NCBI GenBank assembly: GCA_963702475.1
Contig: CAVPCT010000004.1
Span: forward strand, 64,001-128,000
Length of the DNA stretch: 64,000 bases
Direction of reading: 5' to 3'
Origin: an uncultured Thermoleophilia bacterium
Lineage (GTDB): Bacteria > Actinomycetota > Thermoleophilia > UBA2241
In this document: piece by piece, positions 1 to 64,000 of the stretch
How positions within the stretch are numbered: position 1 is the first letter of the stretch
How the letters are laid out: each line of letters begins with the position of its first letter
Notes under the pieces: model-generated
What the model saw: only the letters and a program-made list of their open reading frames with translations
Database searches by the model: none
Told to the model about the DNA's origin: nothing
Position numbers and translations under genes: made by a program

Positions 1-440
1 TCCACGACCTTCTCGAGCTCGTCCTCGTGGTCCACCTGGATCATGACGCCGGTGTCGATCGCGGCGCGCAGGGCATCCTCAGCCTTGTTGGCGCCGTTGA
101 GCACGATCTTCTTCGGGTCGGAGCCGGCCATCATCGCCACCGTCAACTCACCCAGACCGAACGCGTCTCCGCCGGCACCCTCCTTGACGACGACCCGGCG
201 CACGGCCAAGCCCCACTGGGCCTTCATGCCGACACACACGATCATCTCGTTGGGATAGTGGTCGGCGAACGCCTTCTGCATCCGCCGAACCCTGCTCCGG
301 ATGGTGTTCTCGGAGATGACGAAGAGTGGGGTGCCGTACTGTTCTGCGAGGTCGACGACAGGGAACCCCTCGACCTCGAGCAGTTCGTCCTGGTTGACCC
401 TGAGATACGGCCCGAGATCGGTCCACACGCTCGTTTCCAA
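1..440 (-). CDS. PLP-dependent fold III decarboxylase (diaminopimelate decarboxylase/LysA-like), 3'-partial
   Basis: Manual translation from TTG at 440 (GGAGG RBS): METSVWTDLG...DLAEQYGTPLFVISE...VGMKAQWGLAV (PLP Lys region)...GELTVAM...KKIVLNGANK. Runs off the window edge and is not in the ORF track. Confidence 0.8.
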   Translation of the reverse strand, partial: METSVWTDLGPYLRVNQDELLEVEGFPVVDLAEQYGTPLFVISENTIRSRVRRMQKAFADHYPNEMIVCVGMKAQWGLAVRRVVVKEGAGGDAFGLGELTVAMMAGSDPKKIVLNGANKAEDALRAAIDTGVMIQVDHEDELEKVV

Positions 441-507
441 CGCTCTCGCCTCCTTCCAATCGCCGAAGCCGGCGCAACCAGGGCCGGTCGGCACGATCCC
501 TCGCCGG

Positions 508-1173
508 TCAAGCGGCGTTTTCGGCCCTCTTCTCCGCGACAAGCTGCGCCGCGAGTGCGACGCCCTCTTCGGCCGTGCCGGCGTACCCGTCCGCACCGAT
601 CTGCACGGCCCATTCCTGGGACACCGGCCCGCCGCCTACCATGACGATGTAGCGCTCTCGGACGCCCAGCTCCGAGAGGATCTCCACGACCTCCTTCTGG
701 CTCGGCATCGTCGTCGTGAGGAGCGCCGACATGCCGATCAGGTCGGCGCCCACTGCTTCTGCTGCATCGAGATAGGCCCCGGCGGACACGTCCGCCCCGA
801 GGTCGTGGACCTCGAAGCCGCGGACCTTGAGCAACATGGCGAAGATGTCCTTGCCGATGGTGTGCACGTCCCCGGCCACGGTGCCCACGACGGCGACCCC
901 TGCGCGCTTCAGGCCTCCGCCCGCCTTCTCGATCTCCGGCTCCAGCACCTGCATGACGGCGTTGAAGGTGTCGGCGGCGGCGATGAGTTCGGGCAGGAAG
1001 CACTCGCCCCTCTGGAACCTGTCCCCGATGGCGGCCATCCCGGCGGACAGACCGTTCTCGACCGCATCCAGCGCGTCGTGGCCCTGAGCCACGACCTGTC
1101 GGGCGACGTCGACGGCGCGCTGCCCGTCCGCCTCGATGATCGCGAGTTTGAGATCCGCGTTGAGTTGGTCCAT
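508..1173 (-). CDS. Methyltransferase cognate corrinoid protein (MtmC/MttC-like)
   Basis: B12 cap domain (GLSAGMAAIGDRFQRGECFLPELI) plus DVHTIG (DxHxxG), SALLTTT and GG motifs; 221 aa. Confidence 0.95.
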   Translation of the reverse strand: MDQLNADLKLAIIEADGQRAVDVARQVVAQGHDALDAVENGLSAGMAAIGDRFQRGECFLPELIAAADTFNAVMQVLEPEIEKAGGGLKRAGVAVVGTVAGDVHTIGKDIFAMLLKVRGFEVHDLGADVSAGAYLDAAEAVGADLIGMSALLTTTMPSQKEVVEILSELGVRERYIVMVGGGPVSQEWAVQIGADGYAGTAEEGVALAAQLVAEKRAENAA

Positions 1174-1300
1174 CTTCCTTCCTCTCAGGTGTCGGGCGCG
1201 GGTGCCGGCTCGGCGTCGGATCGGACGGCGACCAGGTGCGACTCGTCCCGCCCGCAGCCGGCACCCCTGGCCCGCACGACTCCGGGCTGTCGCTGCGTGA

Positions 1301-2674
1301 TCAGACCAGTCGGACTCCCACCTCAGCCAGCTCCCGTGAGACGGACTCGCGGAGACTGACGTACTCCGGGCTGGGCTGCTTGCGATGGATGTCCCAGCAC
1401 TCCTCGTATTTCTGGCCGATCGACGCGGTGGCCAGCGTGCCCTCGTAGCGGTCGAGCAGGCGCCGGACCACGTCGTTGGCCTCTTTGCGCGTCATCCCCA
1501 CCGCCCCGTGGGCCACGTCGCCTGAGAAACGGGGCTCGCTGGGCGTGAAGTGATCGACCTGGGTGCCCTTGGCGCTGCCCGTGGCGGTGACGTGGCCACC
1601 GGAGACGACCGTCGCCATCACGTCGGCAGCGTTCTCGTAGAAGAACATCTCCGTCATGGGACCGTGAGCGGTGTAGTGGTCGACGAAGACGGGGAAGTGG
1701 CTGTTGCGGGTCATGGCCTGCACGCTCACCGACTTGGCCCAGATGGTCTCTCGCGTGCTGGTGCACCCGAGGTTGAAGTGCGTGGGGAAGGTGAGGAGGG
1801 CGTCCGCCTGCAGTGCGATGATGCCGCTGAGGAGATAGGCGGCGTTCGCCACGGCGACGCCCTCCGGCCCGCCGCAGTAGCCGCCGAGGATGGGGGCGCA
1901 CTCCGCGACGAGTCCTCCTCCCGTGCCGATGACCCAGGCCGCCTCGTTCAGCCGCTCATAGCCGAGCTTGAACTCGGCGGTGTGCCCAACGACCCAGGTG
2001 TCGCGGGTCGTCAGGCCGAAGGAGCTGCCGGCGATCTTGGCGACGTCGGACCCGGCGGTCGCGATCGAGTTCATGATGGGCAGCCCGGAGCGGTTGCCGC
2101 GGCGCAGGGCGTCCTTGCCGAGGCCGGTGACCCGCATGGCTGCGATCACCTCGAGTGGAGTCCCGGTGCGGACAGCGCGTCCATTGAAGCTCGCCAGACT
2201 CGGAGCGGTGATCGAGTCGGCCAGCGGCAGATACAGGGCGTAGGCCTCCATGATGCTCGAGTAGAGCTCCTCAGTAGAGACCGGCGCCCCGAGAGCGCCC
2301 AGCCAGCACCACGGCCGGGTGTCCGAGTCCGGCTGCCGCGGCACGAGGGTGCGCTGCTCCTTGCCCTCGCCGAGGACGATCCGGGCCGGGGCATGGTCGA
2401 GCGCGTCCCTGAGCTCGTCGTCCGTGAACCTCATGATGCGCTGCGAATCCGGGCAGTACAGGCCCACGTCCCGGAACAGCTCGAAGCCCGCTTCGAACAC
2501 GCGATCGGCAAGATCGTCATCGTGCGGCACAGGAGTGGAGGGATCGTACCCGATGTCGTGCTCCGCCACGACTTCCTTGAGCTTCGGGACCAGGACCTTC
2601 ATGAAGAAGTCCATCTCTTTGCAGTACCGGCCGGTCATGGCGCGGTCGATGACCTCCAGATAGCTGATCATCAT
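1301..2674 (-). CDS. mtmB: Monomethylamine methyltransferase MtmB family protein, non-pyrrolysine
   Basis: 457 aa from ATG 2674 with RBS. MtmB-like segments VPHDDDLADRVFEAG, PILGGYCGGPEG, TSTRET, GPMTEM, SAKG. No in-frame UAG. Confidence 0.9.
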   Translation of the reverse strand: MMISYLEVIDRAMTGRYCKEMDFFMKVLVPKLKEVVAEHDIGYDPSTPVPHDDDLADRVFEAGFELFRDVGLYCPDSQRIMRFTDDELRDALDHAPARIVLGEGKEQRTLVPRQPDSDTRPWCWLGALGAPVSTEELYSSIMEAYALYLPLADSITAPSLASFNGRAVRTGTPLEVIAAMRVTGLGKDALRRGNRSGLPIMNSIATAGSDVAKIAGSSFGLTTRDTWVVGHTAEFKLGYERLNEAAWVIGTGGGLVAECAPILGGYCGGPEGVAVANAAYLLSGIIALQADALLTFPTHFNLGCTSTRETIWAKSVSVQAMTRNSHFPVFVDHYTAHGPMTEMFFYENAADVMATVVSGGHVTATGSAKGTQVDHFTPSEPRFSGDVAHGAVGMTRKEANDVVRRLLDRYEGTLATASIGQKYEECWDIHRKQPSPEYVSLRESVSRELAEVGVRLV

Positions 2675-2819
2675 GCCCCTCTCTCCTGGTCGGTCCTGGT
2701 CGCAGAGTGAACGTCTGTTCTCCCGAGGCCGGAGTGCTGAAGCTCCGGTCGCCTGGCCGCTACCCTGCTGGCTCCGTGCCATCGCAGCCTGCGTCTTCAG
2801 GGCCACCTTGGCGCCAGCG

Positions 2820-2848
2820 ATGCTATACACCAAACGGATGGTGGTCAA
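2820..2848 (-). promoter_or_regulatory. Sigma70-type promoter for the mtmB operon overlapped by a putative TetR operator
   Basis: Minus strand TTGACC-N17-TAGCAT. The spacer contains the imperfect palindrome CACCA-N6-TGGTG (2828-2843), and a TetR gene is divergent. Confidence 0.65.
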
Positions 2849-3034
2849 GTGGGCGGGCCGGCAATTCCGCGCGGCGACCCCCGCGTCGTTCCGGCCGGGC
2901 CGCCCTCCCTCTGGGCGCTCTGAGGCGGGGAGCCTTGCTCGAGTGGCGACGGGGTTGGTACGCTGGCCAGGTCGTAGCCGGGTCCAACGTGCCGCTTGCA
3001 CGCCCGGGATCGCTCACGGAGGCAAGGAGGAGTT

Positions 3035-3670
3035 TTGGCAGTCGAGACACCGCCGGTGGATCCACTGGAGGACCTGCCGCCTACTGCCAGGCGAATCGTC
3101 GAGACGACCCGGCGCCTTCTGATCGAAAAAGGCTACGGCTACCTCAGCATCGAGAACATCGCCAACGAGTGCGAACTCAACAAGACGGCGATCCGCTACT
3201 ACTTCCGGAACAAGGCCGGGCTCATGGAGCTGGTCGTCGACGCCTGGATCTACGACAACATCCGGCATCTCGAATCCTTGTTCGCGATCCCTTCCGAACC
3301 TCTCCTGGGCAACGCTGACAGCGTGCACGCGTTCATGCTGGCCAAGCTGGAGATGATCAAGGACACGGAGACCTACCTGGCGTTTTTCGAACTCCTTCCG
3401 GCATCGCTACGGGATCGGCGGAACAGCGGCCGCATCGAGGATCTGTACGAATGGTCGGCGGAAGCCTATGTGCAGTTGTTCGCCTCGAGCCTTCCCGGCA
3501 TGGATGCGGCACAGATCAGGACCTTCTCCCGACTCCTCTTCGCGGTGGTCGACGGACTGGGTGCGCAGCTCGTGATCTCCTCGGAACGCTTTCCCCCGGA
3601 CCCGCCTCTCGACCTCTTCTCGGAGATCCTCATGGCGTGGGTGCGGTCTCGGCACACACAGAGCGCCTGA
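3035..3670 (+). CDS. TetR/AcrR family transcriptional regulator
   Basis: N-terminal HTH RRIVETTRRLLIEKGYGYLSIENIANECELNKTAIRYYFRNKAGL; TTG start after AAGGAGG. Confidence 0.92.
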   Translation: MAVETPPVDPLEDLPPTARRIVETTRRLLIEKGYGYLSIENIANECELNKTAIRYYFRNKAGLMELVVDAWIYDNIRHLESLFAIPSEPLLGNADSVHAFMLAKLEMIKDTETYLAFFELLPASLRDRRNSGRIEDLYEWSAEAYVQLFASSLPGMDAAQIRTFSRLLFAVVDGLGAQLVISSERFPPDPPLDLFSEILMAWVRSRHTQSA

Positions 3671-3734
3671 TACGCGGGAGGGCTGCAGGGGACCCCGAAA
3701 CGAGTCCCTCCAGACCTGAACGCCGGGCGTCCAT

Positions 3735-3923
3735 GTGCAGGTCATGGTGCTTCCCTCGAGCACCTGCAACTCGGTCCACTGGGAGAACCCGCAGTTCGTC
3801 GACATCTTCGGCAAGTACATGTCGACGACAGACGAGGCCGCACGACTCCAACTGGCGACCCAGTTGTCGCAGATCCAACAGGATGACACTCCGATGATCG
3901 TCGCGTTCGTCGCCCAGTCCTGA
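3735..3923 (+). pseudogene. C-terminal remnant of an ABC peptide substrate-binding protein
   Basis: NSVHWENPQF...DEAARLQLATQLSQIQQDDTPMIV resembles the C-terminus of the binding protein at 54934-56538 (NYSRWNNAEF...DEAERADLYKQAQALIQEEVPIM). No N-terminal part is present. Confidence 0.7.
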
Positions 3924-4225
3924 CTCCTGCTGAAGTGACCGCCCGACCGGCGGAGGCAGGGGCGTAGAGAAGTGTGCCTCGCCCCGGACTCGGCCCCCAC
4001 GCCGGCGTCGTCGAGAACGCAGCTCACCGAGTCGAGGCGGGCGCGACGCACGCCCCTTCGTCCGCACGAGCAGTGGGACATCGAATCGGTGGGCAGCGCA
4101 ACGTAGAGAACAATCTTCGGAAGAATAGTCTCAGGACGAGTTGATATGCTGCACCTAGGTCGTCTTGAAGAACATCTGGAGTGCCTGATTGTGTCCAGCA
4201 ACTAACCACTCGTTCAACTCAGGAG

Positions 4226-4254
4226 TTGCCATCGGCGTTCGCGATGTGTATCGT
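4226..4254 (+). promoter_or_regulatory. Putative sigma70 promoter upstream of the first dpp operon
   Basis: TTGCCA-N17-TATCGT in an AT-richer intergenic stretch. Confidence 0.45.
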
Positions 4255-4538
4255 GTCGCCGAGCGTCGCAGCGGCAACCCACGGTGGGCGACCGCGAGGC
4301 CGGCGACGTCCGCGGAATCCTGGCGATGTGGCGGGCACAGGGGTCTTGAGATTCATGCAGCACAGGGAGAGCAGGACCGACCGATGACCAGCGAGCGCGA
4401 TGCCTGCAGAACCGTCGCTCTCGTCACCCGACGGTGCGTGCGAAGCATGAAGGCGCACGCCACACGGCACTCCCGCCGTGAGTCGCCGTGGGTCACCAGG
4501 CCGATCGTCACTGAGCTGAGGGGCTGAGGGAGTCCGGG

Positions 4539-5486
4539 ATGCTCCGTCTCATCGGTCGCCGGCTGCTGCTCATAGTACCGACGCTGATCCTCGCGTCGAT
4601 ACTGATCTTCGCACTCGCGGAGGTGCTGCCCGGCGACGTGGGACGCTCCATCCTGGGGCCCTACGCCACCCAGGAGCAGGTCGAGATCCTCAACGAGCAG
4701 CTCGGGGCCGACAAGCCGCTCTACGAGCGCTACCTCACGTGGGCCGGCAACTTCGTCACCGGCGACTGGGGCGAGTCGCTCCTCCTCAGGGTACCGGTCT
4801 TCCCCACGGTGATGAAGGCCCTCGGCAACTCGCTCGTGCTCGCCGCCTTCGCCCTCATCATCATCGTGCCGACGTCCATCCTGCTGGGCGTGTGGGCCGG
4901 GCTCAGGCGAGACAGCGTCCTCGACCGCACCATCACCATCTCGACGCTCTCGATGACGGTGATCCCCGAGTTCGTGAGCGGCGTCATCCTCCTCTACGTC
5001 TTCGCGGTGTGGCTCAAGTGGCTGCCGGTCACCGCCATGCCGCCCGACGGCTCGCCCTTCTACGAGCGCCTCTACTACCTCATCCTCCCGGCCATCCCGC
5101 TGATGTTCCTCGAGCTGGGCTACATCGCCAGGATGGCGCGCGTCGGCACCGTGCAGGTGCTCGCCATGCCCTACATCCGCACCGCCGTGCTCAAGGGCCT
5201 GCCGCGGCGCCGGGTCGTCACCGGGCACGTGCTGCGCAACGCCATGGTGCCGACCGTCACCGTCATCGGCAGCCAGGTCGGCTGGCTGATCGGCGGCCTC
5301 GTGGTCATCGAGACGCTCTTCGTCTACCCCGGCATCGGCAAGCTCATGGTCGACGCCGCGCAGACGCACGACCTGCCCATGCTGGAGGCCGCCGTGCTCA
5401 TGGTCGCCATCATCTACATGGTCTCCAACCTCATCGCCGACATCGTCGTTGCCCTGCTCAACCCGCGCATCAGGATGGGCGCCTGA
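4539..5486 (+). CDS. Dipeptide/oligopeptide ABC permease (DppB-like)
   Basis: LPGDV, GDWGES and EAA-like YIRTAVLKGL...HVLRNA, IETLFVYPGIG. Confidence 0.95.
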   Translation: MLRLIGRRLLLIVPTLILASILIFALAEVLPGDVGRSILGPYATQEQVEILNEQLGADKPLYERYLTWAGNFVTGDWGESLLLRVPVFPTVMKALGNSLVLAAFALIIIVPTSILLGVWAGLRRDSVLDRTITISTLSMTVIPEFVSGVILLYVFAVWLKWLPVTAMPPDGSPFYERLYYLILPAIPLMFLELGYIARMARVGTVQVLAMPYIRTAVLKGLPRRRVVTGHVLRNAMVPTVTVIGSQVGWLIGGLVVIETLFVYPGIGKLMVDAAQTHDLPMLEAAVLMVAIIYMVSNLIADIVVALLNPRIRMGA

Positions 5487-5487
5487 C

Positions 5488-6508
5488 ATGGCTGACGAGC
5501 GCCCCACACCCTTCGGCCCCGAGCCGGACCTCGAAGGCCGCACCGGCCAGTTCGGCGACGACCCCGAGATGCTCGAGCTGCGCGCCGAGGCGGCCGCGGC
5601 CGGCCGCGAGGCCGTCCTGCCCGGCACCGGCGCGCGCCAGGAGAAGGTGCTCGAAGCCGACGCCGCGGCGGCGGCCGAGCAGAAGCGCCAGCGCCGCTAC
5701 CTGGTCCGCGCGCTGCTGCGCAGCCCCACCTTCATGACCGGCCTCGTCATCGTGCTCTTCTGGGTGTTCATGGCGGCCTTCTCCACGCTCATCACGCAGG
5801 ACCCCTACGCCCAGGACGCGCTGAACTCGCTGAAAGCGCCCGAGCCCCTCGCACTGGTTCGGCACCGACGACCTCGGGCGCGACGTCTTCGCGCGCGCCA
5901 TGGCGGGCGCGCGCACGGTGCTCATCATCGCGCCCCTGGCGACCGTCCTCGCGCTTCTCTGGGGCGCCGTCATCGGCCTCATCGCCGGCTTCTGGCGCGG
6001 CCTTACCGACGAGGTCATCATGCGTCTCGTCGACGTGCTCCTGGCGCTGCCGATCATCATCACGAGCATCCTCATCCTCTCGCTGCTCGGCACCGGCACG
6101 GCCATCATCATCGTCACCATCGGCGCCCTCTTCACGCCGGTCGTCAGCCGCACCGTGCGCGCCGCCGTGATCGGCGAGCGCGAGCGCGAGTACGTCATGG
6201 CGGCGCGCCTGCGCGGCGAGCGCTCGGCCTTCGTCATGGCCCGCGAGATCCTCCCCAACATCACCCAGCCCATCGTCGTGGAGGGCACCGTGCGCCTGGG
6301 CTACGCGGTGTTCACCGCCGCCACCCTCTCCTTCCTCGGCTTCGGCCTCGCCCCACCCAGCCCCGACTGGGGCCTCACCATCGCCAACCAGCGCGTCTTC
6401 CTGCAGATCGCCCCGTGGACGGTGCTCTTCCCGGCGGCAGCGCTGGCCTCCCTGGTGGTGGCCGTCAACCTCATCACCGACGGTCTCGGAAGGGTGTGGA
6501 GCAAGTGA
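5488..6508 (+). CDS. Dipeptide/oligopeptide ABC permease (DppC-like), one apparent frameshift near 5840
   Basis: Removing one C in GCGCCCGAG restores KAPSPSHWFGTDDLGRD; EYVMAARLRGE, LSFLGFG, PDWG motifs. Confidence 0.9.
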
Positions 6509-8762
6509 GCGCTGAAGAGACCGTCCACAGCAACAGCGCCGCACCGCAAGAGGAGCCCGCCGCCCTCGACGTCCGCGACCTCGAGGTCACGTTCCACCGC
6601 CGCGGACGCGACCTGCCGGTGCTCAAGGGCGTGACCTTGCAGATCGCCCGCGGCGAGGCCTACGGCCTCGTCGGCGAGTCCGGCTGCGGCAAGACGACGC
6701 TGGCCATGGCGGCGATGCGTTACCTGGCCGCCAACGGCACCCTGGACAACGGCCGCGTGCTCGTCGACGGCAAGGACGTCAGCACGCTGGACGACGAGTC
6801 GCTGCGCAAGTGGCGCGGCGGCAAGGTCTCGATGGTCTACCAGGACCCGACGCCAGGCGCTGACCCCGGCGATGCGCATCGGCGACCAGCTCGCCGAGGT
6901 CTACCACTTCCACGAAGGCCTCGACAAGAACGCGGCGATCGAGAAGGCCCGCGAGAGCCTGCGGCGCGTGGCAATCCCCGATCCGGAAGCCACCCTGCGC
7001 CGGTACCCCTTCGAGCTCTCCGGCGGGCAGCAGCAGCGCGTGGTCATCGCCATGGCGCTCTCCGTGAACCCGCGCCTGCTCATCCTCGACGAGCCCACCA
7101 CCGGCCTCGACGCCACCGTCGAGGCCGAGATCCTCGACCTCATCGATGAGCTGCGCGGGCGCATCAACGCCGCCATCCTGCTGATCACGCACAACCTCGG
7201 GCTCGTGGCCCGGCTCTGCGAGCGCGTCGGCGTGCTCTACGCCGGGCGCCTCGTCGAGGAGGGCCCGGCCCGCGACATCTTCACCGACCCGCGCCACCCC
7301 TACACCATGGGCCTCTTCCGCTGCGTGCCGCGCTTCGGCATGAACAAGACCGACGCCGCCCTGCAGACCATCCCCGGCACCCTGCCGGCCCTCGGCGAGC
7401 CGCTCGCCGGCTGCGTCTACTCGGCCCGCTGCCCCATGGCCAAGGACGTCTGCGTGCGCCGCGAGCCCGACCTCTACGCCTACCCCGGCGAGGCGGCACG
7501 CAGGGCTGCGAGACGGCCCTGGCCATGGACCCGGACCCGGCCGCCTACTCGCCGCACCACGCGAACCCTGTGGGCGAGGGCGCGCGCCACACGCGCTGCT
7601 ACTTCCCCGCCGAAGTCGCCGAGATGCCGCAGATGGTCCCCGTGCTGGCCGCCAGCCTCGAGGAGCGCGGCGCCCGCGAGGCAGACGTGCTCAAGATCGA
7701 CGCCGTCGAGCGCACCTTCAAGGACGGGCGCAAGAGGCTCACCGCCGTGCACCAGGTCTCGCTGGCCCTGCAGAAGGGCGAGACCTTCGGCCTCGTCGGC
7801 GAGTCGGGTTCGGGCAAGACCACCTTGGCCAAGTGCGTCACCGGCCTCCTCGCCCCCGACGCAGGCACGATCGAGTTCGAGGGTGGTGCGCTGCGGCCCA
7901 CGGCGGCGAAGCGCTCGCAGGACGCCCTCAGGGCCATCCAGATGGTGTTCCAGAACCCGGACTCCACACTCAACCCGGCGTGGACGACGCGCGCCATCCT
8001 CACGCGCGCCGTGCGCAAGCTGGGCGGCGCGCGGAGCGGCTCCGTGCGCGCCAAGGTCGACAACCTCTCAGCCGGGGTGCGCGTCGAGCCGCGCTTCCTC
8101 TTCCAGAAGCCGATGGAGCTCTCCGGCGGGCAGAAGCAGCGCGTCGCCATCGCCCGCGCCTTCGCCGGCGACCCCACGCTCGTCGTTTGCGACGAGCCCG
8201 CCAGCGCCCTCGACGTCTCCGTGCAGGCCAGCATCCTCAACCTGCTCGTCGAGCTGCAGACGAAGGAGAAGGTCTCCTACGTGTTCATCAGCCACGACCT
8301 CGCAGTGGTGCAGGTACATCTCAGACCGCATCGGCGTGATGTACCTCGCCGAGCTCATCGAGGTCGGCTCCTCGGAAGAGGTCTTCAGCGCCCCACACCA
8401 CCCCTACACCGAGGCCCTGCTCAGCTCCATCCCCAAGCTGGACTTCGAGAGCCCCAGCCAGCGCATCCCGCTGCGCGGGACGATGCCGAGCCTGAGCGAC
8501 CCGCCGAGCGGGCTGCCGCTTCCATACCCGCTGCCACCGCTACCTCGGCGACATCTGCGCGACCCAGGAGCCGCCCGAGCAGGAGACCGGGGACGGCCAC
8601 ATCTACGCCTGCCACATCCCGCCGGACGAGCTCCTGCGGCTGCAGACCGAGACCATGGCGAGCGGCGAGGGCGCGAAGCGCGTCGCCGACATGCAGGCGC
8701 GTCAGGCCGAGGAGATGGCGGCCGGCGAGGCCGCCCTCAGCGAAGGGCCAAGCGCCGGCTGA
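6505..8762 (+). CDS. Fused double-NBD peptide ABC ATPase (DppD/F-like), apparent frameshifts near 6853, 7492, 8310 and 8510
   Basis: Two Walker A (GESGCGKT, GESGSGKT), two LSGGQ and two HPYT plus Cys-rich C-terminal motifs spread over frames; GTGA overlap with the permease. Confidence 0.88.
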
Positions 8763-9092
8763 AGGTGCGTTGCCGAGAACGGCCGCCCCTGCGGGTACCG
8801 TCCTGAGAACGGCCGCCGTCTCGCTCGCGGTCAGACGGAGGGCGTCGAGGTCTACCGACGGGTGCTCAAGTCGACTGAAATGGGACGCACCCCCCAAGGC
8901 GTACCGACAGGGTCCGGCGACAGCCGAGCTGCCGGCTTCCACCTTCGCCACGAGCCCAGTGTGGACAGACGTGGTCAGTTGCCGCCTCCTGCGATCCAAC
9001 AAACCCGGCACACACGCAACGGCGGGTGGTCGAGAAGACCTCACCCGCGGGCGGGCCTGGCTGGCCCCGAGACGAGCCGCGACCGCGGGCCG

Positions 9093-9980
9093 TCAGGCGG
9101 ACGGTGGATCCGCCGCGGAGGCGAACCCCAGGCGCCGCCAGACGTCGTCGGCCAGTCCTGCTGCGGCGCGGCACTTGTACCCGAGCGAGTAGCGGCCCGG
9201 GATCGAGCGGCACACGGCGGCCGCGCAGGCCTCGACGAACGCCATAGCGGTCGCCGCGTTCGTCCTGCGCCCGGCGAGCGCCTGCTCCACCAGAGGGTCG
9301 CGGAAGGCGGTCTCGCCGACCGCGCCCAGCGCGACGCGCACCTCCCCGAACGACTCGCCATCAGCAGCGACGTCGACGGCCACGGCGGCGCTGAGGCGCG
9401 CCACCGTCACCGCCGTGCGCGAGCCGATCTTGGCGAAGGCTGTGCGCCAGCGCTGTCCGAGCGCGCGGAAGACGAACGCGGCGATGACCTCGTCCGGGGC
9501 GAGCGAAGTGCGACCGGGTCCGGTGACGATCTCCGCGACCGGCCTGAGCGTGACGCCGCCGCGGCCGTCCCACAGCTCGGCGTCGGCGTCGAGAGCGAGC
9601 AAGGCCGGGATGCTGTCGCCGCACGGGGAAGCGTTCGCTACGTTGCCCCCGACCGTGGCGGCGTTCCTGATCTGCATCGAACCGACAGAGCCGGCAGCGT
9701 CGGCGAGGCACCGGGCATGCTGCAGGAGCACGGGGTCCTCCTGCAGCTGCGAGAACGTGCACGCGGCACCGACGCGCACCAGGCCATCGGCCAGCGCCAC
9801 GCCGCGCAGCTCGTCGACGCCGCCCAGGTCGACGAGCAGGTCCGGGCGCAGATGCTCTTTCGTCATCGCCCGGACCAGGTCGGTGCCGCCCGCGAGCAGG
9901 CGGCTCGCCGGGCCCATCTCGGCCAGCGCCGCGGTCAGCGCCGCGCGGTCGTGGGGAGCCAGGAGGCGCGTCTCGTTCAC
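9093..9980 (-). CDS. Xanthine dehydrogenase family FAD-binding subunit
   Basis: LAGGTDL, QIRNAATVGGN, ASPCGD motifs. Confidence 0.93.
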   Translation of the reverse strand: MNETRLLAPHDRAALTAALAEMGPASRLLAGGTDLVRAMTKEHLRPDLLVDLGGVDELRGVALADGLVRVGAACTFSQLQEDPVLLQHARCLADAAGSVGSMQIRNAATVGGNVANASPCGDSIPALLALDADAELWDGRGGVTLRPVAEIVTGPGRTSLAPDEVIAAFVFRALGQRWRTAFAKIGSRTAVTVARLSAAVAVDVAADGESFGEVRVALGAVGETAFRDPLVEQALAGRRTNAATAMAFVEACAAAVCRSIPGRYSLGYKCRAAAGLADDVWRRLGFASAADPPSA

Positions 9981-10450
9981 CGCGCCTCCCCCCCAATCTC
10001 ACTCGCCGCGCGGACCGCGGCCACGATGGCCTCATACCCGGTGCACCGACAGAGGTTGCCGGCAAGTGCGAGGCGTATCTTCGCCTCGTCCGGATGCGGG
10101 CTCCTCAGCAGCAGCGCCCTGGCCGCCATGAGCATGCCCGGCGTGCAGAATCCACACTGGATGGCGCCGTGGGCGATGAACTGCCGCTGGAGCTCGTCCA
10201 GCTCTCCGTCGTGTGCGAGCCCTTCCACAGTCAGCACACGCCGACCGCGCACCTGCGCAGCGAGCATCAGACAGGAGTCCACTGCCCGGTCGTCGACAAG
10301 CACCGTGCAGGCGCCGCACTCGCCCTCACCGCAGCCCTCCTTGGTCCCGGTGAGGCCGAGGTCGCGACGCAGCACGTCGATGAGGCGCGCCGCCGGGTCC
10401 ACCTCCAGCCGCCGGGAGAGCCCGTTGACCTCGAACTCGAGCAGCATCAC
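9977..10450 (-). CDS. Xanthine dehydrogenase family (2Fe-2S) subunit
   Basis: GTKEGCGEGECGAC, QCGFCTPG, NLCRCTGY. Confidence 0.96.
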   Translation of the reverse strand: MMLLEFEVNGLSRRLEVDPAARLIDVLRRDLGLTGTKEGCGEGECGACTVLVDDRAVDSCLMLAAQVRGRRVLTVEGLAHDGELDELQRQFIAHGAIQCGFCTPGMLMAARALLLRSPHPDEAKIRLALAGNLCRCTGYEAIVAAVRAASEIGGEAR

Positions 10451-12750
10451 GCCTCACCGCCCTTCGCGGCCACCACCGCGACGACCTTCTCGGGTGTCAC
10501 GGGGAGGTCAGTGAAGGTCACGTCCAAGGCGTGGTTCATGGCGTTCACGACGGCAGCGGCCGTCGGCACGGTGGCGATCTCGCCGATGCTCTTGGCACCG
10601 TAGGGCCCGTCATCGCCCTCGTGTTCGATGAAGAGCACGCGCACCTCGGGCATGTCGGGGGCGTTGACGAGGTGGTAGTTCTTGAACCCGCCGGACGCGG
10701 GCCGGCCGCGGTCGTCCAGCCGCACCTCTTCACACAGCGCATAGCCGATGCCCATCTGTACCCCGCCGAGATACTGGCCGCGCGCCATCAACGGGTTGAG
10801 TGCGCGGCCGACGTCCGCTGCCACCAGCAGGTCGGTGACCCGCGTGAGGCCGGTGGCGATGTCGACGGTGACCTCCGCGAACTGGACACAGTACGACCCG
10901 GGATTGCTGCGCGCCGTGTGCGTGTGGTGGACGAAGACGTCCTGTCCGAGCCGGGTCTTGGCCGCCATGACAACCTCGGCGTAGGCCAGGACGGCGGCGG
11001 CATCCGTGCGGCTGCGCACCTCGCCGGCGGCCGCCACCAGCTCCTGAGCGGGCCTGCCCAGCAGAACCGCGGCCAGCTCGACCAGCCGCGCACGCAGGGC
11101 GCCGGCGGTGGCCTGGGCGCCGGCGCCGCACACGTAGGTGACGCGGCTGCCGTAGCAGCCGAAGTCGTAGGGGGTCGCGTCGCTGTCGCCCTCGGTGACC
11201 AGCACGGCATCGGGGCTGATGCCCAGCTCCTCGGCGACGATGAGCTGCATCAGGGTGAGGCAGCCGGCGCCCATCTCGTGGAGCGAGGCCGAGAGCGCGA
11301 CGCTGCCGTCCTCGTTCATGCGCGCGGCCATGGTGCAGAAGTCGCTGAACGACTCGGAGAGGATGCCGTTCTTGTGGGCCGCACAGGCGAGGCCGACCCC
11401 GGTGCGATACCGTTCGGCGCGCGCCGGCGTCCGGCGCCGCTCGCGCCAGCCGAACGCCTCCGCACCACGCCTCAGACACTCGCGCACGCGGGCGTCGCCG
11501 AGCGCCATGCATGTGAGCGGTTCGACGTCGAAGGGCTCGACCAGGTTGCGCAGGCGCAGGTCGAGAGGGTCGATGCCCAGCCGGCGTGCGACCTGGTCCA
11601 TACCGATTTCGACCGCCGTGAGGATCTCCGGCGCCCCGTAGGCGCGGGCGCCGCCGGCCACCGGCGTCGTGGTGTACACCACCCGCCCGTGGTGGCGGTA
11701 GTGCGGCGTGCGGTAAAGCCGGCCGAACTTGTGCGACATCATCTCGGCGTAGTCGAGCGAACTGGTGGCGTAGGCGCCGGCGTCGAGGACGCAGTCCACG
11801 TCGACGCCGGCGAGGACGCCGTCGCCTTCCACCGTGAAAGACACCGTGGATTCCGTGGCGGGGCGCACCATCGTGGCGATGATGGCTTCCTCCCGGTCCA
11901 GCACCAGCTTGACCGGCCGGCCTGTGCGCAGCGCGAGGAACGCGGTGACCGGCTCGAGGATGAACTCCTGCTTGCCGCCGAAGGACCCGCCCATGGGGAT
12001 CTTCACGACCCGCACCTTGGTGTACGGCAGGCCGAACAGGTCGGCGACCACGGTCCTGGCTCCGAACACGCTCTGCGTAGGACTCCAGATCGTGAGCTTG
12101 CCGCTCCCGTCTGCGAGCGCAAGGCAGAGGTGCGCCTCCAGAGCTGCGTGGTGCACGCGCGGCGTACGCACCGTCGTGGTCACGGTGAGCGTGCCTGCAG
12201 ACGGCGGTGGCGCCTGCCCGGCCTCGTGCACGAACTCGTGTACCAGGTTGCCGCCGACGTGCACCGGCGGGGCACCGGCGGCCAGTCCCTGCTCCGGCGA
12301 CAGCACCGGTGGCAGCTCTTCGAACTCGAAGCGGATCAGGCGTGCCGCCTCGGCGGCGGCCCGCGGAGTGTCCGCCACAACCGCCGCCAGACGGTCGCCG
12401 ACGAAACGCGCGGTGTCTGTGAAGATCGGCTCATCCATGGGGCACTGCGCCTGACCGGGGAGGATGCGGTACCGGCTGTACAGGGCATCCGGCGCATCCC
12501 GGTGCGTGAACACGCCGGCCACGCCCGGGACCACTTCTGCGAGGGACGTGTCGACGGCGGTGACGCGTGCATGCGCCACGGGGCTCAGGACGAGCTTCGC
12601 GTGCAGCATGCCCGGGAGCACGAGGTCGTCGCCGTAGGCCAGGCCGCCGGTCGCCTTGAGCACGGCGTCGCTCACGGCGTGGTCTCTGCCGACGACGCGC
12701 AAGTGGCGCCGCCCTTGAGCTGTCGGCCTATCGGACGGTCGATCGGTCAA
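10447..12750 (-). CDS. Xanthine dehydrogenase family molybdopterin-binding subunit
   Basis: GGSFGGK, RAYGAPE, GSR and GAKSIGE (catalytic Glu); 767 aa; no CoxL AYxCSFR motif. Confidence 0.94.
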   Translation of the reverse strand: MTDRPSDRPTAQGRRHLRVVGRDHAVSDAVLKATGGLAYGDDLVLPGMLHAKLVLSPVAHARVTAVDTSLAEVVPGVAGVFTHRDAPDALYSRYRILPGQAQCPMDEPIFTDTARFVGDRLAAVVADTPRAAAEAARLIRFEFEELPPVLSPEQGLAAGAPPVHVGGNLVHEFVHEAGQAPPPSAGTLTVTTTVRTPRVHHAALEAHLCLALADGSGKLTIWSPTQSVFGARTVVADLFGLPYTKVRVVKIPMGGSFGGKQEFILEPVTAFLALRTGRPVKLVLDREEAIIATMVRPATESTVSFTVEGDGVLAGVDVDCVLDAGAYATSSLDYAEMMSHKFGRLYRTPHYRHHGRVVYTTTPVAGGARAYGAPEILTAVEIGMDQVARRLGIDPLDLRLRNLVEPFDVEPLTCMALGDARVRECLRRGAEAFGWRERRRTPARAERYRTGVGLACAAHKNGILSESFSDFCTMAARMNEDGSVALSASLHEMGAGCLTLMQLIVAEELGISPDAVLVTEGDSDATPYDFGCYGSRVTYVCGAGAQATAGALRARLVELAAVLLGRPAQELVAAAGEVRSRTDAAAVLAYAEVVMAAKTRLGQDVFVHHTHTARSNPGSYCVQFAEVTVDIATGLTRVTDLLVAADVGRALNPLMARGQYLGGVQMGIGYALCEEVRLDDRGRPASGGFKNYHLVNAPDMPEVRVLFIEHEGDDGPYGAKSIGEIATVPTAAAVVNAMNHALDVTFTDLPVTPEKVVAVVAAKGGEA

Positions 12751-12826
12751 ACGGTCTCCTTCGCAGGCGACGCTCGTACCCGCGGGGTGGTGACTCCGGG
12801 AGGGTGGCGCTCCGGGGCGTGGCCGC

Positions 12827-14485
12827 CTAGATGAGGTTGCCGGGCGGCCGGTCTTCGGGCCGGCTCTCGTTGAACCAGCGTTCGTAGTCTACACGGACCC
12901 GGCGCGCCGTTGGAGCCGCGCAGGCGCCGCCCTCGGAGGTGCACTTGAGCGCGGCCGGCAGGGCGCGGCCCACAGCGTCGGCGACGTCCATGGCCTCGTG
13001 CAACGGAAGCACCGCCTGGTGGCCGGCGAGCGCCATGTCGGCGAACACGTGCGCCGTGCACGTGGCCGCCATGATGCGGCTGCGGCACGGCTGGCTGAGG
13101 CCCCCGGGCATGGGGTCGCACGGCATGCCGGTGAAGGCCTGCAACGTGAGCGAGGCCGCGTCCTCGGCGGCCTGCGGCGGTCCACCGGCCATCTCCACGA
13201 TGCCGGCGGCCGCCATGGCGCCGCAGATGCCGGCCTCGCCGCTGCAGCCGAGCACCTCGCCGGTCGGCTCGGTGCGGGTGTAGGCGATGGCGCCGACGCC
13301 GGCGGCCACGAACAGGCCGTGAAGCAGGGCCTCGTCGTCGAAGCCGTGCGCCTCCTGCACGGCGCTGAGGGCGGCGTACACGTACCCGCCCCCGCCGCCC
13401 ATGGGCCCGGGCACGTTGACGACGCCGGGCACGCCGGCGCCCGCACCGTAGGCGAACCGGACCGTCTGCGCCGTGATGCCGTCGGTGAGCTGAGCGGGCG
13501 TGCCCTGGTGGCGCGCCCAGCGGCCGGCGAAGTCGGGCTTGAACGGACTGGACGGTACCGCGACGTCCTCCTCGTACACGGCGCGCGTCTGGCGGCGCAT
13601 CAGCGCCGCGAGCTCGCGCATACGGTCCACCACCCACGAGCGGGGCCAGCCGGAGGCGTCCATCTCGTACTGGACGGCGACCTCCCAGAGCGGGACGCCG
13701 CCCTCTGCCGCGAGCTCGCGCCAGCGCGTCATGCTGTCGAACAGCTGCGGCTTGCGGTCGCTCTGAGAGACTACCGGGAGGAGAGGCCGCAGGAGAGCCA
13801 CGCGCACGGCCGCGGCGGCGGCACCGAGCGCCCCGCGGACCGCCGACGCGTCAGGCTCGACGGACAGCTCGTGGACGTACATGACGCCGCGCCCCTCGGC
13901 GTGCACGGCCAGGGCCGAGAGCGCCTCCGGCAGCTCGGCCCGCACCCGCTCTACGTCTTCCGCCGTCAGCGTCTCGTGCGGGTCCTGCACGACGAGCACG
14001 AAGCTGTCGCCGATGGTCCGCACGGGGAAGCCGTCGAACGACACGGCCTCGACCATGCCGCCTCCCGTGGAGTTCCCCGCGAACGCGACCATGAGTCCGT
14101 CCCGGCCGGTGAGCACGAAGCGCACGGCGTTGGGGTGGTCGCTCTCTGCGACGTGGGTGAAGACGAACTCGACCTCGACGCCGGCCTCCTCAGCCAGCTC
14201 GAAGCTGCGGAAGAGGCGCGGGTCGTCGGGGAGCATGCCGAGGACGCCGGCCACCATGGCCCTGTCCTCGGCCATGATGCCGAACGTGCCGGCGAACGAG
14301 CCGTGCTCGTCCAGCTCGATGCGCGCCCTCTTCAGCGGCTCGCCCAGCAGGTCGCCGGCGAGCCGCCCCAGGCGGCAAGGCCCGGCGGTGTGCGAGCTCG
14401 AGCCCGGCTGCATCACCGGTCCGAACACGTCGTTGAAGAGCTCGGGGTAGGGCGCGACGATCACGGGATGGGCCTCCTCAGACAC
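12827..14485 (-). CDS. Fe-S L-serine dehydratase-like protein (fused beta-linker-alpha)
   Basis: GSSSHTAG, HPN, STGGG in the N-terminal part; GCSGE and CDP...PC cluster cysteines in the C-terminal part. Confidence 0.85.
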   Translation of the reverse strand: MSEEAHPVIVAPYPELFNDVFGPVMQPGSSSHTAGPCRLGRLAGDLLGEPLKRARIELDEHGSFAGTFGIMAEDRAMVAGVLGMLPDDPRLFRSFELAEEAGVEVEFVFTHVAESDHPNAVRFVLTGRDGLMVAFAGNSTGGGMVEAVSFDGFPVRTIGDSFVLVVQDPHETLTAEDVERVRAELPEALSALAVHAEGRGVMYVHELSVEPDASAVRGALGAAAAAVRVALLRPLLPVVSQSDRKPQLFDSMTRWRELAAEGGVPLWEVAVQYEMDASGWPRSWVVDRMRELAALMRRQTRAVYEEDVAVPSSPFKPDFAGRWARHQGTPAQLTDGITAQTVRFAYGAGAGVPGVVNVPGPMGGGGGYVYAALSAVQEAHGFDDEALLHGLFVAAGVGAIAYTRTEPTGEVLGCSGEAGICGAMAAAGIVEMAGGPPQAAEDAASLTLQAFTGMPCDPMPGGLSQPCRSRIMAATCTAHVFADMALAGHQAVLPLHEAMDVADAVGRALPAALKCTSEGGACAAPTARRVRVDYERWFNESRPEDRPPGNLI

Positions 14486-14523
14486 GTGCGGTCACCTCAC
14501 AGGCCCGCGTTCGCGCGGACCGC

Positions 14524-15651
14524 TCACGAATGATGGTACCGTTCATCACTGCGGTACCGCTCCGCGGCGCGGGCCACGGCGTCGCGGTCCAGCTCGAAGC
14601 CCAGACCCGGCGCGTCGAGCAGGCCGAGCTTGCCTCTCACCGGCGTCAGGTCCGGTGCGCTCACCAGGTCCTCGGTGAGCAGCTGATGCATGATCTGGTT
14701 ACCCTCGGTGAGATTGGCGGTGCGCAGGCCGAGGTGGTGCTGGGCGGTGTCCGTGATGCCGCTCACGCCCTGGCCGTGCAGGCACACCGAGACGCCGGCG
14801 GCCTCGGCGACTGCGGCGGCCTTGCCGAAGGCGAGCAGGCCGCCGGCCTCGTGCGGCGACAGGACGATGATGTCGGCCGCGCGCTGGCGGCAGATGTCGT
14901 ACACGTCGGCGGGCGTGAACACCGCCTGGTCGGCGGCGATGGGCACGCCGACCGACTCCTTGACCTGCCGCAGGGCGGCGATGCTGTGCAGCGGCGTGGG
15001 CTGCTCGATCCAGTCCGGCTCGAAACGCTCCAGCTTGCGGATCATGCTGATGGCCTCACCCACGCTCCAGGCGCAGTTCGGATCGAGCCGCAGGCGGAGG
15101 TCGCCGATGGCCTCGCGCACGGCGGCGGTGTTGGCGAGGTCGGCCCGCTCGCCGCGCCCGACCTTCATGTAGATGACGCCGTAGCCGTCGGCCGCGAGCC
15201 GCTCCGCGTGCGCGGCCAGCTCGTCCGTCGTGTCGCCCTGCACGAAGCCGAAGTAGTCGACCTCGTCACGCACCGCGCCGCCGAGCAGGCGGTAGACGGG
15301 CTGGCCGACTGACTTGCCGAGCGCGTCCCACAGAGCCATCTCCACGCCGGCCAGGACGAAGTTGGCATGCCAGGGCGTGTGGTTGAAGCTCCCCAGGTAG
15401 CGGGCCCGCGTGACGAGGCGCTCCACGTCCCACGCCGGCTCGCCGACGAACAGTGGCGTGACGCCGGCGATCTCGCTTGCCACGCCCTCGGCAGGGAACG
15501 CGGCCACGGATTCGCCCACACCGGAGACGCCCTCGTCGGTCACGACCTCGACCAGGACGACGGCGCACCCGTGGTCGACGCGCCCGTGCCAGTGGTACGG
15601 CTCGAGGAACCCGAGGGCCAGGGGCGTGGCCGAGATACGTGCGATCCTCAT
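14524..15651 (-). CDS. Mandelate racemase/muconate lactonizing enzyme (enolase superfamily)
   Basis: GVEMALWDALGK, metal ligands D(PN), E(QP), D(Q); ATG 15651 with GGAG RBS. Confidence 0.9.
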   Translation of the reverse strand: MRIARISATPLALGFLEPYHWHGRVDHGCAVVLVEVVTDEGVSGVGESVAAFPAEGVASEIAGVTPLFVGEPAWDVERLVTRARYLGSFNHTPWHANFVLAGVEMALWDALGKSVGQPVYRLLGGAVRDEVDYFGFVQGDTTDELAAHAERLAADGYGVIYMKVGRGERADLANTAAVREAIGDLRLRLDPNCAWSVGEAISMIRKLERFEPDWIEQPTPLHSIAALRQVKESVGVPIAADQAVFTPADVYDICRQRAADIIVLSPHEAGGLLAFGKAAAVAEAAGVSVCLHGQGVSGITDTAQHHLGLRTANLTEGNQIMHQLLTEDLVSAPDLTPVRGKLGLLDAPGLGFELDRDAVARAAERYRSDERYHHS

Positions 15652-15770
15652 GGCGGTCTCCGTTGCCGGCGTTCGCTGGCGCCGCGGGTCCGGAGCGCCG
15701 GTGAGCCCCGCGAGCGGGCACACACCAGTCTCTCGCCGGCCTCCGGCGGGCGCAATGTGATGGGCCACAC

Positions 15771-15786
15771 GTCCCGGATTCGGGAC
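15771..15786. promoter_or_regulatory. Palindromic operator GTCCCG-N4-CGGGAC in a divergent promoter region
   Basis: Perfect 6-bp arms next to TTGACG; same GTCC-N8-GGAC motif as at 29481, 36794 and 43649. Confidence 0.6.
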
Positions 15787-15962
15787 TGTGTTGACGGTCA
15801 CCCGCCCCTCGCGCCGCGAATGACGTTCCAGCGCGCTGGACGGGCTGAGGCCGTCGTTGACCTGTTCCGACAGCGCCCGGCATCATGTGTCGCGGCCACG
15901 AACGTCACGGCGCCCCATCCGGCGGTGCCCGGAGCGACATCCGGAAAGGACCCTCCCACACC

Positions 15963-17093
15963 ATGGCGATCGACGACATCACCTGCTCCTTCAAGGCCTC
16001 TGTGCAGGGCCTCGACTACTACTGGCCCGGGACGAGCATCCAGGAGGCCTGCGAACGCTTCGGCCTCAGACCCGACCGGGTCCTTAAAATGGCGTCCAAC
16101 GAGTGCGCCTACGGCCCCTCGCCCAAGGCCTTGGAGGCCGCGCGAGAGGCCCTGCTCCAGAGCGCGATCTACCCGTCGTCCAAGTACGACTACTCCGCGC
16201 TCACGCACGCGTTCGCCGGGTACGCCGGCGTCGATGCGAGCATGATCGCGCCGGCGCCAGGCTCCGAGACCATGGTCCGGTACCTGTGCGAGGTCTTCCT
16301 GGGCCACGGCACCGAGGCCGTCGTCTCGTCGCAGAGCTACGACGGCCACCAGATCGCCTCGTGCATCGCCGGCGCCGAGGTCAAAGCCGTGCCGCCGTCC
16401 GGCTACCGCTACGACGTGGACGGCCTCATCGCCGCCGTGACCGACAAGACGCGGGTGATCTGGGTGTGCAACCCGGACAATCCGTCCGGGACGATGCTGA
16501 CCAAGGCCGAGGCGCGGCGTCTGGTCGAGGCCGTGCCTCCGACGGTGGCAGTGGTGTTCGACGAGGCGTACCACGAGTTCGTCGACGACCCCGACTACGG
16601 CGACGGCATGGACCTGCTGCGCGAGGGGCACAGCAATGTGGTCGTCCTGCGGACCCTCTCCAAGGCGTTCGGTCTCGCGGCGATGCGCCTGGGCTACGCC
16701 ATCGCCGACCCCGAGCTGTGCGCGGTCGTGGACAACATCCGCGAGCCGTTCTACATCGCCGGGCCGTCGTGCGCAGCCGGGATCGCCGCGGTGACCGAGG
16801 ACCTCGACTGGTCGCGGCGCGTCTGCGCAGAGACCGTGTCCGAGCGCCACCGCGTCGAGCAGGCGCTCGCGGAGCTCGGATTGGGCGTCGTGCCGAGCCA
16901 GGCCAACTTCGTCCTTGCGGACACGCACCGCGACGGCACCGAGCTGTACGAGCGCCTCATGCGGCACGGCATCATCGTGCGCCTCGGCTCCATCTGGGGC
17001 TGGGACACGCACGTGCGCATCACCATCGGCATGCCGGAACACAACGACCGCATGCTGGCGGCGATGCAGGAGGAGCTCCGCGCGGCGGACTGA
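15963..17093 (+). CDS. hisC: Histidinol-phosphate aminotransferase-like class I/II aminotransferase
   Basis: KMASNE, CNPDNPSG, DEAY, RTLSKAFGLAAMRLGY, SQANF. No other his biosynthesis genes nearby, so the role may be catabolic. Confidence 0.85.
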   Translation: MAIDDITCSFKASVQGLDYYWPGTSIQEACERFGLRPDRVLKMASNECAYGPSPKALEAAREALLQSAIYPSSKYDYSALTHAFAGYAGVDASMIAPAPGSETMVRYLCEVFLGHGTEAVVSSQSYDGHQIASCIAGAEVKAVPPSGYRYDVDGLIAAVTDKTRVIWVCNPDNPSGTMLTKAEARRLVEAVPPTVAVVFDEAYHEFVDDPDYGDGMDLLREGHSNVVVLRTLSKAFGLAAMRLGYAIADPELCAVVDNIREPFYIAGPSCAAGIAAVTEDLDWSRRVCAETVSERHRVEQALAELGLGVVPSQANFVLADTHRDGTELYERLMRHGIIVRLGSIWGWDTHVRITIGMPEHNDRMLAAMQEELRAAD

Positions 17094-17159
17094 GGACTTC
17101 GCGCAGGCGTACGCGCCGAACATCGCCCTTCGAACGCCGACGGACGGGGCCGCGTACGT

Positions 17160-17195
17160 GAAGAGGGCGGGGCGTCTTCACGCCCCGCCCTCTTC
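17160..17195 (+). terminator. GC-rich hairpin after the hisC-like gene
   Basis: GAAGAGGGCGGGGCGT-CTTC-ACGCCCCGCCCTCTTC, a perfect 16-bp stem. Confidence 0.7.
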
Positions 17196-17538
17196 GGCGG
17201 GAAGTCCGCGGCCGCAAGGCCCCCGCACAAGCGACCGGGACCCCTCATTCGTCGCCCACCCTCCCGTCCCTTCATGCCGTCACCGTTTGGCGCGCCGTCC
17301 GCATCCAGGCCGGCCGCGGCCGACGTGAGCCGCGCCGCGATCGTGATCCCGTCGCCGTGCCAGTCGCTCGCCTGAGAGGGATCGACGGCGACGCGGTAGC
17401 CACTGGCTCCGGGGGCCTCGACGCCGCGCGGCTCCGCGCAGCCTGCGGCGGGAAGCGGCGTGACGCCCCGCTTTCCGAGGGCCCAAGCGGGGTAGGCTAC
17501 GGGGCGGCGGCGGCACCCGGAGCAGGAGGCGCCTTCTG

Positions 17539-18396
17539 ATGCTCGGTTTCATCTTCATCGGCGGCTGGGGCAACGTGAAGAAGCAGCTCGTCGGCAGTGT
17601 CGGGTTGCACACCTGTCCGGTCTGTCACCAGCTCGCTCGCTGGGACGTGTACCGGATCGACAAACGGGCCACCGTCTACTTCGTGCCCGTCTATACCTAC
17701 GCCTCGGAGAAGGTCGTACTGTGCTCCAACTGCCACAACGGAGCAGAGGTGAGCGACCTGGACATCGCGAATCTCCGGGCGCAGGGGCAGGCTGCCGCTC
17801 CGCGACCACCCGCGCCCGCAGGGCCGGTGCCTGCCGCGACGACGTCACCCCCGGCGGGATTCCGGCCGGCGCCGGCCGCCCCGACCGTGCAGCCGCGCCC
17901 CGCGTCCCGGCCGGCGCCTCCTCCCGCGGCGCCACCTGCGCAAGCGACGCCGGTCCAACAGGCGGTCCCCGCGGGTCCGTCTCTTGCGCCGGCGCCCATC
18001 CAGCCCGCCCGCATCGCGCCGGCACCGCCGGGCGCGGACCGCCACGTCGTCACGTGGCTGCGCAACGTCCGGGCGATGCTGCTCAAGTACGGCTACTTCG
18101 CCCAGGACGTGCGCTGGTACGAGAAGCCCTACGACATCCCGTGCGAGCTCAGCGCGACCTTTCTGCAGAACGGCGCCACCTACGTCGTCACCCTGCACCG
18201 CAAGGAGGAGTTCGCGCAGCGCTACGGCGCCGCTCTGCAGGCCGACCCCTCTGTGCAGCAGGCCACCGGGGCCGGCCTGCACCTGCTGCGGGTCGTCGAC
18301 AAGCGCGTGCTTCGCGTGCACGACGCTCGCGGCGTGAACGGCGGGCAGCTCGAGACGTGGGCCAAGACCGTCGGCTGGTACCCGCTGCCGAAGTAG
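17539..18396 (+). CDS. Zinc-ribbon domain protein with Pro/Ala-rich linker and unknown C-terminal domain
   Basis: CPVC...VYFVPV...CSNC zinc-ribbon pattern; AGGAGG RBS. Confidence 0.8.
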   Translation: MLGFIFIGGWGNVKKQLVGSVGLHTCPVCHQLARWDVYRIDKRATVYFVPVYTYASEKVVLCSNCHNGAEVSDLDIANLRAQGQAAAPRPPAPAGPVPAATTSPPAGFRPAPAAPTVQPRPASRPAPPPAAPPAQATPVQQAVPAGPSLAPAPIQPARIAPAPPGADRHVVTWLRNVRAMLLKYGYFAQDVRWYEKPYDIPCELSATFLQNGATYVVTLHRKEEFAQRYGAALQADPSVQQATGAGLHLLRVVDKRVLRVHDARGVNGGQLETWAKTVGWYPLPK

Positions 18397-18609
18397 ACGC
18401 ACCCGCCGGACGACGCCGGCCGAGAGCGCGCCGGCGGGCTGCGCACTGCGGCGCCTGACCCCCGGGGGCTGCAGCCGACGCCCGAACCTGCCGATGTGAC
18501 CCCGTGAGACCAGGGTCGCCACGCATTCCTGACACCGCAAGCCGCGGCCTTGGAGACAGCGGGCGCTGCGACCGATCGCGTCGCGGAGCCGCATACGGAG
18601 GGAGGTCCG

Positions 18610-19771
18610 GTGGATAGGACAGCAGGCAGGCCGCGCGCGAGGGCTGCGCTCATCGGTCGCGCTGGTCGTCGCCGTCACGCTGGCGCCGGTCTGGGCGATG
18701 GTGATGCTGACGACAGGACCGGCGGCGGCCTCACAGCAGGCAGCCGCCGCCGAGACCATCCTCACCCTGCGCATGCAGGGCGACCACGACACCATGTGGC
18801 TGGTGTCGAACGAGGGCACCGCCACGGCGGCCGGTGAGCTGCCGGGTACCGCAGAGATGGTGGCCGCCTCGCCGGACGGTTCGTCCGTTGCGTACATGCC
18901 GTTCGAAGGCAAACCGTTCGTGTGGATAGGCTACGGGCCGGCGGCACCCAAGACCATCCCGCTGGCCTCGGCCGGCATCAAGACCATCACGGGTCTCACG
19001 TGGATCAGCGAGACCCAGCTCGTCGTCTCCGGCTCAGCTAAGGCCCTGTCCGGCTACGGCTATTACGACAAGCTGTACACCGTCGACGTCGCGAGCGGCG
19101 CGGTGGCCCCGTTCCGCAGGCTGAGCGGTACGGATCCCTACGCCGCGCCCAGTGCCGGCAAGCTCATGTACGTGAACTTCAAGGTCGTGAAGAAGGGTAA
19201 GACGCAGCGCGTCACCGAGACGCTCATGCTGGCCGACATCAACGGCAGCGGCGCCGGCAGGCAGCTCGACTCCGATGTCTACACCCTGCCGGCGGCCTAC
19301 CGCGCCTTCGCCGCGCCGGAGCTCGCCCCGGGCGGCGACTGGTTCGCGTACGGCACCACCGGCAGCGACGTGAGCGTGCGCTACACCATCGACTTCGTCG
19401 ACAGCGAGACGTGGCAGCCGTGGCTCACGATGTGGATGCCCACGCCCCTGGCCATCGCCTGGGCACCCGCCAGTCCGCTGCTTGCGCTCGGCGGCAGCGC
19501 CGTCGGGCCCGACGACCACGGCAGCGTGTACATCTTCGACGTAGCTGGCGGCGACGTGGGCCGGACGTCAAGGGACCTTCTGTCGAAGGCCGGCATCGAG
19601 TGGATCATGGACATGGACTGGTCTGCCGACGGCCACATCGTGGCCGACGGGCTGACCAGGGACGACAGCGGGCCTGTCGCCGACGTGGAGCACGCACTGC
19701 TCCTCGACAGCGGCGACCTCACCACGCTGAAGGACCTCGGCGAGGGCCGTTTCTCCGTGTGGGTGCGGTGA
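18610..19771 (+). CDS. Secreted TolB/WD40-like beta-propeller protein, apparent frameshift near 18655
   Basis: GGAGGGAGG RBS and GTG 18610. Removing one G joins the signal peptide MDRTAGRPRARAALIVALVVAVTLAP to ORF 18698; SPDG, WAP and WSADG blade motifs. Confidence 0.65.
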
Positions 19772-20033
19772 GCGCGGGAGGCTGAGGGCCGCGGAGACTC
19801 GACGGGCTCGCACTGGGCGAGTGCGCGTCCACTCGCAGGCCCAGATCCGCTCGCCGTCAACGAACTCGCTCAAGCTGTCGAACTCGCGGCCAAGCTTGTC
19901 GGCGAAGACGAGGAAGCGCTGATCGGGCATGCCGGCCCGCTTGTTGACGAGCGCCGTGCTCCCAGACGATCCAGGGTCCCGAGCTGCTACGCTGGCCGAC
20001 AGCCCGATACGCAGGCCGACACGGAGCGTCACG

Positions 20034-20420
20034 ATGACCGCATGCATCTTCTGCCAGCCTGAACCCGGGCGCGTCTTCCTCGAGAACGAGCTCGCCTACG
20101 CCTTGTGGGACTCGTTCCCGGTCGCGGAGCTGCACGCGCTCGTGATCCCGCGGCGGCACGTGCCGGACTACTTCAGCCTCACCACCGACGAGGTGCTGGC
20201 CTGCGACGAGCTGCTGCGCCAGGCGCGCGACCTGATGTGCGGCCGCGACGGCACCGTCGAGGGCTTCAACATCGGCATGAACGTGGGCGCCACGGCCGGG
20301 CAGACCATCTTTCACTGTCACATCCACCTCATTCCGAGAAGGACGGGGGACGTGCAGAACCCGCGCGGCGGCGTGCGCCGGGTGATCCCGCGCAAGGGCT
20401 GGTACCCGGAGCCCGGGTGA
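20034..20420 (+). CDS. HIT family hydrolase
   Basis: CIFC, GFNIGMNVG..AGQTIFHCHIHLIPR histidine triad. Confidence 0.93.
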   Translation: MTACIFCQPEPGRVFLENELAYALWDSFPVAELHALVIPRRHVPDYFSLTTDEVLACDELLRQARDLMCGRDGTVEGFNIGMNVGATAGQTIFHCHIHLIPRRTGDVQNPRGGVRRVIPRKGWYPEPG

Positions 20421-20482
20421 GCGACCCCGGCGACGCCCTAGGGGGCGGCGGGCGCAGCCGGCCCGCCTGACCCGCCCGCCCG

Positions 20483-21925
20483 CTACTGCATCAGGGCGGC
20501 GTCCGCGCGCGCGACGACGTCGTTCAGCGCGCGGACCGTGTCCTCCGGCAGGTCGAGCGGAGCCAGACCCTGCCGCAGCTCACGGTATTTCTCGGCGGCG
20601 CGCTCGTAGAGGTCCGGCGCGCCTGCGTTCTGCCACGTGTCGAGCGGGTCGGCCACGAAGATGTCCGGACGCGCGGCTCCGCGGCAGTGCTTCAGCGTGT
20701 GCCGCGCCCGCAGGTAGTTGCCGCCGGCACCGGCGTCCAGGATCGCCTGCACGCCGAGCGTGTCGTCGTCCGCCGTCATCCCCGCGGTGTAGCCGCGCAC
20801 CAGCGCCGTCATGCGGTCGTCGATGATCAGCTGTGGCGGGCTGGCCAGCGTCGAACCACCCAGGCGACCGGCGCCGTACACCACGTCCGCGCCGGCCATC
20901 GCCGTGAACGCCGCGTTCATGCCCTTGGAGAACACCGTCTGGCCGTCCGACACGTACGAGTCGCTCCACAGCGACGCCGTCAGCACCGGCACCTTGAAGG
21001 CTTCGCGCATGAACTGCGCGGCGGCGGACTGCGCGAGCGCCGTCTGCACCGAGCCGAGGCTGGTGTTGCCGGTGCCCATGTCCATCGTCGAGTTGTACGC
21101 GCTCGCGAGGATGGGGTGCCCGGGCGCCAGGATCTGCGTCATCACGAGCATGGCCAACACCTCAACGCCAACCAGCAGGGCCGCGCCGGCCGGGGTGATG
21201 GGGCCGGTCCCTCCGCCCACGACCAGGCTGCACGGCGCCACAGGGATGCCGTACTTGCAGCACAGCTCGATGGTCAGCACGTCCATGTCCTTGAACACCA
21301 GCGGGCTGAGCGATGTCGGGTCGAACCAGGCCAGCGGACGCTCGCGCAGGGCCTCCTCGCTGCCCGCGCGCACGAGGAGCAGCTCGAACAGGTAGGGCAC
21401 GCTCTCCAGGCAGTAGGCGAGCAGGTTGAGGGGCTTGGACGTGTTCTGCAGCTGCACCGCCAGGGCGTGGATGTCGGCCGTCTCGGGCGGCACGTCCATG
21501 GGCGTCTGGATGGCGCACGCATCGATGTTGGGCAGCACCTCGATCAGCCGGCACCACTCGGCCCACGACTCGCACGTGACGTCCCGGAACTCCCCGGTCT
21601 CCGGGTCCAGGTACAGCATGGACTGGATGCAGCTGGAGGTGTAGAAGCCGCCGTCCGGATGCGGAAGCGTCAGGTCGTGGCGCTCGTCGCCGCCCTTCGC
21701 GACGAAGCTCGCCGGCACAGTCTTCAGCGCCGCCTCGATGACGTCACCCGGAATGCGGACCATGCGCGTCGCCTCGTCCACCTCGCAGCCGGCCTCGTGC
21801 AGCCACCCGAAGGCGCTCGGCTGGTCCACCTTCACCCCATGCCGGGAGAGGATCTCCACGCACTTCTCGTAGATGGTGGCGACTTCAGCGCCGGACAGCG
21901 GCTGGATGCTGAGGGGACCGGACAT
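20483..21925 (-). CDS. Trimethylamine methyltransferase (MttB) family protein 1, non-Pyl
   Basis: SPLVF, GGTGPITPAG, MDMGTG; Pyl-equivalent region TASL-W-SDS; 480 aa. Confidence 0.9.
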   Translation of the reverse strand: MSGPLSIQPLSGAEVATIYEKCVEILSRHGVKVDQPSAFGWLHEAGCEVDEATRMVRIPGDVIEAALKTVPASFVAKGGDERHDLTLPHPDGGFYTSSCIQSMLYLDPETGEFRDVTCESWAEWCRLIEVLPNIDACAIQTPMDVPPETADIHALAVQLQNTSKPLNLLAYCLESVPYLFELLLVRAGSEEALRERPLAWFDPTSLSPLVFKDMDVLTIELCCKYGIPVAPCSLVVGGGTGPITPAGAALLVGVEVLAMLVMTQILAPGHPILASAYNSTMDMGTGNTSLGSVQTALAQSAAAQFMREAFKVPVLTASLWSDSYVSDGQTVFSKGMNAAFTAMAGADVVYGAGRLGGSTLASPPQLIIDDRMTALVRGYTAGMTADDDTLGVQAILDAGAGGNYLRARHTLKHCRGAARPDIFVADPLDTWQNAGAPDLYERAAEKYRELRQGLAPLDLPEDTVRALNDVVARADAALMQ

Positions 21926-22051
21926 GGGGACCTCCGGGAGAGCGTTGCCGGCGATGTGGCCGATGAAAAGGTGGCGGCGGCCGGAAGACCCGCTCGTGCC
22001 GACGTTGGGGGGCCGCACGGACTACGCCAGACCGGACCGCCGCGTGATCCC

Positions 22052-22080
22052 ACCCTAGGCGCGGCCGCGCGGCGGTTCAA
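22052..22080 (-). promoter_or_regulatory. Sigma70-type promoter for MttB 1
   Basis: Minus strand TTGAAC-N17-TAGGGT. Confidence 0.55.
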
Positions 22081-22144
22081 CACCCCGGCCGCGCCCGTCT
22101 CACATGCTGGAGAGGAGAAGCACGGCGACTGACGTCCGGAGCGC

Positions 22145-22540
22145 TCAGGCGGAGTCGTCCGTAGCCAGCAGGCGTCCACGCAGTGCGTCGTCGCCGAGCT
22201 CCTCCGGCGCTTCCGTCAGCGCGGCGTGACTGGAGAGATCGACGCCGGCTGCCAGCGGCGGGCTCGTCCAGCGGTCGACCGGGTCGGCCGAGACGGCGTC
22301 GATGTGGCCGTTGAGGAGCAGGGAGCGGCCGGTGCCCGTCGGTTCGGGCTCCCAGAGATCCGTCTGCGCGCCGACAGCTTCGAGGCGGCGCTTGAGCAAC
22401 TCCTGCAGCTCCGCTCCCTGGCGCGGAGGGTCCCCCACGCTCCGCGCCGTGGTGTCCAGGAGGGCGACCAGCTCCTGCTCACCCTCGCACACGGCGGCCA
22501 CCACGCGCTCCTCGTGCGCCGCCCGCAGCTCCTCGCCCAT
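22145..22540 (-). pseudogene. Truncated, internally deleted ArgE/DapE (M20A) amidohydrolase
   Basis: GTGRSLLLNGHIDAV...WTSPP N-terminal M20 motif only; about 130 aa with a good RBS, and the downstream metal ligands are absent. Confidence 0.75.
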
Positions 22541-22717
22541 GCGTGTCTCCTCCTCCTGGACGTGATGCGGCCGCGGCCCGGACGGGCTGTCATCGAAGCT
22601 CAACATATCTCAGGAAGTGTTCACCCCGGCCTCAGCTTGGGTTCACGAGAGTCTGAGAGGCTCTGCGCGCAGACCGGGCGCCGCGACCGGCGCCATCAGC
22701 GTGAGACGGAGGTCCCG

Positions 22718-23059
22718 ATGCTCACCACCTTCGAAGCACTCGGCAAGGACGGACTGGCTGTCAGCGTCTTCGGCGACCTGTCCCGAAAGGACACAGCCGC
22801 GCTGCAGGAGCGGCTCTTCACCTACGTGGACATGGGCTTCAGGCGCACCTTCGTGGACATGAGTCATTGCCGGCTGCTGGACTGGAGCGGCCTCGACGTG
22901 CTCATCGAGACGGCGCGGCGCGCCGACGGACGCGAGGTCGCGGTCCTCTCGCCCACGCGCGAGCTCCGCAGGATCCTCGAGGCCACAGGCCTCAGCGTCG
23001 CGCTGCCGATCTACACGTCGCGCGACGAGGCGCTGCGGCGCGACCTCGCGGTGGCGTGA
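22718..23059 (+). CDS. STAS domain anti-sigma factor antagonist-like protein
   Basis: VFGDL...VDMSHCRLLDWSGLDVLI...RRILEATGL...IYTSRDEAL; 113 aa; GGAGG RBS. Confidence 0.85.
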   Translation: MLTTFEALGKDGLAVSVFGDLSRKDTAALQERLFTYVDMGFRRTFVDMSHCRLLDWSGLDVLIETARRADGREVAVLSPTRELRRILEATGLSVALPIYTSRDEALRRDLAVA

Positions 23060-23136
23060 CGCGAGCACACGGCCGCCGCGCGGAGGCGACGCGAAGCCTG
23101 CCGTGACGGTCCGGCCGGCCGGCCGCCGGAGAGAGC

Positions 23137-24651
23137 TCAGTCCGCGAGCGCCGTCAGCAGCGCGCCGCCCCTGACGAGCTCGAGGGCCGCGGCGATGTCG
23201 CCCTCGAGCGGACGGTCCTCGTCGAGGTGCGCGACGCAGCCGCGAAGCAGGCCGTAGGCCCTCGCCGTACGCGGCCCCGGCGCGCAGCCGCGCAGCTCGA
23301 TGCCCTGGCAGGCGCAGAGCAGCTCGATGGCGAGCACCGTCTGCGCGTTCTCGAGGATCTCCGCTGCGTGGCGCGCCGCTATGGTCCCCATGCTGACGTG
23401 ATCCTCCTGGTTGGCGGAGGTCGGGATGGAGTCGACACTGGCCGGGTGCGCCAGCACCTTGTTCTCACTCACGAGCGCGGCCGCCGTGTAGTGGGCGACC
23501 ATGAAGCCGTCGTTCAGGCCGCCGTCGCGGACGAGGAAGGCCGGCAGGCCGCCGCTCAGCGCCGGGTTCACGAGGCGCTCGACGCGGCGCTCCGAGATGC
23601 TCGCCAGCTCGGCGACGGCGATGCCCAGGAAGTCGAGCGCCAAGGCGAGTGGCTGGCCGTGGAAGTTGCCGCCGGAGAGGATGGCCGGAGCCGTCGGGTC
23701 GGGCGCGAAGACGAGCGGGTTGTCCGTGACCGAGTTCAGCTCGGTCTCAAGGACGCCGCGCACGTAGGCGACGGCGTCACGTGAGGCCCCGTGCACCTGC
23801 GGCATGCAGCGCAGGGCGTAGGCGTCCTGGACGCGGCCGTGGGAAGAAGCCAGCACGGCCGGGCTGTCTGCAAGCAGCCTGCGCAGGTTCGCGGCCGTCC
23901 GGATCTGCCCGGCGTGCGGCCGCGTCGCGTGCAGGCGCTCGTCGAACGCATCGGGGACGGCCTCAAGCGCCTCGGCCGTGAGCGCGCCGATCACGTCGGC
24001 GGTGTCGAGCAGGCGCGCCGCGTCGAAGACGGCCAGCGCGCCGAGCGCCGCCATGGCCTGCGTGCCGTTACAGAGCGACAGCCCCTCCTTGGCGGCCAGT
24101 CTGACCGGCGCAATGCCTGCCGCGAGCAGCGCCTCGTCGCCGGCCATCGTGCGGCCGGCGAAGCGCGCGCGGCCCTCGCCCATCAGCACGAGGGCGATGC
24201 GGGCGAGGGGGGCGAGATCGCCGGAGGCGCCCACCGAGCCCTTGCTCGGCACGACGGGCAGCACGCCGCGTTCGAGCATCGCCACCAGCGTCTCGGGGAT
24301 CACCGGACGCACGCCCGAGCACCCGGCGACGAGCGAGTTGGCGCGCAGCAGCAGCATCGCCCGCACGACCTCGTCGGGGAACGGCGGGCCGACGCCGGTA
24401 CAGCAGCTCGTCACCAGGTGACGCTGAAGCAGCTCCACGTCCTCGTCGCCGATGCGCACGCCGGCCAGGCTGCCGAAGCCCGTGTTGACGCCGTACACGG
24501 GCTCGCCGCGCCGCAGGCAGTCCTCGACCACGGCTCGGCTCGCCTCCATTCGCGGATAGCTCTCCGGCGCGATGGTCACCGGCTCGCCGCCGCGCGCCAC
24601 GCGCACGACGTCGTCGATCGACAGACTGCGGCCGTCGAGGCGGACCGTCAC
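23137..24651 (-). CDS. hutH: Histidine ammonia-lyase paralogue with altered specificity loop (Ser-Cys)
   Basis: YGVNTGFG, GSVGASGDLAPL (MIO), QDAYALRC, SGGNFHG, NQEDHVSMG. Has LVTSCCTG instead of LVRSHAxG. Confidence 0.9.
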   Translation of the reverse strand: MTVRLDGRSLSIDDVVRVARGGEPVTIAPESYPRMEASRAVVEDCLRRGEPVYGVNTGFGSLAGVRIGDEDVELLQRHLVTSCCTGVGPPFPDEVVRAMLLLRANSLVAGCSGVRPVIPETLVAMLERGVLPVVPSKGSVGASGDLAPLARIALVLMGEGRARFAGRTMAGDEALLAAGIAPVRLAAKEGLSLCNGTQAMAALGALAVFDAARLLDTADVIGALTAEALEAVPDAFDERLHATRPHAGQIRTAANLRRLLADSPAVLASSHGRVQDAYALRCMPQVHGASRDAVAYVRGVLETELNSVTDNPLVFAPDPTAPAILSGGNFHGQPLALALDFLGIAVAELASISERRVERLVNPALSGGLPAFLVRDGGLNDGFMVAHYTAAALVSENKVLAHPASVDSIPTSANQEDHVSMGTIAARHAAEILENAQTVLAIELLCACQGIELRGCAPGPRTARAYGLLRGCVAHLDEDRPLEGDIAAALELVRGGALLTALAD

Positions 24652-24710
24652 CTCACGCTCCCGTTCGACGAGGCGGATGGCCCCCGCACCTGCGTCTCAG
24701 GCTCCCCTGT

Positions 24711-25595
24711 TCACACGTTCATCTCGATGGTCTGCGCCATCGAGAACTCGTGGATCTGCAGGTAGTAGCGCACGACCTCCTGGATGGCGCCGAGCGGCAC
24801 GGGGCCGACCAGCTCGGCGCTCGCCACGCTCACGCCGTACCGCCTGGCCTCGGCCCTGATGGCCTCCATCACGCGCGGGATCGGCGTCTGCGTGTAGTTC
24901 GTCAGGTTCATCGACACCTGGATCATTCCGGTGCCGGTGACCTCGAGGCCGATGGCGCGCACGAAGCGGAAGCCGCCGTTGAGGTGGCGTACGGCGTGGG
25001 CGATCTGCGTCGCGATCTGCAGGTCGTCGGTGCGCAGGTTCACGTTGAAGGCGACCAGGGGGAACCGCGCCGACACCTGCGTCGCCCCCGACTTCGGCAC
25101 GAACTCGGCGGGCCCCTCGTCCGGCTTCCAGAAGGGGTCCTTCATCTTCTCGGGGAGCGCCTCGTACTGACCCTCGCGCACGTCCACGAGGTTGCGGCGC
25201 TCGGGACGCGTGGCGGCGTCCTCGTAGTAGTAGACCGGTACGCCGCGGTCCCCCAGCCACTTGCCGAAGTCCTTGGCGACGGCCACGGCCTCTTCGGTCG
25301 TGGTGTCTCCCACCGGGATGAACGGCACGGTGTCGAGAGCTCCGTTGCGCGGGTGCCCGCCGGTGTGCTTCGTCATGTCCACGGCGTCGATGACCGCCGC
25401 GGCGAACACCTTGGTCGCGGCGAGCACAGCGTCGATCTCGCCCAGATACGAGTACACGGAGCGATTGTGGTCGCCGTCGGCGGAGAGGTCGATGAGCTTG
25501 ACTCCGGGCTGGCCGCGGATGACCTCGGCCAGACGGTCGACGGTCGCCTGGTCGCGGCCCTCGCTGACGTTGGGCACGCACATCAGGATCTTCAT
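24711..25595 (-). CDS. ftcD: Glutamate formiminotransferase
   Basis: CVPNVSEGRD, DHNRSV, HPRNGALD, LVAFNVNL, QVSMNL. Confidence 0.95.
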   Translation of the reverse strand: MKILMCVPNVSEGRDQATVDRLAEVIRGQPGVKLIDLSADGDHNRSVYSYLGEIDAVLAATKVFAAAVIDAVDMTKHTGGHPRNGALDTVPFIPVGDTTTEEAVAVAKDFGKWLGDRGVPVYYYEDAATRPERRNLVDVREGQYEALPEKMKDPFWKPDEGPAEFVPKSGATQVSARFPLVAFNVNLRTDDLQIATQIAHAVRHLNGGFRFVRAIGLEVTGTGMIQVSMNLTNYTQTPIPRVMEAIRAEARRYGVSVASAELVGPVPLGAIQEVVRYYLQIHEFSMAQTIEMNV

Positions 25596-25622
25596 GCTGG
25601 ACTCCTTGAGGAGAGGGCTGAC

Positions 25623-26222
25623 TCAGCAGCGCCCGCGGAGCTCCTCGGCCTCCCGGAGCAGCGCCACGGCGCGCTCACCTTCCAGCATCGACACGTTGAC
25701 GTCAATATTGCCGGCGCACCCGACGACGCCGGCGCGAGCCAGCTCGAGGGCTACAGCCAGGTCGGAGGCGGCGGCCGCGTTGGACCTGCCGGCGAGCTCG
25801 CGACACAGGTCCAGGACCCGAGCGCAGGCGCCGGCGTTGTCGCGGGGGACCTCGGCGGCGGCGATGAGTGCGTCGTAGATCGCCGCACCGCGAACATCCT
25901 TCTCCTCGTCGGTGGCCTTGGGCAGGGCGTACGCCGACCTGATGAGGCCGTAGGCGGCCGCGTCCTCGGCCGCGCCGGCCGCGAGCTGCTCGCACAGCCG
26001 CGCGGCCTCCGCGGCAACCGACCCGTAGCGCTCGTCGCCGAGGTCGAGGTCCTTGCCGGCGGAGAGGCTGGCCACCATGCCGAGCAGGCCGGCCGCCATG
26101 GCTCCTGCGAAGGCGGCGGCGGAGCCGCCGCCCGTAGTGGCCTCGCCGGCGTCCAGGATGCGGGACAGGACGGGCTGGAGCGAGGCGATCAGTTCGCTGG
26201 GGTGGGTGCTGTCGTCTGGCAT
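25623..26222 (-). CDS. Formiminotetrahydrofolate cyclodeaminase family protein
   Basis: GGGSAAA, AYALPK, AAEVP, SDL, NIDVN. Confidence 0.88.
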   Translation of the reverse strand: MPDDSTHPSELIASLQPVLSRILDAGEATTGGGSAAAFAGAMAAGLLGMVASLSAGKDLDLGDERYGSVAAEAARLCEQLAAGAAEDAAAYGLIRSAYALPKATDEEKDVRGAAIYDALIAAAEVPRDNAGACARVLDLCRELAGRSNAAAASDLAVALELARAGVVGCAGNIDVNVSMLEGERAVALLREAEELRGRC

Positions 26223-26265
26223 GAAGCCTCCGTTCGGGCCGTGACGGCCGCACGGCCGCGCCGGC

Positions 26266-27564
26266 TCACCGCGTCGTGGCGCGGCCGCGCTCCGCGACCA
26301 GCCGGCCGCGCTTGTAGACCTGCTCGACCACGCTGCTTCCAAGCCGGTACACAGCGTGTTCGTACTGCGGCACGTCCCAGACCTGCACGTCGGCGAGCCT
26401 GCCGGGCGCGAGCACGCCGCGGTCGTCGAGCGCCAAGGCGGCCGCGCCTCCGGCGGTCGCTGCCCACAGCGCTTCACCCGGGCTCATGCGGTACAGCCGG
26501 CAGGCCAAGGCCATCACGAACTGCTGAGACTCGGCCCAGCAGCCGGGGCACAGGTCGGTCGCCAGCGCCAGCGTCATGCCCGCGTCGATGAGAGCCCGGG
26601 CGTCGAACGGCCGCGGGTGGTGCACGGCGAAGTCCAGGGCCGGCATGATCACGCCGATCACGCCGACCTCGGCCATCTTGCGCATGACCTCCGGCGGGGT
26701 GAAGTTGAGGTGATCGGCCGAGACCATCTTCATCTCGGCTGCGAGATCGGTGCCGCCGATGTACGAGTAGGCGTCGGCGTGGATCTTGAGCTTCATGCCG
26801 TGGGCGCGGCCTGCTTCGAGCACGCGCCGCGACTGCTCCTTGTCGTAGTAGCCGTCGTCGGTCCACACGTCGCAGAAGGTCGCGAGGCCTTCGTCCGCGA
26901 CCAGCGGCGTCATCTCCTCGCAGACGATGTCGATGTAGCGCTCGCGCGACACCTCCGGGGCGAAGCCGTGAGCGCCGAGGAACGTCGAGAGCACGTCGAC
27001 GGGCGACTGCTCGTCGAGCGCCTTGTTCACGCGGAGCATGTCGAGCTCGGTGTGCGTGGCGAGGCCGTAGCCGCTCTTGCTCTCCACAGTGGTCGTACCG
27101 GCGGCGAGCATGCCGGTCAGACGCGCCGCCGACTCGCCCAGGAGCTGCTCGAAGGTCGCCGCGCGCGTGCGCTGCACCGTTTCCATCGGGCCGACGCCGA
27201 GGCCGCGGGCGCGAAGCCGCTCGCGGACCTTCTCGACGTCGGGCTCGGTCATCTTCGCCGCGTACTCGTCCACACGCGAGCCGGCGAAGACGAGGTGCGT
27301 GTGGCAATCGACGTAGCCGGGCGCCACGACCTTGCCGGCGCAGTCGACCACGTCGGCGGCGGAGCAGTCGCAGGCCGCCTCGACGGTCGCGCGGCCGCCG
27401 GCCGCCAGGATGGTCTCGCCGGCGACCGCGAGCCAGCCGCCGGCGACGACGTCGACGTCGTACACGTCGCCGGCACAGCGCACGAGCTGCGCCGCGTCCT
27501 TGAAGACGAGGCCGGCCTGCGGGCGGGGGGAAGCGCCCGCGGGCCGGCTGTGGTCAGCATCCAT
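26266..27564 (-). CDS. hutI: Imidazolonepropionase-like amidohydrolase (divergent)
   Basis: DCHTHLVFAGSR, GTTTVESKSGYGL, TFLGAH, KIHAD, SADHL, ATD. Confidence 0.9.
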   Translation of the reverse strand: MDADHSRPAGASPRPQAGLVFKDAAQLVRCAGDVYDVDVVAGGWLAVAGETILAAGGRATVEAACDCSAADVVDCAGKVVAPGYVDCHTHLVFAGSRVDEYAAKMTEPDVEKVRERLRARGLGVGPMETVQRTRAATFEQLLGESAARLTGMLAAGTTTVESKSGYGLATHTELDMLRVNKALDEQSPVDVLSTFLGAHGFAPEVSRERYIDIVCEEMTPLVADEGLATFCDVWTDDGYYDKEQSRRVLEAGRAHGMKLKIHADAYSYIGGTDLAAEMKMVSADHLNFTPPEVMRKMAEVGVIGVIMPALDFAVHHPRPFDARALIDAGMTLALATDLCPGCWAESQQFVMALACRLYRMSPGEALWAATAGGAAALALDDRGVLAPGRLADVQVWDVPQYEHAVYRLGSSVVEQVYKRGRLVAERGRATTR

Positions 27565-27629
27565 TGTCATCCTCAACGTTGACGTCCGCTAGGGACGGCG
27601 ACGGCCCGGGCCGCGCTCAACTACGTCGT

Positions 27630-29347
27630 TCATTCCTTCAGGTCCCGCGGCCCGAAGGTCGCTTTGGGCGTCCACCACAGCGGCACCTTGATGCCTTCGT
27701 CGGTCAGCGGGCCCTGGCCGTTGGCCACGTCCCTGGCCGCCTGGTAGCCGGCCTGCGCATGGCGGATGACGCCGATGCCGGAGTCCACCGTGAGCGACAC
27801 CGACAGACGCAGGTCGGCCTCGTCGGTGCCGTCCGCGATCATCGTGACGCCGGTATGGACGGCCTCGCCCATCGAGTAGTTGGCCTGGCCGGCGATGAGG
27901 TCGGCCATGCCGCAGGAGTTCAGCAGGCCGTTCAGCACCGGCCAGTCGCTGATGAGGTCGCCGCCGTCGGCCATGTTCTCGGACTCGAACGTCGGGTTCA
28001 CAATGCTGCCGGAGTCGAGATTGTCGCGCGAGAACGCGACCGGGCCCTTCACCTCGCCCTTGCGGATGAGGTCGTTCACGGCCAGACCGAACTTCTTGCG
28101 CTGGCCGAAGCCCAGATAGCAGATGCGCGCCGGCAGGGCCTCGATGGGGATGTGCTCGCGCGCCAGCGTGATCCAGCGCGTCACCAGCAGGTCGTCGGCG
28201 AACAGCTCGAGGCACAGGTCGTCGAGCCGTGCCAGGTCGCTCGCCTCGCCGCTCACGCAGGTCCAGCGGAACGGGCCACGGCCTTCGCAGAAGAGCGGCC
28301 GGATGTACTCGCTCACGAAGCCGGGGATCGTCATGGCCTCGGCCTCGGGCATGCCGGCGTCGCGGCACTCCTTGCGGATGCTGGTGCCGTACTCGAACGT
28401 CGGCACCCCGGCCGCGAAAAACCTGTTCATCACGCGAAGCTGGGCCGTCATCGTCTCCCGCGCGCGCCGCAGGTACTCCTCGCGGTGCTCCACGCGCAGC
28501 ACGTCGGCCTCCTGTGGCGTCAGGCCGGCCGGGATGTACGAGATGGGGTCGTGGCAGGGGCACATCTCGGTGACGATGTCCGGGCCGGAAGCCCTTGTCG
28601 TAGGCCTCGGAGAACAGCTCCGCTGCGTTGCCGACCACGGCGATGCCGAGCGGCTTGCTTTTCGGCGGCGGTCTTCCTCGCCAGTTCGATGGCCTCGTCC
28701 AGCGAGCCGACCTTGCAGTCGATGAATCTCTTCTCGATGCGACGGTCGATCACGCGCTCGTCTGCGTCCACCACGATGCCCACGCCGCCGTGCATCGTCA
28801 TGGCGCGCGTCTGGTTGCCGCCCATGCCGCCGGCGCCGGCCGTCAGCAGGATGCGCCCCACGAGCGAGTCGTCGTAGCACTTGCGAGCGATGGCGGAGAA
28901 CGTCTCGAACGTCCCCTGGATCACGCCCTGCGTGCCGATGTACTCCCACGGCCCGGCGGTGTATTGCGCGAACATCGTGAGGTTCTTGTCCTGCAGGTCG
29001 TAGAAGATCGGCCACGTCGCCTTCATGATGTTGGTGTTGGCCATCACCACGCGCGGGGCGAGCCTGTGCGTCTCGAAGACGGCCACCGGCATGCCCGACT
29101 GCACCACCAGGGTCTCGTCGTCCTCGAGCTCCTTGAGCGCGTTGACGATGGCCCAGTACGACTCCCAGTTGCGCGCGCACTTGCCGATACCGCCGTAGAT
29201 GACGAGCTCCTCCGGCTTCTCGGCGTTCTCCATGTTGTTCTCGAGCATGCGCAGGATGGTCTCCTGCTTCCAGCCCTTGCAGCGGAGCGTCGGACCGCGC
29301 TGGGCCTTCACGGAGTAGAGGATCTCGGGCTTGGAGGAGTCGGCCAT
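27630..29347 (-). CDS. hutU: Urocanate hydratase family protein (divergent), apparent frameshifts near 28660 and 28585
   Basis: YGGIGKCARNW, QSGMPV, YIGTQG, GAGGMGG, FEYG, GRGPFRW, LPARIC, RHAQAGY across three frames. Confidence 0.92.
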
Positions 29348-29480
29348 GTGGGAGCCCCTTTCGTGGATGCGGCCTGGCGAGGGTCCGGGAACGAACGCGT
29401 CCGTGGCGCGGACGCGCGGGTGACGAAGCACGCACAAGACTGACGGGGGTCGAGTCACGGTTCAACGCGGCCGGGCCGTT

Positions 29481-29496
29481 CTCCCAAATGTGGGAC
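29481..29496. promoter_or_regulatory. Operator-like palindrome between hutU and iclR
   Basis: CTCCCA-AATG-TGGGAC, 15 bp from a minus-strand TTGAAC (29460-29465). Confidence 0.55.
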
Positions 29497-29647
29497 CGGT
29501 TTTTGCGTCCGGCAGGGCGGACACGGGCCTCGCACAGCGCCGATGGGTCGCTTACAGTCCAGTATGATGGTCGCGGCGCCGGCGCGCGCAGCGCCGGACC
29601 CCGCGCAAAGCAAGGCGCGCCAATCGCGGTCAACCGACGAGGTGACG

Positions 29648-30529
29648 ATGCTCACGCACGACGACAGCGACGAGACGACCACGCCCGGTGGCGTGCCCGC
29701 GCGCTCGGCCGACCGCGCCTTCGACATCCTCGAGTACCTCAGCCGGCGCACGCAACCCGCCTCGTCCGGGACCATAGGCCTCGAGTGCGGCATCCCCAAG
29801 TCGAGCCTGCACAACCTCCTCAAGCTGATGAAGAAGCGGCGGCTCGTGACGCACCACCCGTACGACAAGACGTGGAGCCTGGGGCCGAGGGTATCGGAGC
29901 TCACCCCGGAGGCTCCTCTGCTCGTGCACGCGCTCGCCGTGCTGCGATCGTTCTCGGGCAGCGCCGGCGCGCTCACCGTCCGCGACATCTCCCAGCGCTC
30001 GGACCTGCCCCAGAACGTGGTGCAGCGCATCGTCCCCGTCATGCAGGAGGCCGATCTGCTGTGGGTCCAGCCCGACGGCAGCTACCGTCTCGGGCTGGAG
30101 CTCTTCAGCCTGGCGGCGCAGGTCGCCTGGGTGGACCGCCTGCGCGTGCTGTCGCGCCCCGTGCTCACGCAGTTGCGCGACTCCACCCGCGAGACCGCGA
30201 ACCTGGCCGTGATGGACGGCGACCAGGCCATCTACGTGGAGCAGGTCGAGAGCCGCCAGGCCCTGCGGTACGGCGGCTGGCTGGGGCGCCGCATCCCCAT
30301 CGAGGGCACCGCACTGGGCGCCGCCCTGCGCGACCCCGGCCGGGTCCACACCAAGGACGGCGCGGTCGAGGAGGGCGTCATGGCCATCGCCTGCGGCATC
30401 GAGGGCACCTTTCCGCCCGCCGCCGTGAGCCTGCTCGCCCCCAGCTGGCGCATCGAGCGCTGGGGCCTCGACTCCGCCGGCCGCCTCGTGGCCGCTTCGG
30501 CCCGGCAGCTCGCCGAGCTGCTGACCTGA
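29648..30529 (+). CDS. IclR family regulator with two tandem HTH domains
   Basis: HTH1 SADRAFDILE...PKSSLHNLL...WSLG; HTH2 ALAVLRSF...PQNVVQRIV...YRLG; then ETANL, GRRIP..TALG effector domain. Confidence 0.88.
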   Translation: MLTHDDSDETTTPGGVPARSADRAFDILEYLSRRTQPASSGTIGLECGIPKSSLHNLLKLMKKRRLVTHHPYDKTWSLGPRVSELTPEAPLLVHALAVLRSFSGSAGALTVRDISQRSDLPQNVVQRIVPVMQEADLLWVQPDGSYRLGLELFSLAAQVAWVDRLRVLSRPVLTQLRDSTRETANLAVMDGDQAIYVEQVESRQALRYGGWLGRRIPIEGTALGAALRDPGRVHTKDGAVEEGVMAIACGIEGTFPPAAVSLLAPSWRIERWGLDSAGRLVAASARQLAELLT

Positions 30530-30592
30530 CGCCGGCGCCGGGCGTGAGCCGAGGGCCACGGACGAAGCAAGCCTTGCACGGCGGACCGCTCG

Positions 30593-31962
30593 CTAGGACG
30601 TGACGCGGACGGCGAGCCGCTCGAAGAACGCGGCCTGGAGCCGCAGGTCCTCGACGGCAATGCGCTCGTCCACCCCGTGCAGGCGCGGCGCCACATCACG
30701 GAAGTCCTCGCGCACGAACGGGCAGACGCCGTAGGCGACCGCGCCGGGCCACGCGGCGCGCACGTGCGCGGAGTCGGTGAACCAGGAGCCGAGCTCGGCG
30801 ACCATGCGCGCGCCCGGAACGACCTCGCCCAGCGCCGCGACGATGGCGTCGTACAGCTCACCGGCGGGCTCGGAGCGGTTGCCGGACGTGACCTCGCAAG
30901 AAAGCACCGACCAGTCGGCCGCGACGCCGTCGAGCGCGCGGCCGAGCTCGCGGCGGACGTCGTCCTCCGTCTGCCCCGGCAACACGCGGCAGTCCACGTG
31001 GATCTCGGCCGCCGGCGGGATCACGTTGACGGCGTCGCCCTCGGTGCGCACCACCGTCACGACGAAGGTCAGGCCGAGCAATGGCTCGATGATGGCGGCA
31101 AGCCGCTCGTCGGTGAGCGCCAGCTCGCGCACGGCGCGCTGCGCCGTGGCCGGATCCTTGAGACGCTCGCGAAGGCCCTCGTCCTGCACGGTCAGGTCGA
31201 TGAGCGCCGCGGGGATCGACTCCTCCCGCACCTCGGGCTCGTAGGCGTCGAGGGCGGTGAGGACCTCGGCGAGGCCGCTCACCGCGTTGCCCCGGCGCTG
31301 CGGCATGGAACCGTGCGCGGCGCGGCCGGACACGCGCACCCTGGTGTTCGCGTACCCCTTCTCACCGGCGTGGAGGACGTACAGGGGTCCGCCGGGGGCC
31401 TGGGGCATGCTCCAGCCGCCCTCGTTGACGGCGAAGTCGGCGCGAAGCAGGCTGGGGTGGCTGTCGGAGCAGCCAGCGGGCGCCACAACGCAGCGCCGGT
31501 CTCCTCGTCGGCGGTGGCCGCGAAGACGAGGTCGCCGCGCGGCGGCCGCGCGGCGGCGGCGCGAAGCGCCACGCGCGCGAAGGCGACCGCCTGCGCCGCC
31601 AGCTGGTGCTTCATGTCCAGGGCGCCGCGACCCCACACGTAGCCGTCACGGACGCGGCCGGCGAACGGCGCCTCCTGCCAGCCCTCAGGCGCCGCCGGGA
31701 CGACGTCCAGATGCCCGAGCAGGAGCAGAGAGCGCCCGCCCCCGCTGCCGTGCAGGCGGGCGACCAGGTTGCCGACCTCGGGCGCCTCGCCGACGACCTG
31801 TGCCTCGACGCCGTTGGCGGCGAAGAAGTCCGTGAGCACGGCGAGCGCCGGGCGCACGTCGCCCGGCGGGTTGCTCGTGTCGGCGCGGATCAGGCGCGCA
31901 AGCAGGCCGACGACAGCGTCGGGGTCGTCGGCCCGCAGAGGAAACCCGGTCGTCGCGTCCAC
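30593..31962 (-). CDS. M20/M25/M40 family metallo-amidohydrolase/peptidase, apparent frameshift(s) near 31480-31495
   Basis: GHLDVV, WGRGALDMK, ADEE, NEGG, GEKG, AHGS, NVIP, TD, HGVDERI. Confidence 0.88.
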
Positions 31963-31976
31963 GGCGTCTCCGTCGC

Positions 31977-32610
31977 TCAGCCGGCGCGCACCAGCTCCTG
32001 CACCGCCGGCCAGATGCGCTCCATGATGCCGGCCGTCTCCGCGGTGATCTCGGCGGCGCGCGTCAGGAGCCCGTGCCGCGCCGCCTCGTCCTTGAGCGAC
32101 GGCACGTTGATCTCCACGTTGAGGACGCCGCCGGCGACGCCGGAGGCGGCCATCTGCACGGCCACGCCCAGGTCGCTGGCCGCGGCCGTGTTGAAGCCGA
32201 CGGACACGGTCTCGGCGAGGCGTAGCAGCTTGAGACACGACTCCGCCGTGGCCAGCGGCACGTCGGCGGCGGTACGGATGGCGACCTGGATCTGCGCCGC
32301 GCGCGCCGCCTTCTCGTCGTCGGTCTCCTTGGGCATGCGGAACGCGTCCACCACCCCGAGATAGGCGTCGGTATCGCGGTCGACGGCGGCCAAGAGGCCG
32401 GCGCGCAGCTTGTCCGCGGCTGCGAGCGAGTCGCGCAGGACGGGCTCGCGTTCCTCGAGCTCCGCCTTGCCGACGCTGAGCTTGCAGACCATGGCCACGA
32501 GGCCGGCGGCCATGCCGCCGGCGGCCGCGGCCACGCTGCCGCCGCCGGGGGCGGGCGAGTCGGACGCGAGCTCGGCGGCGAAGCCGGTGAGGGTCAGGTC
32601 AGATGAGCAT
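31977..32610 (-). CDS. Second cyclodeaminase/cyclohydrolase family protein, +1 indel just after the start
   Basis: GGAGGAG RBS and ATG 32610; ASDSPAPGGGSVAA, AFRMPK, SDLGV, NVEIN. The ORF track fuses it artefactually to larA. Confidence 0.88.
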
Positions 32611-32743
32611 GTGCTCCTCCGGGTCTCGATTCGGGTTGACCAGCGGCGCACCGGCACGGGGCCGGGACGGGGGCCGAGTGAGTCGTGCCCGGCCGCCCGC
32701 GGCGCCGCCCGGCCGGGCGGCGCCGCGGGCGGCCGGGCAGCGC

Positions 32744-34050
32744 TCATCCTACGACGGGCAGACAGTCGCCGCCGTACGGCAGCAGGCCGATCGTGCCACC
32801 GGGCTGCAGCTGCAGGGCCCGGTCGACGGCGGCCTGCAGGTCGATGTGGCGCTCGTAGCCCAGCAACTCGCACATCGTCGTCGGACAGGCCGTCGCTCAC
32901 CAGCAGGATCGCGGCCTTCTCGCGGATCTTGGCGTTGTCCACGCCCAGATCCGCGGCGATGACGTCGATCTCCCGGTCGCTGGGGTCGGCGGCCTTCACC
33001 AGCTCGATGCCGTGGGCGAACGTCTGCTGCAGCCAGAACCGAAGCCTGGGGTGGTTGTGCTCGAGGCCCTCGGGGCACGGCGAAGCGAACACGATGACGC
33101 CGCCTTCCTTCACCGCGAAGTACGCGGCGATGAGGCCCTTCTCGCCCTGCCACCACTCGATGTCGGCCGGATACGAGCTCACGATGACGATGTCGGCCGG
33201 CTCCGGCACACGGACGCCCCAGGCACGCCGGGACACCTCGACGCCGGCGCGGTGCGCCTCCACGCAGTCCCCCGCGACGATCTCCACGATCTTGTGGTAC
33301 GGGTCCTGAACGACGTTGACGATGAACGCCAGGCCGACGATGCGCGCGACCTCTTCCATACCGCGGCGGCAGGGTGTGTCCACCTCGCCCAGCGGGATCT
33401 CCGGCAGCACGGTGGCCGTGACGTGCGTGGCGGCGGTGGTCGCGAACCCGCAGACGCCCGGCTGGACGATCTTGGCGCCGCCGGCGTACCCGGCGCCGCA
33501 GTGCGGGATGATGTTGCCGAGCCCGATGAGGAGGTCGGCATCCATGGCGGTGCGGTTCACCTGCACGGGGATGGTGTAGCCCTCGCCGGCGCTGATCGCG
33601 CCGAGGTCCACGAGCTGGTCCTCGTCGTTGAAGTCGTGCTGCGAGATGTGCACGCGGCCGAGGGCCTCCTCGCCCACTTTGGCCAGGATCTCGTCGTCGG
33701 TCATCAGCCGATGCGTGCCGGGCGCGGTGAGGATCTCGATGTGGTCGTCGGTCACGCCGGCGGCGTTCAGCTCGTCGAACAGCACCGGCAGGATGCGGTG
33801 GACCGGGGTCGTGCGCGTAGCGTCCTCGACCAGGACGACGACCTTGAGCTTGCCCGCCGCGAGCTCCGCGAGCGGCGGCGTGCCGATGGGGGCGCGGAGC
33901 CGCGCTCGCAGCGTGGCGGCGAAGTCCTCGATCTCCGGCAGCTCCTCCATCTCGCCGGTGAAGACGATGCTGCCGGCCGGGACCTCGGCCGAGACCGTCC
34001 GGCGCTTCGCCGTACGGGAGCTCGATGACGGTGCGTTCGTCCGCGACCAT
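32744..34050 (-). CDS. Nickel-pincer dependent lactate racemase (LarA) family racemase/epimerase, apparent frameshifts near 34005 and 32865
   Basis: IELPYG, PIGTPPL, EDATR, GTHR, PHCGAGYAGGAKIVQPG, CPEG, LLPYGG. Confidence 0.88.
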
Positions 34051-34060
34051 GCCTGAGGCC

Positions 34061-34507
34061 TCAGGCGCCGGCGGGCGCAGCCGCCCCGGCGCCGCCTTTG
34101 GTCACCGTGATCGTCCCGGCGGTCGCGTCGACCCTGACGGCGTCACCGTTCTCGAGAGCCTCGTAGAAGCCCTCTTCGACCTCGTCCACCAGCGGGATCT
34201 CCATGGCGATGATGGTGGAGACGATCACCGGCTCCGGCCGCTCCAGCACCACGGCGGCCGGCGCGACGTTGTTGATGATCAGGCGATACAGGCCGTCGGC
34301 CTGGACGACCGAGCTGCCTTTGCCCGTCGGCATCACGAGCACCCGGCCTGCGACGCTCTGGCAATCGAGCGCGTGGCCCTTCTCGATGACCGTGCCGGTG
34401 GTCGGGTCGCAGAGCGCGAAGCAGAGGGCGTCCTTCGACAGCAACGCGGAGCCTTCGCCGGCGCCCTCGGAGATGCAGCGGCAGGAGAAGGTGAGCTGCT
34501 CGGCCAT
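34061..34507 (-). CDS. Aconitase X swivel (small) subunit, DUF126
   Basis: GTVIEKGH, PTGKGSS, IPLVD; its start overlaps the stop of the large subunit. Confidence 0.9.
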   Translation of the reverse strand: MAEQLTFSCRCISEGAGEGSALLSKDALCFALCDPTTGTVIEKGHALDCQSVAGRVLVMPTGKGSSVVQADGLYRLIINNVAPAAVVLERPEPVIVSTIIAMEIPLVDEVEEGFYEALENGDAVRVDATAGTITVTKGGAGAAAPAGA

Positions 34508-35721
34508 CAGTGGACCTCCCCGGCGATGGCGGCTTCGACGGCCTGCATCAGCGGCCGCACCGCATAGTCCTGTCCGTACACCTGGCAGTAGAAGGCGCAC
34601 TTCTGCGACTCGGTGACGCCGGGCCTGCCGTAGTAGATGTCCCAGCAGCCGGGCACGTCCATGCAGGTGTCGGGCAGGACGTGCCCGCCGGCGCGCTGGA
34701 TCGTCGCCAGGTGGCCCATGCGGTCGGCGAGCTCCAGCGTCAGGCTGCTGACCAGGAGCCAGGTGTCCACCGCGAAGCGGCGGCCCTGGAGCTGCTCGGC
34801 GATCTCGCCGATCTGGCGGATGGTGAGGTGCGGGCAGCCGAACATGGCGTACTCGATCGGCCCCGGCGTGCCGGCGAACTGCTCGCGCACGCGCTCGAGG
34901 TCGGCCTGCGTGATCTTCACAGTCGCCTTGGGAGCCTTGCCGCCGAGGGCCGTGTCCACATCCGGGGCCTCGGGAGTGATGCCGGCGATGTGGTACATGG
35001 CGACGGAGCCGGACGTCGCCAACTCGGCGCCGAACTGCACGAAGCCCTCCGGTGTGGCGCGCTTCGTGATGCCGGTGAACACCGGCACCTCGCCGCCCTT
35101 GTACACCTGCGGGTAGGCGTAGCCGAGCAGGTGCCAGTCGAAGTCCTCCTCGACCTTGGCCTCGACCTCCACGACGACCTCGGCCAGGCGGTTCTCGTCG
35201 AGCAGGAACCCGTACTCGGGCACCCGGCCGGTCACGGCCGCGCACAGCGCGCTGATGGACGACTCGCGGTTGCTGCGCGCGCCGAGCACGGAGTTCACGT
35301 ACGGCGTGGCGCTCGACTCCGAGAAGGCGACGATCTCGCCGAAAGCCGGCACGTTCTTCTCGATCTCCGGCGTGCAGCTCAGCGTCATGATTGCGCCGAT
35401 CCTGCGGTACGCAGCGTTGCTCTTCGTCACGTTGTCGAGGCCGAACTGGTCCATCGCCCAGAGGTGGTCGGAGACGTAGTCCAAGTCCATGCTCGGGTTC
35501 GTCGTGGGCGGGACGATGCAGCGCGCGCCGCCGTCCACCAGCTTGGTCACGAAGTAGATGTCGCCCTGCTGGGCGCTGGCCGCGACATGCGCCCGGGTGA
35601 TGGGCACCATGCGCTTGGCGTAGAAGGCGCGGCCGGTTCCGACCTGCACCTTCATGGCGAGGGCCATGCCCTCCCCGTACTTGCCGTCGAGCATCTCCTG
35701 CTCGAAGGTCGTCAACTCCAT
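34507..35721 (-). CDS. Aconitase X catalytic (large) subunit, DUF521
   Basis: SCTP, SESSA, NSVLGARSNRE, YHIAGITPEA, GCPH, DTC. Confidence 0.92.
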   Translation of the reverse strand: MELTTFEQEMLDGKYGEGMALAMKVQVGTGRAFYAKRMVPITRAHVAASAQQGDIYFVTKLVDGGARCIVPPTTNPSMDLDYVSDHLWAMDQFGLDNVTKSNAAYRRIGAIMTLSCTPEIEKNVPAFGEIVAFSESSATPYVNSVLGARSNRESSISALCAAVTGRVPEYGFLLDENRLAEVVVEVEAKVEEDFDWHLLGYAYPQVYKGGEVPVFTGITKRATPEGFVQFGAELATSGSVAMYHIAGITPEAPDVDTALGGKAPKATVKITQADLERVREQFAGTPGPIEYAMFGCPHLTIRQIGEIAEQLQGRRFAVDTWLLVSSLTLELADRMGHLATIQRAGGHVLPDTCMDVPGCWDIYYGRPGVTESQKCAFYCQVYGQDYAVRPLMQAVEAAIAGEVH

Positions 35722-35734
35722 AGGAGCTCCCTTC

Positions 35735-36685
35735 TCAGGCGGGAGGGGCGGCCACGTTGCACGGCTTTCCCTCGATGAAGCGCACGGCATTGTCGGTGCA
35801 GGCGGCAGCCAGCCTCGTGCTGGCCTCGCCGGTGTTGAACCCGATGTGGGGGGTGAGGACCACGTTCTCCAGCGTGAAGAAGCCGGCGGCGCTGGGGTCG
35901 GCCAGATCGAAGACGTCCAAGCCGGCGCCGGCGATGCTCCCGCAGGCGAGCGCCTCGTACAGGGCGGCCTGGCGGACAAGACCGGCTCTCGCCGTGTTGA
36001 CGAGCACGCCGTGCCCGGGCATGCGCGCCAGGAGTGGCGCGTCGACCATGTCCCGTGTCTCAGCCGTCAGCGGCGCGTGCAGGCTGACCAGGTCGCTGTC
36101 GGCGAACAGCCGGTTCAGCGGCAGATACGTCGCTCCGGTCTCGGCCACGAGGGCGTCCGAGCGGACGACGTCGTGGGCAAGGATCGTCATGCCGAACGCG
36201 TGACCCAGCGTGGCGACGCGCCGGCCGATGGCGCCGGTGCCGACCACGCCGAGCGTGCTGCCGCACAACTCGCCGCCGCGGAACCGATCCCAGTCGCGCT
36301 CGCGCCTGTCGCGAAAGAAGCGGTCGGCGGCCGCGACCTTGCGCTTGACGGCGAGCATGAGCCCGAGGGCGAGCTCCGCGACGGCGTTGGTGGCGTACTC
36401 GGGCACACGGCAGACGACCACGCCGCGCCGCGCCGCCGTCTCAACGTCCACCGTGTCGACACCCGTAGCCGCCAGAGAGATCATGCGCAGCCGCGGCAGC
36501 CGCTCGAGGGCGGGCGCGTCCATCCGTGCCCAGCAGCACAGCACGACCTCGGCGTCGCCCGCCCGCTCGACCAGCTCGTCGTCGTCGCGAGGAACGCCCT
36601 CGTAGACGCGCACGTCACCGAGTGCCGAGAGACGCGCGAGGTTCTCGTGGCCGAGGTCGAAGTCGTCGAGGACGACGATGCGCAT
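35735..36685 (-). CDS. D-2-hydroxyacid dehydrogenase (glycerate/phosphoglycerate dehydrogenase-like)
   Basis: GVVGTGAIG, LHAPL, NTARAG, LDVF, TPHIG. Confidence 0.93.
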   Translation of the reverse strand: MRIVVLDDFDLGHENLARLSALGDVRVYEGVPRDDDELVERAGDAEVVLCCWARMDAPALERLPRLRMISLAATGVDTVDVETAARRGVVVCRVPEYATNAVAELALGLMLAVKRKVAAADRFFRDRRERDWDRFRGGELCGSTLGVVGTGAIGRRVATLGHAFGMTILAHDVVRSDALVAETGATYLPLNRLFADSDLVSLHAPLTAETRDMVDAPLLARMPGHGVLVNTARAGLVRQAALYEALACGSIAGAGLDVFDLADPSAAGFFTLENVVLTPHIGFNTGEASTRLAAACTDNAVRFIEGKPCNVAAPPA

Positions 36686-36791
36686 GGGCACAGCTCCGGA
36701 TCGCGGTGGTGGCGCGGCGCGCCCTGGCGTCGCCGCAGTGCATCGCCCATCATGAACGCGGCGGGGGAGGGGTCAACCGGCGGCCTCTCGC

Positions 36792-36811
36792 CCGTCCACG
36801 CACGTGGACGG
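36792..36811. promoter_or_regulatory. Perfect palindrome between divergent promoters
   Basis: CCGTCCACG-CA-CGTGGACGG, flanked by minus-strand TTGACC (36771-36776) and plus-strand TTGACG-N16-TATGCT (36830-36857). Confidence 0.6.
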
Positions 36812-36981
36812 AAAAGGAGCGCGTACCGATTGACGACCGCGCCACGGGGGCTATGCTGTCCGCAGACCGGCTCCGTGCCTCGGGACCCTGCTCACGGGCC
36901 CCCGCCCGGGCCCCTCGCCGGGGGGTCAGGGCCACGCGGACGCCGCCTATCGCCTTTCCCCTCGCCCCGACTGGAGGACAC

Positions 36982-38397
36982 ATGCCTGCCTATCGCCTGC
37001 GCACCACGGCTCTCGACGAGGAGGGGTGCGCCGCCGTCCACGCGGCGACCGTCGAGATCCTCGAGAAGACCGGCGTGGAGGTGCGGCACGACGGCGCCCT
37101 GCGGCTGCTGAGCGACGCCGGCGCGCAGGTGGACGGCACGCGCGTGCGCATCCCGGCGGCGCTCGTGGACGACGCCCTCGCCGCCGCGCCGCGCACCGTT
37201 ACCATGGCCTCGCGCGGCGAGACCGGCGCGCTCGCGCTGAAGGCCGGTCCCGTCTACTACGGCTCCGGCTCCGACTGCCTCGTCTGTCTGGGGCCGCACA
37301 CCCGCGAACGCCGCATGGTCTCACTCGACGACGTGGAGCAGATGGCCGCTCTCCAGGAGCACCTGCCCAACACCGACTTCGTGATGAGCATGGCGCACCC
37401 GCACGAACTGCCGGCCTCGTTCGCCCCAGCCGCGCAGTTCGCGGCCATGCTGCGCGGCACGTCCAAGCCGCTCATCATGGTGCCGGAGGTGGCCGCGGAC
37501 ATCGACCTGTTCCACGAGATGGCGGCCGTGTGCGGCTCCGCCGGCAGCTGGGCGCTGTACGCCATGCCCACGCCGCCGCTGGTGCACGGCGAGCACTCGG
37601 CGGCACGCCTCATCCGCTGCGCGGAGCTGGGCGTGCCGATGGTGTACGCCTCGGCGACGCTGCAGGGAGCGACCGGGCCCGCGTCGCGCGCCGGGCAGAT
37701 CGTGCAGACCAACGCCGAGATGCTGAGCGGCCTTGTGGTCAGCGAGCTCGCTGTGCCGGGCGCCCCGTTCGTGTACGGCGTCGCCCAGGGCGCCATGAAC
37801 CCGCGCACGGCGCACGTCGTCTACTGCGCGCCGGAGAGCATGGCCGTCCAACAGGCCTCCGCCGACCTGGCCGGCTTTTACGGCCTGCCCACATTCGGCT
37901 ACGGCGGCTGCTCTGACTCGCTCGCGCTCGACGAGCAGTGGGCCTTCGAGGCGGGTATGACGCTGCTCACCGCGGCACAGGCCGGTGTCACCCTGCTGCA
38001 CGACATCGGCTACGTGGCGTCGGGCACGGCCTCGTCCTACGAGACCATGGTCGTGCTGGACGAGCTCGTCGGCTGGGTGAAGGCGTACCTCGACGGCGTG
38101 ACCATCGACCCCGAGGCTCTGGCGCTGGAGGAGATCGACGCCGTGGGCCCGGGCGGGAGTCACCTGTCGCGCAAGTACTCCCGCCGGCACCTGCGCGACT
38201 ACGTAGCGCCACGCCTGATCTCGCAGGACCAGTACGACGCATGGCAGGCACGCGGCGGCGACACCCTGCTCGACCGCACCGCCGAGAGAACACGCGAGCT
38301 GCGTGAGGCGCCGCGGGCGTATGAGCTCGGCGAGGACGCGGCGGCGGCGCTGGACGCGCTGGTGGAGAAAGCGCGGACGGCGGCGCTGGGCAGCTGA
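36982..38397 (+). CDS. MttB family methyltransferase 2, non-Pyl
   Basis: YGSGSDC, PTPPL, GATGP, LLHDIGY; Pyl-equivalent region GYGG-C-SDS. Confidence 0.92.
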   Translation: MPAYRLRTTALDEEGCAAVHAATVEILEKTGVEVRHDGALRLLSDAGAQVDGTRVRIPAALVDDALAAAPRTVTMASRGETGALALKAGPVYYGSGSDCLVCLGPHTRERRMVSLDDVEQMAALQEHLPNTDFVMSMAHPHELPASFAPAAQFAAMLRGTSKPLIMVPEVAADIDLFHEMAAVCGSAGSWALYAMPTPPLVHGEHSAARLIRCAELGVPMVYASATLQGATGPASRAGQIVQTNAEMLSGLVVSELAVPGAPFVYGVAQGAMNPRTAHVVYCAPESMAVQQASADLAGFYGLPTFGYGGCSDSLALDEQWAFEAGMTLLTAAQAGVTLLHDIGYVASGTASSYETMVVLDELVGWVKAYLDGVTIDPEALALEEIDAVGPGGSHLSRKYSRRHLRDYVAPRLISQDQYDAWQARGGDTLLDRTAERTRELREAPRAYELGEDAAAALDALVEKARTAALGS

Positions 38398-38438
38398 CGG
38401 CGGGCGCCGTACCACCGCACCGACCGTGCCCGCGTCGC

Positions 38439-38481
38439 GCTCCTCGCGACTGGTTGTATTCTGCAACGAACCGCGAGGAGC
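38439..38481. terminator. Hairpin between convergent genes
   Basis: GCTCCTCGCG...CGCGAGGAGC outer stem with inner GTTGTA-TTC-TGCAAC. Confidence 0.45.
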
Positions 38482-38639
38482 CCGCATCGGTGACGATGGG
38501 CTCGGGCGGGAGACAATGCGGCGCGACTGGACGCAGGCCGGAAAGCCGAGCCGGCCCGCTCGGCCCGGGCGGCTGCCGACCGGGCCGAGCGGTCGCGGGC
38601 GGTAGCCGTCTACGCGGCCTGCCGGCGCCCAGGGATGAG

Positions 38640-40061
38640 TCAGGCGAAGGCGCCGGCGCGGATGAGTTCGCGCACCGGGTCGACGTCCACCGGCGGAGGC
38701 GTGCCCGGCACGAGCGGAGGCACGACCTCGCGGATGCGCTCGTAAGCAGCCGCGGTGCCGCAGCCGAGCGGACCGGCGCCGCGGGTGTCGACGGCCTGCG
38801 CCGCGACCAGCAGCTCGACGGCGACGATCGCCTCACCGAGCTCGACCTGCTCGGCCAGCTTGCGGGCAGAGAGCGGCAGATGCGTGGCGTGGTCTTCGAT
38901 GCCCTCGGCGCCCGAGCTGCTTGCGAGAGCGAACGACACCGGCTGCGCGAGTGCGCCGGCCTCCACCGTGAGTGACTCAGCCGTGATGGCGAGGATGCTG
39001 AGGCCAAGGTCGGGGCCGGGCTCGGGCATCAGCCCGGTCGGCAGCCCCGACCAGAGCGAGTCGAGCAGCTTCATGCTTCGCTCGGTCGCGGCGACGAGCA
39101 TGCCGGCGAGGGCGGCGCGCATGTAGTCGAGCGCCGCCGACAGCGCCAGCACCTCGTACACGGAGGCCGACCGGATCACGCATTCGTCGGCGAACACGAC
39201 GGGGTTCACCTGCGCGCAGCGCAGCTCGACCTCGAGCCGCTCGACGGCGTGCTCGAGCGCAGTGCGAGCCGCGGACTGGATCGGCCCCGTGCTGCGGTAC
39301 GTCAGCGGGTCCTGCAGGTTGCGCGCCGCTCCCTCAGCCCACAGGTAGCTGCCGTCCAGCAGCCCGCGCATGCGAGCGAAGGTACGTGCCAGGACGGGAT
39401 CCGGGCGGGCGCGCTCGACCGCGGGGTGCAGCGGAGAGAGGTTGGCGGCGAACCCCTCGAGCGCGAGGGCGCCGCCCACGTCGGCCGCGTCAACGAGGCG
39501 GGCGGCGTCGGCCAGCGCCAGCGCCGCCCGGCCGGTCCCGAAGGCGCTCGTGTTGAACAGGGCGAGGCCCTCACCCGGCGCCAGGTCCGTGCCGCCGAAG
39601 ACCTCGGCCACGAGGTCGGCCATCGGCGGCAGGTCGCTGGCGCCCAGCGAGCCCAGCGAGCGGACCCGCGGCCTCTCATCCTCGTTCAGCGCCTCCACGA
39701 GGCGCTCCGCGAGGACCGGCCGCAGGCAGGTGAAGCCCGCCGCCATCTGGTTGGCGAACACCACCATGGCGGCGCGCACCACGTCGGCCGGCGCCAGCGG
39801 GCCGACGCCGCTGCGCGTCTCCTGGATCTGGCGCCACTCGAAGGCGGCGTCGTCCGCGGCCACCGTGACGCGCTTCTGCACGCCAAGCCCCGTGGTGAGC
39901 CCGTACGTGGGCGTGCCGGCCTCCCACGTGGCGTCGGCGACCGTGCGGGCGCGCCTCATGCGCTCAACGGCTTCGCCGTCGAGCTCGACGCGGGTCCCGC
40001 CGCGCGCGACCGCGACCACGTCGGCGAGCGTGAGGTCCTGCCCCGTGAGGATCACCGCCAT
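38640..40061 (-). CDS. MIO-less aromatic amino acid lyase (ergothionase/trimethylammonia-lyase-like)
   Basis: HAL fold (YGLTTGLG, EGLAL, QDPLTYR, EDH), but GSLGASDL replaces GSxGASGDL. Confidence 0.85.
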   Translation of the reverse strand: MAVILTGQDLTLADVVAVARGGTRVELDGEAVERMRRARTVADATWEAGTPTYGLTTGLGVQKRVTVAADDAAFEWRQIQETRSGVGPLAPADVVRAAMVVFANQMAAGFTCLRPVLAERLVEALNEDERPRVRSLGSLGASDLPPMADLVAEVFGGTDLAPGEGLALFNTSAFGTGRAALALADAARLVDAADVGGALALEGFAANLSPLHPAVERARPDPVLARTFARMRGLLDGSYLWAEGAARNLQDPLTYRSTGPIQSAARTALEHAVERLEVELRCAQVNPVVFADECVIRSASVYEVLALSAALDYMRAALAGMLVAATERSMKLLDSLWSGLPTGLMPEPGPDLGLSILAITAESLTVEAGALAQPVSFALASSSGAEGIEDHATHLPLSARKLAEQVELGEAIVAVELLVAAQAVDTRGAGPLGCGTAAAYERIREVVPPLVPGTPPPVDVDPVRELIRAGAFA

Positions 40062-40310
40062 CGTCACTCCCTTCGCATCGCCGCCGAGGCCTCTCTACCC
40101 GCGGGTCTGCCCCGCCACGGCGTCCTCCTCGCCCACTCCGAGCACGTCGCGACAGTATCGCACGCCCTCCTCCAACGCGGCCTCCGCGGCGGCGAGAGCT
40201 GTGCCCATGTCAGCGAAGGGGATATCGGGAACGCTGAGGCGGAGCAGCACGGTCACTGCCGCCGGGTCGTGTGCGGCGGGGGAGGGGCTCGCGCCCGCGC
40301 CCGCCGACCG

Positions 40311-41726
40311 TCACGCGTCGGCCGCGGCGAGCTCCGCTGCCACGATGGCGTCCAGCTCGGCCACCTGCCCCGGTTCAAGCTCGAACGCGCGCGGCTCGCT
40401 GCGCAGACGCGCGACCATGGCGCGCACGCGGTCCAGCATGGACCGCGCGCCCTCGCTCGTCCAGCGGTCGAAGCCGGTGTCGTCGAACAGCTGGCTGCTC
40501 CAGAACTCCCGGTAGTGACGGCGCGTGTACTTGGTGCTCAGGTGGTTGCCGCCCGGCCCCGCCGCGCGGATCTCGTCCAGCGCCAGCGAGTACTCGTCCA
40601 CCGGCACCTCGCGCAGGAACGCCCTGGCGTACCCGGCCAACTCGTCGCCGAGCACGATGGACTCGTAGGAGCTCTGCATGCCGTCCTCGAGGTAGCCGAC
40701 GTCGTGCAACAGCGTGGCTCGCGACAGGGCGCCGAGCATGGTGGTCAGCGCCGACTCGGCGGCCCACTGCTCGTCGAGGATCTTGGACTCGGAGTTGCCC
40801 GCGTACGAGAAGCTCGGCAGGCGGTAGAAGCGCGCCAGGTCGCAGCAGGCCTGGAGCGCCAGGACGGCCTCGGGCAGCGTGTACGGGTCGCCGTTCATGG
40901 TGCGCATGTCCATGGCGCCGCCGCCGGCCCCGTAGACGAATGGCGCGCCGGGGCGTACGTGCTGGTGCAGCACGAGGCCGCTGAGCACCTCCGCGTTGGC
41001 GACGAGCACGGTCGCGGTGACCGACCGCGGCGCCGTGGTGCCCGCCTGCGGTGCCGGGGCGTAGATCAGCGGGATCTGCAGCTCGGCGCAGCCGACCACC
41101 TTGGAGAGCGCCTCGGCGTCGTGCTGCAGCGGCGGCGAGGGCATCGCGTAGACGACGATGCTCTCAGCCTCTCCGGCCACGGCGGCCATCTCGCGGATGC
41201 GCGCGAGCCGCCGTCCGTTGATCGGCGTGAGCAGGACCGGCTTGCGCGTGCCCTTGAGCAGCGCCGCCACGTGTGCCACGTCGTCGACCACGGGGTCGAC
41301 GTCCTCGGGCGACGCCATGGTCATTGCGAAGTCCATGTGCGGCAGCTTCTCGGCGAGCGCCGCCATGCCCTCGGTGTCCGCCAGCACCGCCCGGCGGCGC
41401 TCGTTCGTGTCGGGGTCGCACACGTACAGGCAGTCCGACCCCGTGCCGAAGTAGCTGGCGCCGTCCCGCAGCTGCAGCGGCGCCGTATCGCCCCCACGCG
41501 GCTTGACGACCCACTCACGCGGCGCCGCGGCCAGCGCCCTCTCGACCAGCTCTGGCGAGAATCGCACGCGGGTCCCCTGCACGTCCGCGCCAAGCTCGGC
41601 GAACAGGCGCAGCGAGGCCTCGTCCTGCAGCACCTCGACCCCCACCTCGGCCAGCAGCGTGAGCGTGGCTTCGTGGAGCCGCCTGCAGTCGGCCTCGTCC
41701 CAGAGCGTGAGCGTCGCGGTCGGCAT
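40311..41726 (-). CDS. MttB family methyltransferase 3, non-Pyl
   Basis: FGTGSDC, PSPPL, GTTAP, LLHDVGY; Pyl-equivalent region SYAG-N-SES. Confidence 0.92.
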   Translation of the reverse strand: MPTATLTLWDEADCRRLHEATLTLLAEVGVEVLQDEASLRLFAELGADVQGTRVRFSPELVERALAAAPREWVVKPRGGDTAPLQLRDGASYFGTGSDCLYVCDPDTNERRRAVLADTEGMAALAEKLPHMDFAMTMASPEDVDPVVDDVAHVAALLKGTRKPVLLTPINGRRLARIREMAAVAGEAESIVVYAMPSPPLQHDAEALSKVVGCAELQIPLIYAPAPQAGTTAPRSVTATVLVANAEVLSGLVLHQHVRPGAPFVYGAGGGAMDMRTMNGDPYTLPEAVLALQACCDLARFYRLPSFSYAGNSESKILDEQWAAESALTTMLGALSRATLLHDVGYLEDGMQSSYESIVLGDELAGYARAFLREVPVDEYSLALDEIRAAGPGGNHLSTKYTRRHYREFWSSQLFDDTGFDRWTSEGARSMLDRVRAMVARLRSEPRAFELEPGQVAELDAIVAAELAAADA

Positions 41727-41798
41727 GGGGGTCCTTTCGGTCGGCGGCGCCGAGCGGCGCGGGAGCGCCGCAGAGGCGCCGGCGGGGGAGGGGGCACC

Positions 41799-41842
41799 GG
41801 CCGGGGGGAGGGAGCCGTAGTACGCGCTCCCTCCCCCCGGCC
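41799..41842 (-). terminator. Hairpin after the substrate-binding protein gene
   Basis: GGCCGGGGGGAGGGAGC...GCTCCCTCCCCCCGGCC, a 17-bp stem. Confidence 0.65.
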
Positions 41843-41853
41843 CAGCGGTCATG

Positions 41854-43462
41854 TCACTCGGTGAAGTGCGCCGTCGTGAACAGCGTCTGCGACCAGTCGG
41901 GCAGCAGGGTGATGCCCTGCACCGTCTCAGGCTGGCCGGCCAGGCCTTCGGTGACCAGGAGGTTGATCATGGGCACCTCGTCCATGAGGATCTGCTGCGC
42001 CTGCTTGTAGAGCTCGGCGCGCTTGGCGGCATCTCCCTCGGTCGGGATCTGCGCGGTGAGCGCGTCGAACTCCGCGTTCTCCCAGCGCGAGTAGTTCCAA
42101 GGTGCCGTGCTGGTGAGGGCCAGCAGGAAATACGTGACCGGCGTGGCCCGCGAGCCCCAGTCCACGATGCTGAAGTCGGCCTCGTACCAGGTGTCGGTGC
42201 CCTTGTCGGCGTAGAAGACGTCCGGCGTCACCTGCTGGATCTCGACGTTGACGCCGATGTCCTTCATCTGCTGCTGCCATACCGTGGCCATGGCGGGCAC
42301 AAGTTCGATGGTCTGGGTGACGAGCCTGATGGGCTCGCCGTCATAGCTCGACTCGGCGAGCAGCTGCTTGGCCGTCTCCACATCGTACGGGACGGCCTCC
42401 TGCGAGGTGGTAGTCGGAATAGGCCGGGCCGACCAGGGTGCCGTTGCCGGGATCGGCCACGCCCGGCGCCGCGAGATCGACGAGGGCCTGGCGGTCGGTG
42501 CCGGCCCAGAGCGCCTGGCGGAACTTGAGGTCGGCGCCGGGCCCCTGGTCGCAGCGGATCTGCAGCTCGAAGCAGTAGTTGGTGGTCGAGCATGAGGATC
42601 TGGAAGCCGCCGTTGGCCTCGATGGTCTGCTTCTGCTCGGCCGTGAGGCCGCCGACCCAGTCGAGCTGCCCGCCGAGCAGGCCCTCGATCTGGGCCGACT
42701 TCTCCGGCGAGTAGATGAACTCGATCCCGTCCAGGTACGGCAGCTGGTTGCCCTGCTCGTCCTTGCCCCAGTACGTCGGGTTCTTGACCAGGGTCGTGCG
42801 GTCCTCGAGCGACTGCGACTCGAGCATGAACGGCCCGGTGCCGACGGCCTCCTTGTTCGGGTCCTTGACGTTCTTGTTGAGCATCAGGCAGCGGTAGTCC
42901 GTCAGGGAGCTGGAAACTCCGAGTCGGGCTTCTCGAGCGCGAAGGTGACGTGGGTGGGGTCGTCCGCCGTGACGTCCACCACGTTCGCGAAGATGTCGGC
43001 CATGGGCGAGCCCAGCTCCTTGCTGCGCAGCCGGCCCATGCTGTAGACAACGTCCTCCGAGGTGAAGGGATCGCCGTTGGAGAACGTCACGCCCTCCTGG
43101 AGGGTGAAGTTCCAGATCTTGTTGTCGGTGCTGCTCCACTCGGTGGCGAGACGCGGCACGACCTTGAAGCCGGGGTCGAGGTCCACGAGCTTCTCCATGA
43201 TCTGCTCCTGGACCATGATGTCGGCCACGTTGTCGGAGTGAAGCACGGGGTCGAGCCCGCCGTTGCCGGGTTGCTGCCCAATACGCAGCACGCCGCCCAT
43301 CTTGACGGCCGTGCTCGCCGGGCTGGACGACTCCGAACCCGTCGTCGTCTCGGCCTCGCCGCACCCCACGGAGAGGACGGCGGCGGCGAGCAGCAGCGTC
43401 AGCGCCGCCGCCACGGCGATCAGCCCGCCGCGGGATCTTGACCTAACACGATGCACACCCAT
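41854..43462 (-). CDS. Peptide ABC substrate-binding lipoprotein (family 5), apparent frameshifts near 42911, 42590 and 42405
   Basis: Lipobox SVGC; GVTFSNG, GTGPF, NPTYW, NYSRW; close paralogue of 54934-56538. Confidence 0.9.
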
Positions 43463-43648
43463 ACCCGTTCCCCCTTTGCCGACGTTGAACGTGTCTGGCG
43501 GACCGCGGTCCGCCGGACCGCTGCACCCGGGATGCCCCGGCCTGGGCGCGCGTTCCTGTGGGCGCAGGGAAGGCCGTCTGGCGACTCCTCCCTGATCTCG
43601 TCAGTGTGGGCTCGGTCGTGTCGGTTGTCCACGACCGTCAACGGAGCG

Positions 43649-43664
43649 GTCCCACATATGGGAC
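43649..43664. promoter_or_regulatory. Palindromic operator upstream of the substrate-binding protein gene
   Basis: (G)GTCCCA-CATA-TGGGAC(C), 7 bp from a minus-strand TTGACG. Confidence 0.6.
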
Positions 43665-43704
43665 CGTGATTCCGGCGCCGCCCCCGCGGGCACGCGGCGC
43701 CGCT

Positions 43705-44649
43705 TCAGTTGTACCTGATCCGCGGGTTGAGGACGGCGTACAGGACGTCGGCCACCAGGTTGGCGACCACGTAGATGATCACGATGAGCAGCGCCGTGGC
43801 CTGCACCAGCTGCAGGTCGCGGCGCTGGATGGCGAACAGCAGCAGACGGCCGATGCCCGGATAGCCGAACACGGCCTCCGTGACGATGAGGCCGCCGATG
43901 AGCCAGCCGATGCCGATGGCCACCACGGTGATGGTGGGCAGCAGCGAGTTGCGCAGCACGTGCGTGAAGAGCACCTTGCGAGGGGGCAGGCCCTTGAGGT
44001 TGGCGGTGCGCACGTAGTCCATCTGCAGGACGTCGACGGTGCTGGAGCGCGTCATGCGGACGACGTAGGCGAGGCTCGTGAGGGCCACGGTGATGGCCGG
44101 CAGGATGAGGTACGGCAAGGCCTCGGTGAACGACGTGTCGGGAGCGATGTTCGACTGCGACGGGAACCAGCCCGAGCTCGATGGAGAACACGGTGATGAG
44201 GATCAGACCGCTGACGAACTCGGGCAGGCCGATGAACGCCAGCGACCCGACCGAGATGGTCTGGTCGACCCAGGTGTTCTTGCGTAAGGCGGCGAGCAGG
44301 CCCAGCAGGATGCCGATGGGCACGTAGAAGACGAAGGCCACCGCGGCCAGGTACAGCGAGTTCTGCAGGCGCTGGAAGATGACGGGGCGCACCTCGGTGT
44401 TCATGCTGGGCGACTCGCCCCAGTCGCCGCGCACGTAGTTGCCGAGCCAAGACGTGTACTGGACGGCGATGGGCCGGTCCAGGCCGAGCTCGTGGCGCAG
44501 CTCGGTCTTGGCCGTCTCGGTCGCGAAGCGCCCGAGGATCTGCGAGGCCACGTCGCCGGGCAGCACCGCCGTGGCCCAGAAGATGATGATCGAGGCCAGC
44601 AGCACGGTGAGGACCATGAAGCCCAGGCGCCTGAGGATGAAGGTGCCCA

Positions 44650-44650
<1 letters not shown>
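43705..44650 (-). CDS. DppB-like permease, apparent frameshift near 44160
   Basis: LPGDVA, GDWGES, YVRTANLKGL, HVLRNS, YPGIG. Confidence 0.9.
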
Positions 44651-46821
<2,171 letters not shown>

Positions 46822-46824
46822 GCC

Positions 46825-47766
46825 TCAGTTTCTCCCGCCGCCGGGCAGCATGACCTGCCGCAGGCCGTCGCTCATCAGGTTGGTCGCGATCACGAGCAGC
46901 GCGATGGTGCAGGCCGGGAAGAGCAGCACCCACGGGGCCAGGCTGAAGAAGTTGCGCGCCTCGTTGATCTGCAGGCCCCAGTCGGGCGAGGGCGGCTGCA
47001 CGCCGAGCCCCAGGAAGCCCAGCGAGGCGACCAGGAAGATCGAGTAGCTGAAGCGCATGGAGGCCTCCACCAGCAGCGGCGGCAGCGAGTTGGGCAGGAT
47101 CTCGCGGAACAGCACGTAGGAGCGCGTCTCGCCGCGCACGCGAGCCGCCTCCACGAACTCCTTGTTCTTGAGGTCGAGGACCATGCTGCGCACCACGCGG
47201 GCCACCATCGGGATGTACAGGATGGCGACCACGAACACGATGTTGAGGTTGGACGGCCCCACCGTGCTGAGCAGCACCAGCGCCAGCAGCAGCGACGGGA
47301 ACGACAGCAGCACGTCGAGTAATCGCATCACCACCTCGTCGGTGGTGCCGCCCACGTAGCCGGAGGCGAGGCCGATGGCGGTGCCGATGATGACCGCGAC
47401 GATGGTGCCGAGGCCGCCGAGCAGGAAGATGTTGCGCGTGCCGACGATGATGCGGCTGAAGATGTCGCGCCCGAACTGGTCGTTGCCGAAGGGGTGAGTG
47501 AGAGTCGGGGTACCGAGCCGGAGCTTGGCGTCCTGTTCCTGGTAGTCGTACGGGGCGACCCACGGCCCGAACACGGCCAGGAACAGGAAGAAGCAGAAGA
47601 CGATGGTGCCGACCAGCGCCGCGGGACGCTTCAGCAGGCGGCGCCAGTAGAGCCGCCACTGGTGGGGCCGCTCCTTGCCGCTGCCCGGGCCAAGCAGTTC
47701 CTTGGCCATCGTCTCGTCCATGATGGCCGTGTCGAAGGACTCATCCGTCAGATTGGGCTCGACCAC
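46825..47766 (-). CDS. DppC-like permease
   Basis: HPFGNDQFGRD, EFVEAARVRGE, LGFLGLG, PDWG. Confidence 0.93.
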   Translation of the reverse strand: MVEPNLTDESFDTAIMDETMAKELLGPGSGKERPHQWRLYWRRLLKRPAALVGTIVFCFFLFLAVFGPWVAPYDYQEQDAKLRLGTPTLTHPFGNDQFGRDIFSRIIVGTRNIFLLGGLGTIVAVIIGTAIGLASGYVGGTTDEVVMRLLDVLLSFPSLLLALVLLSTVGPSNLNIVFVVAILYIPMVARVVRSMVLDLKNKEFVEAARVRGETRSYVLFREILPNSLPPLLVEASMRFSYSIFLVASLGFLGLGVQPPSPDWGLQINEARNFFSLAPWVLLFPACTIALLVIATNLMSDGLRQVMLPGGGRN

Positions 47767-48067
47767 GTGCCCGTCCTCGGTTGCTCGCCAGACTGCAGTG
47801 GGCGCAGTATGCCAGCGGCGTGTCACGTATTCCAGCGCAGACGCCGCGCAACCGGCTGTTCCACTGGTTTCCTCTGTCGCCCCGCGTGGTTTGGAGCACG
47901 CCCGGCGCAGCCTTCAGGCCCGCGGGCTTGAGCAAGCGCCAGCAGGATCGAGGTTCGCCCAGCATTCTGCGCGGCCCCGCGGGTGCCTGCAAGACCTCCC
48001 GGGTCCGCTTCCCACATGGTGGACGGCGAGCGGTCGGGCGGGGGAGGCACCCGCCCCCCCACTCAGC

Positions 48068-50077
48068 TCACCGGATCGCCGACGTCCCCGGGGGCGGCAG
48101 CAGGCCGCGAGCCTCGAGGTCCTTCGCAACGTCCTCGAGACCTGACTCCAGGAGCTCCGCCCGCGTCGGGAGGCCGGTCTTCGGGTCGCAGCCGCGCCTC
48201 GTGTACCACTCCTCGAGGATGCGGTCGTACTCCGCGAGCGTGAACTGGACCTGGTCCTCCGTGTACAGCGGATGTGGCACGCCGTGCTTCTTCTGCCACC
48301 AGAGGAAGAAGGGGTAGTCGTCCGTGCGACTCGCGCCCTCGCGGGCGTTGTAGCAGCGCTCCAGGGTGATCGTGCGGCGAGCCGCGGCCGTCAGGTCGGC
48401 TTCCGTGAAGTCCTCACCGGTCGCGGCCGAGAGAAAGTCGCTCCACTGCGGCAGGTCGATGCCCTCCACCGGCTGGTTGTAGCGAGTGGCGAACTTGCAC
48501 GTCCCGGCCATGTCGGCCATCACCATCATGTGCTCGAAGTCGCATTCGGCCTGCACGATCTGCGGGTGATACGACCAGCCGTTGTCACGGAAGATGGACG
48601 GGTCACCGTAGCGTTCCTGCCCGATGTCCGCCAGCAACTCCCTGGTGATGCCCCACTCCTCCCGCAGATCGGGCGTCAGGATGCTCATGCCGCCCATGAG
48701 ATGATCGTAGCCGCGCGTGTTGACGTTGAGCGCGAGAGTGTAGATGAGCGTGATCCCTATCCCGTGACCGGGCATCCAGGCGAACTGGCCCTTGGTGTGG
48801 GCCGCGTAGGCCGCGGAGCCCCGCCCCAGCCTTCTGGCCGCCTCCTCGGGGAAGTCGGCCAGGATGTCGCCGAACCCCTCACGGAGCGCGATCCTGCGCG
48901 TGAGCTCGAGGATCGCCTCCTCATTGCCCTCGGTGATCTCGATGCCGTCGGTGTCGGCGGCGGTGATGATGCCCTGCTTCCACAGCTCCATGGCCCAGAT
49001 GATGGCCGTGCCCACAGAGCTGATGTTCAGGCCCAGCCGGTTGCAGAGGTTGTTGTACACGGCCAGGAAGGGAGCGCTCGGGGTCTTGAACGACATGCCC
49101 AGGATCTGGACGAAACCCTCGACCCCCTCGCCCTTCGCGCCCCTGTACTTCCCGTCTCTCACGTGAAGGAAGTGGTCGCAGTGGATCGGACACCCGTAGC
49201 AGGATCGACTCTTCTCGATGAGTGGGACGAACGCTTGTTCTTCGATCTCCTCGAAGCGCGTCCCCAGCATCTGGTCGGAGATCGTGGACCTGCTGTCAGA
49301 GCCCCCCACCCAGCCGAGAGTTCCCCACTGCCGCGTGCTTGCGTACATCGGATCGTCCTCGTACCGCGTCCACTGGGAGCGGCACAGCTGGAGGAACTCC
49401 TCCGGCTGATCGAGGGCGATGCCCCGGGAGCCGCGCACGGCCACGCCCTTCAGCCGCTTCGACCCCCACACGGCGCCCAGCCCGCCGAGCGCCGCCGCGT
49501 GGGCGACGCCGTCCATGACGCAGGCGGCCATGCTCAGGTTCTCACCTGCCGGGCCGATCGTGAGCGTGGCGATGGGGTCCAGGAACCGCCGGCCTGCGGG
49601 ACGACCCCTGTGGGCGTCGCAGAGCCGCCGTCGCGTCTCCCATACGTCCTCGCCCCACGACTCGCGGGCGTCCAGCAGCGCCACCTCGTTGTCGTCAATC
49701 CACAGGTACGTGGGGCTCTCCGCTTCGCCGCGCAGCACGATGGCGTCGTACCCTGCGTACTTCATCGTGGAGGCGAACGCGCCGCCCACGTCGGCACGAC
49801 CGTAGAGGCCGGTCAGCGGTGACTTGCTGACGATCTCGCAGCGACTGGATGACGGGGCCGGCGTGCCGGTGAGGGGGCCGGCGGCGATGATGACGACGTT
49901 GTCGGCTCCCAGGGGCCGCGTCTCCGGTCCGGTGAGGTCGTAGAGAAGACGGATCGCGAAGCCACGGGCGCCCACGTAGGTGCGCGCCCACTCGTCGTCC
50001 AGGGCGCGCACTTCGTGACGACCCGTGCTCAGGTCGACCCACAACAGGCGACCGCTCCAGCCTCCGTTGGCACTCAT
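48068..50077 (-). CDS. Aldehyde:ferredoxin oxidoreductase (AOR/WOR family)
   Basis: KSPLTG, GGLGAVWGSKRLK, CYGCPIHC, REGFG, GTCKF. Confidence 0.93.
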   Translation of the reverse strand: MSANGGWSGRLLWVDLSTGRHEVRALDDEWARTYVGARGFAIRLLYDLTGPETRPLGADNVVIIAAGPLTGTPAPSSSRCEIVSKSPLTGLYGRADVGGAFASTMKYAGYDAIVLRGEAESPTYLWIDDNEVALLDARESWGEDVWETRRRLCDAHRGRPAGRRFLDPIATLTIGPAGENLSMAACVMDGVAHAAALGGLGAVWGSKRLKGVAVRGSRGIALDQPEEFLQLCRSQWTRYEDDPMYASTRQWGTLGWVGGSDSRSTISDQMLGTRFEEIEEQAFVPLIEKSRSCYGCPIHCDHFLHVRDGKYRGAKGEGVEGFVQILGMSFKTPSAPFLAVYNNLCNRLGLNISSVGTAIIWAMELWKQGIITAADTDGIEITEGNEEAILELTRRIALREGFGDILADFPEEAARRLGRGSAAYAAHTKGQFAWMPGHGIGITLIYTLALNVNTRGYDHLMGGMSILTPDLREEWGITRELLADIGQERYGDPSIFRDNGWSYHPQIVQAECDFEHMMVMADMAGTCKFATRYNQPVEGIDLPQWSDFLSAATGEDFTEADLTAAARRTITLERCYNAREGASRTDDYPFFLWWQKKHGVPHPLYTEDQVQFTLAEYDRILEEWYTRRGCDPKTGLPTRAELLESGLEDVAKDLEARGLLPPPGTSAIR

Positions 50078-50126
50078 CGTCTCGGCTCCTCTCCGGTGCC
50101 GCTCGCACCGCGGCCGGCCCGGCGAC

Positions 50127-50612
50127 TCATGAGCCGGCCAGTCTGATCAGCGCGGTGCGAGCCGCGCACATTCCTTTCAGGCGCACCGGCTCAACGTCCC
50201 CACTCACCTGCTCATAGCTCAGCGCTCCGGTCGGGCAACTGGACACGCAAGCGGGCGAGCCTCCGCAGTGGTCGCAGAGCCGGACCTGCCGCTCGACCGG
50301 ATCCCAAACGGGACCTGCGTAGGAGCAGACCTCGGCGCACGCGCGGCAGTTGGTGCAGACGTCTTCGTCAATCGTGACGACGCCGGAGTCGGGGTCCTGC
50401 CCGATCGCCCCCGGCGGGCAGCAGGGCAGGCAGACCGGCTCCACACAATCCAGGCAGAGCACCGGCACGGTCACGCCGCTGCGTTCATTGTCGATGATCC
50501 GGATCCTGGCCCGGGCCGGATTACAGGTGCCGGTCTTGACCAACGCGCAGATCTGGGCGCAGATCATGCACCCGGTGCAGAGCTCGTGCCTGACGAGAAT
50601 CCGCCGCGCCAT
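50127..50612 (-). CDS. 4Fe-4S dicluster protein (AOR partner)
   Basis: CTGCMICAQIC, CLDC..PVCLPCCP, CTNCRACAEVC, CDHC..PACVSSCP. Confidence 0.93.
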   Translation of the reverse strand: MARRILVRHELCTGCMICAQICALVKTGTCNPARARIRIIDNERSGVTVPVLCLDCVEPVCLPCCPPGAIGQDPDSGVVTIDEDVCTNCRACAEVCSYAGPVWDPVERQVRLCDHCGGSPACVSSCPTGALSYEQVSGDVEPVRLKGMCAARTALIRLAGS

Positions 50613-50680
50613 CGCGCATCTCCTCTCTTCTTCTCCATCGCCGGCCGCAGCCGCCTGGGCGCGGCTCTCGAGCTCGGTCC

Positions 50681-52210
50681 TCAGGGGTCGCCCGACGCCG
50701 CCTCGAAGCTCACCGAGGCAAGAACGGTCTCCACGTCGCAGGCCGCGGGGCGATGTTCGCCGAGGCATGCTCTCTGAAGCTGTCGAAGGATCGTCGCGTC
50801 CATCTCGGGAGCCCGATAGCGGGCGATGGCGTCCTGCGCGCTCCGCAGCGAGGCCCTGGCGAGATCCTGCGACCCGTGGGCCTCCCACCGGTCATACGAG
50901 AGCCTGTTGAAGCAGGAGCCGTGCGCCCAGTCGCGCGAGTGCCGACGAGTGTGTGGCTGGGTGAGGAAGGAGCCTTGGGATCCGACCCTCTTGAGAGCGT
51001 CGAGCGCGATCGTCTCACCACTCACGTCGATCGTGGTCATCGCCGCCCTGAGCATGCCGATGATCTCGTCATCAACCATGAACTTGGCGAACGACATCGC
51101 GTTGAGCGAGCTGAGCGCGCCCGTGCCATGAAGGACGAGCGAAGCTCCGGAAGCCAGAGACGCGGCCAAGCTGAGGCCGCCTTCGACACCGGCCTGCATG
51201 TCGGCCACATGCGCATCGGTGAGACTCCCGCCGGCCCGGGACGGAAGGCCGAGGAAGCTCGCCAGCTCGACCGCTCCGGCGGTCAGCTGCCAAAACTGCG
51301 GCACCCCCATCATCACCTGGCCGCTCTGCATGGACGAGACCGACGACGCCGCCCCGTAGACAAAGGGGGAGCCAGGCCTCGCGGCCTGACCCAAGGTCAG
51401 GCCGGCCAGGACTTCAGCGTGCTGAAGCGTGAGGATGCCCGCCAGCGTGACGGGCCCCGTGACGCCGCCCATCACCGACGGCGTCACGCACACGGCCTGG
51501 CCACGACGCGCCAGCTCGACGACGGAACGGCATGCGGCGCTGTCCAAGAGGAGCGGAGACGTCGGATTCACCACCGCCAGCACGCGGACCTCGTCCGCCC
51601 AATCGGCCCCGAAGAGGATCTCCGCGGTCTGGAGGGTCGTCAGCAGCCGATCAGGCGACGCGACCGAGTGGATGGTGGGCTTGTCACTCACGGCGAGGGT
51701 CGCGTAGAGGCCGAAGCCGTAGCGGAGCGCGGCAGGAAGGTCCTGCGGCACCGGGCCGCAGGCCAGCAGGTCGATGTTGGCGGACACGTGCGCGAGCGCC
51801 GCGATGGCCACGCAGTCCGCGGAGGAGCCTGGTCTCCTGCCGTCGCGATCGCAAACGAACGGCGCGCCGGCGCAGGTGGCGATGTGGCTGGTGTCGTCGC
51901 CGAAGGCCAGTTCACGACGACCGCGGGTACCGGCGACCGCGAATCGTGACGGCGCTGTCTCCAGGGCCCCCTCTATCATCTGCTGCGTCAGCCGGGCACG
52001 GCGCCCGTCACGCGAAGCTCCGGACCTCTCCAGGATCTCCAGAGCCTCGGTGGATTCCAGCGCGACCCCGGTCGTCGTCAGCAGTTCCAGCGCCGCATGA
52101 TGGATCAGCTGGAGATCCTGGGACGACAGGATGTGCGCTCCAGACCGCCAAGCGGTCGTCGACTGCAGTGGGGCGGCAGGCGGCGGGAGTCTCGAGGCGC
52201 TATCGGACAT
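50681..52210 (-). CDS. MttB family methyltransferase 4, non-Pyl (MtgB-like Leu)
   Basis: NPTSPL, MGGVTGPVTLAG, HAEVLAG; Pyl-equivalent region RAGGS-L-TDA. Start codon uncertain. Confidence 0.88.
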   Translation of the reverse strand: MSDSASRLPPPAAPLQSTTAWRSGAHILSSQDLQLIHHAALELLTTTGVALESTEALEILERSGASRDGRRARLTQQMIEGALETAPSRFAVAGTRGRRELAFGDDTSHIATCAGAPFVCDRDGRRPGSSADCVAIAALAHVSANIDLLACGPVPQDLPAALRYGFGLYATLAVSDKPTIHSVASPDRLLTTLQTAEILFGADWADEVRVLAVVNPTSPLLLDSAACRSVVELARRGQAVCVTPSVMGGVTGPVTLAGILTLQHAEVLAGLTLGQAARPGSPFVYGAASSVSSMQSGQVMMGVPQFWQLTAGAVELASFLGLPSRAGGSLTDAHVADMQAGVEGGLSLAASLASGASLVLHGTGALSSLNAMSFAKFMVDDEIIGMLRAAMTTIDVSGETIALDALKRVGSQGSFLTQPHTRRHSRDWAHGSCFNRLSYDRWEAHGSQDLARASLRSAQDAIARYRAPEMDATILRQLQRACLGEHRPAACDVETVLASVSFEAASGDP

Positions 52211-52356
52211 CGCCAGGCACGGCCACTGTGCCGCGTCGACAGAGGGAGACCGAGGGCCCACCAACGAGCTCATCTTGCAGCTGCATCCGCATCCGCGCCG
52301 CCCCTTGCTCGCGCACGGCGGACCACGAGTCGAGCAGCCAGCCGACGAGTCATGCC

Positions 52357-52403
52357 TATCACAATGTGAAAAAAACCTATCATATTGTGGCACTTACAGT
52401 CAA
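52357..52403 (-). promoter_or_regulatory. Promoter with two tandem IclR-type 15-bp operators
   Basis: TATCACAATGTGAAA (52357-52371) and TATCATATTGTGGCA (52378-52392); minus strand TTGACT-N18-TAGGTT with TGn. Confidence 0.65.
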
Positions 52404-52471
52404 TGACGTCGAATCGGATCCGTCCCATAGAACCGCGCTGCACCCGTGTGACTGCGCGCGGCCACCTGCGC

Positions 52472-53272
52472 CTATCGGTCGTGGGGCCTCCGAGGCGGCC
52501 TTCCCGGCTGCAGGCGCAAGTGCTCGCCAAGCCGCTCGCTCAAGCCGCTTGCAGCTGCGAGCACCTCGCGGATCAGGAAGGGCAAGACCGGTTCTGATGC
52601 TCGTTCCGAGGGCGCAGCGATGCTCAAAGCGGCAACGACTCGGCCGCTGCCGTCGAACACAGGGACTCCCACGCCCGTGGCATCCCGATCCACCTCGCCG
52701 CTGGCCACCATGTAGCCTTGTCGCCGAACGCTCTCGATGAGCTCCTCGAGGTGCTCCCGGGTCACCGGCCGCCCATCCGCATATCGCTGGCCGCCGGCCG
52801 ATTCGATCGCACGAGTGATGGAATCCTGGTCCAAGTGCGCGAGGACGGCGACGGCAGACCCGCCGTAGAGTGGAGCGACCGACCACCTGGGCCACGACAC
52901 GCGCATCGGCCGTGGGCTCTCGACAGTCTCGACGCACACCACAGAGGAACCGTGTGGCACGGTGAGAATGGCGGTCTCCCCCGTGCTCTCCGTCAGTTGC
53001 TGCATGAACGGAAGCGCCACCCCAGCGATGTCGCCGCCGATCTGGCCCTGCGCGGACCGCGCCAGGGCGAAGACGGCGGGGCCCATGCCCACTCGACCCC
53101 GCCCGAGTCGGGTAAGCAGGCCGCGACGCTCCAGTGTCTGCACAAGCCGGTACACTGTGCTCTCGGGCACTTGCACCCGCGCGGCGATCTCGGAGGTGGA
53201 GAGCGGAGCGGGGGATGCCGCGACAGCCGCGAGGACGGAGAGTCCGCGGTCGAGGGCCTGAGTTCCCGCCAT
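52472..53272 (-). CDS. IclR family transcriptional regulator
   Basis: QALDRGLSVL, ESTVYRLV, GETAIL, GVGVPVF, AALSI. Confidence 0.93.
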   Translation of the reverse strand: MAGTQALDRGLSVLAAVAASPAPLSTSEIAARVQVPESTVYRLVQTLERRGLLTRLGRGRVGMGPAVFALARSAQGQIGGDIAGVALPFMQQLTESTGETAILTVPHGSSVVCVETVESPRPMRVSWPRWSVAPLYGGSAVAVLAHLDQDSITRAIESAGGQRYADGRPVTREHLEELIESVRRQGYMVASGEVDRDATGVGVPVFDGSGRVVAALSIAAPSERASEPVLPFLIREVLAAASGLSERLGEHLRLQPGRPPRRPHDR

Positions 53273-53723
53273 GATCCCCCCGGGGTCGGTGATGAGGACG
53301 CGATGAAGGCTGCGAGCCGCACGCTCTTCTCATGATGTGGGACCTGCGGCCGCACGGCAAGCATGCCCGAGCTGCGGAGCCCGTTCGAGCAACGTGCCAC
53401 GAACGCTTGCGCGCGCGCTGTCTGGTAGCAGGCGGCCGGCGACGCGCTACCAATTCCGGCGCATGCGCCGCGCAGTCCTCGACGGCGGGCCTTGTCGCCC
53501 TCATGCGATTCCCCTAGCGTTGAGCTATGCCAACGCTCGCCAGCATCAGCGCCGCACCGATCAGCGTGCCGATCGTGGCGCCGCACCGCTTCTCCTTCGG
53601 GCTATTGGAGGATCCGGGCCGGTTGCTCTCCAAGACCGCGCGGCCCCGCGAGCAAGGAGCAGCAGCCTCGTTCTCCCCGTCCAGACCGCTCGCGTCCGGC
53701 GTGGCACAGAGAGGAAGTGGACG

Positions 53724-54812
53724 ATGAAGGGACCGCACACCGCGCCGGTCGAAGGTATCCCGGTCTGGTACACGTACTGCCACCTGATCGATGCGGGTAC
53801 CGTGGACGAGGAGCTTGGCCTTGTTGCGGAGGAGCTCGCGCGGCGCGGCGCGCGTCTCGGCTACTTCCTCGCCGCCCCCGGGCACGACTTCTACCCCCAC
53901 TTCACGCACGAGCTCGACAGCCTCTTCCGCTTCGGCGGCTGCATCCCAGCGATCCACGTGAAGGCCGAGGTGCGTGACACCGTACTCCTCGGCCTGCAGT
54001 GGCTCGCGGAGGGCGGCGGGCTGCTGGTCCGCGCCGGCGAGGGGGTCGACGAGGTGAGCGACCTTCGCGGCAGGAGGATCGGCCTCACCAGAAGCCTCAA
54101 CCCGAGAAAGGTCGACTACCGGCGCGTTACGGACGAGCGCGGCGTGGAGGTCGTGCTCGGGCTCAACGGCGTGAGTCGCGACGACGTCGAACTGGTCGAC
54201 TGCGACCGCGTCGACGACTGGTACGACGCGCCAGAGGCCAAGGTGCCGCTGACCGGGCTCACGGAGTTCTGGAGCCGGTACGGGATCGACCCGGACCTAC
54301 GGCACCGGCCGCTGGTGGCAGAGCTCGAGGCCGGCATCATCGACGCGTGCTTCGTCACCGACCCCTTCGACCTCGGCTACCCGGACTACCCGGGCTTCTC
54401 CCTGATCGGAAGCCTGGCCCGCCACCCCGACTGGACGCTGCAGGTCGGCGGCGCGCCGTATGCGCTCACCTGCACAAGGCCGTTCGCCGACGAGCACCCC
54501 GACCTCGTGACCGCGTACCTTGCGGGTCTCGTGAGAGCCGGCAGGTGGTGCAACGATGATCCATCGGAGGCGGCCCGGCTGCTCGAGACGACCGGCTTCT
54601 ACCTGCCGGCGGAGACCACGCACGCGAAGCTCCGCACCGTCGACTTCGTGCCCAGCCTCTCCGCCGACAACCTGAGGGCCCTCGAGATCGAGAAGGACTT
54701 CATGCTGAGCGGCGGCTGCATCGCGCACGACGTCGACGTGCGCGCGTGGGCCGCGCCGGACTTCCTCACGGCTGCGCACCGCGAGCTCAAGGGGCGGGCC
54801 ACCGGGCCCTGA
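53724..54812 (+). CDS. DszB-like (aryl desulfinase / PBP type 2 fold) protein without a signal peptide
   Basis: YTYC, HFTH, RFGGCIP parallel DszB YSNC, HFTY, RFGGEIP (Cys/His/Arg); DLRGRRIG; WAAPDFL. Confidence 0.7.
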   Translation: MKGPHTAPVEGIPVWYTYCHLIDAGTVDEELGLVAEELARRGARLGYFLAAPGHDFYPHFTHELDSLFRFGGCIPAIHVKAEVRDTVLLGLQWLAEGGGLLVRAGEGVDEVSDLRGRRIGLTRSLNPRKVDYRRVTDERGVEVVLGLNGVSRDDVELVDCDRVDDWYDAPEAKVPLTGLTEFWSRYGIDPDLRHRPLVAELEAGIIDACFVTDPFDLGYPDYPGFSLIGSLARHPDWTLQVGGAPYALTCTRPFADEHPDLVTAYLAGLVRAGRWCNDDPSEAARLLETTGFYLPAETTHAKLRTVDFVPSLSADNLRALEIEKDFMLSGGCIAHDVDVRAWAAPDFLTAAHRELKGRATGP

Positions 54813-54865
54813 ATCCGCCGGCGCGTCCGCGCCGCGCGTCCCTCCGGGCCACGCGCCGGCGCCGC

Positions 54866-54902
54866 AACGGGACGGGGGCCACTGCGCGGCCCCCGTCCCG
54901 TT
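54866..54902. terminator. Bidirectional terminator hairpin
   Basis: AACGGGACGGGGGCC-ACTGCGC-GGCCCCCGTCCCGTT between convergent genes. Confidence 0.75.
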
Positions 54903-54933
54903 CCGTTCCCTCGAGCGCCTCGCGGCGCCCGCG

Positions 54934-56538
54934 TCACTCGGTGAAGAACCCCTCGGTGAACGTGGTGTGCGCCCAGTCCGGGTCGAGCACGATGCCGTCG
55001 ACCTTGGCGGACTCGCCGGCGACCCCGGTCAGGACGATGAAGTTCATGATCGGCACTTCCTCCTGGATGAGCGCCTGCGCCTGCTTGTACAGATCGGCGC
55101 GCTCGGCCTCGTCCAGCGCCAGCGGGATCTGCTTGCAGATCTCGTCGAACTCGGCGTTGTTCCAGCGCGAGTAGTTCCACGCCGCGTCGCTCGTGAGCGC
55201 CAGCTTGAAGTACGTGATGGGCGATGCGCGCGTGCCCCAGTCAACGACGCCGAAGTCGGCCTGGTACCAGTTGTCGGTCCCCTTGTCTGCGTAGAAGACG
55301 TCGCTGGGCACCTTGACGATCTCGACGTTGACGCCGATGTCCTTCATCTGCGCCTGCCAAGCGGTGGCGATGGCCGGGATCGGGTCGGCGGTCTGCGCCA
55401 CGAGCTTGATGTCGACGCCGTCGGCGTAGCCCGCATCGGCGAGCATCTGCTTGGCCGCCTCCGGGTCGTAGGCGACGACCTCGGTGTCGGCGTAGTACGC
55501 CTGGTACGCAGGGCCGACGAACGTGCCGTTGCCGGGCTCGCCCACGCCCGGAGCCACCAGGTCGATGATCGCCTGGCGGTCGGTGCCGGCCCACAGCGCC
55601 TGACGGACCTTGAGGTCCTTACCGGCGCCCTGGTCGACGCGGATCTGCAAGCAGTTGAGGTAGTTGGTCACCGACGTGATGGTCTTCAGCATCGGATCGG
55701 ACTCCACGACCTGCTTCTGCTCGGACGTGATGCCGCCCACCCAGTCGAGGGCGCCGCCTTGCAGCCCCTCGATCTGGCCGGCTGTGTCGGGCGAGTAGAT
55801 GAAGTCGACGCCGTCGAAGTAAGGCAGCTGGTCGCCGTTCTCGGCCTTGTCCCAGTACTGCGGGTACTTCACCATCACGGCGCGGTCCTCGGCCGCGAAC
55901 GACTCGAGCATGAAGGGGCCGGTGCCCACGAGCTCGGTCATCGGGTCGGCCACGCTCTTGCAGAGCATCTTGGCGCGGTAGTCGGTCAGCGACGACGGGA
56001 ACTCGGAGTCGACCGCCTTCAGCTTGAACGTGACCTGGGTGGGGCTGTCGGCCACGACCTCCTCGATGTTGGCGTAGACGCCGGCCATCGGCGATTCCTC
56101 GCTCCGCAGGCGCTCGAACGAGTAGATGACGTCGTCGGCCGTGAACGCCTCGCCGTTGTGGAACGTGACACCCTCCTGGAGCACGAACGTCCAGCTCTGG
56201 CCGTCGGGCGAGTCCCAGCTCTGCGCGAGCCACGGCTGCACGCTGAAGTCCGGGGCGAGCTTGACCAGGTTCTCGGTCGCCTGGCACGTCATCAGGATGT
56301 CGCCCACGGACCCGGCCATCATGACGGGGTCGAACTGGCCGTTGCCGGGCTGCATGCCGACACGCAGCGTGCCCCCGGGGACCGGAGTTCCGGCGGCCGG
56401 GCTCTCGCTGGCGCCGCCGCCGCCCTCTTCTTCCGTGCCGCAGCCCACCGCAGCCACCGCCATCGCGGCGATGAGCAGCAGGATGGCTGCGACGGCCAGC
56501 GCCCGGGCCAGCCGTGTCTTCCTCTTGTGCGTGTTCAT
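54934..56538 (-). CDS. Peptide ABC substrate-binding lipoprotein (family 5)
   Basis: Lipobox AVGC; GVTFHNG, GTGPF, WNYSRWNN; 534 aa, intact. Confidence 0.95.
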   Translation of the reverse strand: MNTHKRKTRLARALAVAAILLLIAAMAVAAVGCGTEEEGGGGASESPAAGTPVPGGTLRVGMQPGNGQFDPVMMAGSVGDILMTCQATENLVKLAPDFSVQPWLAQSWDSPDGQSWTFVLQEGVTFHNGEAFTADDVIYSFERLRSEESPMAGVYANIEEVVADSPTQVTFKLKAVDSEFPSSLTDYRAKMLCKSVADPMTELVGTGPFMLESFAAEDRAVMVKYPQYWDKAENGDQLPYFDGVDFIYSPDTAGQIEGLQGGALDWVGGITSEQKQVVESDPMLKTITSVTNYLNCLQIRVDQGAGKDLKVRQALWAGTDRQAIIDLVAPGVGEPGNGTFVGPAYQAYYADTEVVAYDPEAAKQMLADAGYADGVDIKLVAQTADPIPAIATAWQAQMKDIGVNVEIVKVPSDVFYADKGTDNWYQADFGVVDWGTRASPITYFKLALTSDAAWNYSRWNNAEFDEICKQIPLALDEAERADLYKQAQALIQEEVPIMNFIVLTGVAGESAKVDGIVLDPDWAHTTFTEGFFTE

Positions 56539-56635
56539 GTGAATGTGTCCCCCTTCTGGTTGCCAGCTTCATGCCGGCCCTCCCACAGGGCCGACGGGCG
56601 CCCGCCCCGGGGCGCCCCTGGTTCCGTGACCTTGC

Positions 56636-56663
56636 ACATTAGCGGCGCAGGCGGGGGTGTCAA
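56636..56663 (-). promoter_or_regulatory. Sigma70-type promoter for the substrate-binding protein gene
   Basis: Minus strand TTGACA-N16-TAATGT. Confidence 0.55.
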
Positions 56664-56716
56664 GGTCGGGGAGTCGAGTGCGCGGCGGGGCCGGCGGGCG
56701 CAGCCGGCCCGGCCTG

Positions 56717-58102
56717 TCAGGCCAGGCAATAGGCGTCGAGCCGGCGCCGGACCACCGCGTCCAGGTCGTCAGGCGGCTCGTGTTGTTCCAGTCGGCGCGC
56801 GACTTCGCGTTGTGCGGCGGCGCGCAGCTCCTCGGCGCCGCCGGCCTGCCACTTCTCGAGCGCGTCGCGCATCAGGAGCGAGGCCCTCAGGCGGTCGCGG
56901 GCGTGCCGCCGCGTGTGCGCCTGCCCGAGATAGCCGCCGGCGGGCCCGACGTCGTCGATGACGTCCTCGGCGAGCTGCTCGGCGTCCGCGCCGGCCGGCT
57001 GGGCCGCGACGCGCAGCATCGCGGCCAGCTCGTCGTCCATCACCAGCTTCTCGACCGAGGCGATGTTGAACGAGCTGAGCACACCGGCGCCCTGCATGAT
57101 GAAGTCGGCGCCGGCGCGCATGCCCGCGCCCAGGCAGAGCGCCGACTCGAGCATGGCCTGCGAGTCCGGCAGATGCGCGTCGGTGACGGCCGCTCCAGCG
57201 CGCACCGGCAGGCCGCAGAGGCGTGCCAGGCCGACCGTCGCCTCCGCCATCCCGGCGAACTCGGCCGTGCCGAAAGTCGCGTTGCCCGTGCGCAGGTCGG
57301 ACATGGTCGAGAGGCCCCCATAGACGAACGGGCTCCCCTCGCGGATGCCTTGCGCGATCACGAGGGCGGCCAGCACTTCGGCGTGCTGCACGACGAGCGT
57401 GCCGGCCGGCGTAGCGGGGCCGGTGGTACCGCCCATGGTGCACGCCGTGACGCAGGACGGCTGCCCGAGCCGCGCCCAGCGCAGGAGCATGCGCACGTTC
57501 TCGCCGGCCAGCTGGAGCGGCGACGTCGTGTTGAGGACGATGAGCGCGCGGGGGACGTCGTGCCAGCCCGCGCCCCACAGGATCTCGTTGATGGCGATCG
57601 CGTCGTCGAGGTCCTCCTCGGCACTGGCGATCCACTCGGTGCTCTTGTCGCTCAGCGTGAGCCGGGCGTACGTCGAGCGCCGCGTGCGCTCGTCCTCGGG
57701 CAGGTCGAGCGGTTCGACGGCGTCGGCCTGGAAGCCGACCTGGTCCGAGAGGTGGGCGACCATGGCGACGTCCTCGACGTCCGACAGCCGCCCGGCGCGG
57801 ACCGTGTCACCGTCGAGCACGTAGGCCGGACCGGACACGGTGCCGAGCACGGTCGGCCCCTCGCCGAAGACCAGATCCCGCTCCCGCGAGCGGCCCTTGA
57901 GCACGAACGCCGAGGGCGCGGCGGCCAGCGCCGCCCGCACCGCGTCCTCAGGGATCCACACGCGGCGCCCCACTGCGCGCGCGCCATGGGCCACGAGCAT
58001 GGCGACCGCGTCGTCGTCCTGCACGAGCACGCCGGTGCACGCCAGCACGCGGAACGCCGCCTCGTGGATCGCCTCGATGTCGGTGAGCGAGAACACGGTC
58101 AA
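56717..58102 (-). CDS. MttB family methyltransferase 5, non-Pyl
   Basis: NTTSPL, MGGTTGP, HAEVLA, SDLRTG; Pyl-equivalent region RAGAA-V-TDA. Confidence 0.92.
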   Translation of the reverse strand: MTVFSLTDIEAIHEAAFRVLACTGVLVQDDDAVAMLVAHGARAVGRRVWIPEDAVRAALAAAPSAFVLKGRSRERDLVFGEGPTVLGTVSGPAYVLDGDTVRAGRLSDVEDVAMVAHLSDQVGFQADAVEPLDLPEDERTRRSTYARLTLSDKSTEWIASAEEDLDDAIAINEILWGAGWHDVPRALIVLNTTSPLQLAGENVRMLLRWARLGQPSCVTACTMGGTTGPATPAGTLVVQHAEVLAALVIAQGIREGSPFVYGGLSTMSDLRTGNATFGTAEFAGMAEATVGLARLCGLPVRAGAAVTDAHLPDSQAMLESALCLGAGMRAGADFIMQGAGVLSSFNIASVEKLVMDDELAAMLRVAAQPAGADAEQLAEDVIDDVGPAGGYLGQAHTRRHARDRLRASLLMRDALEKWQAGGAEELRAAAQREVARRLEQHEPPDDLDAVVRRRLDAYCLA

Positions 58103-58115
58103 ACCGCCGGCCGGG

Positions 58116-59571
58116 TCACACGTCCGGGACGAACCCGTCCACGATGGCGTCGATGCGCGCCTTGACGTCGTCCGCGAGCGGCGCCGGCTCGTGCTCGGCG
58201 AGGAGCTTCAGTGCCTTGCGGCGGGCTTTCTCGAGGATGTCGAGCCCGCCCTCCTCCTCCCACCGCATGCGCCCCTCACGGTTGATGATCGTCGGTCGCC
58301 ACTGCGCCGAGCGCACATGCCGCTTGGTGTGCTTGTTCCTGAGGAAGTCGCCGCCGGGGCCGACCTGCCGCACCACGTCCACGGCCAGCGTCTCTTCGTT
58401 CACCTCGACGCCGCCCCAGAAGCGGCGGTTCAGTGAGATGAACTCGTCCATGAGCACGACGAGCTCGAGCGAGACCGTCATGCCGAAGTCCATGTAGCCG
58501 AGGTCGTGGTTGAGGTTGGAGCCGACCGCGAGGCTCAGCAGCACGGCCTCCCCGGCCTCCATGCCGGCCTGCGCGTCGACCACCTGTGAATCGGTCGTCC
58601 CGCCGTAGCCCCAGTTGGGGAGGTCCATCCAGCGGGCCAGCTCGGCCGCGCAGACGTAGCCCATGTAGTACTCGGGCGCGTTGTAGGCGGACTGCATGGT
58701 CGCCATGTCCAGCACCGCTGGCCCGATGCCGTAGATGAACGGCGCGCCGGGGCTGCGGAGCTGGTGGACGACGAGGCCCAGCAAGCGACTCCGCCGTGCC
58801 CAGGGCGATGTGCCCGGCCACGGTGATGGGCGCCGTGCCGCCGGCGAGCGGCGCCGTGGAGTACACGAACGGGATGCCCTTGTCGGCGCCGTAGAGGAGC
58901 TTGGCCAGCGACTCGCCGGGGTGCAGGAGCGGGCTCGACGGCTCGCCGTACACGGTGAAGTAGGGCTTCGCGCGGGCCGCATCGACGCCTCCGCGCAACT
59001 CGCAGGTGATCTCCCACATCGCCGCGAGGTCGCCGGCGTTCTCCGCCACCACCACCGGCGGCTTGGTCGAGTTCTCCACCATGGCGCGGAAGCTCTCCAG
59101 CAGCGCCTTGTGCGGGTCGCAGTCGCCGGGGTGCGCGTGCGCCATGACGAAGTCGACGTTGGGGAGAGCGTCGCAGAGCCGCGCCGCCATCACTCCATCG
59201 GCGAGGACGGTGGGCCGGTGCTCACCGGTCTCCAGGTCGTAGACGTTGGTGACCGCCGAGCCGTTGCCGAAGTAGACGTTGTAGCGGCCGAGCGACATGG
59301 CCGGCTCGCCCTCGCGGTCGTAGACCTCGATGACCGGGGGCGCCGTGGCGCGGGCCTGCTCGACGAGCTCGCGGGGCACGCGCACGAGGTCGTCGCCCTC
59401 CACCTCGCAGCCGGCGGCGCGCAGCAACTCCAGGGCCTCGGCGTTGCGGACGCGCTGGCCCACGGTGGCCATGATCTCCAGGGCGGCGTCGTAGATGGCC
59501 GCCTTGTCCTCATCTGTCAGGTAGGTCATGTGGCCGGGGCGGAGCCGCGGCTCGGGACTGGCGTCGGTCAC
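58116..59571 (-). CDS. MttB family methyltransferase 6, non-Pyl, apparent frameshift near 58785
   Basis: YFGNGS, EPSSPL, GGTAPIT, LNHDLGY; Pyl-equivalent region GYGG-T-TDS. Confidence 0.9.
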
Positions 59572-59642
59572 GATTTCTCTCCTCAAAGACGGTCTGCTTC
59601 ACGGGCGCGGCCGCCGCAGCGGGCCGCGCCGGTCACATCATC

Positions 59643-61187
59643 TCAGAGGCGGCGCACGATGGCGGCGAACTGGCCGGCCGCCACGGCCCGCGCCGCCGCC
59701 TCCAGCTCCGGCGCCAGGTAGCGGTCGCGGCCGAGGGTGGGCGCGAAGGTCCTGACGAGGTCGCGCCCCGCTCTGGTCCCGGCGCCGGCTACCAGCGGCG
59801 CCAGCAGATCGATGGCCTGCGCCGCGCACAGCGCCTCGATGCCGAGCACGGCCTGCGCATTGCGCATCACGTCGCGCAGCTTCAGCGCCGAGGTCATGCC
59901 CATGCTCACGTGGTCCTCCTGGTCCCCGGAACTGGGGATGGAGTCGACGCTGGCGGGGTGGCACAGGACCTTGTTCTCGGCGACGAGGGCCGCCGCCGTG
60001 TACTGGGCGATCATGTAGCCGTTGTTGAGGCCGCTGTCGGTGGTGAGGAACGGCGGCAGATCACTGAGGGAGCTGGTCAGCATGCGGAACGTGCGGCGCT
60101 CGCTGATGTTGGCGATCTCGCTCAGGGCCATCGCCGCCAGGTCGAGTGCGAGGGCGAGCGGCTCCCCGTGGAAGTTGCCGGCCGAGATGATCTCGCCGCT
60201 CTCCGGGAACACGAGCGGGTTGTCCGTCACGGCGTCGACCTCGACAGTGACGACCTCGCGCAGCCAGCGCAGCGCGTCGCGGCAGGCGCCGTGCACCTGG
60301 GGGATACAGCGCAGCGAGTAGGCGTCCTGCACCTTGTCGCAGTTCAGGTGGCTGAGCATGATCGCGCTGCCCTCGGTGGCGGCGCGCACGTGGCGGGCCG
60401 TCAGGAGCTGGCCGGGGATCGGGCGCAGCTCCTGGATGCGCGCCTGGAACGGCCCGACGGAGGCGCGCAGGCCCTCCAGGCTCATCGCGCCGATCAGATC
60501 GGCGGAGTCGAGCAGCGCCTCGCCGTCGGCGACTGAGAGGCAGGCGATCGCCGCCATGAACTGGGTGCCGTTCAGCAGGCTCAGGCCCTCCTTCGCCTCG
60601 GGCACGAGGGGCGCGAGCCCGGCGGCCTGCAGAGCAGGCCCGCTCGGCTCGCGCCGCCCGTCGTCCGTGAGCAGTTCGCCCTCGCCCATCATCGCGAGGA
60701 CCAGATGAGCCGACGGGGCGAGGTCGCCGGAGGCGCCCAGCGAGCCACGCGACGGCACCCACGGCACCAGGTCGGCATTGAGCATGGCCGCGACCATCTC
60801 GGCGCAGGCGGCGCGCACGCCGGAGTGGCCACGCGCCATGGTGTTCAAGCGGATGACCATCGCCGCCCGCACGGTCTCACGGCTGAGCGGCTCGCCGACG
60901 CCCACGGCGTGACTGCGCACGAGGTTCTCCTGGAGCTCTTTGACCTTGTCGGCGGGGATGTGCGTGGTGGCCAGCAGGCCGAAGCCCGTCGTGACGCCGT
61001 AGGCGACCTGCTCTTCCGCGATGACGCGGGCGATCACGGCGTGCGCGGCAGCGATGCGGTGCAGCGCGGCCCGGCCCAGGGAGACCTGGGCCCCGCCGCG
61101 CGCGACCGCCACGACCTGCTCGATCGTGAGCGGCGCGTCGCCGATCACCAGCTCGGCGACACCTCGGCCGGGGACCGCCGCGCTCAC
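59643..61187 (-). CDS. hutH: Canonical histidine ammonia-lyase
   Basis: YGVTTGFG, LVRSHAVG (HAL Ser-His), GSLGASGDLAP (MIO), VQDAYSLRC, GNFHG, QEDHVSMG; GTG start overlaps the sucD stop. Confidence 0.94.
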   Translation of the reverse strand: MSAAVPGRGVAELVIGDAPLTIEQVVAVARGGAQVSLGRAALHRIAAAHAVIARVIAEEQVAYGVTTGFGLLATTHIPADKVKELQENLVRSHAVGVGEPLSRETVRAAMVIRLNTMARGHSGVRAACAEMVAAMLNADLVPWVPSRGSLGASGDLAPSAHLVLAMMGEGELLTDDGRREPSGPALQAAGLAPLVPEAKEGLSLLNGTQFMAAIACLSVADGEALLDSADLIGAMSLEGLRASVGPFQARIQELRPIPGQLLTARHVRAATEGSAIMLSHLNCDKVQDAYSLRCIPQVHGACRDALRWLREVVTVEVDAVTDNPLVFPESGEIISAGNFHGEPLALALDLAAMALSEIANISERRTFRMLTSSLSDLPPFLTTDSGLNNGYMIAQYTAAALVAENKVLCHPASVDSIPSSGDQEDHVSMGMTSALKLRDVMRNAQAVLGIEALCAAQAIDLLAPLVAGAGTRAGRDLVRTFAPTLGRDRYLAPELEAAARAVAAGQFAAIVRRL

Positions 61188-62077
61188 GAGCGCTTCGCCT
61201 TCTTCCGCTTCTCGAGCAGCTTCTGCAGCAGCGGCACGACCTCGAGCGGCGCCTTGGCCACGGGGATGCCGGCGGCCTCCAGCGCCTTCTTCTTGTCCGC
61301 GGCCGTGCCGGCGCCGCCCTCCACGATGGCGCCGGCGTGACCCATGCGCTTGCCGGGCGGCGCCGCGAACCCGGCCACGAACGCGACGACCGGCTTGGTC
61401 ACGTGCTTCTTGATGAACTGGGCGGCGGTCTCCTCGTCGTTGCCGCCGATCTCGCCGATGAGCACGATGGCCTCGGTCTCGGGGTCGGCCTGGAAGCGCT
61501 CGAGGCAGTCGACGAAACCGAGGCCGTGGACCGGGTCGCCGCCCATGCCGACCACGGTGGACTGCCCGATGCCGGCATTGGTGAGGGCGTTCAGGACCTC
61601 GTAGGTGAGCGTCCCCGAGCGCGAGACCAGGCCGACGGCGCCGGGCATGCACACGTCCGCCGGCATGATGCCGACGTTGCAGCGGCGCGGCGTGACCAGC
61701 CCGGGGCCGTTGGGCCCGATGAGCAGGGTGTTGCGCCGCTCCAGGTGGGAGATGACCTCGGCCATGTCGCGGGCGGGGATGTCCTCGGTGACGCAGACGA
61801 TGAGCCGGATGCCGGCGTCGGCCGCCTCGATCATGGCGTCGCGGGCGAAGCCCGCCGGCACGAAGATCACGGAGACGTCGGGCCTGGTCTGCTCCATGGC
61901 GTCGGCGACCGTGTCGAACACCGGCACGCCGCTCACCTCCTGGCCGCCGCGGCCCGGCGACGTGCCGGCCACGACGTTGGTGCCGGCCGCGCGCATGCGC
62001 ACGGCGTGGAAGGTACCCTCGCGGCCGGTGACGCCCTGCACGAGGACGCGCGTGTTCTCGTCGACCAGGATGGACAT
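61184..62077 (-). CDS. sucD: Succinyl-CoA synthetase alpha subunit
   Basis: [36 protein letters not shown] (phospho-His). Confidence 0.95.
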
Positions 62078-63276
62078 CAGCCGGCCTCCCCATCCGCGCC
62101 GGCGGCCGCCGGCGCCTCGTTGGACGCGAGCTCCCCGCGCGCCGCCGCCACGGCCATCGTGACCGCCTCGGGGGCGCTGGCCGCCACGTGCAGCTGCGGG
62201 AGCCCGGCCTCGGAGAGGATCTTGCGCCCCGCCGAGGCCGCCGTACCGTCGAGGCGCACGACCACGGGCGCCTCGACGCCGACCTCCGCGAAGGCCTGCA
62301 GCAGCCCCCGAGCCACCTCGTCGCAGCGCGTGAGGCCGCCGAAGATGCTCACCAGCACGGCCTTCACGCCGTCCGCGGCGAGCACGAGATCGAGGGCGTT
62401 GGCCACGACCTCGGCCCGGGCGCCGCCGCCGAGGTCGCAGAAGTCGGCGGCGGCGCCGCCGGCCGCGGCCAGCTGGTCGATGGTGCTCATCACCAGGCCG
62501 GCGCCGTTGCCCATCACGCCGATGTCGCCGTCGAGCGCGACGAAGGCGAGCCCGTTGCGGTGGGCTCGCGCCTCGCGCTCGTCCAGGCCCGCCTCAGAGA
62601 TGGCGGCGAAGTCCGGGTGCCGGAACAGGGCGCTGTCGTCGATCGTCACCTTGCTGTCGAGGCACACGACGGCGCCGTCGGGCGTGAGCGCCAGCGGATT
62701 GACCTCGAGCAGCGTGGCGTCGGTCTCCAGGTAGAGTCGCCACGCGGCCCGCACCACGGCCCACAGCGAGCGGCCGGCGAACGACTTGCGCGGCAGGCCG
62801 GCCGCGGCGAGCACGTCCCGCACCTGGTAGTCGCAGAGGCCGAGGAGCGGGTCGAGGGGCCGCCGGATCAGGGCGCCGGGGTCGCGGCGGGCGATGCTCT
62901 CGATGTCCACGCCGCCCTCGCGCGCGAACACCAGCACCGGGCCGCGGTCGGCGCGCGAGAGCATGAACGCCAGGTACATCTCGCGGGCGATGTCCGCGGC
63001 CTCCTCGATCAGCACGCACTCGACGGGCTTGTCCTTGATGGTCATCGCGAGGATCGCGCTGGCGGCCGCGTGCACGTCCTCGATGGTGGCGCACCTCTTC
63101 ACGCCGCCGGCCTTGCCGCGTCCGCCGGTCTTGGCCTGGGCCTTGACGACCACCGGCAGACCGATGCGCTTGGCGGCATCGACCGCCTCGGGCGGCGTCC
63201 ACGCGGTCTCGCCGGCCATCACCGGCAGCCCGGCTTTGGCGAACAGCTCCTTGCCCTGGTGTTCGAGCAGGTCCAT
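62077..63276 (-). CDS. sucC: Succinyl-CoA synthetase beta subunit
   Basis: MDLLEHQGK, GGRGKAGGV, EVNPL, GNGAGL, DLGGG, IFGG. Confidence 0.94.
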   Translation of the reverse strand: MDLLEHQGKELFAKAGLPVMAGETAWTPPEAVDAAKRIGLPVVVKAQAKTGGRGKAGGVKRCATIEDVHAAASAILAMTIKDKPVECVLIEEAADIAREMYLAFMLSRADRGPVLVFAREGGVDIESIARRDPGALIRRPLDPLLGLCDYQVRDVLAAAGLPRKSFAGRSLWAVVRAAWRLYLETDATLLEVNPLALTPDGAVVCLDSKVTIDDSALFRHPDFAAISEAGLDEREARAHRNGLAFVALDGDIGVMGNGAGLVMSTIDQLAAAGGAAADFCDLGGGARAEVVANALDLVLAADGVKAVLVSIFGGLTRCDEVARGLLQAFAEVGVEAPVVVRLDGTAASAGRKILSEAGLPQLHVAASAPEAVTMAVAAARGELASNEAPAAAGADGEAG

Positions 63277-63288
63277 GCGGGCCCCGGG

Positions 63289-63882
63289 TCAGGCCGGCGG
63301 CGCGGCCGGCGTCGGCGAGAGGCTCGCCTCCGACGCCAGGCGCCTGCCCAGCCGGAACGCCTCGGCGTTCAGGTCGCGGAACTTCTCCGGCACGCGCTTG
63401 ACCACGGCCTCCTCGACGGCGTACGCGGGGAGGATACCGGCGAACTCGACGAGCGCGCCGAGGGCGACGATGTTGGTGACCACCTTCTTCTTGAGCTCCT
63501 CCGCGGCGGTCCGCGTGAACGGCACCCCGCACAGGGTCCACTGCGCGCTCTCAGGCCCCGGATGCACGAAGTCGGAGTCGTAGACGAGCAGGCCGCCGGG
63601 CCGCATGCCGGTGACGTAGGCGCGGTAGGCGCCCGGCGCCAGGCACAGGTTCACGTCCGGCGAGAGCACCTCGGGGTAGTCGATCTCCTCGCTCGAGATG
63701 ATGACCTCGCTCTTGGAAGCCCCGCCGCGCGCGGCGGGGCCGTAGCTCTGCGTCTGCACCACCTGCTTGCCGAGCTCCGTGGCGGCCTCGGCGATGATCG
63801 CGGCCACCAGCAGGATGCCCTGGCCGCCGGCGCCGGAGCAGCGGATCTCGGCGCGCACCGAGAGGTCGCGGCCGTCAACCAT
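63289..63882 (-). CDS. 2-oxoacid:ferredoxin oxidoreductase gamma subunit
   Basis: GAGGQG, QSYGPAARGGAS, NIVALG, NAEAF. Confidence 0.92.
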   Translation of the reverse strand: MVDGRDLSVRAEIRCSGAGGQGILLVAAIIAEAATELGKQVVQTQSYGPAARGGASKSEVIISSEEIDYPEVLSPDVNLCLAPGAYRAYVTGMRPGGLLVYDSDFVHPGPESAQWTLCGVPFTRTAAEELKKKVVTNIVALGALVEFAGILPAYAVEEAVVKRVPEKFRDLNAEAFRLGRRLASEASLSPTPAAPPA

Positions 63883-64000
63883 TGCCGCCTCCCTTCGCGG
63901 CCCTGGCCTGTGCCGCCTCGGCCATCTCGCTCAGGGCCGTCACGAACTCCCTGCGCTCGGCGTGATGGATGAGGCCGACGGGGTACTCGTCGTGGCGCCG
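63875..64000 (-). CDS. C-terminus of a probable 2-oxoacid:ferredoxin oxidoreductase beta subunit (partial)
   Basis: Open frame RRHDEYPVGLIHHAERREF...GGGNG-stop overlapping the gamma start; identity inferred from position and the PVG..H..R.EF tail. Confidence 0.6.
   Translation of the reverse strand, partial: RRHDEYPVGLIHHAERREFVTALSEMAEAAQARAAKGGGNG

Follow-up and report, generated by a model that had tools for sequence, protein, structure and literature searches.

The window (the whole stretch of DNA analysed, 64,000 nucleotides) begins inside an operon in which an intact, pyrrolysine-free homologue of MtmB is encoded together with a corrinoid protein and a LysA-like fold-III PLP decarboxylase that carries substitutions at substrate positions. 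The MtmB-like protein is best explained as the substrate-side methyltransferase (MT1) of a pyrrolysine-free, corrinoid-dependent N-demethylation, and its substrate would be a larger methylated amine derived from a basic amino acid, not monomethylamine. We give this reading about an even chance of being correct. The features concerned are as follows.

1..440, minus strand: LysA-like fold-III PLP decarboxylase, of which the first ~146 codons lie in the window (TIGR01048, PF02784, PF00278).
508..1173, minus strand: corrinoid (B12-binding) protein of 221 aa, the presumed partner of the MtmB-like protein (PF02310 and PF02607).
1301..2674, minus strand: MtmB-like corrinoid methyltransferase, non-pyrrolysine, 457 aa, predicted substrate-side MT1 (Pfam, PDB and AlphaFold matches).
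2072..2074, minus strand: ATG codon of Met201, in the column of the M. barkeri MtmB pyrrolysine (UAG) (alignment).
2675..2995, no strand: divergent intergenic region of 321 bp between mtmB-like and tetR, presumed promoter/operator (coordinates).
2996..3670, plus strand: TetR-family regulator with a weak BetI-type C-terminal domain (PF00440, E 1.3e-10).
3690..3908, plus strand: remnant of the C-terminus of a family-5 solute-binding protein (SBP5), ~70 codons (tblastn).
4539..8633, plus strand: Opp/Dpp-type ABC transporter genes, two permeases followed by an ATPase region at 6562-8633 (ORFs and tblastn).

Translation of the open reading frame at 2674..1301 (minus strand) gave a full-length product with zero internal stops. 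The protein matched the MtmB family (PF05369) end to end (E 3.9e-85, 286.8 bits, residues 6-453 against profile positions 4-449 of 450) and M. barkeri MtmB (1L2Q) in a phmmer search of the PDB (E 2.7e-58). In the 1L2Q alignment, the segment GRPGMGV-X-GPET, whose printed X we take to be Pyl202, stood opposite NRSGLPI-M-NSIAT with Met in the X column; where MtmB proper has an in-frame UAG, this gene has ATG. The AlphaFold model (pLDDT 93.4) was superimposed by Foldseek on 1NTH with an E value of 1.2e-44, a TM score of 0.95 and an rmsd of 1.5 A over 452 columns at 27% identity. Alignment and modelling against the Methanosarcina enzyme thus uphold the initial annotation, which had described the gene as a pyrrolysine-free MtmB from this same motif. 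Contigs of related strains (X1, X5 and X12, from three runs of three studies) span codon 2072..2074, which is unchanged among the differences listed; the nearest of these, read from contigs and not raw reads, is a Ser to Pro change at 2089, and a further 122 differences fall outside that list. For window positions 1-2700 the listing gave no RNA data set; X12, whose run is a presumed RNA run, enters here as contigs. The NCBIfam profile search returned zero family for the protein, and ESM Atlas queries with it and with the decarboxylase returned only generically named clusters of the MtmB and DAP-decarboxylase families.

The operon runs in the order mtmB-like, corrinoid protein, LysA-like decarboxylase, pyrrolysine-MttB (UAG) and Leu-for-pyrrolysine MttB, extending beyond the start of the window. 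All five genes point the same way and lie ~40-130 nt apart, and the sole terminator-like hairpin found lies 3' of the last gene (L006 7850-7889), so that a single transcription unit is plausible from the layout. The arrangement described initially, with the corrinoid protein and the decarboxylase following mtmB-like and tetR divergent from it, was found with every element in place. The corrinoid protein contains B12-binding and B12-binding_2 domains and a DxHxxG motif read as GDVHTIG, and scored 195.6 bits with TIGR02370 and 200.7 bits with the MtgC-type model, both below their cut-offs. Its domains, with the Pfam match, 1L2Q and the ATG codon, bear out the view that this is a genuine non-pyrrolysine MtmB homologue with a corrinoid protein of its own.

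The two MttB genes of the operon differ at the pyrrolysine position. The first has an in-frame TAG read as residue 339 and scored 673.5 bits with TIGR02369, above the cut-off of 525; the second has Leu in place of pyrrolysine. The same genome encodes tRNA-Pyl(CUA), PylD and the PylS C-terminal domain, contains 14 single-TAG MttB matches, and elsewhere (L005) has a canonical MtmB gene that contains the UAG and is accompanied by a corrinoid protein of its own. PF06253 (MttB) matched 75 times genome-wide, many times on the focal contig C4, and in a region so dense in paralogues the adjacency of the MttB genes is less specific than it appears.

Upstream of mtmB-like, an inverted repeat of at least 10 bp was sought in the 321-bp spacer and not found, and a scan for sigma-70-like promoters over L006 7600-14800, reaching window position 2800, gave zero sites. 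The C-terminal region of TetR matched PF13977 (BetI-type) at 22.6 bits, below the 27-bit cut-off. A TetR orthologue 69% identical to it, in the congener G020, is also divergent from mtmB-like. Beyond tetR, the solute-binding-protein remnant showed 56-64% identity over 63-73 aa to two intact SBP5 paralogues left of the window, which aligned to it solely via residues ~462-538. ABC permeases were located at 4596-5471 and 5840-6487 by tblastn with ABC protein queries from G020 and from the genome itself. The ATPase region was readable only with several frame changes: the best query, L039, aligned in frames 1, 2, 1, 2, and the G020 queries added a frame-3 piece at 8511-8633. With this remnant and these frame changes, the transporter beside the operon looks degraded. 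Within the operon, there was no MT2 and no RACo-type activator. Two candidate pairs lie elsewhere in the genome, namely a URO-D-family gene (C8:50583) beside a RACo gene (C8:52485) and a Pterin_bind gene (C5:452332) beside another (C5:450617).

The decarboxylase starts with TTG at window position 440, 8 nt past GGAGG, and the whole gene (C4:63076-64440, 455 aa) has 924 bases left of the window. It consists of an N-terminal barrel (PF02784) and a C-terminal sheet (PF00278), and its best PDB match was diaminopimelate decarboxylase (DAPDC, E 3.1e-57). Like DAPDC, it retains the PLP-Lys, GGG, EPGR and catalytic Cys motifs of fold-III PLP enzymes; unlike DAPDC, it has Asp in the Arg column of the specificity helix, Asn at the acidic residue after the catalytic Cys (Asn-Ala for Glu-Ser) and H-GGIP for HIGSQ. 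In the alignment, NLRPM-LY and CESGD were found in 11/11 housekeeping LysA rows, and the rows of the decarboxylase clade had Asp at the Arg column in 9/10 and CNAAD in 8/10. According to PMC7857480, the DAPDC specificity helix (a 3-10 helix) uses its Arg to bind the distal carboxylate of DAP, and L/ODC, ADC and CASDC use an Asp on this helix for basic side chains; R343 of that source probably corresponds to the aligned column, being the sole Arg in that segment. With the DokD model, the protein scored only 134 bits against a cut-off of 700. The score with TIGR01048 (LysA) was 293.5 bits, below the equivalog cut-off of 297.9, and among the four paralogues of the genome a better LysA is encoded at C3:685908 (478.9 bits). 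These scores and the two substitutions indicate that the focal enzyme is not the housekeeping LysA, and the possibility raised initially, that it is the genome's ordinary LysA, is not borne out.

Orthologues of the decarboxylase adjoin genes of amine metabolism: a DAO-GcvT fusion of the sarcosine/dimethylglycine-dehydrogenase type in L077, and class-III aminotransferases in L078 and L082. These neighbours fit the earlier proposal that the substrate is a larger N-methylated amine or amino acid; that part of the proposal stands, and the identity of the substrate is an inference from such context. The accompanying expectation of conserved mtmB-lysA synteny failed. Operon order is identical in G020 (83% and 88% identity) and in the metagenome contig L074, and a further contig, L075, begins inside the decarboxylase and displays only decarboxylase, MttB and TetR, which leaves the focal genome, a single congener and one or two almost identical contigs from metagenomes as the only places where the link is seen. 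A decarboxylase orthologue was found in 1/53 other genomes of the genus and in 0/400 genomes sampled from the rest of the phylum. L077, whose decarboxylase is 83% identical, has zero MtmB within 6 kb, and the decarboxylase lay beside clade members of the MtmB-like enzyme at 0/17 genome-contig loci.

The clade to which the MtmB-like enzyme belongs crosses phyla and is marked by the motif RPGLPIMNSIAT, which is retained in Chloroflexota, Aerophobetes, Bathyarchaeia, Methanomethylicia and the focal genus. Among the 1008 representative clusters of homologues returned by phmmer at E <= 0.001, the residues at the pyrrolysine column were very varied; within the clade, whose members come from several phyla, the residue was Met in 24/26 and Gln in 2/26. 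The tree was a quick IQ-TREE run with SH-aLRT and a midpoint root, and on this tree alone we claim neither a donor nor a direction of transfer. Gene context was scanned at 17 genome-contig loci, the focal genome's own records being excluded. The corrinoid protein was directly upstream in 14/17, and a class-III aminotransferase (7/17), an aldehyde:ferredoxin oxidoreductase (AOR; 3/17) or an aldehyde dehydrogenase (3/17) was found nearby. Non-pyrrolysine MttB genes occurred at four loci (L061, L065, L067 and L068) and tandem MtmB copies at L058-L062 and L064; in L068 and L070 the clade members adjoin saccharopine-dehydrogenase-like and FAD amine-oxidase genes. At L061 the order is MttB, corrinoid, MtmB, MtmB, aminotransferase, AOR, and in the congener G006 it is AsnC, corrinoid, MtmB-like, MttB, aminotransferase, further genes and AOR. 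These neighbours point to a primary-amine product. The focal operon has neither the hallmark aminotransferase nor the aldehyde oxidoreductase of the clade. Literature searches did not find MtmB, aminotransferase and aldehyde ferredoxin oxidoreductase together, nor MttB and trimethyllysine together.

In the reading we prefer, the operon would be controlled by TetR, and a methylated basic amino acid of the methyl-lysine or methyl-ornithine type would be taken up, possibly via the neighbouring Opp/Dpp-type transporter. The decarboxylase, neofunctionalised and with acidic and aromatic residues on its specificity helix in place of the Arg, would convert it to the matching N-methylated diamine. The MtmB-like protein, with the MttB paralogues serving other methylation states, would then move the N-methyl groups to the Co(I) of the corrinoid protein. 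Products of genes elsewhere in the genome, a methyl-corrinoid:tetrahydrofolate methyltransferase and a RACo-type activator, would close the cycle. Several points count against this scheme: the decarboxylase link is lineage-restricted, the focal operon is without the aminotransferase and AOR, the ABC transporter looks degraded, and a non-quaternary methylamine would have to be activated without pyrrolysine. A bolder version, which we regard as speculative and improbable, makes the operon a complete anaerobic route for removing all three methyls from a trimethyl-lysine-type compound. The LysA-derived decarboxylase would first produce a trimethylated diamine, and this quaternary amine would lose its first methyl to the Leu-for-pyrrolysine MttB. 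The pyrrolysine MttB, acting on a bulky tertiary amine and not on trimethylamine, would remove the second, and the Met-for-pyrrolysine MtmB would remove the last, from a secondary amine. If this were true, the many pyrrolysine-MttB paralogues of the genus would act on diverse tertiary amines, and non-pyrrolysine MtmBs would be able to demethylate non-quaternary amines.

The alternative with the best standing, to which we allow a modest chance, is that the enzyme demethylates tetramethylammonium or choline, trimethylamine from tetramethylammonium passing to the co-transcribed pyrrolysine-MttB and the decarboxylase being a passenger. MtqB, the sole characterised non-pyrrolysine MtmB, does so (PMC13044021), and this would need no activation chemistry past that known for quaternary amines. 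The UAG-containing MttB of the same operon, with its TIGR02369 score above cut-off, and the weak resemblance of TetR to the choline repressor BetI also favour it. Against it, the class-III aminotransferases and aldehyde-oxidising enzymes that accompany the clade elsewhere suggest a primary-amine product, which is impossible from tetramethylammonium; a different paralogue of this genome (L040) is the one that adjoins a choline/ethanolamine kinase, and the decarboxylase is retained in the operon in G020 and L074.

It is unlikely that the clade instead finishes the demethylation, started by non-pyrrolysine MttB, of an omega-trimethylammonio acid of the gamma-butyrobetaine or delta-valerobetaine type. 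GABA or 5-aminovalerate would be released and carried to the dicarboxylate by the aminotransferase and the aldehyde oxidoreductase; the role of the decarboxylase in the focal operon would be to provide the skeleton, starting from a basic amino acid with three methyl groups. The gene order at L061 and the tandem MtmB copies would suit a stepwise removal of three methyls. GABA and 5-aminovalerate aminotransferases belong to class III and are followed by semialdehyde dehydrogenases, a pairing in keeping with this chain. It draws wholly on gene context, the saccharopine-dehydrogenase-like and FAD amine-oxidase neighbours in L068 and L070 suggest diamines or polyamines instead, and no gene for an acid-specific step was found.

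Two further explanations fare worse. The structural likeness to MtmB, and the small monomethylamine activity of MtqB (PMC13044021), could suggest a true monomethylamine methyltransferase that dispenses with pyrrolysine, or an inactive relic; this is very improbable, as the genome already has the canonical UAG MtmB with its corrinoid protein, the gene is intact, and a relic is unlikely with a clade motif so strongly conserved from phylum to phylum. Pyrrolysine is built from two lysines, the genome makes it and has many UAG MttB genes, and the decarboxylase lies directly upstream of one of them. An extra LysA boosting lysine for pyrrolysine synthesis on behalf of the neighbouring MttB, unrelated to the substrate of the MtmB-like protein, is nevertheless scarcely credible and was rejected on the specificity residues (Asp for the carboxylate-binding Arg, PMC7857480, and Asn after the catalytic Cys), with the sub-cut-off LysA score, the much better LysA elsewhere, and orthologues that adjoin DAO-GcvT or aminotransferases with zero pyrrolysine gene seen in the flanks examined.

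Non-pyrrolysine MtmB homologues form a sizeable family with a single published function, that of MtqB, a tetramethylammonium/choline methyltransferase published in 2026 (PMC13044021); the description of such homologues as poorly characterised therefore holds for the family and no longer for that member. To this family the locus adds a defined clade that spans phyla and is marked by a fixed motif, and two independent types of gene context indicate methylated amines that would end as primary amines, and the readable specificity-residue change in the decarboxylase narrows the candidate substrates. Pyrrolysine and non-pyrrolysine methyltransferases of two superfamilies stand in one plausible transcription unit of a UAG-decoding bacterium, and their co-occurrence bears on how pyrrolysine loss tracks substrate change. 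If the substrate is a methyl-lysine or a methylated diamine, the pathway would consume such compounds anaerobically in sediments, a sink not described so far.

Compared with M. barkeri MtmB (1NTH, 1L2Q), the protein described here belongs to the same Pfam family over its full length, has the same fold and has an adjacent corrinoid gene, whereas it is only 27% identical and has Met (ATG) for pyrrolysine (UAG); its locus is ordered methyltransferase then corrinoid, with decarboxylase and MttB genes as partners. The acceptor is likely tetrahydrofolate rather than coenzyme M, given the bacterial host. MtqB/MtqC from Methanococcoides methylutens Q3c, which demethylates quaternary amines (PMC13044021; MtqB has locus tag ACT9XH_RS04775 of NZ_CP199767.1), likewise pairs a non-pyrrolysine MtmB homologue with a corrinoid protein, and in both cases pyrrolysine enzymes of the same organism take downstream methylamines. 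The aminotransferase and AOR neighbours of the present clade, and the decarboxylase of this operon, are unmentioned for MtqB in the portions of that paper drawn on here. MtgB and other non-pyrrolysine quaternary-amine methyltransferases of the MttB superfamily share the corrinoid/MT2/activator scheme, and in them, too, pyrrolysine loss is accompanied by a change of substrate, a larger, charged methylated amine replacing the simple methylamine; they belong to PF06253, not PF05369, and the Foldseek TM score of the MtmB-like model to MttB/MtgB is ~0.5.

The window spans C4:64001-128000. In the genome under study (4.3 Mb, 70% G+C, nine contigs), the MtmB-like gene and its neighbours are arranged as follows; L006 is the stretch left of the window, into which the operon extends.

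2674..1301, minus strand: MtmB-like gene, 457 codons, no internal stop
1173..508: corrinoid protein, 221 aa, DxHxxG motif
TTG start at 440, preceded by GGAGG: fold-III PLP decarboxylase, 455 aa, running beyond the window start
L006 9504-11030 (C4:61504-63030), minus strand: pyrrolysine (Pyl)-MttB, the next gene after the decarboxylase, just outside the left edge of the window
L006 7949-9394 (C4:59949-61394), minus strand: Leu-MttB, last operon gene, Leu at the Pyl column
2996..3670: TetR, divergent

The five operon genes are all co-oriented with short gaps, and the sole terminator-like hairpin found lies past the last of them (18-bp stem, L006 7850-7889). Pyl-MttB carries TAG at the canonical pyrrolysine position (SWVAGL-O-ADSK) and scored 673.5 bits against TIGR02369 (cut-off 525); Leu-MttB, 51% identical to it, still exceeded the cut-off of this 'trimeth_pyl' equivalog model with 611.3 bits. 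The Opp/Dpp-type ABC transporter adjoining TetR looks degraded (3690-3908, 6562-8633): just ~70 C-terminal codons of the solute-binding protein are left, and the ATPase region is readable only via several frame changes, reflecting a pseudogene or assembly indels.

The MtmB-like protein matched Pfam MtmB across the whole profile (E 3.9e-85), and phmmer against PDB matched it to Methanosarcina barkeri MtmB 1L2Q (E 2.7e-58). In the phmmer alignment, the Met of NRSGLPI-M-NSIAT stands opposite residue X of GRPGMGV-X-GPET, which we take to be Pyl202, and its codon is ATG (2074..2072). The AlphaFold model, built from 29 clade sequences (pLDDT 93.4), superposed on 1NTH (TM 0.95, rmsd 1.5 A, 27% identity). 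The pyrrolysine-free MtmB-like gene of the initial annotation was confirmed by these comparisons, as were its corrinoid protein, fold-III PLP decarboxylase and divergent TetR neighbours. The Met codon was spanned by related-strain contigs, not raw reads, from three runs of three studies, and none of the differences listed falls on it; the listing covered part of the differences, with 122 more outside it. At position 2089, the related-strain contigs of these runs (X1, X5 and X12) have G for A on the plus strand, which converts Ser196 of NRSGLP to Pro, as in every other clade member (RPGLP).

The genome decodes pyrrolysine: tRNA-Pyl(CUA) was detected by ARAGORN at C3:641046 with PylD adjoining (209 bits, cut-off 150), and C3:657647 carries the C-terminal domain of PylS (314.6 bits, cut-off 178). 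One of its five MtmB homologues has a single in-frame TAG, and four, the focal gene included, have no stop. The former is the canonical form (within C9:~301300-303460):

L005 1408-2862 (C9:301408), plus strand: UAG-containing MtmB, GRAGMGL-O-GPETT
L005 2911-3552, plus strand: its corrinoid protein

At the Pyl column, the genome's paralogues of the focal gene show Ser, Ile or a gap. The Ser paralogue (L039, C9:240000-258000; 3662-16069) is surrounded by Opp ATPase, M19 dipeptidase, proline-racemase-like, BKACE, class-III aminotransferase, non-Pyl MttB and class-I/II aminotransferase genes. The Ile paralogue, found genus-wide, is the MtmB-like gene of a row that runs DeoR, MttB, corrinoid, MtmB-like, choline/ethanolamine kinase (L040, C2:34000-52000; 5978-12956), adjoined by a dimethylamine methyltransferase gene ending at a TAG. 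MttB is very largely expanded, with 75 PF06253 matches genome-wide (single TAG in 14, two TAGs in one, single in-frame TGA in two). At least six further non-TAG matches lie within the window (20498-21910, 37000-38376, 40338-41723, 50774-52138, 56726-58189 and 58140-59562, the last split across two frames). tRNA-Sec(UCA) is also present (C3:167171-167268), so recoding of UGA as well as UAG is probable in this organism.

Searching 1.84 billion representatives by phmmer retrieved 1008 relatives at E <= 0.001, of which 201 reach E <= 1e-30. The Pyl column was highly varied among 127 aligned full-length sequences, made up of 126 from the 150 best relatives and the query itself (Leu 22, Gly 15, Ile 13, Val 12, Met 6, others), indicating that many non-Pyl subfamilies exist. 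The scan of one genome per species recovered 17 clade loci with 41-57% identity, hosted by Anaerolineae and other Chloroflexota, Dehalococcoidales, Aerophobetes, Bathyarchaeia and Methanomethylicia. In the clade alignment of 26 sequences (five shorter matches omitted), RPGLPIMNSIAT is nearly invariant and the Pyl column holds Met in 24; the remaining two, from congeners G006 and G002, have Gln. A quick tree search (SH-aLRT support, midpoint root) placed the focal gene and its orthologue in the congener G020 as sister to a Dehalococcoidales sequence (SH-aLRT 97), and the genus-wide Ile paralogue in a separate 14-row group.

Neighbours across the 17 clade loci, by tblastn with proteins gathered here and Pfam; several loci are short, so a missing neighbour is not an absent one.
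Corrinoid protein directly upstream: 14 of 17
Class-III aminotransferase: 7 of 17 (L058, L059, L060, L061, L070 (partial), L071, L072)
MtmB in two or more tandem copies: 6 of 17
Non-Pyl MttB: 4 of 17 (L061, L065, L067, L068)
Aldehyde:ferredoxin oxidoreductase (AOR): 3 of 17 (L058, L061, L062)
Aldehyde dehydrogenase: 3 of 17 (L067, L070, L071)
Saccharopine-dehydrogenase-like gene: 2 of 17 (L068, L070)
Focal-type decarboxylase: 0 of 17

In G006 the order is AsnC, corrinoid, MtmB-like, MttB, aminotransferase, further genes and AOR; a baeRF gene (bacterial archaeo-eukaryotic release-factor-like; L037 6171-7466, minus strand) lies ~1 kb upstream of this operon. One Anaerolineae locus (L073 8365-11638, plus strand) has a radical-SAM activase and a PFL-like glycyl radical enzyme after the clade member. 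An aminotransferase and an aldehyde-oxidising enzyme recur across the clade, implying that the demethylated product has a primary amino group.

Four LysA-family genes are present in the genome. The housekeeping LysA at C3:685908 scored 478.9 bits and the focal decarboxylase 293.5, below the LysA cut-off of 297.9. The motif comparison split the two groups cleanly.

Genus housekeeping LysA, all 11 rows: specificity helix NLRPM-LY; CESGD following the catalytic Cys; HIGSQ as the His motif
Focal decarboxylase and relatives: EMGDPFDPY; CNAAD (8 of 10 rows); H-GGIP

The focal group retains the catalytic Cys as well as the PLP-Lys, GGG and EPGR, and 9 of its 10 rows carry Asp in the Arg column. According to PMC7857480, R343 on the 3-10 'specificity helix' of DAP decarboxylase holds the substrate carboxylate, Asp takes this position in decarboxylases of basic substrates, and an acidic residue by the catalytic Cys touches the side-chain amino group. 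The aligned Arg is probably R343, because that segment has no other Arg, and from its replacement by Asp, with Phe, Asp and Tyr alongside, a cationic distal group is predicted on the substrate. By score and motifs, the focal decarboxylase is judged not to be LysA, and the distinction from the genome's ordinary LysA stood. A second LysA-like paralogue of CDGGD type (L043, C2:117000-136000; 6531-12362) is divergent from an alanine-racemase-fold gene and two non-Pyl MttB genes, with an amino-acid permease ~4 kb beyond; the arrangement recalls the Salmonella operon of ornithine racemase together with D-ornithine/D-lysine decarboxylase described in PMC13397332.

Among 53 other genomes of the genus, a decarboxylase orthologue was found only in G020 (88% identity); the best matches in the rest, at 30-33%, are their LysA. 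A sample of 400 other genomes of the phylum gave no match at E <= 1e-90. G020 retains the whole arrangement (divergent TetR; MtmB-like, corrinoid, decarboxylase, MttB with TAG), and the SBP5/Opp transporter on the far side of its TetR is intact. The mtmB-decarboxylase linkage is restricted to one lineage, and the conserved mtmB-lysA synteny considered in the initial annotation was not borne out. Decarboxylase relatives (53-90% identity) occur on 12 metagenome contigs, five of them long enough to judge:

L074: full operon order
L075: begins inside the decarboxylase; decarboxylase, MttB and TetR visible
L077: divergent DAO-FAO_M-GCV_T gene, a sarcosine/dimethylglycine dehydrogenase architecture; no MtmB within 6 kb of the decarboxylase
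L078: aminotransferase directly upstream of the decarboxylase, 52% identical to that of G006
L082: aminotransferase directly downstream of the decarboxylase

Across these contexts, the decarboxylase thus accompanies N-demethylation by two unrelated kinds of enzyme and, in two cases, amine transamination.

We propose, with about even confidence, corrinoid-dependent N-demethylation of a larger amine made by decarboxylating a methylated basic amino acid. The decarboxylase would convert the amino acid into the amine substrate of the operon, and the MtmB-like protein would act as MT1, the substrate-side methyltransferase, stripping N-methyl groups from an amine larger than monomethylamine. The two MttB genes may handle other methylation states, and candidates for MT2 and a RACo-type activator are located elsewhere in the genome. 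The family-level part of this mechanism is nearly certain; the substrate class, a larger methylated amine from a basic amino acid, we infer. The main alternative, which we consider unlikely, is an MtqB-like demethylase of tetramethylammonium or choline, as in PMC13044021, that would supply trimethylamine to the co-transcribed Pyl-MttB; it fits poorly with the aminotransferase and aldehyde-oxidoreductase partners of the clade. For a choline-type substrate, the L040 Ile paralogue is the better candidate. A betaine-chain variant is quite improbable.

That MtmB has homologues without Pyl is long established. The literature search found no paper tying MttB to trimethyllysine or MtmB to aminotransferase and AOR. 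A first function for a non-Pyl homologue, with a tree of 1,061 sequences mostly of unknown function, is reported in PMC13044021. New here are the clade defined by RPGLPIMNSIAT, the occurrence of a RPGLPIMNSIAT clade member in a Pyl-decoding bacterium in the same operon as a UAG-containing MttB, and a LysA-derived decarboxylase whose specificity helix is, as read from the alignment, reversed in charge.

Follow-up and report, generated by a model that had tools for sequence, protein, structure and literature searches.

The locus analyzed here raises the question of why histidine-breakdown genes sit in an extensive island rich in genes for methyl transfer of the vitamin-B12 type, and whether the two sets of genes act together. 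The window, meaning the whole 64,000-nucleotide stretch of DNA that was analyzed, is the middle of a catabolic island of about 235 kb from a Thermoleophilia actinobacterium of soil or sediment. Genes were called using codon statistics, Pfam and NCBIfam. The best explanation, to which we give an even chance, is coupled catabolism of a hercynine-like betaine, in which import would be followed by elimination by the lyase HAL#2 and use of the products by Hut enzymes and by corrinoid/THF methyl transfer. Several apparent frameshifts in the window fall at 1-nt indel differences from short-read contigs of public runs, and these are probably assembly errors because removing the extra bases in silico restores ORFs of normal family length.

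Pfam and NCBIfam confirm the gene content claimed by an earlier, sequence-only reading of this DNA: three HALs, hutU, hutI, ftcD, two cyclodeaminases, importers and an M20 hydrolase. The hut operon lies on the minus strand and comprises the urocanate hydratase HutU in two frames (27630..29458), the imidazolonepropionase HutI (26266..27576; TIGR01224, 357.7 bits versus a cut-off of 298), a first FTCD_C cyclodeaminase/FchA-like gene (25623..26222), the glutamate formimidoyltransferase FtcD (24711..25595; TIGR02024, 383.7 versus 221 bits) and the hutH gene HAL#1 (23137..24651; TIGR01225, 669.8 versus 539 bits), whose MIO triad is intact and whose Cys at the P. putida His83 position is retained in both of two orthologues. 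The parts of HutU sum to 590.7 bits (310.1 + 280.6) against the hutU equivalog cut-off of 375 and fall far below the cut-offs of the NCBIfam thiourocanate models; dropping two single bases, both absent from one contig of run X1 that otherwise differs much from the window, yields one 608-aa frame. HutU and HutI had been called divergent, a description that does not hold since both pass their equivalog cut-offs, HutU as the sum of its halves. HAL#3 (59643..61187, minus strand; TIGR01225, 650.4 versus 539 bits) is the lineage's usual hutH, with a motif type that recurs in the best HAL loci of 27 of 29 relatives. Its start overlaps by 4 nt the stop of sucD, which stands with SucC and a 2-oxoacid:ferredoxin oxidoreductase gamma subunit (61184..63882, minus strand; Pfam); the alpha and beta subunits of this enzyme are encoded in a relative, G008, at the syntenic locus. 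All three HALs had been described as modified. This is correct for HAL#2, which has GAS-DL in place of GASGDL, and wrong for HAL#1 and HAL#3, which have an intact Ala-Ser-Gly and exceed the hutH cut-off. Judged by sequence, nothing sets the hutU-hutI-cyclodeaminase-ftcD-hutH operon apart from a usual one, and HAL#1 and HAL#3 are MIO enzymes of the standard type; all of these look like plain histidine enzymes.

HAL#2 (38640..40067, minus strand) is a lyase that lacks MIO and is akin to ergothionase and histidine-betaine lyase. It scores 253.9 bits against the hutH cut-off of 539, and the Gly of Ala-Ser-Gly is missing in HAL#2, in all 114 homologues with at least 55% identity and in all 63 wider homologues, which come from loci fetched in Actinomycetota, Chloroflexota and other phyla. 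Its best solved relative in a PDB search is ergothionase 6s7j (159 bits versus 136.7 for the best HAL, a margin of just about 22 bits), with which it shares a loop one residue shorter, a QDPL(S/T)(F/Y)R motif and, in place of the FH of HAL, an (F/Y)E motif. On the missing glycine and the solved relative, HAL#2 is assigned by sequence to the MIO-less trimethylammonia-lyases of the ergothionase/histidine-betaine-lyase kind. To our knowledge, this is the only family with reported hercynine cleavage. According to two preprints, MIO-less members cleave ergothioneine, hercynine or N-pi-methyl-hercynine to a urocanate-type acid and trimethylamine (10.1101/2025.08.13.670108; 10.64898/2026.04.22.720169). 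The HAL#2 family keeps HAL's Tyr base, Gln/Arg/Asn carboxylate binders and Glu, and in the wider family the Glu414 equivalent is invariant and most members have His at the His83 position. HAL#2 itself has Thr there, and the 114 close homologues have Ser (74), His (32) or Thr (8). It fits none of the three characterized types: the residue that is Lys384 in ergothionase, Asn in the S. woodyi enzyme and Gln in SO_3299 is Ile in HAL#2. A hercynine-like substrate would fit this type of lyase.

The count of seven non-Pyl methyltransferases and a corrinoid protein in the sequence-only reading stands: six genes belong to the MttB family and one to the MtmB family, none with an in-frame TAG. Five of the MttB genes were tested and score 281-324 bits against the Pyl-MttB equivalog cut-off of 525. 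The MtmB homologue (1301..2674, minus strand; PF05369, 285.9 bits) has no internal stop and lies beside the MtgC/MtbC-like corrinoid protein (508..1173, minus strand; Pfam B12-binding_2 and B12-binding domains), one of about 24 genomic paralogues, whose best NCBIfam match is MtgC at 200.7 bits, under the cut-off of 310. The MttB genes (PF06253) are on the minus strand except MttB#2. MttB#1 (20483..22018), downstream of the hut operon, belongs to the sister clade of the Pyl-type MttB genes in a quick tree (SH-aLRT 94) and has Trp at the Pyl column. MttB#2 (36982..38397, plus strand), MttB#3 (40311..41852, its start abutting the stop of a solute-binding protein (SBP) gene) and MttB#6 (58116..59586, in two frames here and intact in relatives) form one HAL-associated clade (quick tree, SH-aLRT 99), and MttB#2 orthologues (72-80% identity) adjoin HAL#2 or HAL#4 modules in relatives. 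MttB#4 (50681..52393) and MttB#5 (56717..58102) keep Arg312 of MtgB, and MttB#5 groups with MttB proteins adjoining HAL#2 homologues in Chloroflexota (quick tree, SH-aLRT 100). In the MttB#2/#3/#6 clade, Trp or Phe replaces this carboxylate-binding residue (Phe in MttB#2, Trp in the intact MttB#6 orthologue of relative G086). The clade retains one of four glycine-betaine contacts, as listed in PMC13080624, and its residues thus mark these proteins as not being glycine-betaine enzymes.

The host also has candidate genes for the use of trimethylamine and methyl groups. It decodes pyrrolysine, with a tRNA-Pyl and an adjoining PylD; TAG occurs at one single alignment column in 14 of its MttB genes, and one TAG each is found in at least seven full-length MtbB matches and in one MtmB match, the genome's sole Pyl-type MtmB (658.6 bits). 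A check for Wood-Ljungdahl, methyl-THF transferase and RamA genes, proposed with the earlier reading, found ACS, pterin-binding methyltransferase and RamA-like genes.

The remaining genes of the window were assigned mainly with Pfam. A TetR/BetI-type regulator (2996..3670, plus strand) is followed by Dpp/Opp-type ABC importer 1 (4539..9192, plus strand; two permeases and two ATPases with oligo_HPY, frames broken in the assembly). An Xdh/Cox-type molybdenum hydroxylase with FAD, 2Fe-2S and Moco subunits (9093..12750, minus strand) has orthologues adjoining HAL#2 homologues in relatives, and a block of serine-dehydratase-like, enolase-superfamily (MR/MLE) and class I/II aminotransferase genes (12827..17093; Pfam, NCBIfam) is syntenic with HAL#2 homologues at two loci (L093 and L095). 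The M20 metallohydrolase (30593..31960, minus strand; Pfam, NCBIfam) has an N-terminal part frameshifted in the assembly, and removing bases 31465 and 31494, absent from the run X1 contig, gives a 455-aa ORF; nothing was found to support a role for it or the proposed dipeptide substrates anserine and balenine. A 657-aa ORF (31977..33950, minus strand) joins a LarA-like racemase and cyclodeaminase copy 2 (about 31977-32700) and is probably two genes; base 32871 is absent in contigs of three runs, and without it the LarA frame stops at 32744 (401 aa). AcnX small and large subunits with a D-2-hydroxyacid dehydrogenase (34061..36691, minus strand; Pfam, NCBIfam) follow. ABC system 2 spans 41854-47826 with its SBP and consists of SBP_bac_5 protein 2 (41854..43462, minus strand, two frames) and Dpp/Opp-type importer 2 (43705..47826, minus strand; two permeases, two ATPases), in which base 44170 is absent in contigs of all four runs and base 45740 in two; without them ORFs of 331 and 362 aa result. 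A tungsten-type aldehyde:ferredoxin oxidoreductase with a 4Fe-4S protein (48068..50612, minus strand) and SBP_bac_5 protein 3 (54934..56538, minus strand) complete the set; the DNA of SBP 2 and SBP 3 is 70-80% identical (repeat families D1, D2, D8 and D13).

A shared operator motif had been claimed, and CGGTCCCACATWTGGGA is indeed present at both 29482-29498, in the divergent hutU/iclR region, and 43647-43666, upstream of SBP-MttB#3-HAL#2, where the palindrome has 8-bp arms (CGGTCCCA/TGGGACCG). The operator-like palindrome has three matches versus 0.19 expected, a number reached in 0 of 100 shuffles, and its core TCCCA-N4-TGGGA occurs just three times in the 4.3-Mb genome; a search for the core in the relatives' loci did not find it. 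Two IclR-family regulators are present (29543..30529, plus strand, and 52472..53272, minus strand; Pfam), and homologues of the first (49-52% identity) lie between HAL#4-type and MttB#6-type genes in relatives. Presumably, an IclR regulator binds this putative operator at the hut and SBP-MttB#3-HAL#2 promoters.

The preferred reading arranges these genes in three units. The first (hutU, hutI, cyclodeaminase, ftcD and HAL#1) would convert histidine to glutamate and pass formimino carbon to THF, and the second (Kor-SucCD-HAL#3-MttB#6-MttB#5-SBP) would tie histidine deamination to 2-oxoglutarate oxidation and substrate-level ATP formation. In the third, the ABC importer-SBP-MttB#3-HAL#2 string with MttB#2 convergent to it, an N-alpha-trimethylated histidine, a hercynine-like betaine, would most likely be brought in and split by HAL#2, as a cytoplasmic lyase, into trimethylamine and urocanate or a close derivative. 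The urocanate would enter the Hut enzymes, in line with the operator common to both promoters, and amine methyl groups would pass through MttB-family enzymes and corrinoid proteins to THF, with the freed trimethylamine a possible substrate for the genome's 14 TAG-containing MttB proteins. The order of these steps is our inference, and a search for RNA runs found none. We know of no non-Pyl MttB enzyme that uses trimethylamine, so a route that starts with the lyase does not by itself explain why non-Pyl MttB genes adjoin it; their targets could be the betaine itself, a methyl group on a ring nitrogen or the released amines.

Neighborhoods of HAL#2 homologues were compared among relatives, with loci counted as full-flank where at least 9 kb was fetched on both sides (23 Actinomycetota, 15 Chloroflexota). 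MttB genes occur in the fetched flanks of 15 of the 23 full-flank Actinomycetota loci (the other eight have none) and within 10 kb in 10 of the 15 from Chloroflexota; over all fetched loci the counts are 24/38 and 13/32. The MttB#6 type is found in 21 of the 38 Actinomycetota loci, and 10 of 21 family genomes common to both samples have it no more than 11 kb from the HAL#2 orthologue. Chance alone should produce some adjacency, because MttB genes are so numerous in the family (14-74 first-look candidates in most genomes), and the relatives are also non-independent; five Chloroflexota genomes tested have a low background of 4-8 matches per ~3 Mb. In G008, genes for MttB, a corrinoid protein, HutU and the HAL#2 orthologue are spaced by 3-30 nt, and this HutU matches the plain hutU equivalog (951.2 bits), with thiourocanate models under their cut-offs. 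The HAL#2 homologue lies between hutU and hutI at one further locus (L141) and follows an OpuA-type betaine importer (ABC+CBS ATPase, two permeases, OpuAC binding protein) at a Chloroflexota locus (L117); hutU is in the fetched flanks of 5 of 38 Actinomycetota loci. MttB#6-type genes flank HAL#4-type genes in all six same-genus loci fetched, and relatives in this genus have a module made up of HAL#4-type, IclR, single or paired MttB#6, MttB#5 and SBP genes. Other neighbors of HAL#2 homologues are heterogeneous. The link between histidine-type lyases and corrinoid methyltransferases is real: the co-localization on which the sequence-only reading had staked its case is conserved in Actinomycetota and Chloroflexota, and that ground for rejecting it falls away.

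A linked neighborhood could nevertheless lack functional coupling, with plain Hut breakdown of histidine, MttB enzymes acting on unrelated betaines or amines in an island that is merely common, and a side or unrelated activity for HAL#2. The genome has about 54-60 MttB genes (54 full-length loci out of 75 PF06253 matches), 26 of the 54 lie in the first 235 kb of this contig, and the window's six per 64 kb is no higher than the background there. Interleaving alone is weak proof for this reason, and the claimed interleaving of seven methyltransferases with hut genes mirrors a genome-wide MttB expansion. The plain-histidine equivalog scores of HAL#1, HAL#3, HutI, FtcD and HutU and the variable neighborhoods also favor independence. 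Against it stand the recurrence of the MttB#6 type beside both kinds of lyase, the Chloroflexota association despite few MttB genes, the tight G008 operon, the shared operator and the confinement of all four HAL-family and both hutU genes of the genome to the island, and we consider it improbable. We judge it very unlikely that HAL#2 is a trimethylammonia-lyase for another betaine, such as that of tyrosine, phenylalanine or tryptophan, with hut genes nearby by coincidence. Such a role would suit the Thr at the His83 equivalent and the hydrophobic residue at the site by which known enzymes sense the imidazole C2 substituent. Of five homologue-bearing Chloroflexota genomes of unstated completeness, two had no hutU match when searched, and a homologue from the alphaproteobacterium Pseudorhodobacter (37.6% identity) has aldolase, flavin-reductase and CoA-transferase genes as neighbors, an aromatic-acid-like context, so the family is not uniformly tied to urocanate. 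The invariant Glu414 equivalent, the prevalent His of the wider family, the plain hutU directly adjoining the lyase in G008 and beside it in L141, and the operator shared with the hut promoter speak against such a role, and phenylpropanoid-type downstream genes were not seen with Pfam in the window.

The order of reactions could also be reversed, with non-Pyl MttB enzymes stripping hercynine or methylhistidines stepwise, MIO HALs (HAL#3 and the HAL#4 type) deaminating the resulting histidine and HAL#2 taking an intermediate such as N,N-dimethylhistidine. This would account for the linkage of non-Pyl as well as Pyl MttB genes to lyases, and it agrees with the Trp or Phe at the Arg312 position, with the direct succession of HAL#3, MttB#6 and MttB#5 in the window and with the MIO-type HAL of same-genus relatives, which can have as many as three MttB neighbors. 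The characterized MttB-family quaternary-amine enzymes (MtgB, MtpB, MtcB and MtyB), however, are not known to take off more than one methyl group. HAL#2 action on a dimethyl intermediate is further disfavored because related MIO-deficient lyases need the trimethylamino group, according to a 2026 preprint (10.64898/2026.04.22.720169). In the literature searched, no paper brought MttB together with hercynine or ergothioneine and none linked histidine betaine to corrinoid, and we regard this order as unlikely.

The preferred reading, in which HAL#2 acts first on a hercynine-like betaine, yields testable candidate substrates for the methyltransferases. Compared with known systems, the description of the locus as an undescribed system can apply only to the proposed coupling to corrinoid methyl capture; the lyase type itself is already described in the 2025 and 2026 preprints.

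Because the window has a G+C content of 70%, its genes were called from codon statistics, and they were named with Pfam and NCBIfam. Every item on the gene list of the sequence-only reading is found. The methyltransferases comprise six MttB proteins (PF06253; MttB1 to MttB6 in coordinate order) and one MtmB homologue (PF05369), none with an in-frame TAG and all therefore termed non-Pyl here. The window also holds one corrinoid protein, three PF00221 lyases (HAL1, 23137-24651; HAL2, 38640-40067; HAL3, 59643-61187), hutU, hutI, ftcD, two FTCD_C cyclodeaminases, an M20 hydrolase, two Dpp/Opp-type ABC importers with a third SBP_bac_5 protein, SucCD and one 2-oxoacid:ferredoxin oxidoreductase subunit. 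Further genes encode a TetR regulator, two IclR regulators, a molybdenum hydroxylase, AcnX, a LarA-like protein, a 2-hydroxyacid dehydrogenase, an aldehyde:ferredoxin oxidoreductase, an enolase-superfamily protein and an aminotransferase. Coding-like ORFs at 17539-19771, 22145-22606 and 53337-54812 comprise a zinc-ribbon protein, two products without a Pfam match and one with a weak NMT1-like match. At 508-2674, the non-Pyl MtmB homologue is paired with the corrinoid protein; according to the available part of a published report, tetramethylammonium and choline methanogenesis in a methanogen needs a non-Pyl MtmB homologue (PMC13044021). Two of the SBP_bac_5 proteins, SBP 2 (41854-43462), directly upstream of MttB3, and SBP 3 (54934-56538), directly upstream of MttB5, are recent paralogues (41853-43128 and 54933-56207) with 70-80% DNA identity across four repeat families. 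A direct-repeat search of the window returned nothing beyond paralogous coding similarity (SBP 2 versus SBP 3 and HAL1 versus HAL3).

Several genes are spread over two frames, namely hutU, MttB6, SBP 2, a permease, ATPases and the M20 gene. Frame breaks across window positions 27500-47400 were checked against the contigs of four public runs. The best-matching public DNA runs share no more than 0.28 of the sampled words and their contigs served indel checks only; no RNA run was found among the public runs with matching content. One window base is absent from the run contigs at 44170 (all four runs), 32871 (three runs) and 45740 (two runs), and bases 31465 and 31494 are absent from the contigs of one run. 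Deleting these bases in silico yields ORFs of normal size: a 331-aa permease, a 362-aa ATPase, a 455-aa M20 protein and a 401-aa LarA-like protein. Bases 28585 and 28659 are absent from one contig of run X1, which has many other differences from the window, and their deletion yields a single 608-aa hutU frame. Since the single-base differences coincide with the breaks and their deletion restores normal ORFs, the frame breaks are read as probable assembly indels rather than pseudogenes. The 657-aa LarA_N and FTCD_C ‘fusion’ (31977-33950) is probably spurious and due to the indel at 32871, the 401-aa LarA-like gene being followed by a separate cyclodeaminase. In two relatives (loci L034 and L191), stand-alone FTCD_C genes adjoin HAL2 or MttB5 orthologues.

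By their profile scores, the hut genes of the window are ordinary. HutI scores 357.7 against a cut-off of 298, FtcD 383.7 against 221 and HutU 590.7 over its two frames (310.1 + 280.6) against 375, and the thiourocanate and S-methyl-thiourocanate models fall far below their cut-offs on the window’s hutU. HutU and HutI had been called divergent, a description that does not hold as both pass ordinary equivalog cut-offs. For the lyases, the hutH profile TIGR01225 (cut-off 539.15 bits) is passed by HAL1 (669.8) and HAL3 (650.4) and failed by HAL2 (253.9) and by HAL4 (495), the fourth lyase of the genome. HAL1 and HAL3 both read GASGDL, with the Ala-Ser-Gly triad that forms the MIO prosthetic group intact. 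Of the three lyases that had been thought differently modified, HAL2 alone is thus altered; HAL1 and HAL3 keep GASGDL and pass the hutH cut-off. The imidazole is bound in Pseudomonas putida HAL by His83 and Glu414, as described in the available text of a preprint (10.1101/2025.08.13.670108). HAL3 has both residues, and HAL1 has Cys at 83 and Glu at 414, with Cys-Cys in place of His83-Ala and the Cys kept in both of its two orthologues.

Close orthologues (at least 70% identity) of the HAL1-type hut operon occur in 2 of the 60 family relatives searched, a rarity that may indicate recent acquisition. The usual HAL of the family is of the HAL3 type (27/29 loci by motif), and in relatives L085 and L095 the HAL3-type gene sits in Kor-SucCD-HAL-hutI-ftcD strings. 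HAL4 is encoded beyond the window on the same contig, C4, at 169708-171204 (locus L052, 9708-11204) and has an Ala-Cys-Gly triad, NFQG for NFHG and EDF for EDH; the Cys variant of the triad is present in 5 of 11 aligned HAL4-type sequences, HAL4 itself counted.

HAL2 matches PF00221 with 308.9 bits and reads GAS-DL, the Gly of the MIO triad being absent. The same one-residue deletion, with variable triad residues, is found in 114/114 homologues of at least 55% identity and in 63/63 of a wider set from Actinomycetota, Chloroflexota and other phyla. As judged from these alignments, loss of MIO is a family trait of HAL2 homologues and is under selection. The catalytic Tyr, the Gln, Arg and Asn carboxylate binders and the Glu at imidazole N-pi are invariant in all 114 family members. 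The position of the His at imidazole N-tau (the His83 equivalent) holds Thr in HAL2 and Ser (74), His (32) or Thr (8) in the 114 close family members, with His kept in a majority of the homologues that are more distant. The position of Lys384 in ergothionase holds Ile in HAL2, and Ile (103) or Val (11) in the same 114 sequences.

These residues bear on what HAL2 would act upon. The available texts of two preprints describe MIO-less HAL-family enzymes as trimethylammonia-lyases that act on ergothioneine, hercynine or N-pi-methyl-hercynine, with a specificity position that is Lys384 in ergothionase, Asn in the hercynine enzyme and Gln in SO_3299, which acts on N-pi-methyl-hercynine (10.1101/2025.08.13.670108; 10.64898/2026.04.22.720169). 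An ordinary HAL was considered for HAL2 and rejected, as the hutH cut-off is missed by a wide span (253.9 versus 539.15) and the MIO Gly is absent. A ranking of PDB sequences places the ergothionase 6s7j first for HAL2 (159 bits, with the best HAL at 136.7 and a margin of 22 bits), and an ergothionase was rejected because Ile replaces the thiolate-binding Lys384. Ile at this position together with Thr at the His83 equivalent argues that HAL2 is a fourth, uncharacterised type among the MIO-less lyases, for which elimination of trimethylamine is predicted. HAL2 itself has no entry in the Protein Atlas, and one stored homologue falls there only in generic ‘aromatic amino acid lyase’ clusters.

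A sample of 301 genomes of the class contains 47 with HAL2 homologues (24/55 in family f1 and 19/52 in family f3). The neighbourhood sample consists of 74 loci of HAL2 homologues from species-representative genomes. An MttB gene is present in the lyase locus in 24/38 Actinomycetota and 13/32 Chloroflexota, and in 15/23 and 10/15, respectively, when the count is limited to loci flanked by at least 9 kb on each side; the co-localisation in relatives by which the sequence-only reading proposed to be judged is therefore borne out in these full-flank loci. MttB matches number only 4-8 per ~3 Mb in each of five Chloroflexota genomes, so that chance adjacency would amount to a few percent there. In three of these five (G317, G318 and G319), the MttB adjoining the lyase scores ~654 bits. 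The partner in Actinomycetota is of the MttB6 type in 21/38 loci. Within the family, an MttB6-type gene lies at most 11 kb from the lyase in 10 of 21 genomes, and short or edge contigs account for 5 of the other 11. A module of HAL4-type lyase, IclR, MttB6 (one or two copies), MttB5 and SBP recurs in 6/6 fetched loci of the same genus and in 0/4 from other genera. HAL4 lies divergent from an MttB6-type gene in this genome, and likewise in all six same-genus loci.

Gene order in individual relatives adds detail. In the relative genome G008, genes for MttB, a corrinoid protein, HutU and the lyase are separated by 3-30 nt, and KorABC and SucCD come after them; the HutU of this operon is of the plain type (951.2 bits). 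The lyase is flanked by hutU and hutI in locus L141, and the order in the Chloroflexota locus L117 is MttB, aldehyde dehydrogenase, OpuA-type betaine importer, lyase and IclR. Loci of HAL2 homologues that lack MttB have mixed neighbours: an amino-acid permease, an amidohydrolase, an ABC exporter, DUF5658, a thioredoxin-reductase-like protein, a phosphonate-type SBP, an esterase and PLD. The segment 9093-17093 of the window, with genes for an Xdh/Cox-type molybdenum hydroxylase, a serine-dehydratase-like protein, an enolase-superfamily protein and an aminotransferase, is syntenic with HAL2 homologues (e.g. L093 and L095). XdhMo-like genes directly follow the lyase in L086, L089, L091 and L142, and matches to the window’s enolase-superfamily gene (24-29% identity) are again found close to the lyase in loci of Chloroflexota.

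Three observations stand against reading the whole lyase family as acting on histidine compounds. Of five Chloroflexota genomes with the lyase, two have no hutU match, and the other three hold hutH and hutU together. A MIO-less homologue on a Pseudorhodobacter turbinis plasmid (L198; NZ_CP039965.1, 905791-907119), which has 37.6% identity, the loop GSMGQSDM and the same one-residue deletion, is surrounded by IclR, two ABC permeases, an HpcH/HpaI aldolase, a flavin reductase, an amidohydrolase and CoA-transferase subunits, a context that suggests a different substrate in the alphaproteobacterial lineage. HAL2 itself is without the His83 equivalent.

The window’s MttB proteins were compared through the column that holds pyrrolysine in the Pyl enzymes and through the substrate contacts of MtgB. 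At the Pyl column, the five that were aligned have Trp, Cys, Asn, Leu or Val (MttB6 was left out, its halves being too short). MttB2 to MttB6 have no corrinoid gene directly adjoining them in the window, where the one corrinoid gene is at 508-1173; another stands directly beside MttB in G008. In a quick tree with SH-aLRT support only, MttB2, MttB3 and the MttB6 type form one clade (99), MttB4, MttB5 and the Chloroflexota partner MttB form another (100), and MttB1 with the MttB of the G008 operon is sister to the Pyl clade (94). The contacts of MtgB with glycine betaine are Tyr97, Arg312, His348 and Phe356, as given in the available part of its description (PMC13080624). At these four positions, the MttB6/MttB2/MttB3 clade has Ser, Trp/Phe, His and Gly, MttB5 has Ser, Arg, Gln and Phe, and MttB4 has Ala, Arg, His and Leu. 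The MttB6 type matches MtgB with 206 bits; as an MtgB, the MttB6/MttB2/MttB3 clade was rejected because Tyr97, Arg312 and Phe356 are missing.

The host assembly (4.3 Mb in 9 contigs) is 93.8% complete with 6.5% contamination. It has 75 PF06253 matches; those of 380 aa or longer are found at 54 loci, 26 of them in the first 235 kb of C4. Seven methyltransferases in 64 kb are therefore local background: the methyltransferases that had been described as interleaved with the HAL genes are present, and their density carries no signal. A signal does come from the lyases: every HAL-family gene of the genome (four) and both of its hutU genes fall within the methyltransferase island of C4. Expansion of MttB is shared by family f1 as a whole (54/55 genomes), and the host’s methyltransferase repertoire is, to our knowledge, among the largest seen for a bacterium.

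Of the MttB genes of the genome, 14 have a TAG, always at the same alignment column; full-length MtbB matches with a single TAG number at least seven, and one MtmB (658.6 bits) has a single TAG as well. ARAGORN identifies tRNA-Pyl(CUA) at 641046-641118 of contig C3 and also a tRNA-Sec, and PylD adjoins tRNA-Pyl (C3, 640193-640975; 209.1 bits against a cut-off of 150). From tRNA-Pyl, PylD and TAG at a conserved methyltransferase site, the host appears to decode pyrrolysine; going by the sources named for its close homologues (Thermoleophilia/Actinomycetota MAGs), it is an apparent Thermoleophilia lineage, with pyrrolysine and selenocysteine tRNAs. A literature search for Thermoleophilia and pyrrolysine found, in the portions of the sources available, no more than passing co-mention. 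A check of the genome for Wood-Ljungdahl, methyl-THF transferase and RamA genes, which the sequence-only reading had proposed, returned ACS, three RamA-like genes and three pterin-binding genes, including two non-FolP-like ones.

For shared regulatory elements, 30 intergenic regions of the window were scanned for AT-containing shared words. The sequence CGGTCCCACATWTGGGA occurs twice: at 29482-29498, in the interval separating hutU from iclR 1 (29543-30529), and at 43647-43666, which is 39 nt past the permease stop and ~185-235 nt ahead of SBP 2. The palindrome pattern has 3 matches against 0.19 expected, and 3 were reached in 0/100 shuffles, so a shared operator motif, claimed from the sequence, is recovered as an operator-like palindrome common to the hut and SBP 2 promoter regions. 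The core TCCCA-N4-TGGGA has 3 copies in the genome and was not found in the relatives’ loci (588,611 bases). As a predicted operator, the palindrome ties the hut operon to the SBP-MttB3-HAL2 unit in this genome. Beyond the two window sites, the core occurs once more in the genome, in an intergenic region at C4 427011, where a distant ABC ATPase is all that resembles the neighbours in the window. A 14-mer scan of the intergenic regions for an operator was set aside, as GC-rich words dominate it and barely exceed shuffles (a maximum of 10 regions versus 6-8). A GC-rich stem-loop with 20 identical nt lies just past the stops of MttB1 (20444-20466) and MttB5 (56690-56712), and similar copies follow the MtmB homologue (1249-1262) and lie near the AcnX small subunit (~34069). 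It was rejected as an operator on its genome-wide copies (3 exact, 15 with at most 2 mismatches) and is probably a terminator or mRNA-stabilising element.

In the pathway proposed here as the most likely, a hercynine-like betaine would be imported, and HAL2 would eliminate trimethylamine and leave urocanate. HutU, HutI, FtcD and cyclodeaminase would convert urocanate to glutamate and methenyl-THF, and glutamate would yield ATP by way of 2-oxoglutarate (Kor) and succinyl-CoA (SucCD). Trimethylamine would be demethylated by Pyl enzymes encoded nearby and elsewhere in the genome; these could consume what the lyase releases. The non-Pyl MttB enzymes conserved beside the lyase may act on the betaine, on a ring N-methyl group or on the released amines. 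A further-reaching proposal, which we hold to be possible and rather unlikely, is that the HAL-linked MttB clades (MttB6/MttB2/MttB3 and the Arg-keeping MttB5 type, which adjoins the lyase in Chloroflexota too) are the first corrinoid methyltransferases for histidine-derived N-methyl compounds. With the lyase, the Hut enzymes, FtcD and the cyclodeaminases, these clades would then make up an undescribed anaerobic pathway. In it, the formimino carbon of histidine betaine and its three N-methyl carbons would all go to THF and Wood-Ljungdahl, and glutamate would be turned to ATP via Kor/SucCD. Candidate substrates for MttB in that proposal are hercynine, N-alpha- or ring-methylated histidines and amines from the MIO-less lyase.

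The kind of lyase is already known, from a structure in 2019 and preprints in 2025 and 2026, and this part of the claim to an undescribed system falls away. For the proposed coupling to corrinoid methyltransferases the claim is kept: literature searches did not find MIO-less lyases coupled to corrinoid methyltransferases, plain Hut enzymes and ABC/OpuA importers in anaerobic Thermoleophilia or in Chloroflexota, MttB-type methyltransferases linked to HAL-family lyases or hut genes, MttB linked to hercynine or ergothioneine, or ‘histidine betaine’ linked to corrinoid. A search on hercynine with trimethylamine and urocanate returned nothing besides the S. woodyi preprint (10.1101/2025.08.13.670108). 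In the available parts of the two preprints, hercynine and ergothioneine are described as widespread, and the only hercynine fate given is respiratory, in Shewanella (10.1101/2025.08.13.670108; 10.64898/2026.04.22.720169). If the proposed pathway is true, a cytoplasmic assimilatory route that captures trimethylamine would be a new hercynine/ergothioneine sink in anoxic soils and sediments, using up trimethylamine instead of setting it free. The conserved, clade-specific linkage of MttB to HAL-family lyases, hutU and betaine importers also gives a short list of candidate substrates, hercynine and methylated histidines.

Among known systems, MtgB/MtgC/MtgA serve glycine betaine, and MtpB, MtcB and MtyB are quaternary-amine methyltransferases of Eubacterium limosum; we know of no established substrate for most members of the MttB superfamily. 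The window resembles these non-Pyl systems in having PF06253 proteins without pyrrolysine, in a genome with corrinoid proteins, RamA-like activators, pterin-binding methyltransferases and Wood-Ljungdahl, and differs in that no window MttB is close to a characterised member. The Pyl-dependent MttB, MtbB and MtmB are matched by the host’s TAG-bearing genes (14, at least 7 and 1) at the expected site, with tRNA-Pyl and PylD, but these are encoded outside the window, the nearest (C4, 61540-62949) ~1 kb before it. The Hut pathway via formiminoglutamate is matched by hutH, hutU, hutI, ftcD and cyclodeaminase in one operon at scores above the cut-offs, the difference being the Cys of HAL1 at the His83 position. 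The ergothioneine pathway, which includes a thiourocanate hydratase and in S. oneidensis the ergothionase SO_3057, differs in that hutU here and in G008 is of the plain type, below the thiourocanate and S-methyl-thiourocanate cut-offs. The ergothionase of Treponema denticola (6s7j) shares with HAL2 the one-residue-shorter MIO-site loop, QDPL(S/T)(F/Y)R and the (F/Y)E motif. HAL2 is also like Swoo_3913, the histidine betaine lyase of S. woodyi, in having the HAL fold without Ala-Ser-Gly and in retaining the Tyr base and the residues that bind carboxylate and imidazole; in the available text of its preprint, Swoo_3913 converts hercynine anaerobically to urocanate and trimethylamine (10.1101/2025.08.13.670108). 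Swoo_3913 has Asn where HAL2 has Ile at the Lys384 position and, as there described, is located in the periplasm and supplies a respiratory urocanate reductase, whereas HAL2 has neither an N-terminal extension nor a reductase neighbour. The ABC importer, Hut enzymes and corrinoid methyltransferases around HAL2 indicate a predicted role in carbon and C1 assimilation rather than in respiration.

Follow-up and report, generated by a model that had tools for sequence, protein, structure and literature searches.

Can an operon composed of hut-like genes be devoted to a substrate other than histidine? This question was raised by a locus of an uncultured Thermoleophilia bacterium, which was analysed as a stretch of 64,000 nucleotides (the window). 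According to a first-pass annotation, its urocanate hydratase (HutU') and imidazolonepropionase (HutI') have diverged together, and the whole operon is retuned to a substituted imidazole. Our analysis favours, with a probability of roughly 60%, a paralogous hut-like pathway for N-tau-methyl-L-histidine that has a folate-dependent ending and in which the frameshifts found in hutU' are most likely artefacts of the assembly. The decay of methylated proteins, actin and myosin among them, sets N-tau-methylhistidine free. To our knowledge, a single bacterial route for its breakdown is on record, in soil bacilli, and that route ends in N-methylformamide.

Five genes are arranged in the order hutU'-hutI'-fchA'-ftcD'-hutH' from 29347 to 23137 on the minus strand, and a regulator gene is transcribed divergently (Table 1). 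The coordinates given beforehand for the pair (26266..29347) fit, with the HutU-like gene running from 29347 to 27630 and the HutI-like gene from 27576/27564 to 26266. The string GAAAGGGG lies upstream of the hutU' ATG at 29347, and GGAGG lies upstream of the fchA'-like ATG at 26222. The IclR regulator is 69% identical to the regulator at the same position in one related locus (L020) and 49–50% identical to those of two others (L021 and L023). Among 76 related loci, HutI is linked in 70 and histidine ammonia-lyase (HAL) in 55. In three enzymes of the operon (HAL, HutU, and HutI), motifs that face the substrate bear signature changes found throughout the lineage.

Table 1. Features of the operon and its surroundings in the window (feature, position, strand, remark).
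hutU', urocanase paralogue of putative N(tele)-methylurocanate-hydratase type	27630..29347	-	three frames in assembly
hutI', imidazolonepropionase paralogue	26266..27570	-	TIGR01224 357.7 bits (cut-off 298); start candidates 27570, 27564
fchA'-like FTCD_C domain protein, putative formimidoyl-THF cyclodeaminase	25623..26222	-	Pfam FTCD_C 128.5 bits
ftcD', glutamate formimidoyltransferase	24711..25595	-	TIGR02024 384 bits (cut-off 221)
hutH', MIO-type histidine ammonia-lyase paralogue	23137..24651	-	NF006871 695.7 bits (cut-off 524)
IclR-family regulator, divergently transcribed	29543..30529	+	Pfam HTH_IclR + IclR_C
non-Pyl MttB-family methyltransferase, possibly operon-associated	20483..21925	-	Pfam MTTB 221 bits

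All five strings that had been claimed for HutU' (MFAQYTAGPWEY, EMCPCHD, RDNLD, NPTFESE, and QANYSMG) are present in the minus-strand translation. In alignments, the typical motifs given for comparison agree with solved structures, namely 1x87 and 2fkn for urocanase and 2bb0 for HutI. In the alignments to 1x87 and 2fkn, the canonical motifs MYGQMTAGSW, DQTSAHD, RDHLD, SPxRETE, and HGGGVG are absent from HutU'; QTSAH is replaced by MCPCH, RDHLD by RDNLD, SPxRETE by NPTFESE, and HGGGVG by QANYSM. The clade loops RDNLD, NPTFESE, Q[AVS]NYSMG, M-x-P-x-H, and AxYTA all occur in the translation of the window. These differences are not due to chance, because RDNLD and NPTFESE were found in 72 of 74 ORFs from related loci that had been chosen independently of both motifs. 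The remaining two are flanking genes for canonical HutU. A separate listing of motif variants holds 73 rows selected by NPTFESE, so its NPTFESE count is circular. The HutU' sequences form a single compact cluster of 73 sequences from at least eight phyla, with within-cluster identities of 64–99% (median 73%) against 41–51% to six canonical HutU. Fifty-three positions are fixed differently from canonical HutU, including loops altered in other specialised hydratases. A library of 50% representatives contained one full-length representative at 62% identity, and the next full-length ones were at 43–45%.

Orthologues of HutU' with 88–96% identity were found in five of 36 genomes of the same genus, and four of them are intact with all motifs. 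The pieces of HutU' in the window are 91–94% identical to one of the intact same-genus orthologues (P0004). This orthologue in turn aligns gap-free over 564 residues, at 78% identity, with a gene of Siminovitchia terrae LMG 29736 (L129:7001-8722), whose product we take to be the characterised N-tau-methylurocanate hydratase. In addition, a 77% relative is named 'N(tele)-methylurocanate hydratase' in UniRef. This points to HutU' as a member of the N(tele)-methylurocanate hydratase clade, and the substituent, which the first-pass annotation leaves unnamed, would be N-tau-methyl because of the identity to the S. terrae gene and the UniRef name. P0004 also passes the hutU equivalog model TIGR01228 (642.2 bits, cut-off 375), and the two HutU' pieces of the window score 280.5 and 319.2 bits with the NCBIfam hutU model. 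The fold is fixed by solved homologues at about 50% identity. Among the solved structures, 7ned and 8q9u/8q9v are presumably hydratases of ergothioneine catabolism; the entries themselves say only 'urocanate hydratase'. The thiourocanate and S-methyl-thiourocanate hydratases (NF058530 and NF058531) are likewise members of the urocanase fold family, and the same loops are remodelled in the thio-type enzymes, where the Arg of SPxRETE is a hydrophobic residue in 7ned. The NCBIfam cut-offs set HutU' apart from both, since it scored 594.2 bits against 930 and 641.9 bits against 880, respectively. Moreover, the lyase of the operon contains MIO, whereas its counterpart in ergothioneine catabolism is ergothionase.

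The co-divergence of HutU' and HutI' was borne out as well. The strings GVGPMET, HADAY, and DLCPG are all found in the minus-strand translation of HutI'. In the alignment to 2bb0, the Glu after HAD and the Asn of DxNPG are missing from HutI', with Ala (HADAY) and Cys (DLCPG) in their places, and the GxGxxxxT loop is longer. The metal-ligand motifs are kept, as DCHTH, the His of HADAY, and the Asp of TDLCPG align with 2bb0. Of 68 linked HutI genes, 67 share the HutI' signature, as against none of five canonical ones. A literature search on Glu252 of HutI yielded nothing useful. HutI', FtcD', and HutH' all pass the cut-offs of their family models (Table 1). In HutH', the MIO motif GASGDL was found, and the equivalent of His83, aligned to P. 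putida HAL (1gkm), is a Cys (LVTSCCTG). Mutagenesis of the P. putida enzyme reportedly showed that His83 binds the imidazole. In the tree set, all 42 module rows have Cys, Asp, or Ser at residue 83, whereas the nine other rows all have His.

The cluster of S. terrae is among the closest known systems. Its hydratase shares RDNLD, NPTFESE, and QANYSMG with HutU', the linked HutI carries HADAY and DLCP, and the linked MIO-type HAL also lacks His83. On the other hand, residue 83 of HAL is Asp in S. terrae and Cys in the window, and the NAD-loop of the hydratase reads MTPAH instead of MCPCH. The S. terrae cluster further contains an M20-family hydrolase, two transporters, and a sigma-54 activator, whereas FtcD', the FTCD_C protein, and an IclR regulator are found in the window. 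This degradation cluster for N-tau-methylhistidine, from Bacillus (now Siminovitchia) terrae, was reportedly described by Beliaeva, Atac and Seebeck in ACS Chem Biol in 2022, and its products are said to be glutamate and N-methylformamide. The orthology to the S. terrae gene places the hydratase/HutI pair in this already known pathway, of which the folate-dependent ending would plausibly be a new variant. A Shewanella preprint on N-pi-methylurocanate reductases has no bearing on the operon.

By orthology to the Bacillus/S. terrae pathway, the first three steps may be outlined as follows. The MIO lyase HutH', with His83 changed to Cys, would remove ammonia to give N-tau-methylurocanate. The NAD+-dependent HutU' with its remodelled loops would hydrate this to N-methyl-imidazolone-propionate. 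HutI', with its Ala and Cys beside the metal ligands, would then open the ring to N-(N'-methylformimidoyl)-L-glutamate. The last two steps are proposed from chemistry and gene linkage. The methylformimidoyl group would be transferred to tetrahydrofolate (THF) by FtcD', by which glutamate is freed, and the FTCD_C protein may cyclise the product to 5,10-methenyl-THF with release of methylamine. Since FtcD and a cyclodeaminase replace the M20 hydrolase, the predicted products are glutamate, methenyl-THF, and methylamine.

The distribution of the endings was examined in the related loci. A formiminotransferase and a cyclodeaminase of their own are present in 36 of the 76, as in the operon. Another 18 carry the Bacillales M20 hydrolase, and no locus has both endings. 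Among the best-matching related loci outside Bacillales, the FtcD-type is the commonest form (36 of 54), and it is represented in Actinomycetota, Bacillota MAGs, Chloroflexota, Desulfobacterota, and Spirochaetota. No Bacillales-type M20 gene was found by tblastn in the 54 non-Bacillales loci, a set outside which the window lies. The M20 fragments of the window (22145-22609 and 30593-31645) were considered as remnants of the Bacillales hydrolase and showed no similarity to it. In the operon, the place of the M20 hydrolase as fourth enzyme is occupied by FtcD' and FchA'. FtcD' belongs with the module: it shares 53–100% identity with FtcDs that are linked to the module in other phyla, against 38–46% with the FtcD in the canonical cluster of the genus. 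The FTCD_C protein falls short of the NCBIfam FchA equivalog (107.5 bits, cut-off 275). On the generic model, FtcD' scores higher than the canonical-linked FtcDs of the genus (322–333 bits); therefore, there is no sign of a retuning of FtcD'. It is also the sole FtcD detected in the genome, where no HutG or HutF above the cut-off was found. Therefore, FtcD' might also, or only, serve ordinary formiminoglutamate. The THF-dependent formimino transfer proposed by the first-pass annotation stands as far as the FtcD and FTCD_C genes are concerned, and their action on a methylated intermediate is inferred. From the chemistry and the gene linkage, the operon probably passes the one-carbon unit to folate rather than hydrolysing it. 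We propose, tentatively and at somewhat below even odds, that the FtcD-type module is a second route for N-tau-methylhistidine, in which a dedicated formimidoyltransferase and cyclodeaminase would take the N-methylated formimidoyl group, keep its carbon as 5,10-methenyl-THF, and release methylamine instead of N-methylformamide. Recruitment of the lyase would then have happened repeatedly, with His83 lost by convergence, and a syntenic corrinoid methyltransferase of the MttB type may feed or complement the route in Thermoleophilia.

The substrate of the FtcD-type module, with Cys83 in HAL', could differ from that of the Bacillales module, for instance N-pi-methylhistidine or the product that MttB would give on demethylating a quaternary histidine derivative. 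The lyase itself leaves room for this, since HAL' has Cys in the FtcD-type clusters and Asp in the M20-type clusters, which form separate clades; as the Bacillales enzymes have Asp and the non-Bacillales ones Cys, the substrate need not be identical. Furthermore, a syntenic MttB orthologue (60–74% identity) adjoins the module in six of ten Actinomycetota loci, and two loci (L017 and L018) have MttB and lack HAL in their flanks. Among solved structures, the MttB next to the operon is most like a trimethylamine methyltransferase (168 bits), followed by a glycine betaine methyltransferase (123 bits); its gene is set apart from hutH' by a STAS gene on the opposite strand and the remnant of an M20 gene. 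However, the adjacency of MttB is partly expected by chance, because there are six MttB genes in the window and three per 19 kb in relatives. The HutU' proteins of both cluster types are 76–83% identical with the same RDNLD, NPTFESE, and QANYSMG loops, and the HxDAY and DxCP signature of HutI' is common to both. A different substrate is considered unlikely, though it is the most probable of the alternatives.

The integrity of hutU' is a separate matter, on which the first-pass annotation is silent. Its N-terminal part, a middle piece of about 25 residues (KPLGIAVVGNAAELFSEAYDKGFRP), and its C-terminal part lie in three different frames, and the Pfam Urocanase_N, Rossmann, and C domains are divided between two ORFs. 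Set against seven orthologues, the gene in the window contains two surplus bases and no more, one near 28659-28665 and the other near 28584-28586. hutU' might therefore be a real pseudogene in an operon decaying in this strain, as the two frameshifts fall within 80 bases and the stretch from hutH' to MttB is interrupted by the M20 remnant and the STAS gene. Nor is either site spanned by any contig identical to the window: the identical Logan contigs, possibly of the same strain, end at 28558/28569 and restart at 28662/28737. However, five of 28 orthologous genes compared are split likewise in this assembly (six shifts in 37 kb), the canonical hutU included. This rate argues for consensus errors. 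Both insertions sit in short G/C or A runs, hutU' has no further lesions and keeps all motifs, and the other four genes of the operon are each in a single frame. The two frameshifts are most likely assembly or consensus errors, and decay of the operon is judged somewhat less probable still than a different substrate. A Logan contig of a relative, with 31 differences in 494 bases, has one base fewer at 28585 and at 28659; it only repeats the orthologue comparison. hutU' is frameshifted in the only assembly of the strain.

A canonical hutU elsewhere in the genome had been suggested as a check and was found (571 + 368 bits with TIGR01228, about 939 bits), together with a canonical hutH and hutI; canonical HutU was also detected in three of five other genomes tested. 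The operon is therefore a paralogue, not a replacement, of the canonical hut genes. With the signature changes in HAL, HutU, and HutI and these canonical copies, the retuning to a substituted imidazole is supported. The canonical HutH-HutU-HutI-FtcD route is also present in mammals and some anaerobes. Canonical THF-dependent utilisation of histidine, as in loci of the same genus (L093 and L095), shares the four reaction types and the order of chemistry with the operon, with FtcD as the fourth enzyme. Compared with the operon's proteins, those of the canonical pathway in the genus show just 43–45% (HutU), 40% (HutI), 38% (FtcD), and 51–52% (HAL) identity, and they retain His83, HADE, and DxNPG, which the operon's do not. 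Their cluster has no adjoining cyclodeaminase. A second operon for ordinary histidine utilisation, in which HutU' hydrates urocanate and the ending depends on THF as is normal for the genus, would account for the scores of HutU', HutI', and HAL' over the ordinary family models, for the FtcD in the canonical cluster of 31 of 36 genus genomes (order HAL2-HutI-FtcD), and for the sole FtcD of a genome with no HutG or HutF over the cut-off, but it is the least probable reading, given the canonical HutU already in the genome, the 53 differently fixed positions of HutU', the HutI' Glu to Ala change and His83 loss of HAL' conserved across phyla, and an N-methylurocanate hydratase as the nearest named relative of HutU'.

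If the folate-dependent ending of the N-tau-methylhistidine pathway is true, many anaerobic and soil lineages would keep the carbon of the ring in the form of a folate-bound one-carbon unit and give off methylamine, and the known substrate range of the formimidoyltransferase and the cyclodeaminase would be widened. The signatures would allow the module to be told apart from ordinary hut genes: in HAL, His83 to Cys/Asp; in HutI, Glu to Ala together with Asn to Cys; and in HutU, the altered loops. Current annotation models label the genes of the module 'urocanate hydratase', 'imidazolonepropionase', and 'histidine ammonia-lyase'.

The five operon genes are tightly spaced on the minus strand from 29347 to 23137, in a window of about 70% G+C, and a regulator gene of the IclR family lies divergent to them. 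The first-pass annotation had proposed that HutU' and HutI' diverged together and that the whole operon is retuned to a substituted imidazole, with a tetrahydrofolate (THF)-dependent ending. Every HutU and HutI motif that it quoted was found in the window, and the motifs that it gave as typical agree with alignments of solved urocanases and one solved HutI.

Features of the window and, with genome (G) and contig (C) handles, of other sequences
Feature	Position	Strand	Remark
hutU', urocanase homologue		-	first of five operon genes
hutI', imidazolonepropionase homologue		-	second; TIGR01224 357.7 bits (cut-off 298)
FTCD_C protein, cyclodeaminase family		-	third
ftcD', glutamate formimidoyltransferase		-	fourth; TIGR02024 384 bits (cut-off 221)
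hutH', histidine ammonia-lyase		-	fifth; NF006871 695.7 bits; MIO motif GASGDL
STAS-domain gene	22718-23059	+	opposite to operon; between hutH' and MttB
M20 deacylase, N-terminal remnant	22145-22609	-	between hutH' and MttB
Separate M20 gene	30602-31914	-	by IclR regulator; one frameshift near 31480
LarA-type/FTCD_C fusion and neighbours	31977-34142, 34507-36066, 35735-36772	-	
Third aromatic-lyase homologue	38640-40094	-	GASDL in place of the Ala-Ser-Gly MIO triad
MttB family	20483-22021		
MttB family	36526-38397		
MttB family	40311-41966	-	non-Pyl; adjoins third lyase
MttB family	50681-52393		
MttB family	56717-58207		
MttB family	58116-59189		
Aldehyde:ferredoxin oxidoreductase homologue	48068-50146	-	tungsten type
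Canonical hutH	59643-61190	-	His83 kept; 51% identical to HutH'
Canonical hutU	G000:C4:130316-131960		2.3 kb past window's end; one frameshift
Divergent urocanase homologues	G039:C4:5238-8080, G044:C13:102462-106024, G059:C75:19727-22561		

Orthologues of HutU' (88–96% identical) occur in 5 of 36 same-genus genomes; four of the five are intact and keep all of the odd motifs. The search query was P0004, the intact 573-residue orthologue from genome G007. On the hutU equivalog it scored 642 bits, against a cut-off of 375; its scores on the S-methyl-thiourocanate model (642) and the thiourocanate model (594) lie below the respective cut-offs of 880 and 930. The canonical copy in G000, the genome of the window, reached about 939 bits summed on the hutU model. 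The solved structures nearest to P0004, about 50% identical to it, are those of ordinary urocanases. In a 90%-clustered protein collection, all of the best 120 matches were 76–93% identical, from Thermoleophilia/Actinomycetota MAGs and many Bacillota. The Crassaminicella thermophila match (77%) carries the UniRef name 'N(tele)-methylurocanate hydratase'. A 50%-representative library held a single full-length clade representative (62%, 786 bits), with the next full-length entries at 43–45%; the clade thus forms a cluster of its own. Among species-representative genomes, a scan gave 339 relatives, the best 76 loci of which belong to Actinomycetota, Bacillota, Chloroflexota, Desulfobacterota, Spirochaetota, Alphaproteobacteria, a Brocadiaceae MAG and a Thermoplasmata MAG. 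The 73 sequences compared for identity and motif variants, chosen by the presence of NPTFESE, are 64–99% identical to each other (median 73%); an unbiased motif count, on ORFs not chosen in this way, was 72 of 74. Against six same-class canonical HutU the clade is 41–51% identical and 53 positions are fixed differently, including QTSAH to M(C/T)P(C/A/G)H, RDHLD to RDNLD, SPxRETE to NPTFESE and HGGVG to QANYSM. Three genomes of another family in the same class (G039, G044 and G059) carry a very divergent urocanase homologue, 27–30% identical to the C-terminal part and less than 2 kb from an FtcD scoring 392–427 bits.

Beliaeva, Atac and Seebeck (ACS Chem Biol 2022) reportedly found that Bacillus terrae converts N-tau-methylhistidine to glutamate and N-methylformamide via hut-like enzymes. 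A second scan yielded the locus in the type strain of this species, Siminovitchia terrae LMG 29736. The hydratase of this locus aligns with P0004 at 78% identity and with zero gaps, and both have the RDNLD, NPTFESE and QANYSMG loops. The gene order is sigma-54 activator, hydratase, Gate-domain transporter, HutI-like protein, M20-family hydrolase, Na+/H+-antiporter-family transporter and HAL, and the same enzymes are present in Neobacillus and Sporosarcina clusters. The hydratase/HutI pair of the window belongs to an already described enzyme family.

Seventy of the best 76 loci have a HutI homologue after the hydratase. The Glu of the B. subtilis HutI motif HADE is replaced by Ala in 67/68 linked HutI (Gly in the remaining one) and the Asn of DxNPG by Cys in 67/68, L093 being a duplicate of the same-genus locus L020 in this set; all five canonical HutI of the set have Glu or Gln, and Asn. 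The co-divergence that the first-pass annotation noted is confirmed. In HAL, the position of interest is the one aligned with P. putida His83, which binds the imidazole. Of 50 alignable HAL ORFs of the loci, five misaligned ORFs being left out, 48 have another residue there (31 Cys, 1 Ser and 16 Asp, the Asp ones all from Bacillales). His is kept in the window's second HAL and in one adjoining a canonical HutI. For a HAL tree of 51 rows, further HALs of five of these genomes were added and the Bacillales were thinned to five rows; two more rows (one an identical duplicate) came in with the extra genomes. His83 is absent from 42/42 rows of the module (the clade hydratase and its linked genes) and present in 9/9 others. 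The module HALs form three well-supported groups, one sister to Bacillales canonical HALs, in a tree with weak deep branches and long-branch warnings. This suggests repeated HAL recruitment with convergent loss of His83. At three loci of Actinomycetota MAGs (L046, L058 and L060), a lyase 36–37% identical to HutH' lies after or near the clade hydratase and HutI, and neither FtcD nor M20 was found in the flanks; this arrangement may be a third module form.

Among the best 76 loci, an FtcD like that of the window is found in 36 (0/22 Bacillales isolates) and the M20 hydrolase in 18, all Bacillales; none has both, and 22, many on short contigs, have neither. The FTCD_C gene is also present in 36 loci, mostly those carrying FtcD. 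Within the genus, FtcD is not confined to the module, since 31/36 genomes have it. The 37 module FtcDs are 53–100% identical to each other across phyla, whereas the FtcD of the relatives' canonical cluster (HutU ... HAL2-HutI-FtcD) is only 38–46% identical to them. Therefore, FtcD' travels with the module. It shows no evident retuning: it outscores canonical-linked FtcDs on the generic model. The signature changes in the hydratase, HutI and HAL support the interpretation of an operon retuned to a substituted imidazole. No second FtcD, and no HutG or HutF above cut-offs, was found in G000, which is missing 6% of the genome. FtcD' may thus have to process ordinary formiminoglutamate as well, unless another FtcD lies in that missing part. 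From known hut-pathway regiochemistry, ring opening of an N-tau-methyl imidazolone would leave the terminal formimidoyl nitrogen methylated, which is consistent with the reported N-methylformamide product. Transfer of the methylated formimidoyl group to N5 of THF would release glutamate, and cyclisation would give 5,10-methenyl-THF and methylamine. As far as could be checked, the putative folate-dependent ending, its spread over phyla and the probable convergence in HAL are undescribed; the evidence for them is comparative. Elsewhere in the window, a LarA-type (nickel-pincer racemase) N-terminal domain is fused to an FTCD_C domain; an aconitase-X family protein and a D-2-hydroxyacid dehydrogenase are encoded next to this fusion.

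A canonical hutU, for which the first-pass annotation had advised a search, is present just past the window's right end, and a canonical hutI lies on another contig. Canonical HutU (912–954 bits) accompanies a clade member (642–652 bits) in 3 of 5 other genomes tested. HutU' is a paralogue, not a replacement. The canonical hutH adjoins MttB genes and, in contrast to relatives, is not followed by canonical HutI and FtcD.

The window's hutU' is spread over three frames, with an N-terminal piece of about 233 residues, a middle piece of 25 and a C-terminal piece of 316. Against seven orthologues it has exactly two extra bases, one within GCCGCCGAAAAG (about 28659-28665) and one within CGGCCCGG (28584-28586). 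A relative's short-read contig has one base fewer at both 28585 and 28659; contigs identical to the window stop short of spanning either site. Among 28 genes of G000 compared with close relatives, five, canonical hutU included, are split (six shifts in about 37 kb). rpoC is intact, and each of the remaining four genes of the operon keeps a single frame. From these comparisons, consensus errors are preferred over decay, at odds of about 85:15.

Six of 10 Actinomycetota loci have an MttB orthologue (60–74% identical) next to the module; in two cases this gene directly follows FtcD and the flanks hold no HAL. MttB genes are, however, packed very densely in these genomes: the window has six, relatives have three per 19 kb, and G000 gives 43 B12-binding-domain matches. 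The organism appears to invest heavily in corrinoid-dependent demethylation. The STAS gene and M20 remnant separate hutH' from MttB in the window; in the relatives L019 and L020 the gap is only about 190 bases. MttB lies near each of the window's three HAL-like lyases. Of the solved structures, ergothionase 6s7j matches the third lyase best (158.9 bits), better than HAL does. This lyase and its MttB neighbour may form a pair of trimethylammonia-lyase (for ergothioneine or histidine betaine) and methyltransferase. At its right end the window has pyruvate:ferredoxin oxidoreductase and succinyl-CoA-ligase-like genes; with the aldehyde:ferredoxin oxidoreductase homologue, they give a hint of anaerobic or microaerobic life.
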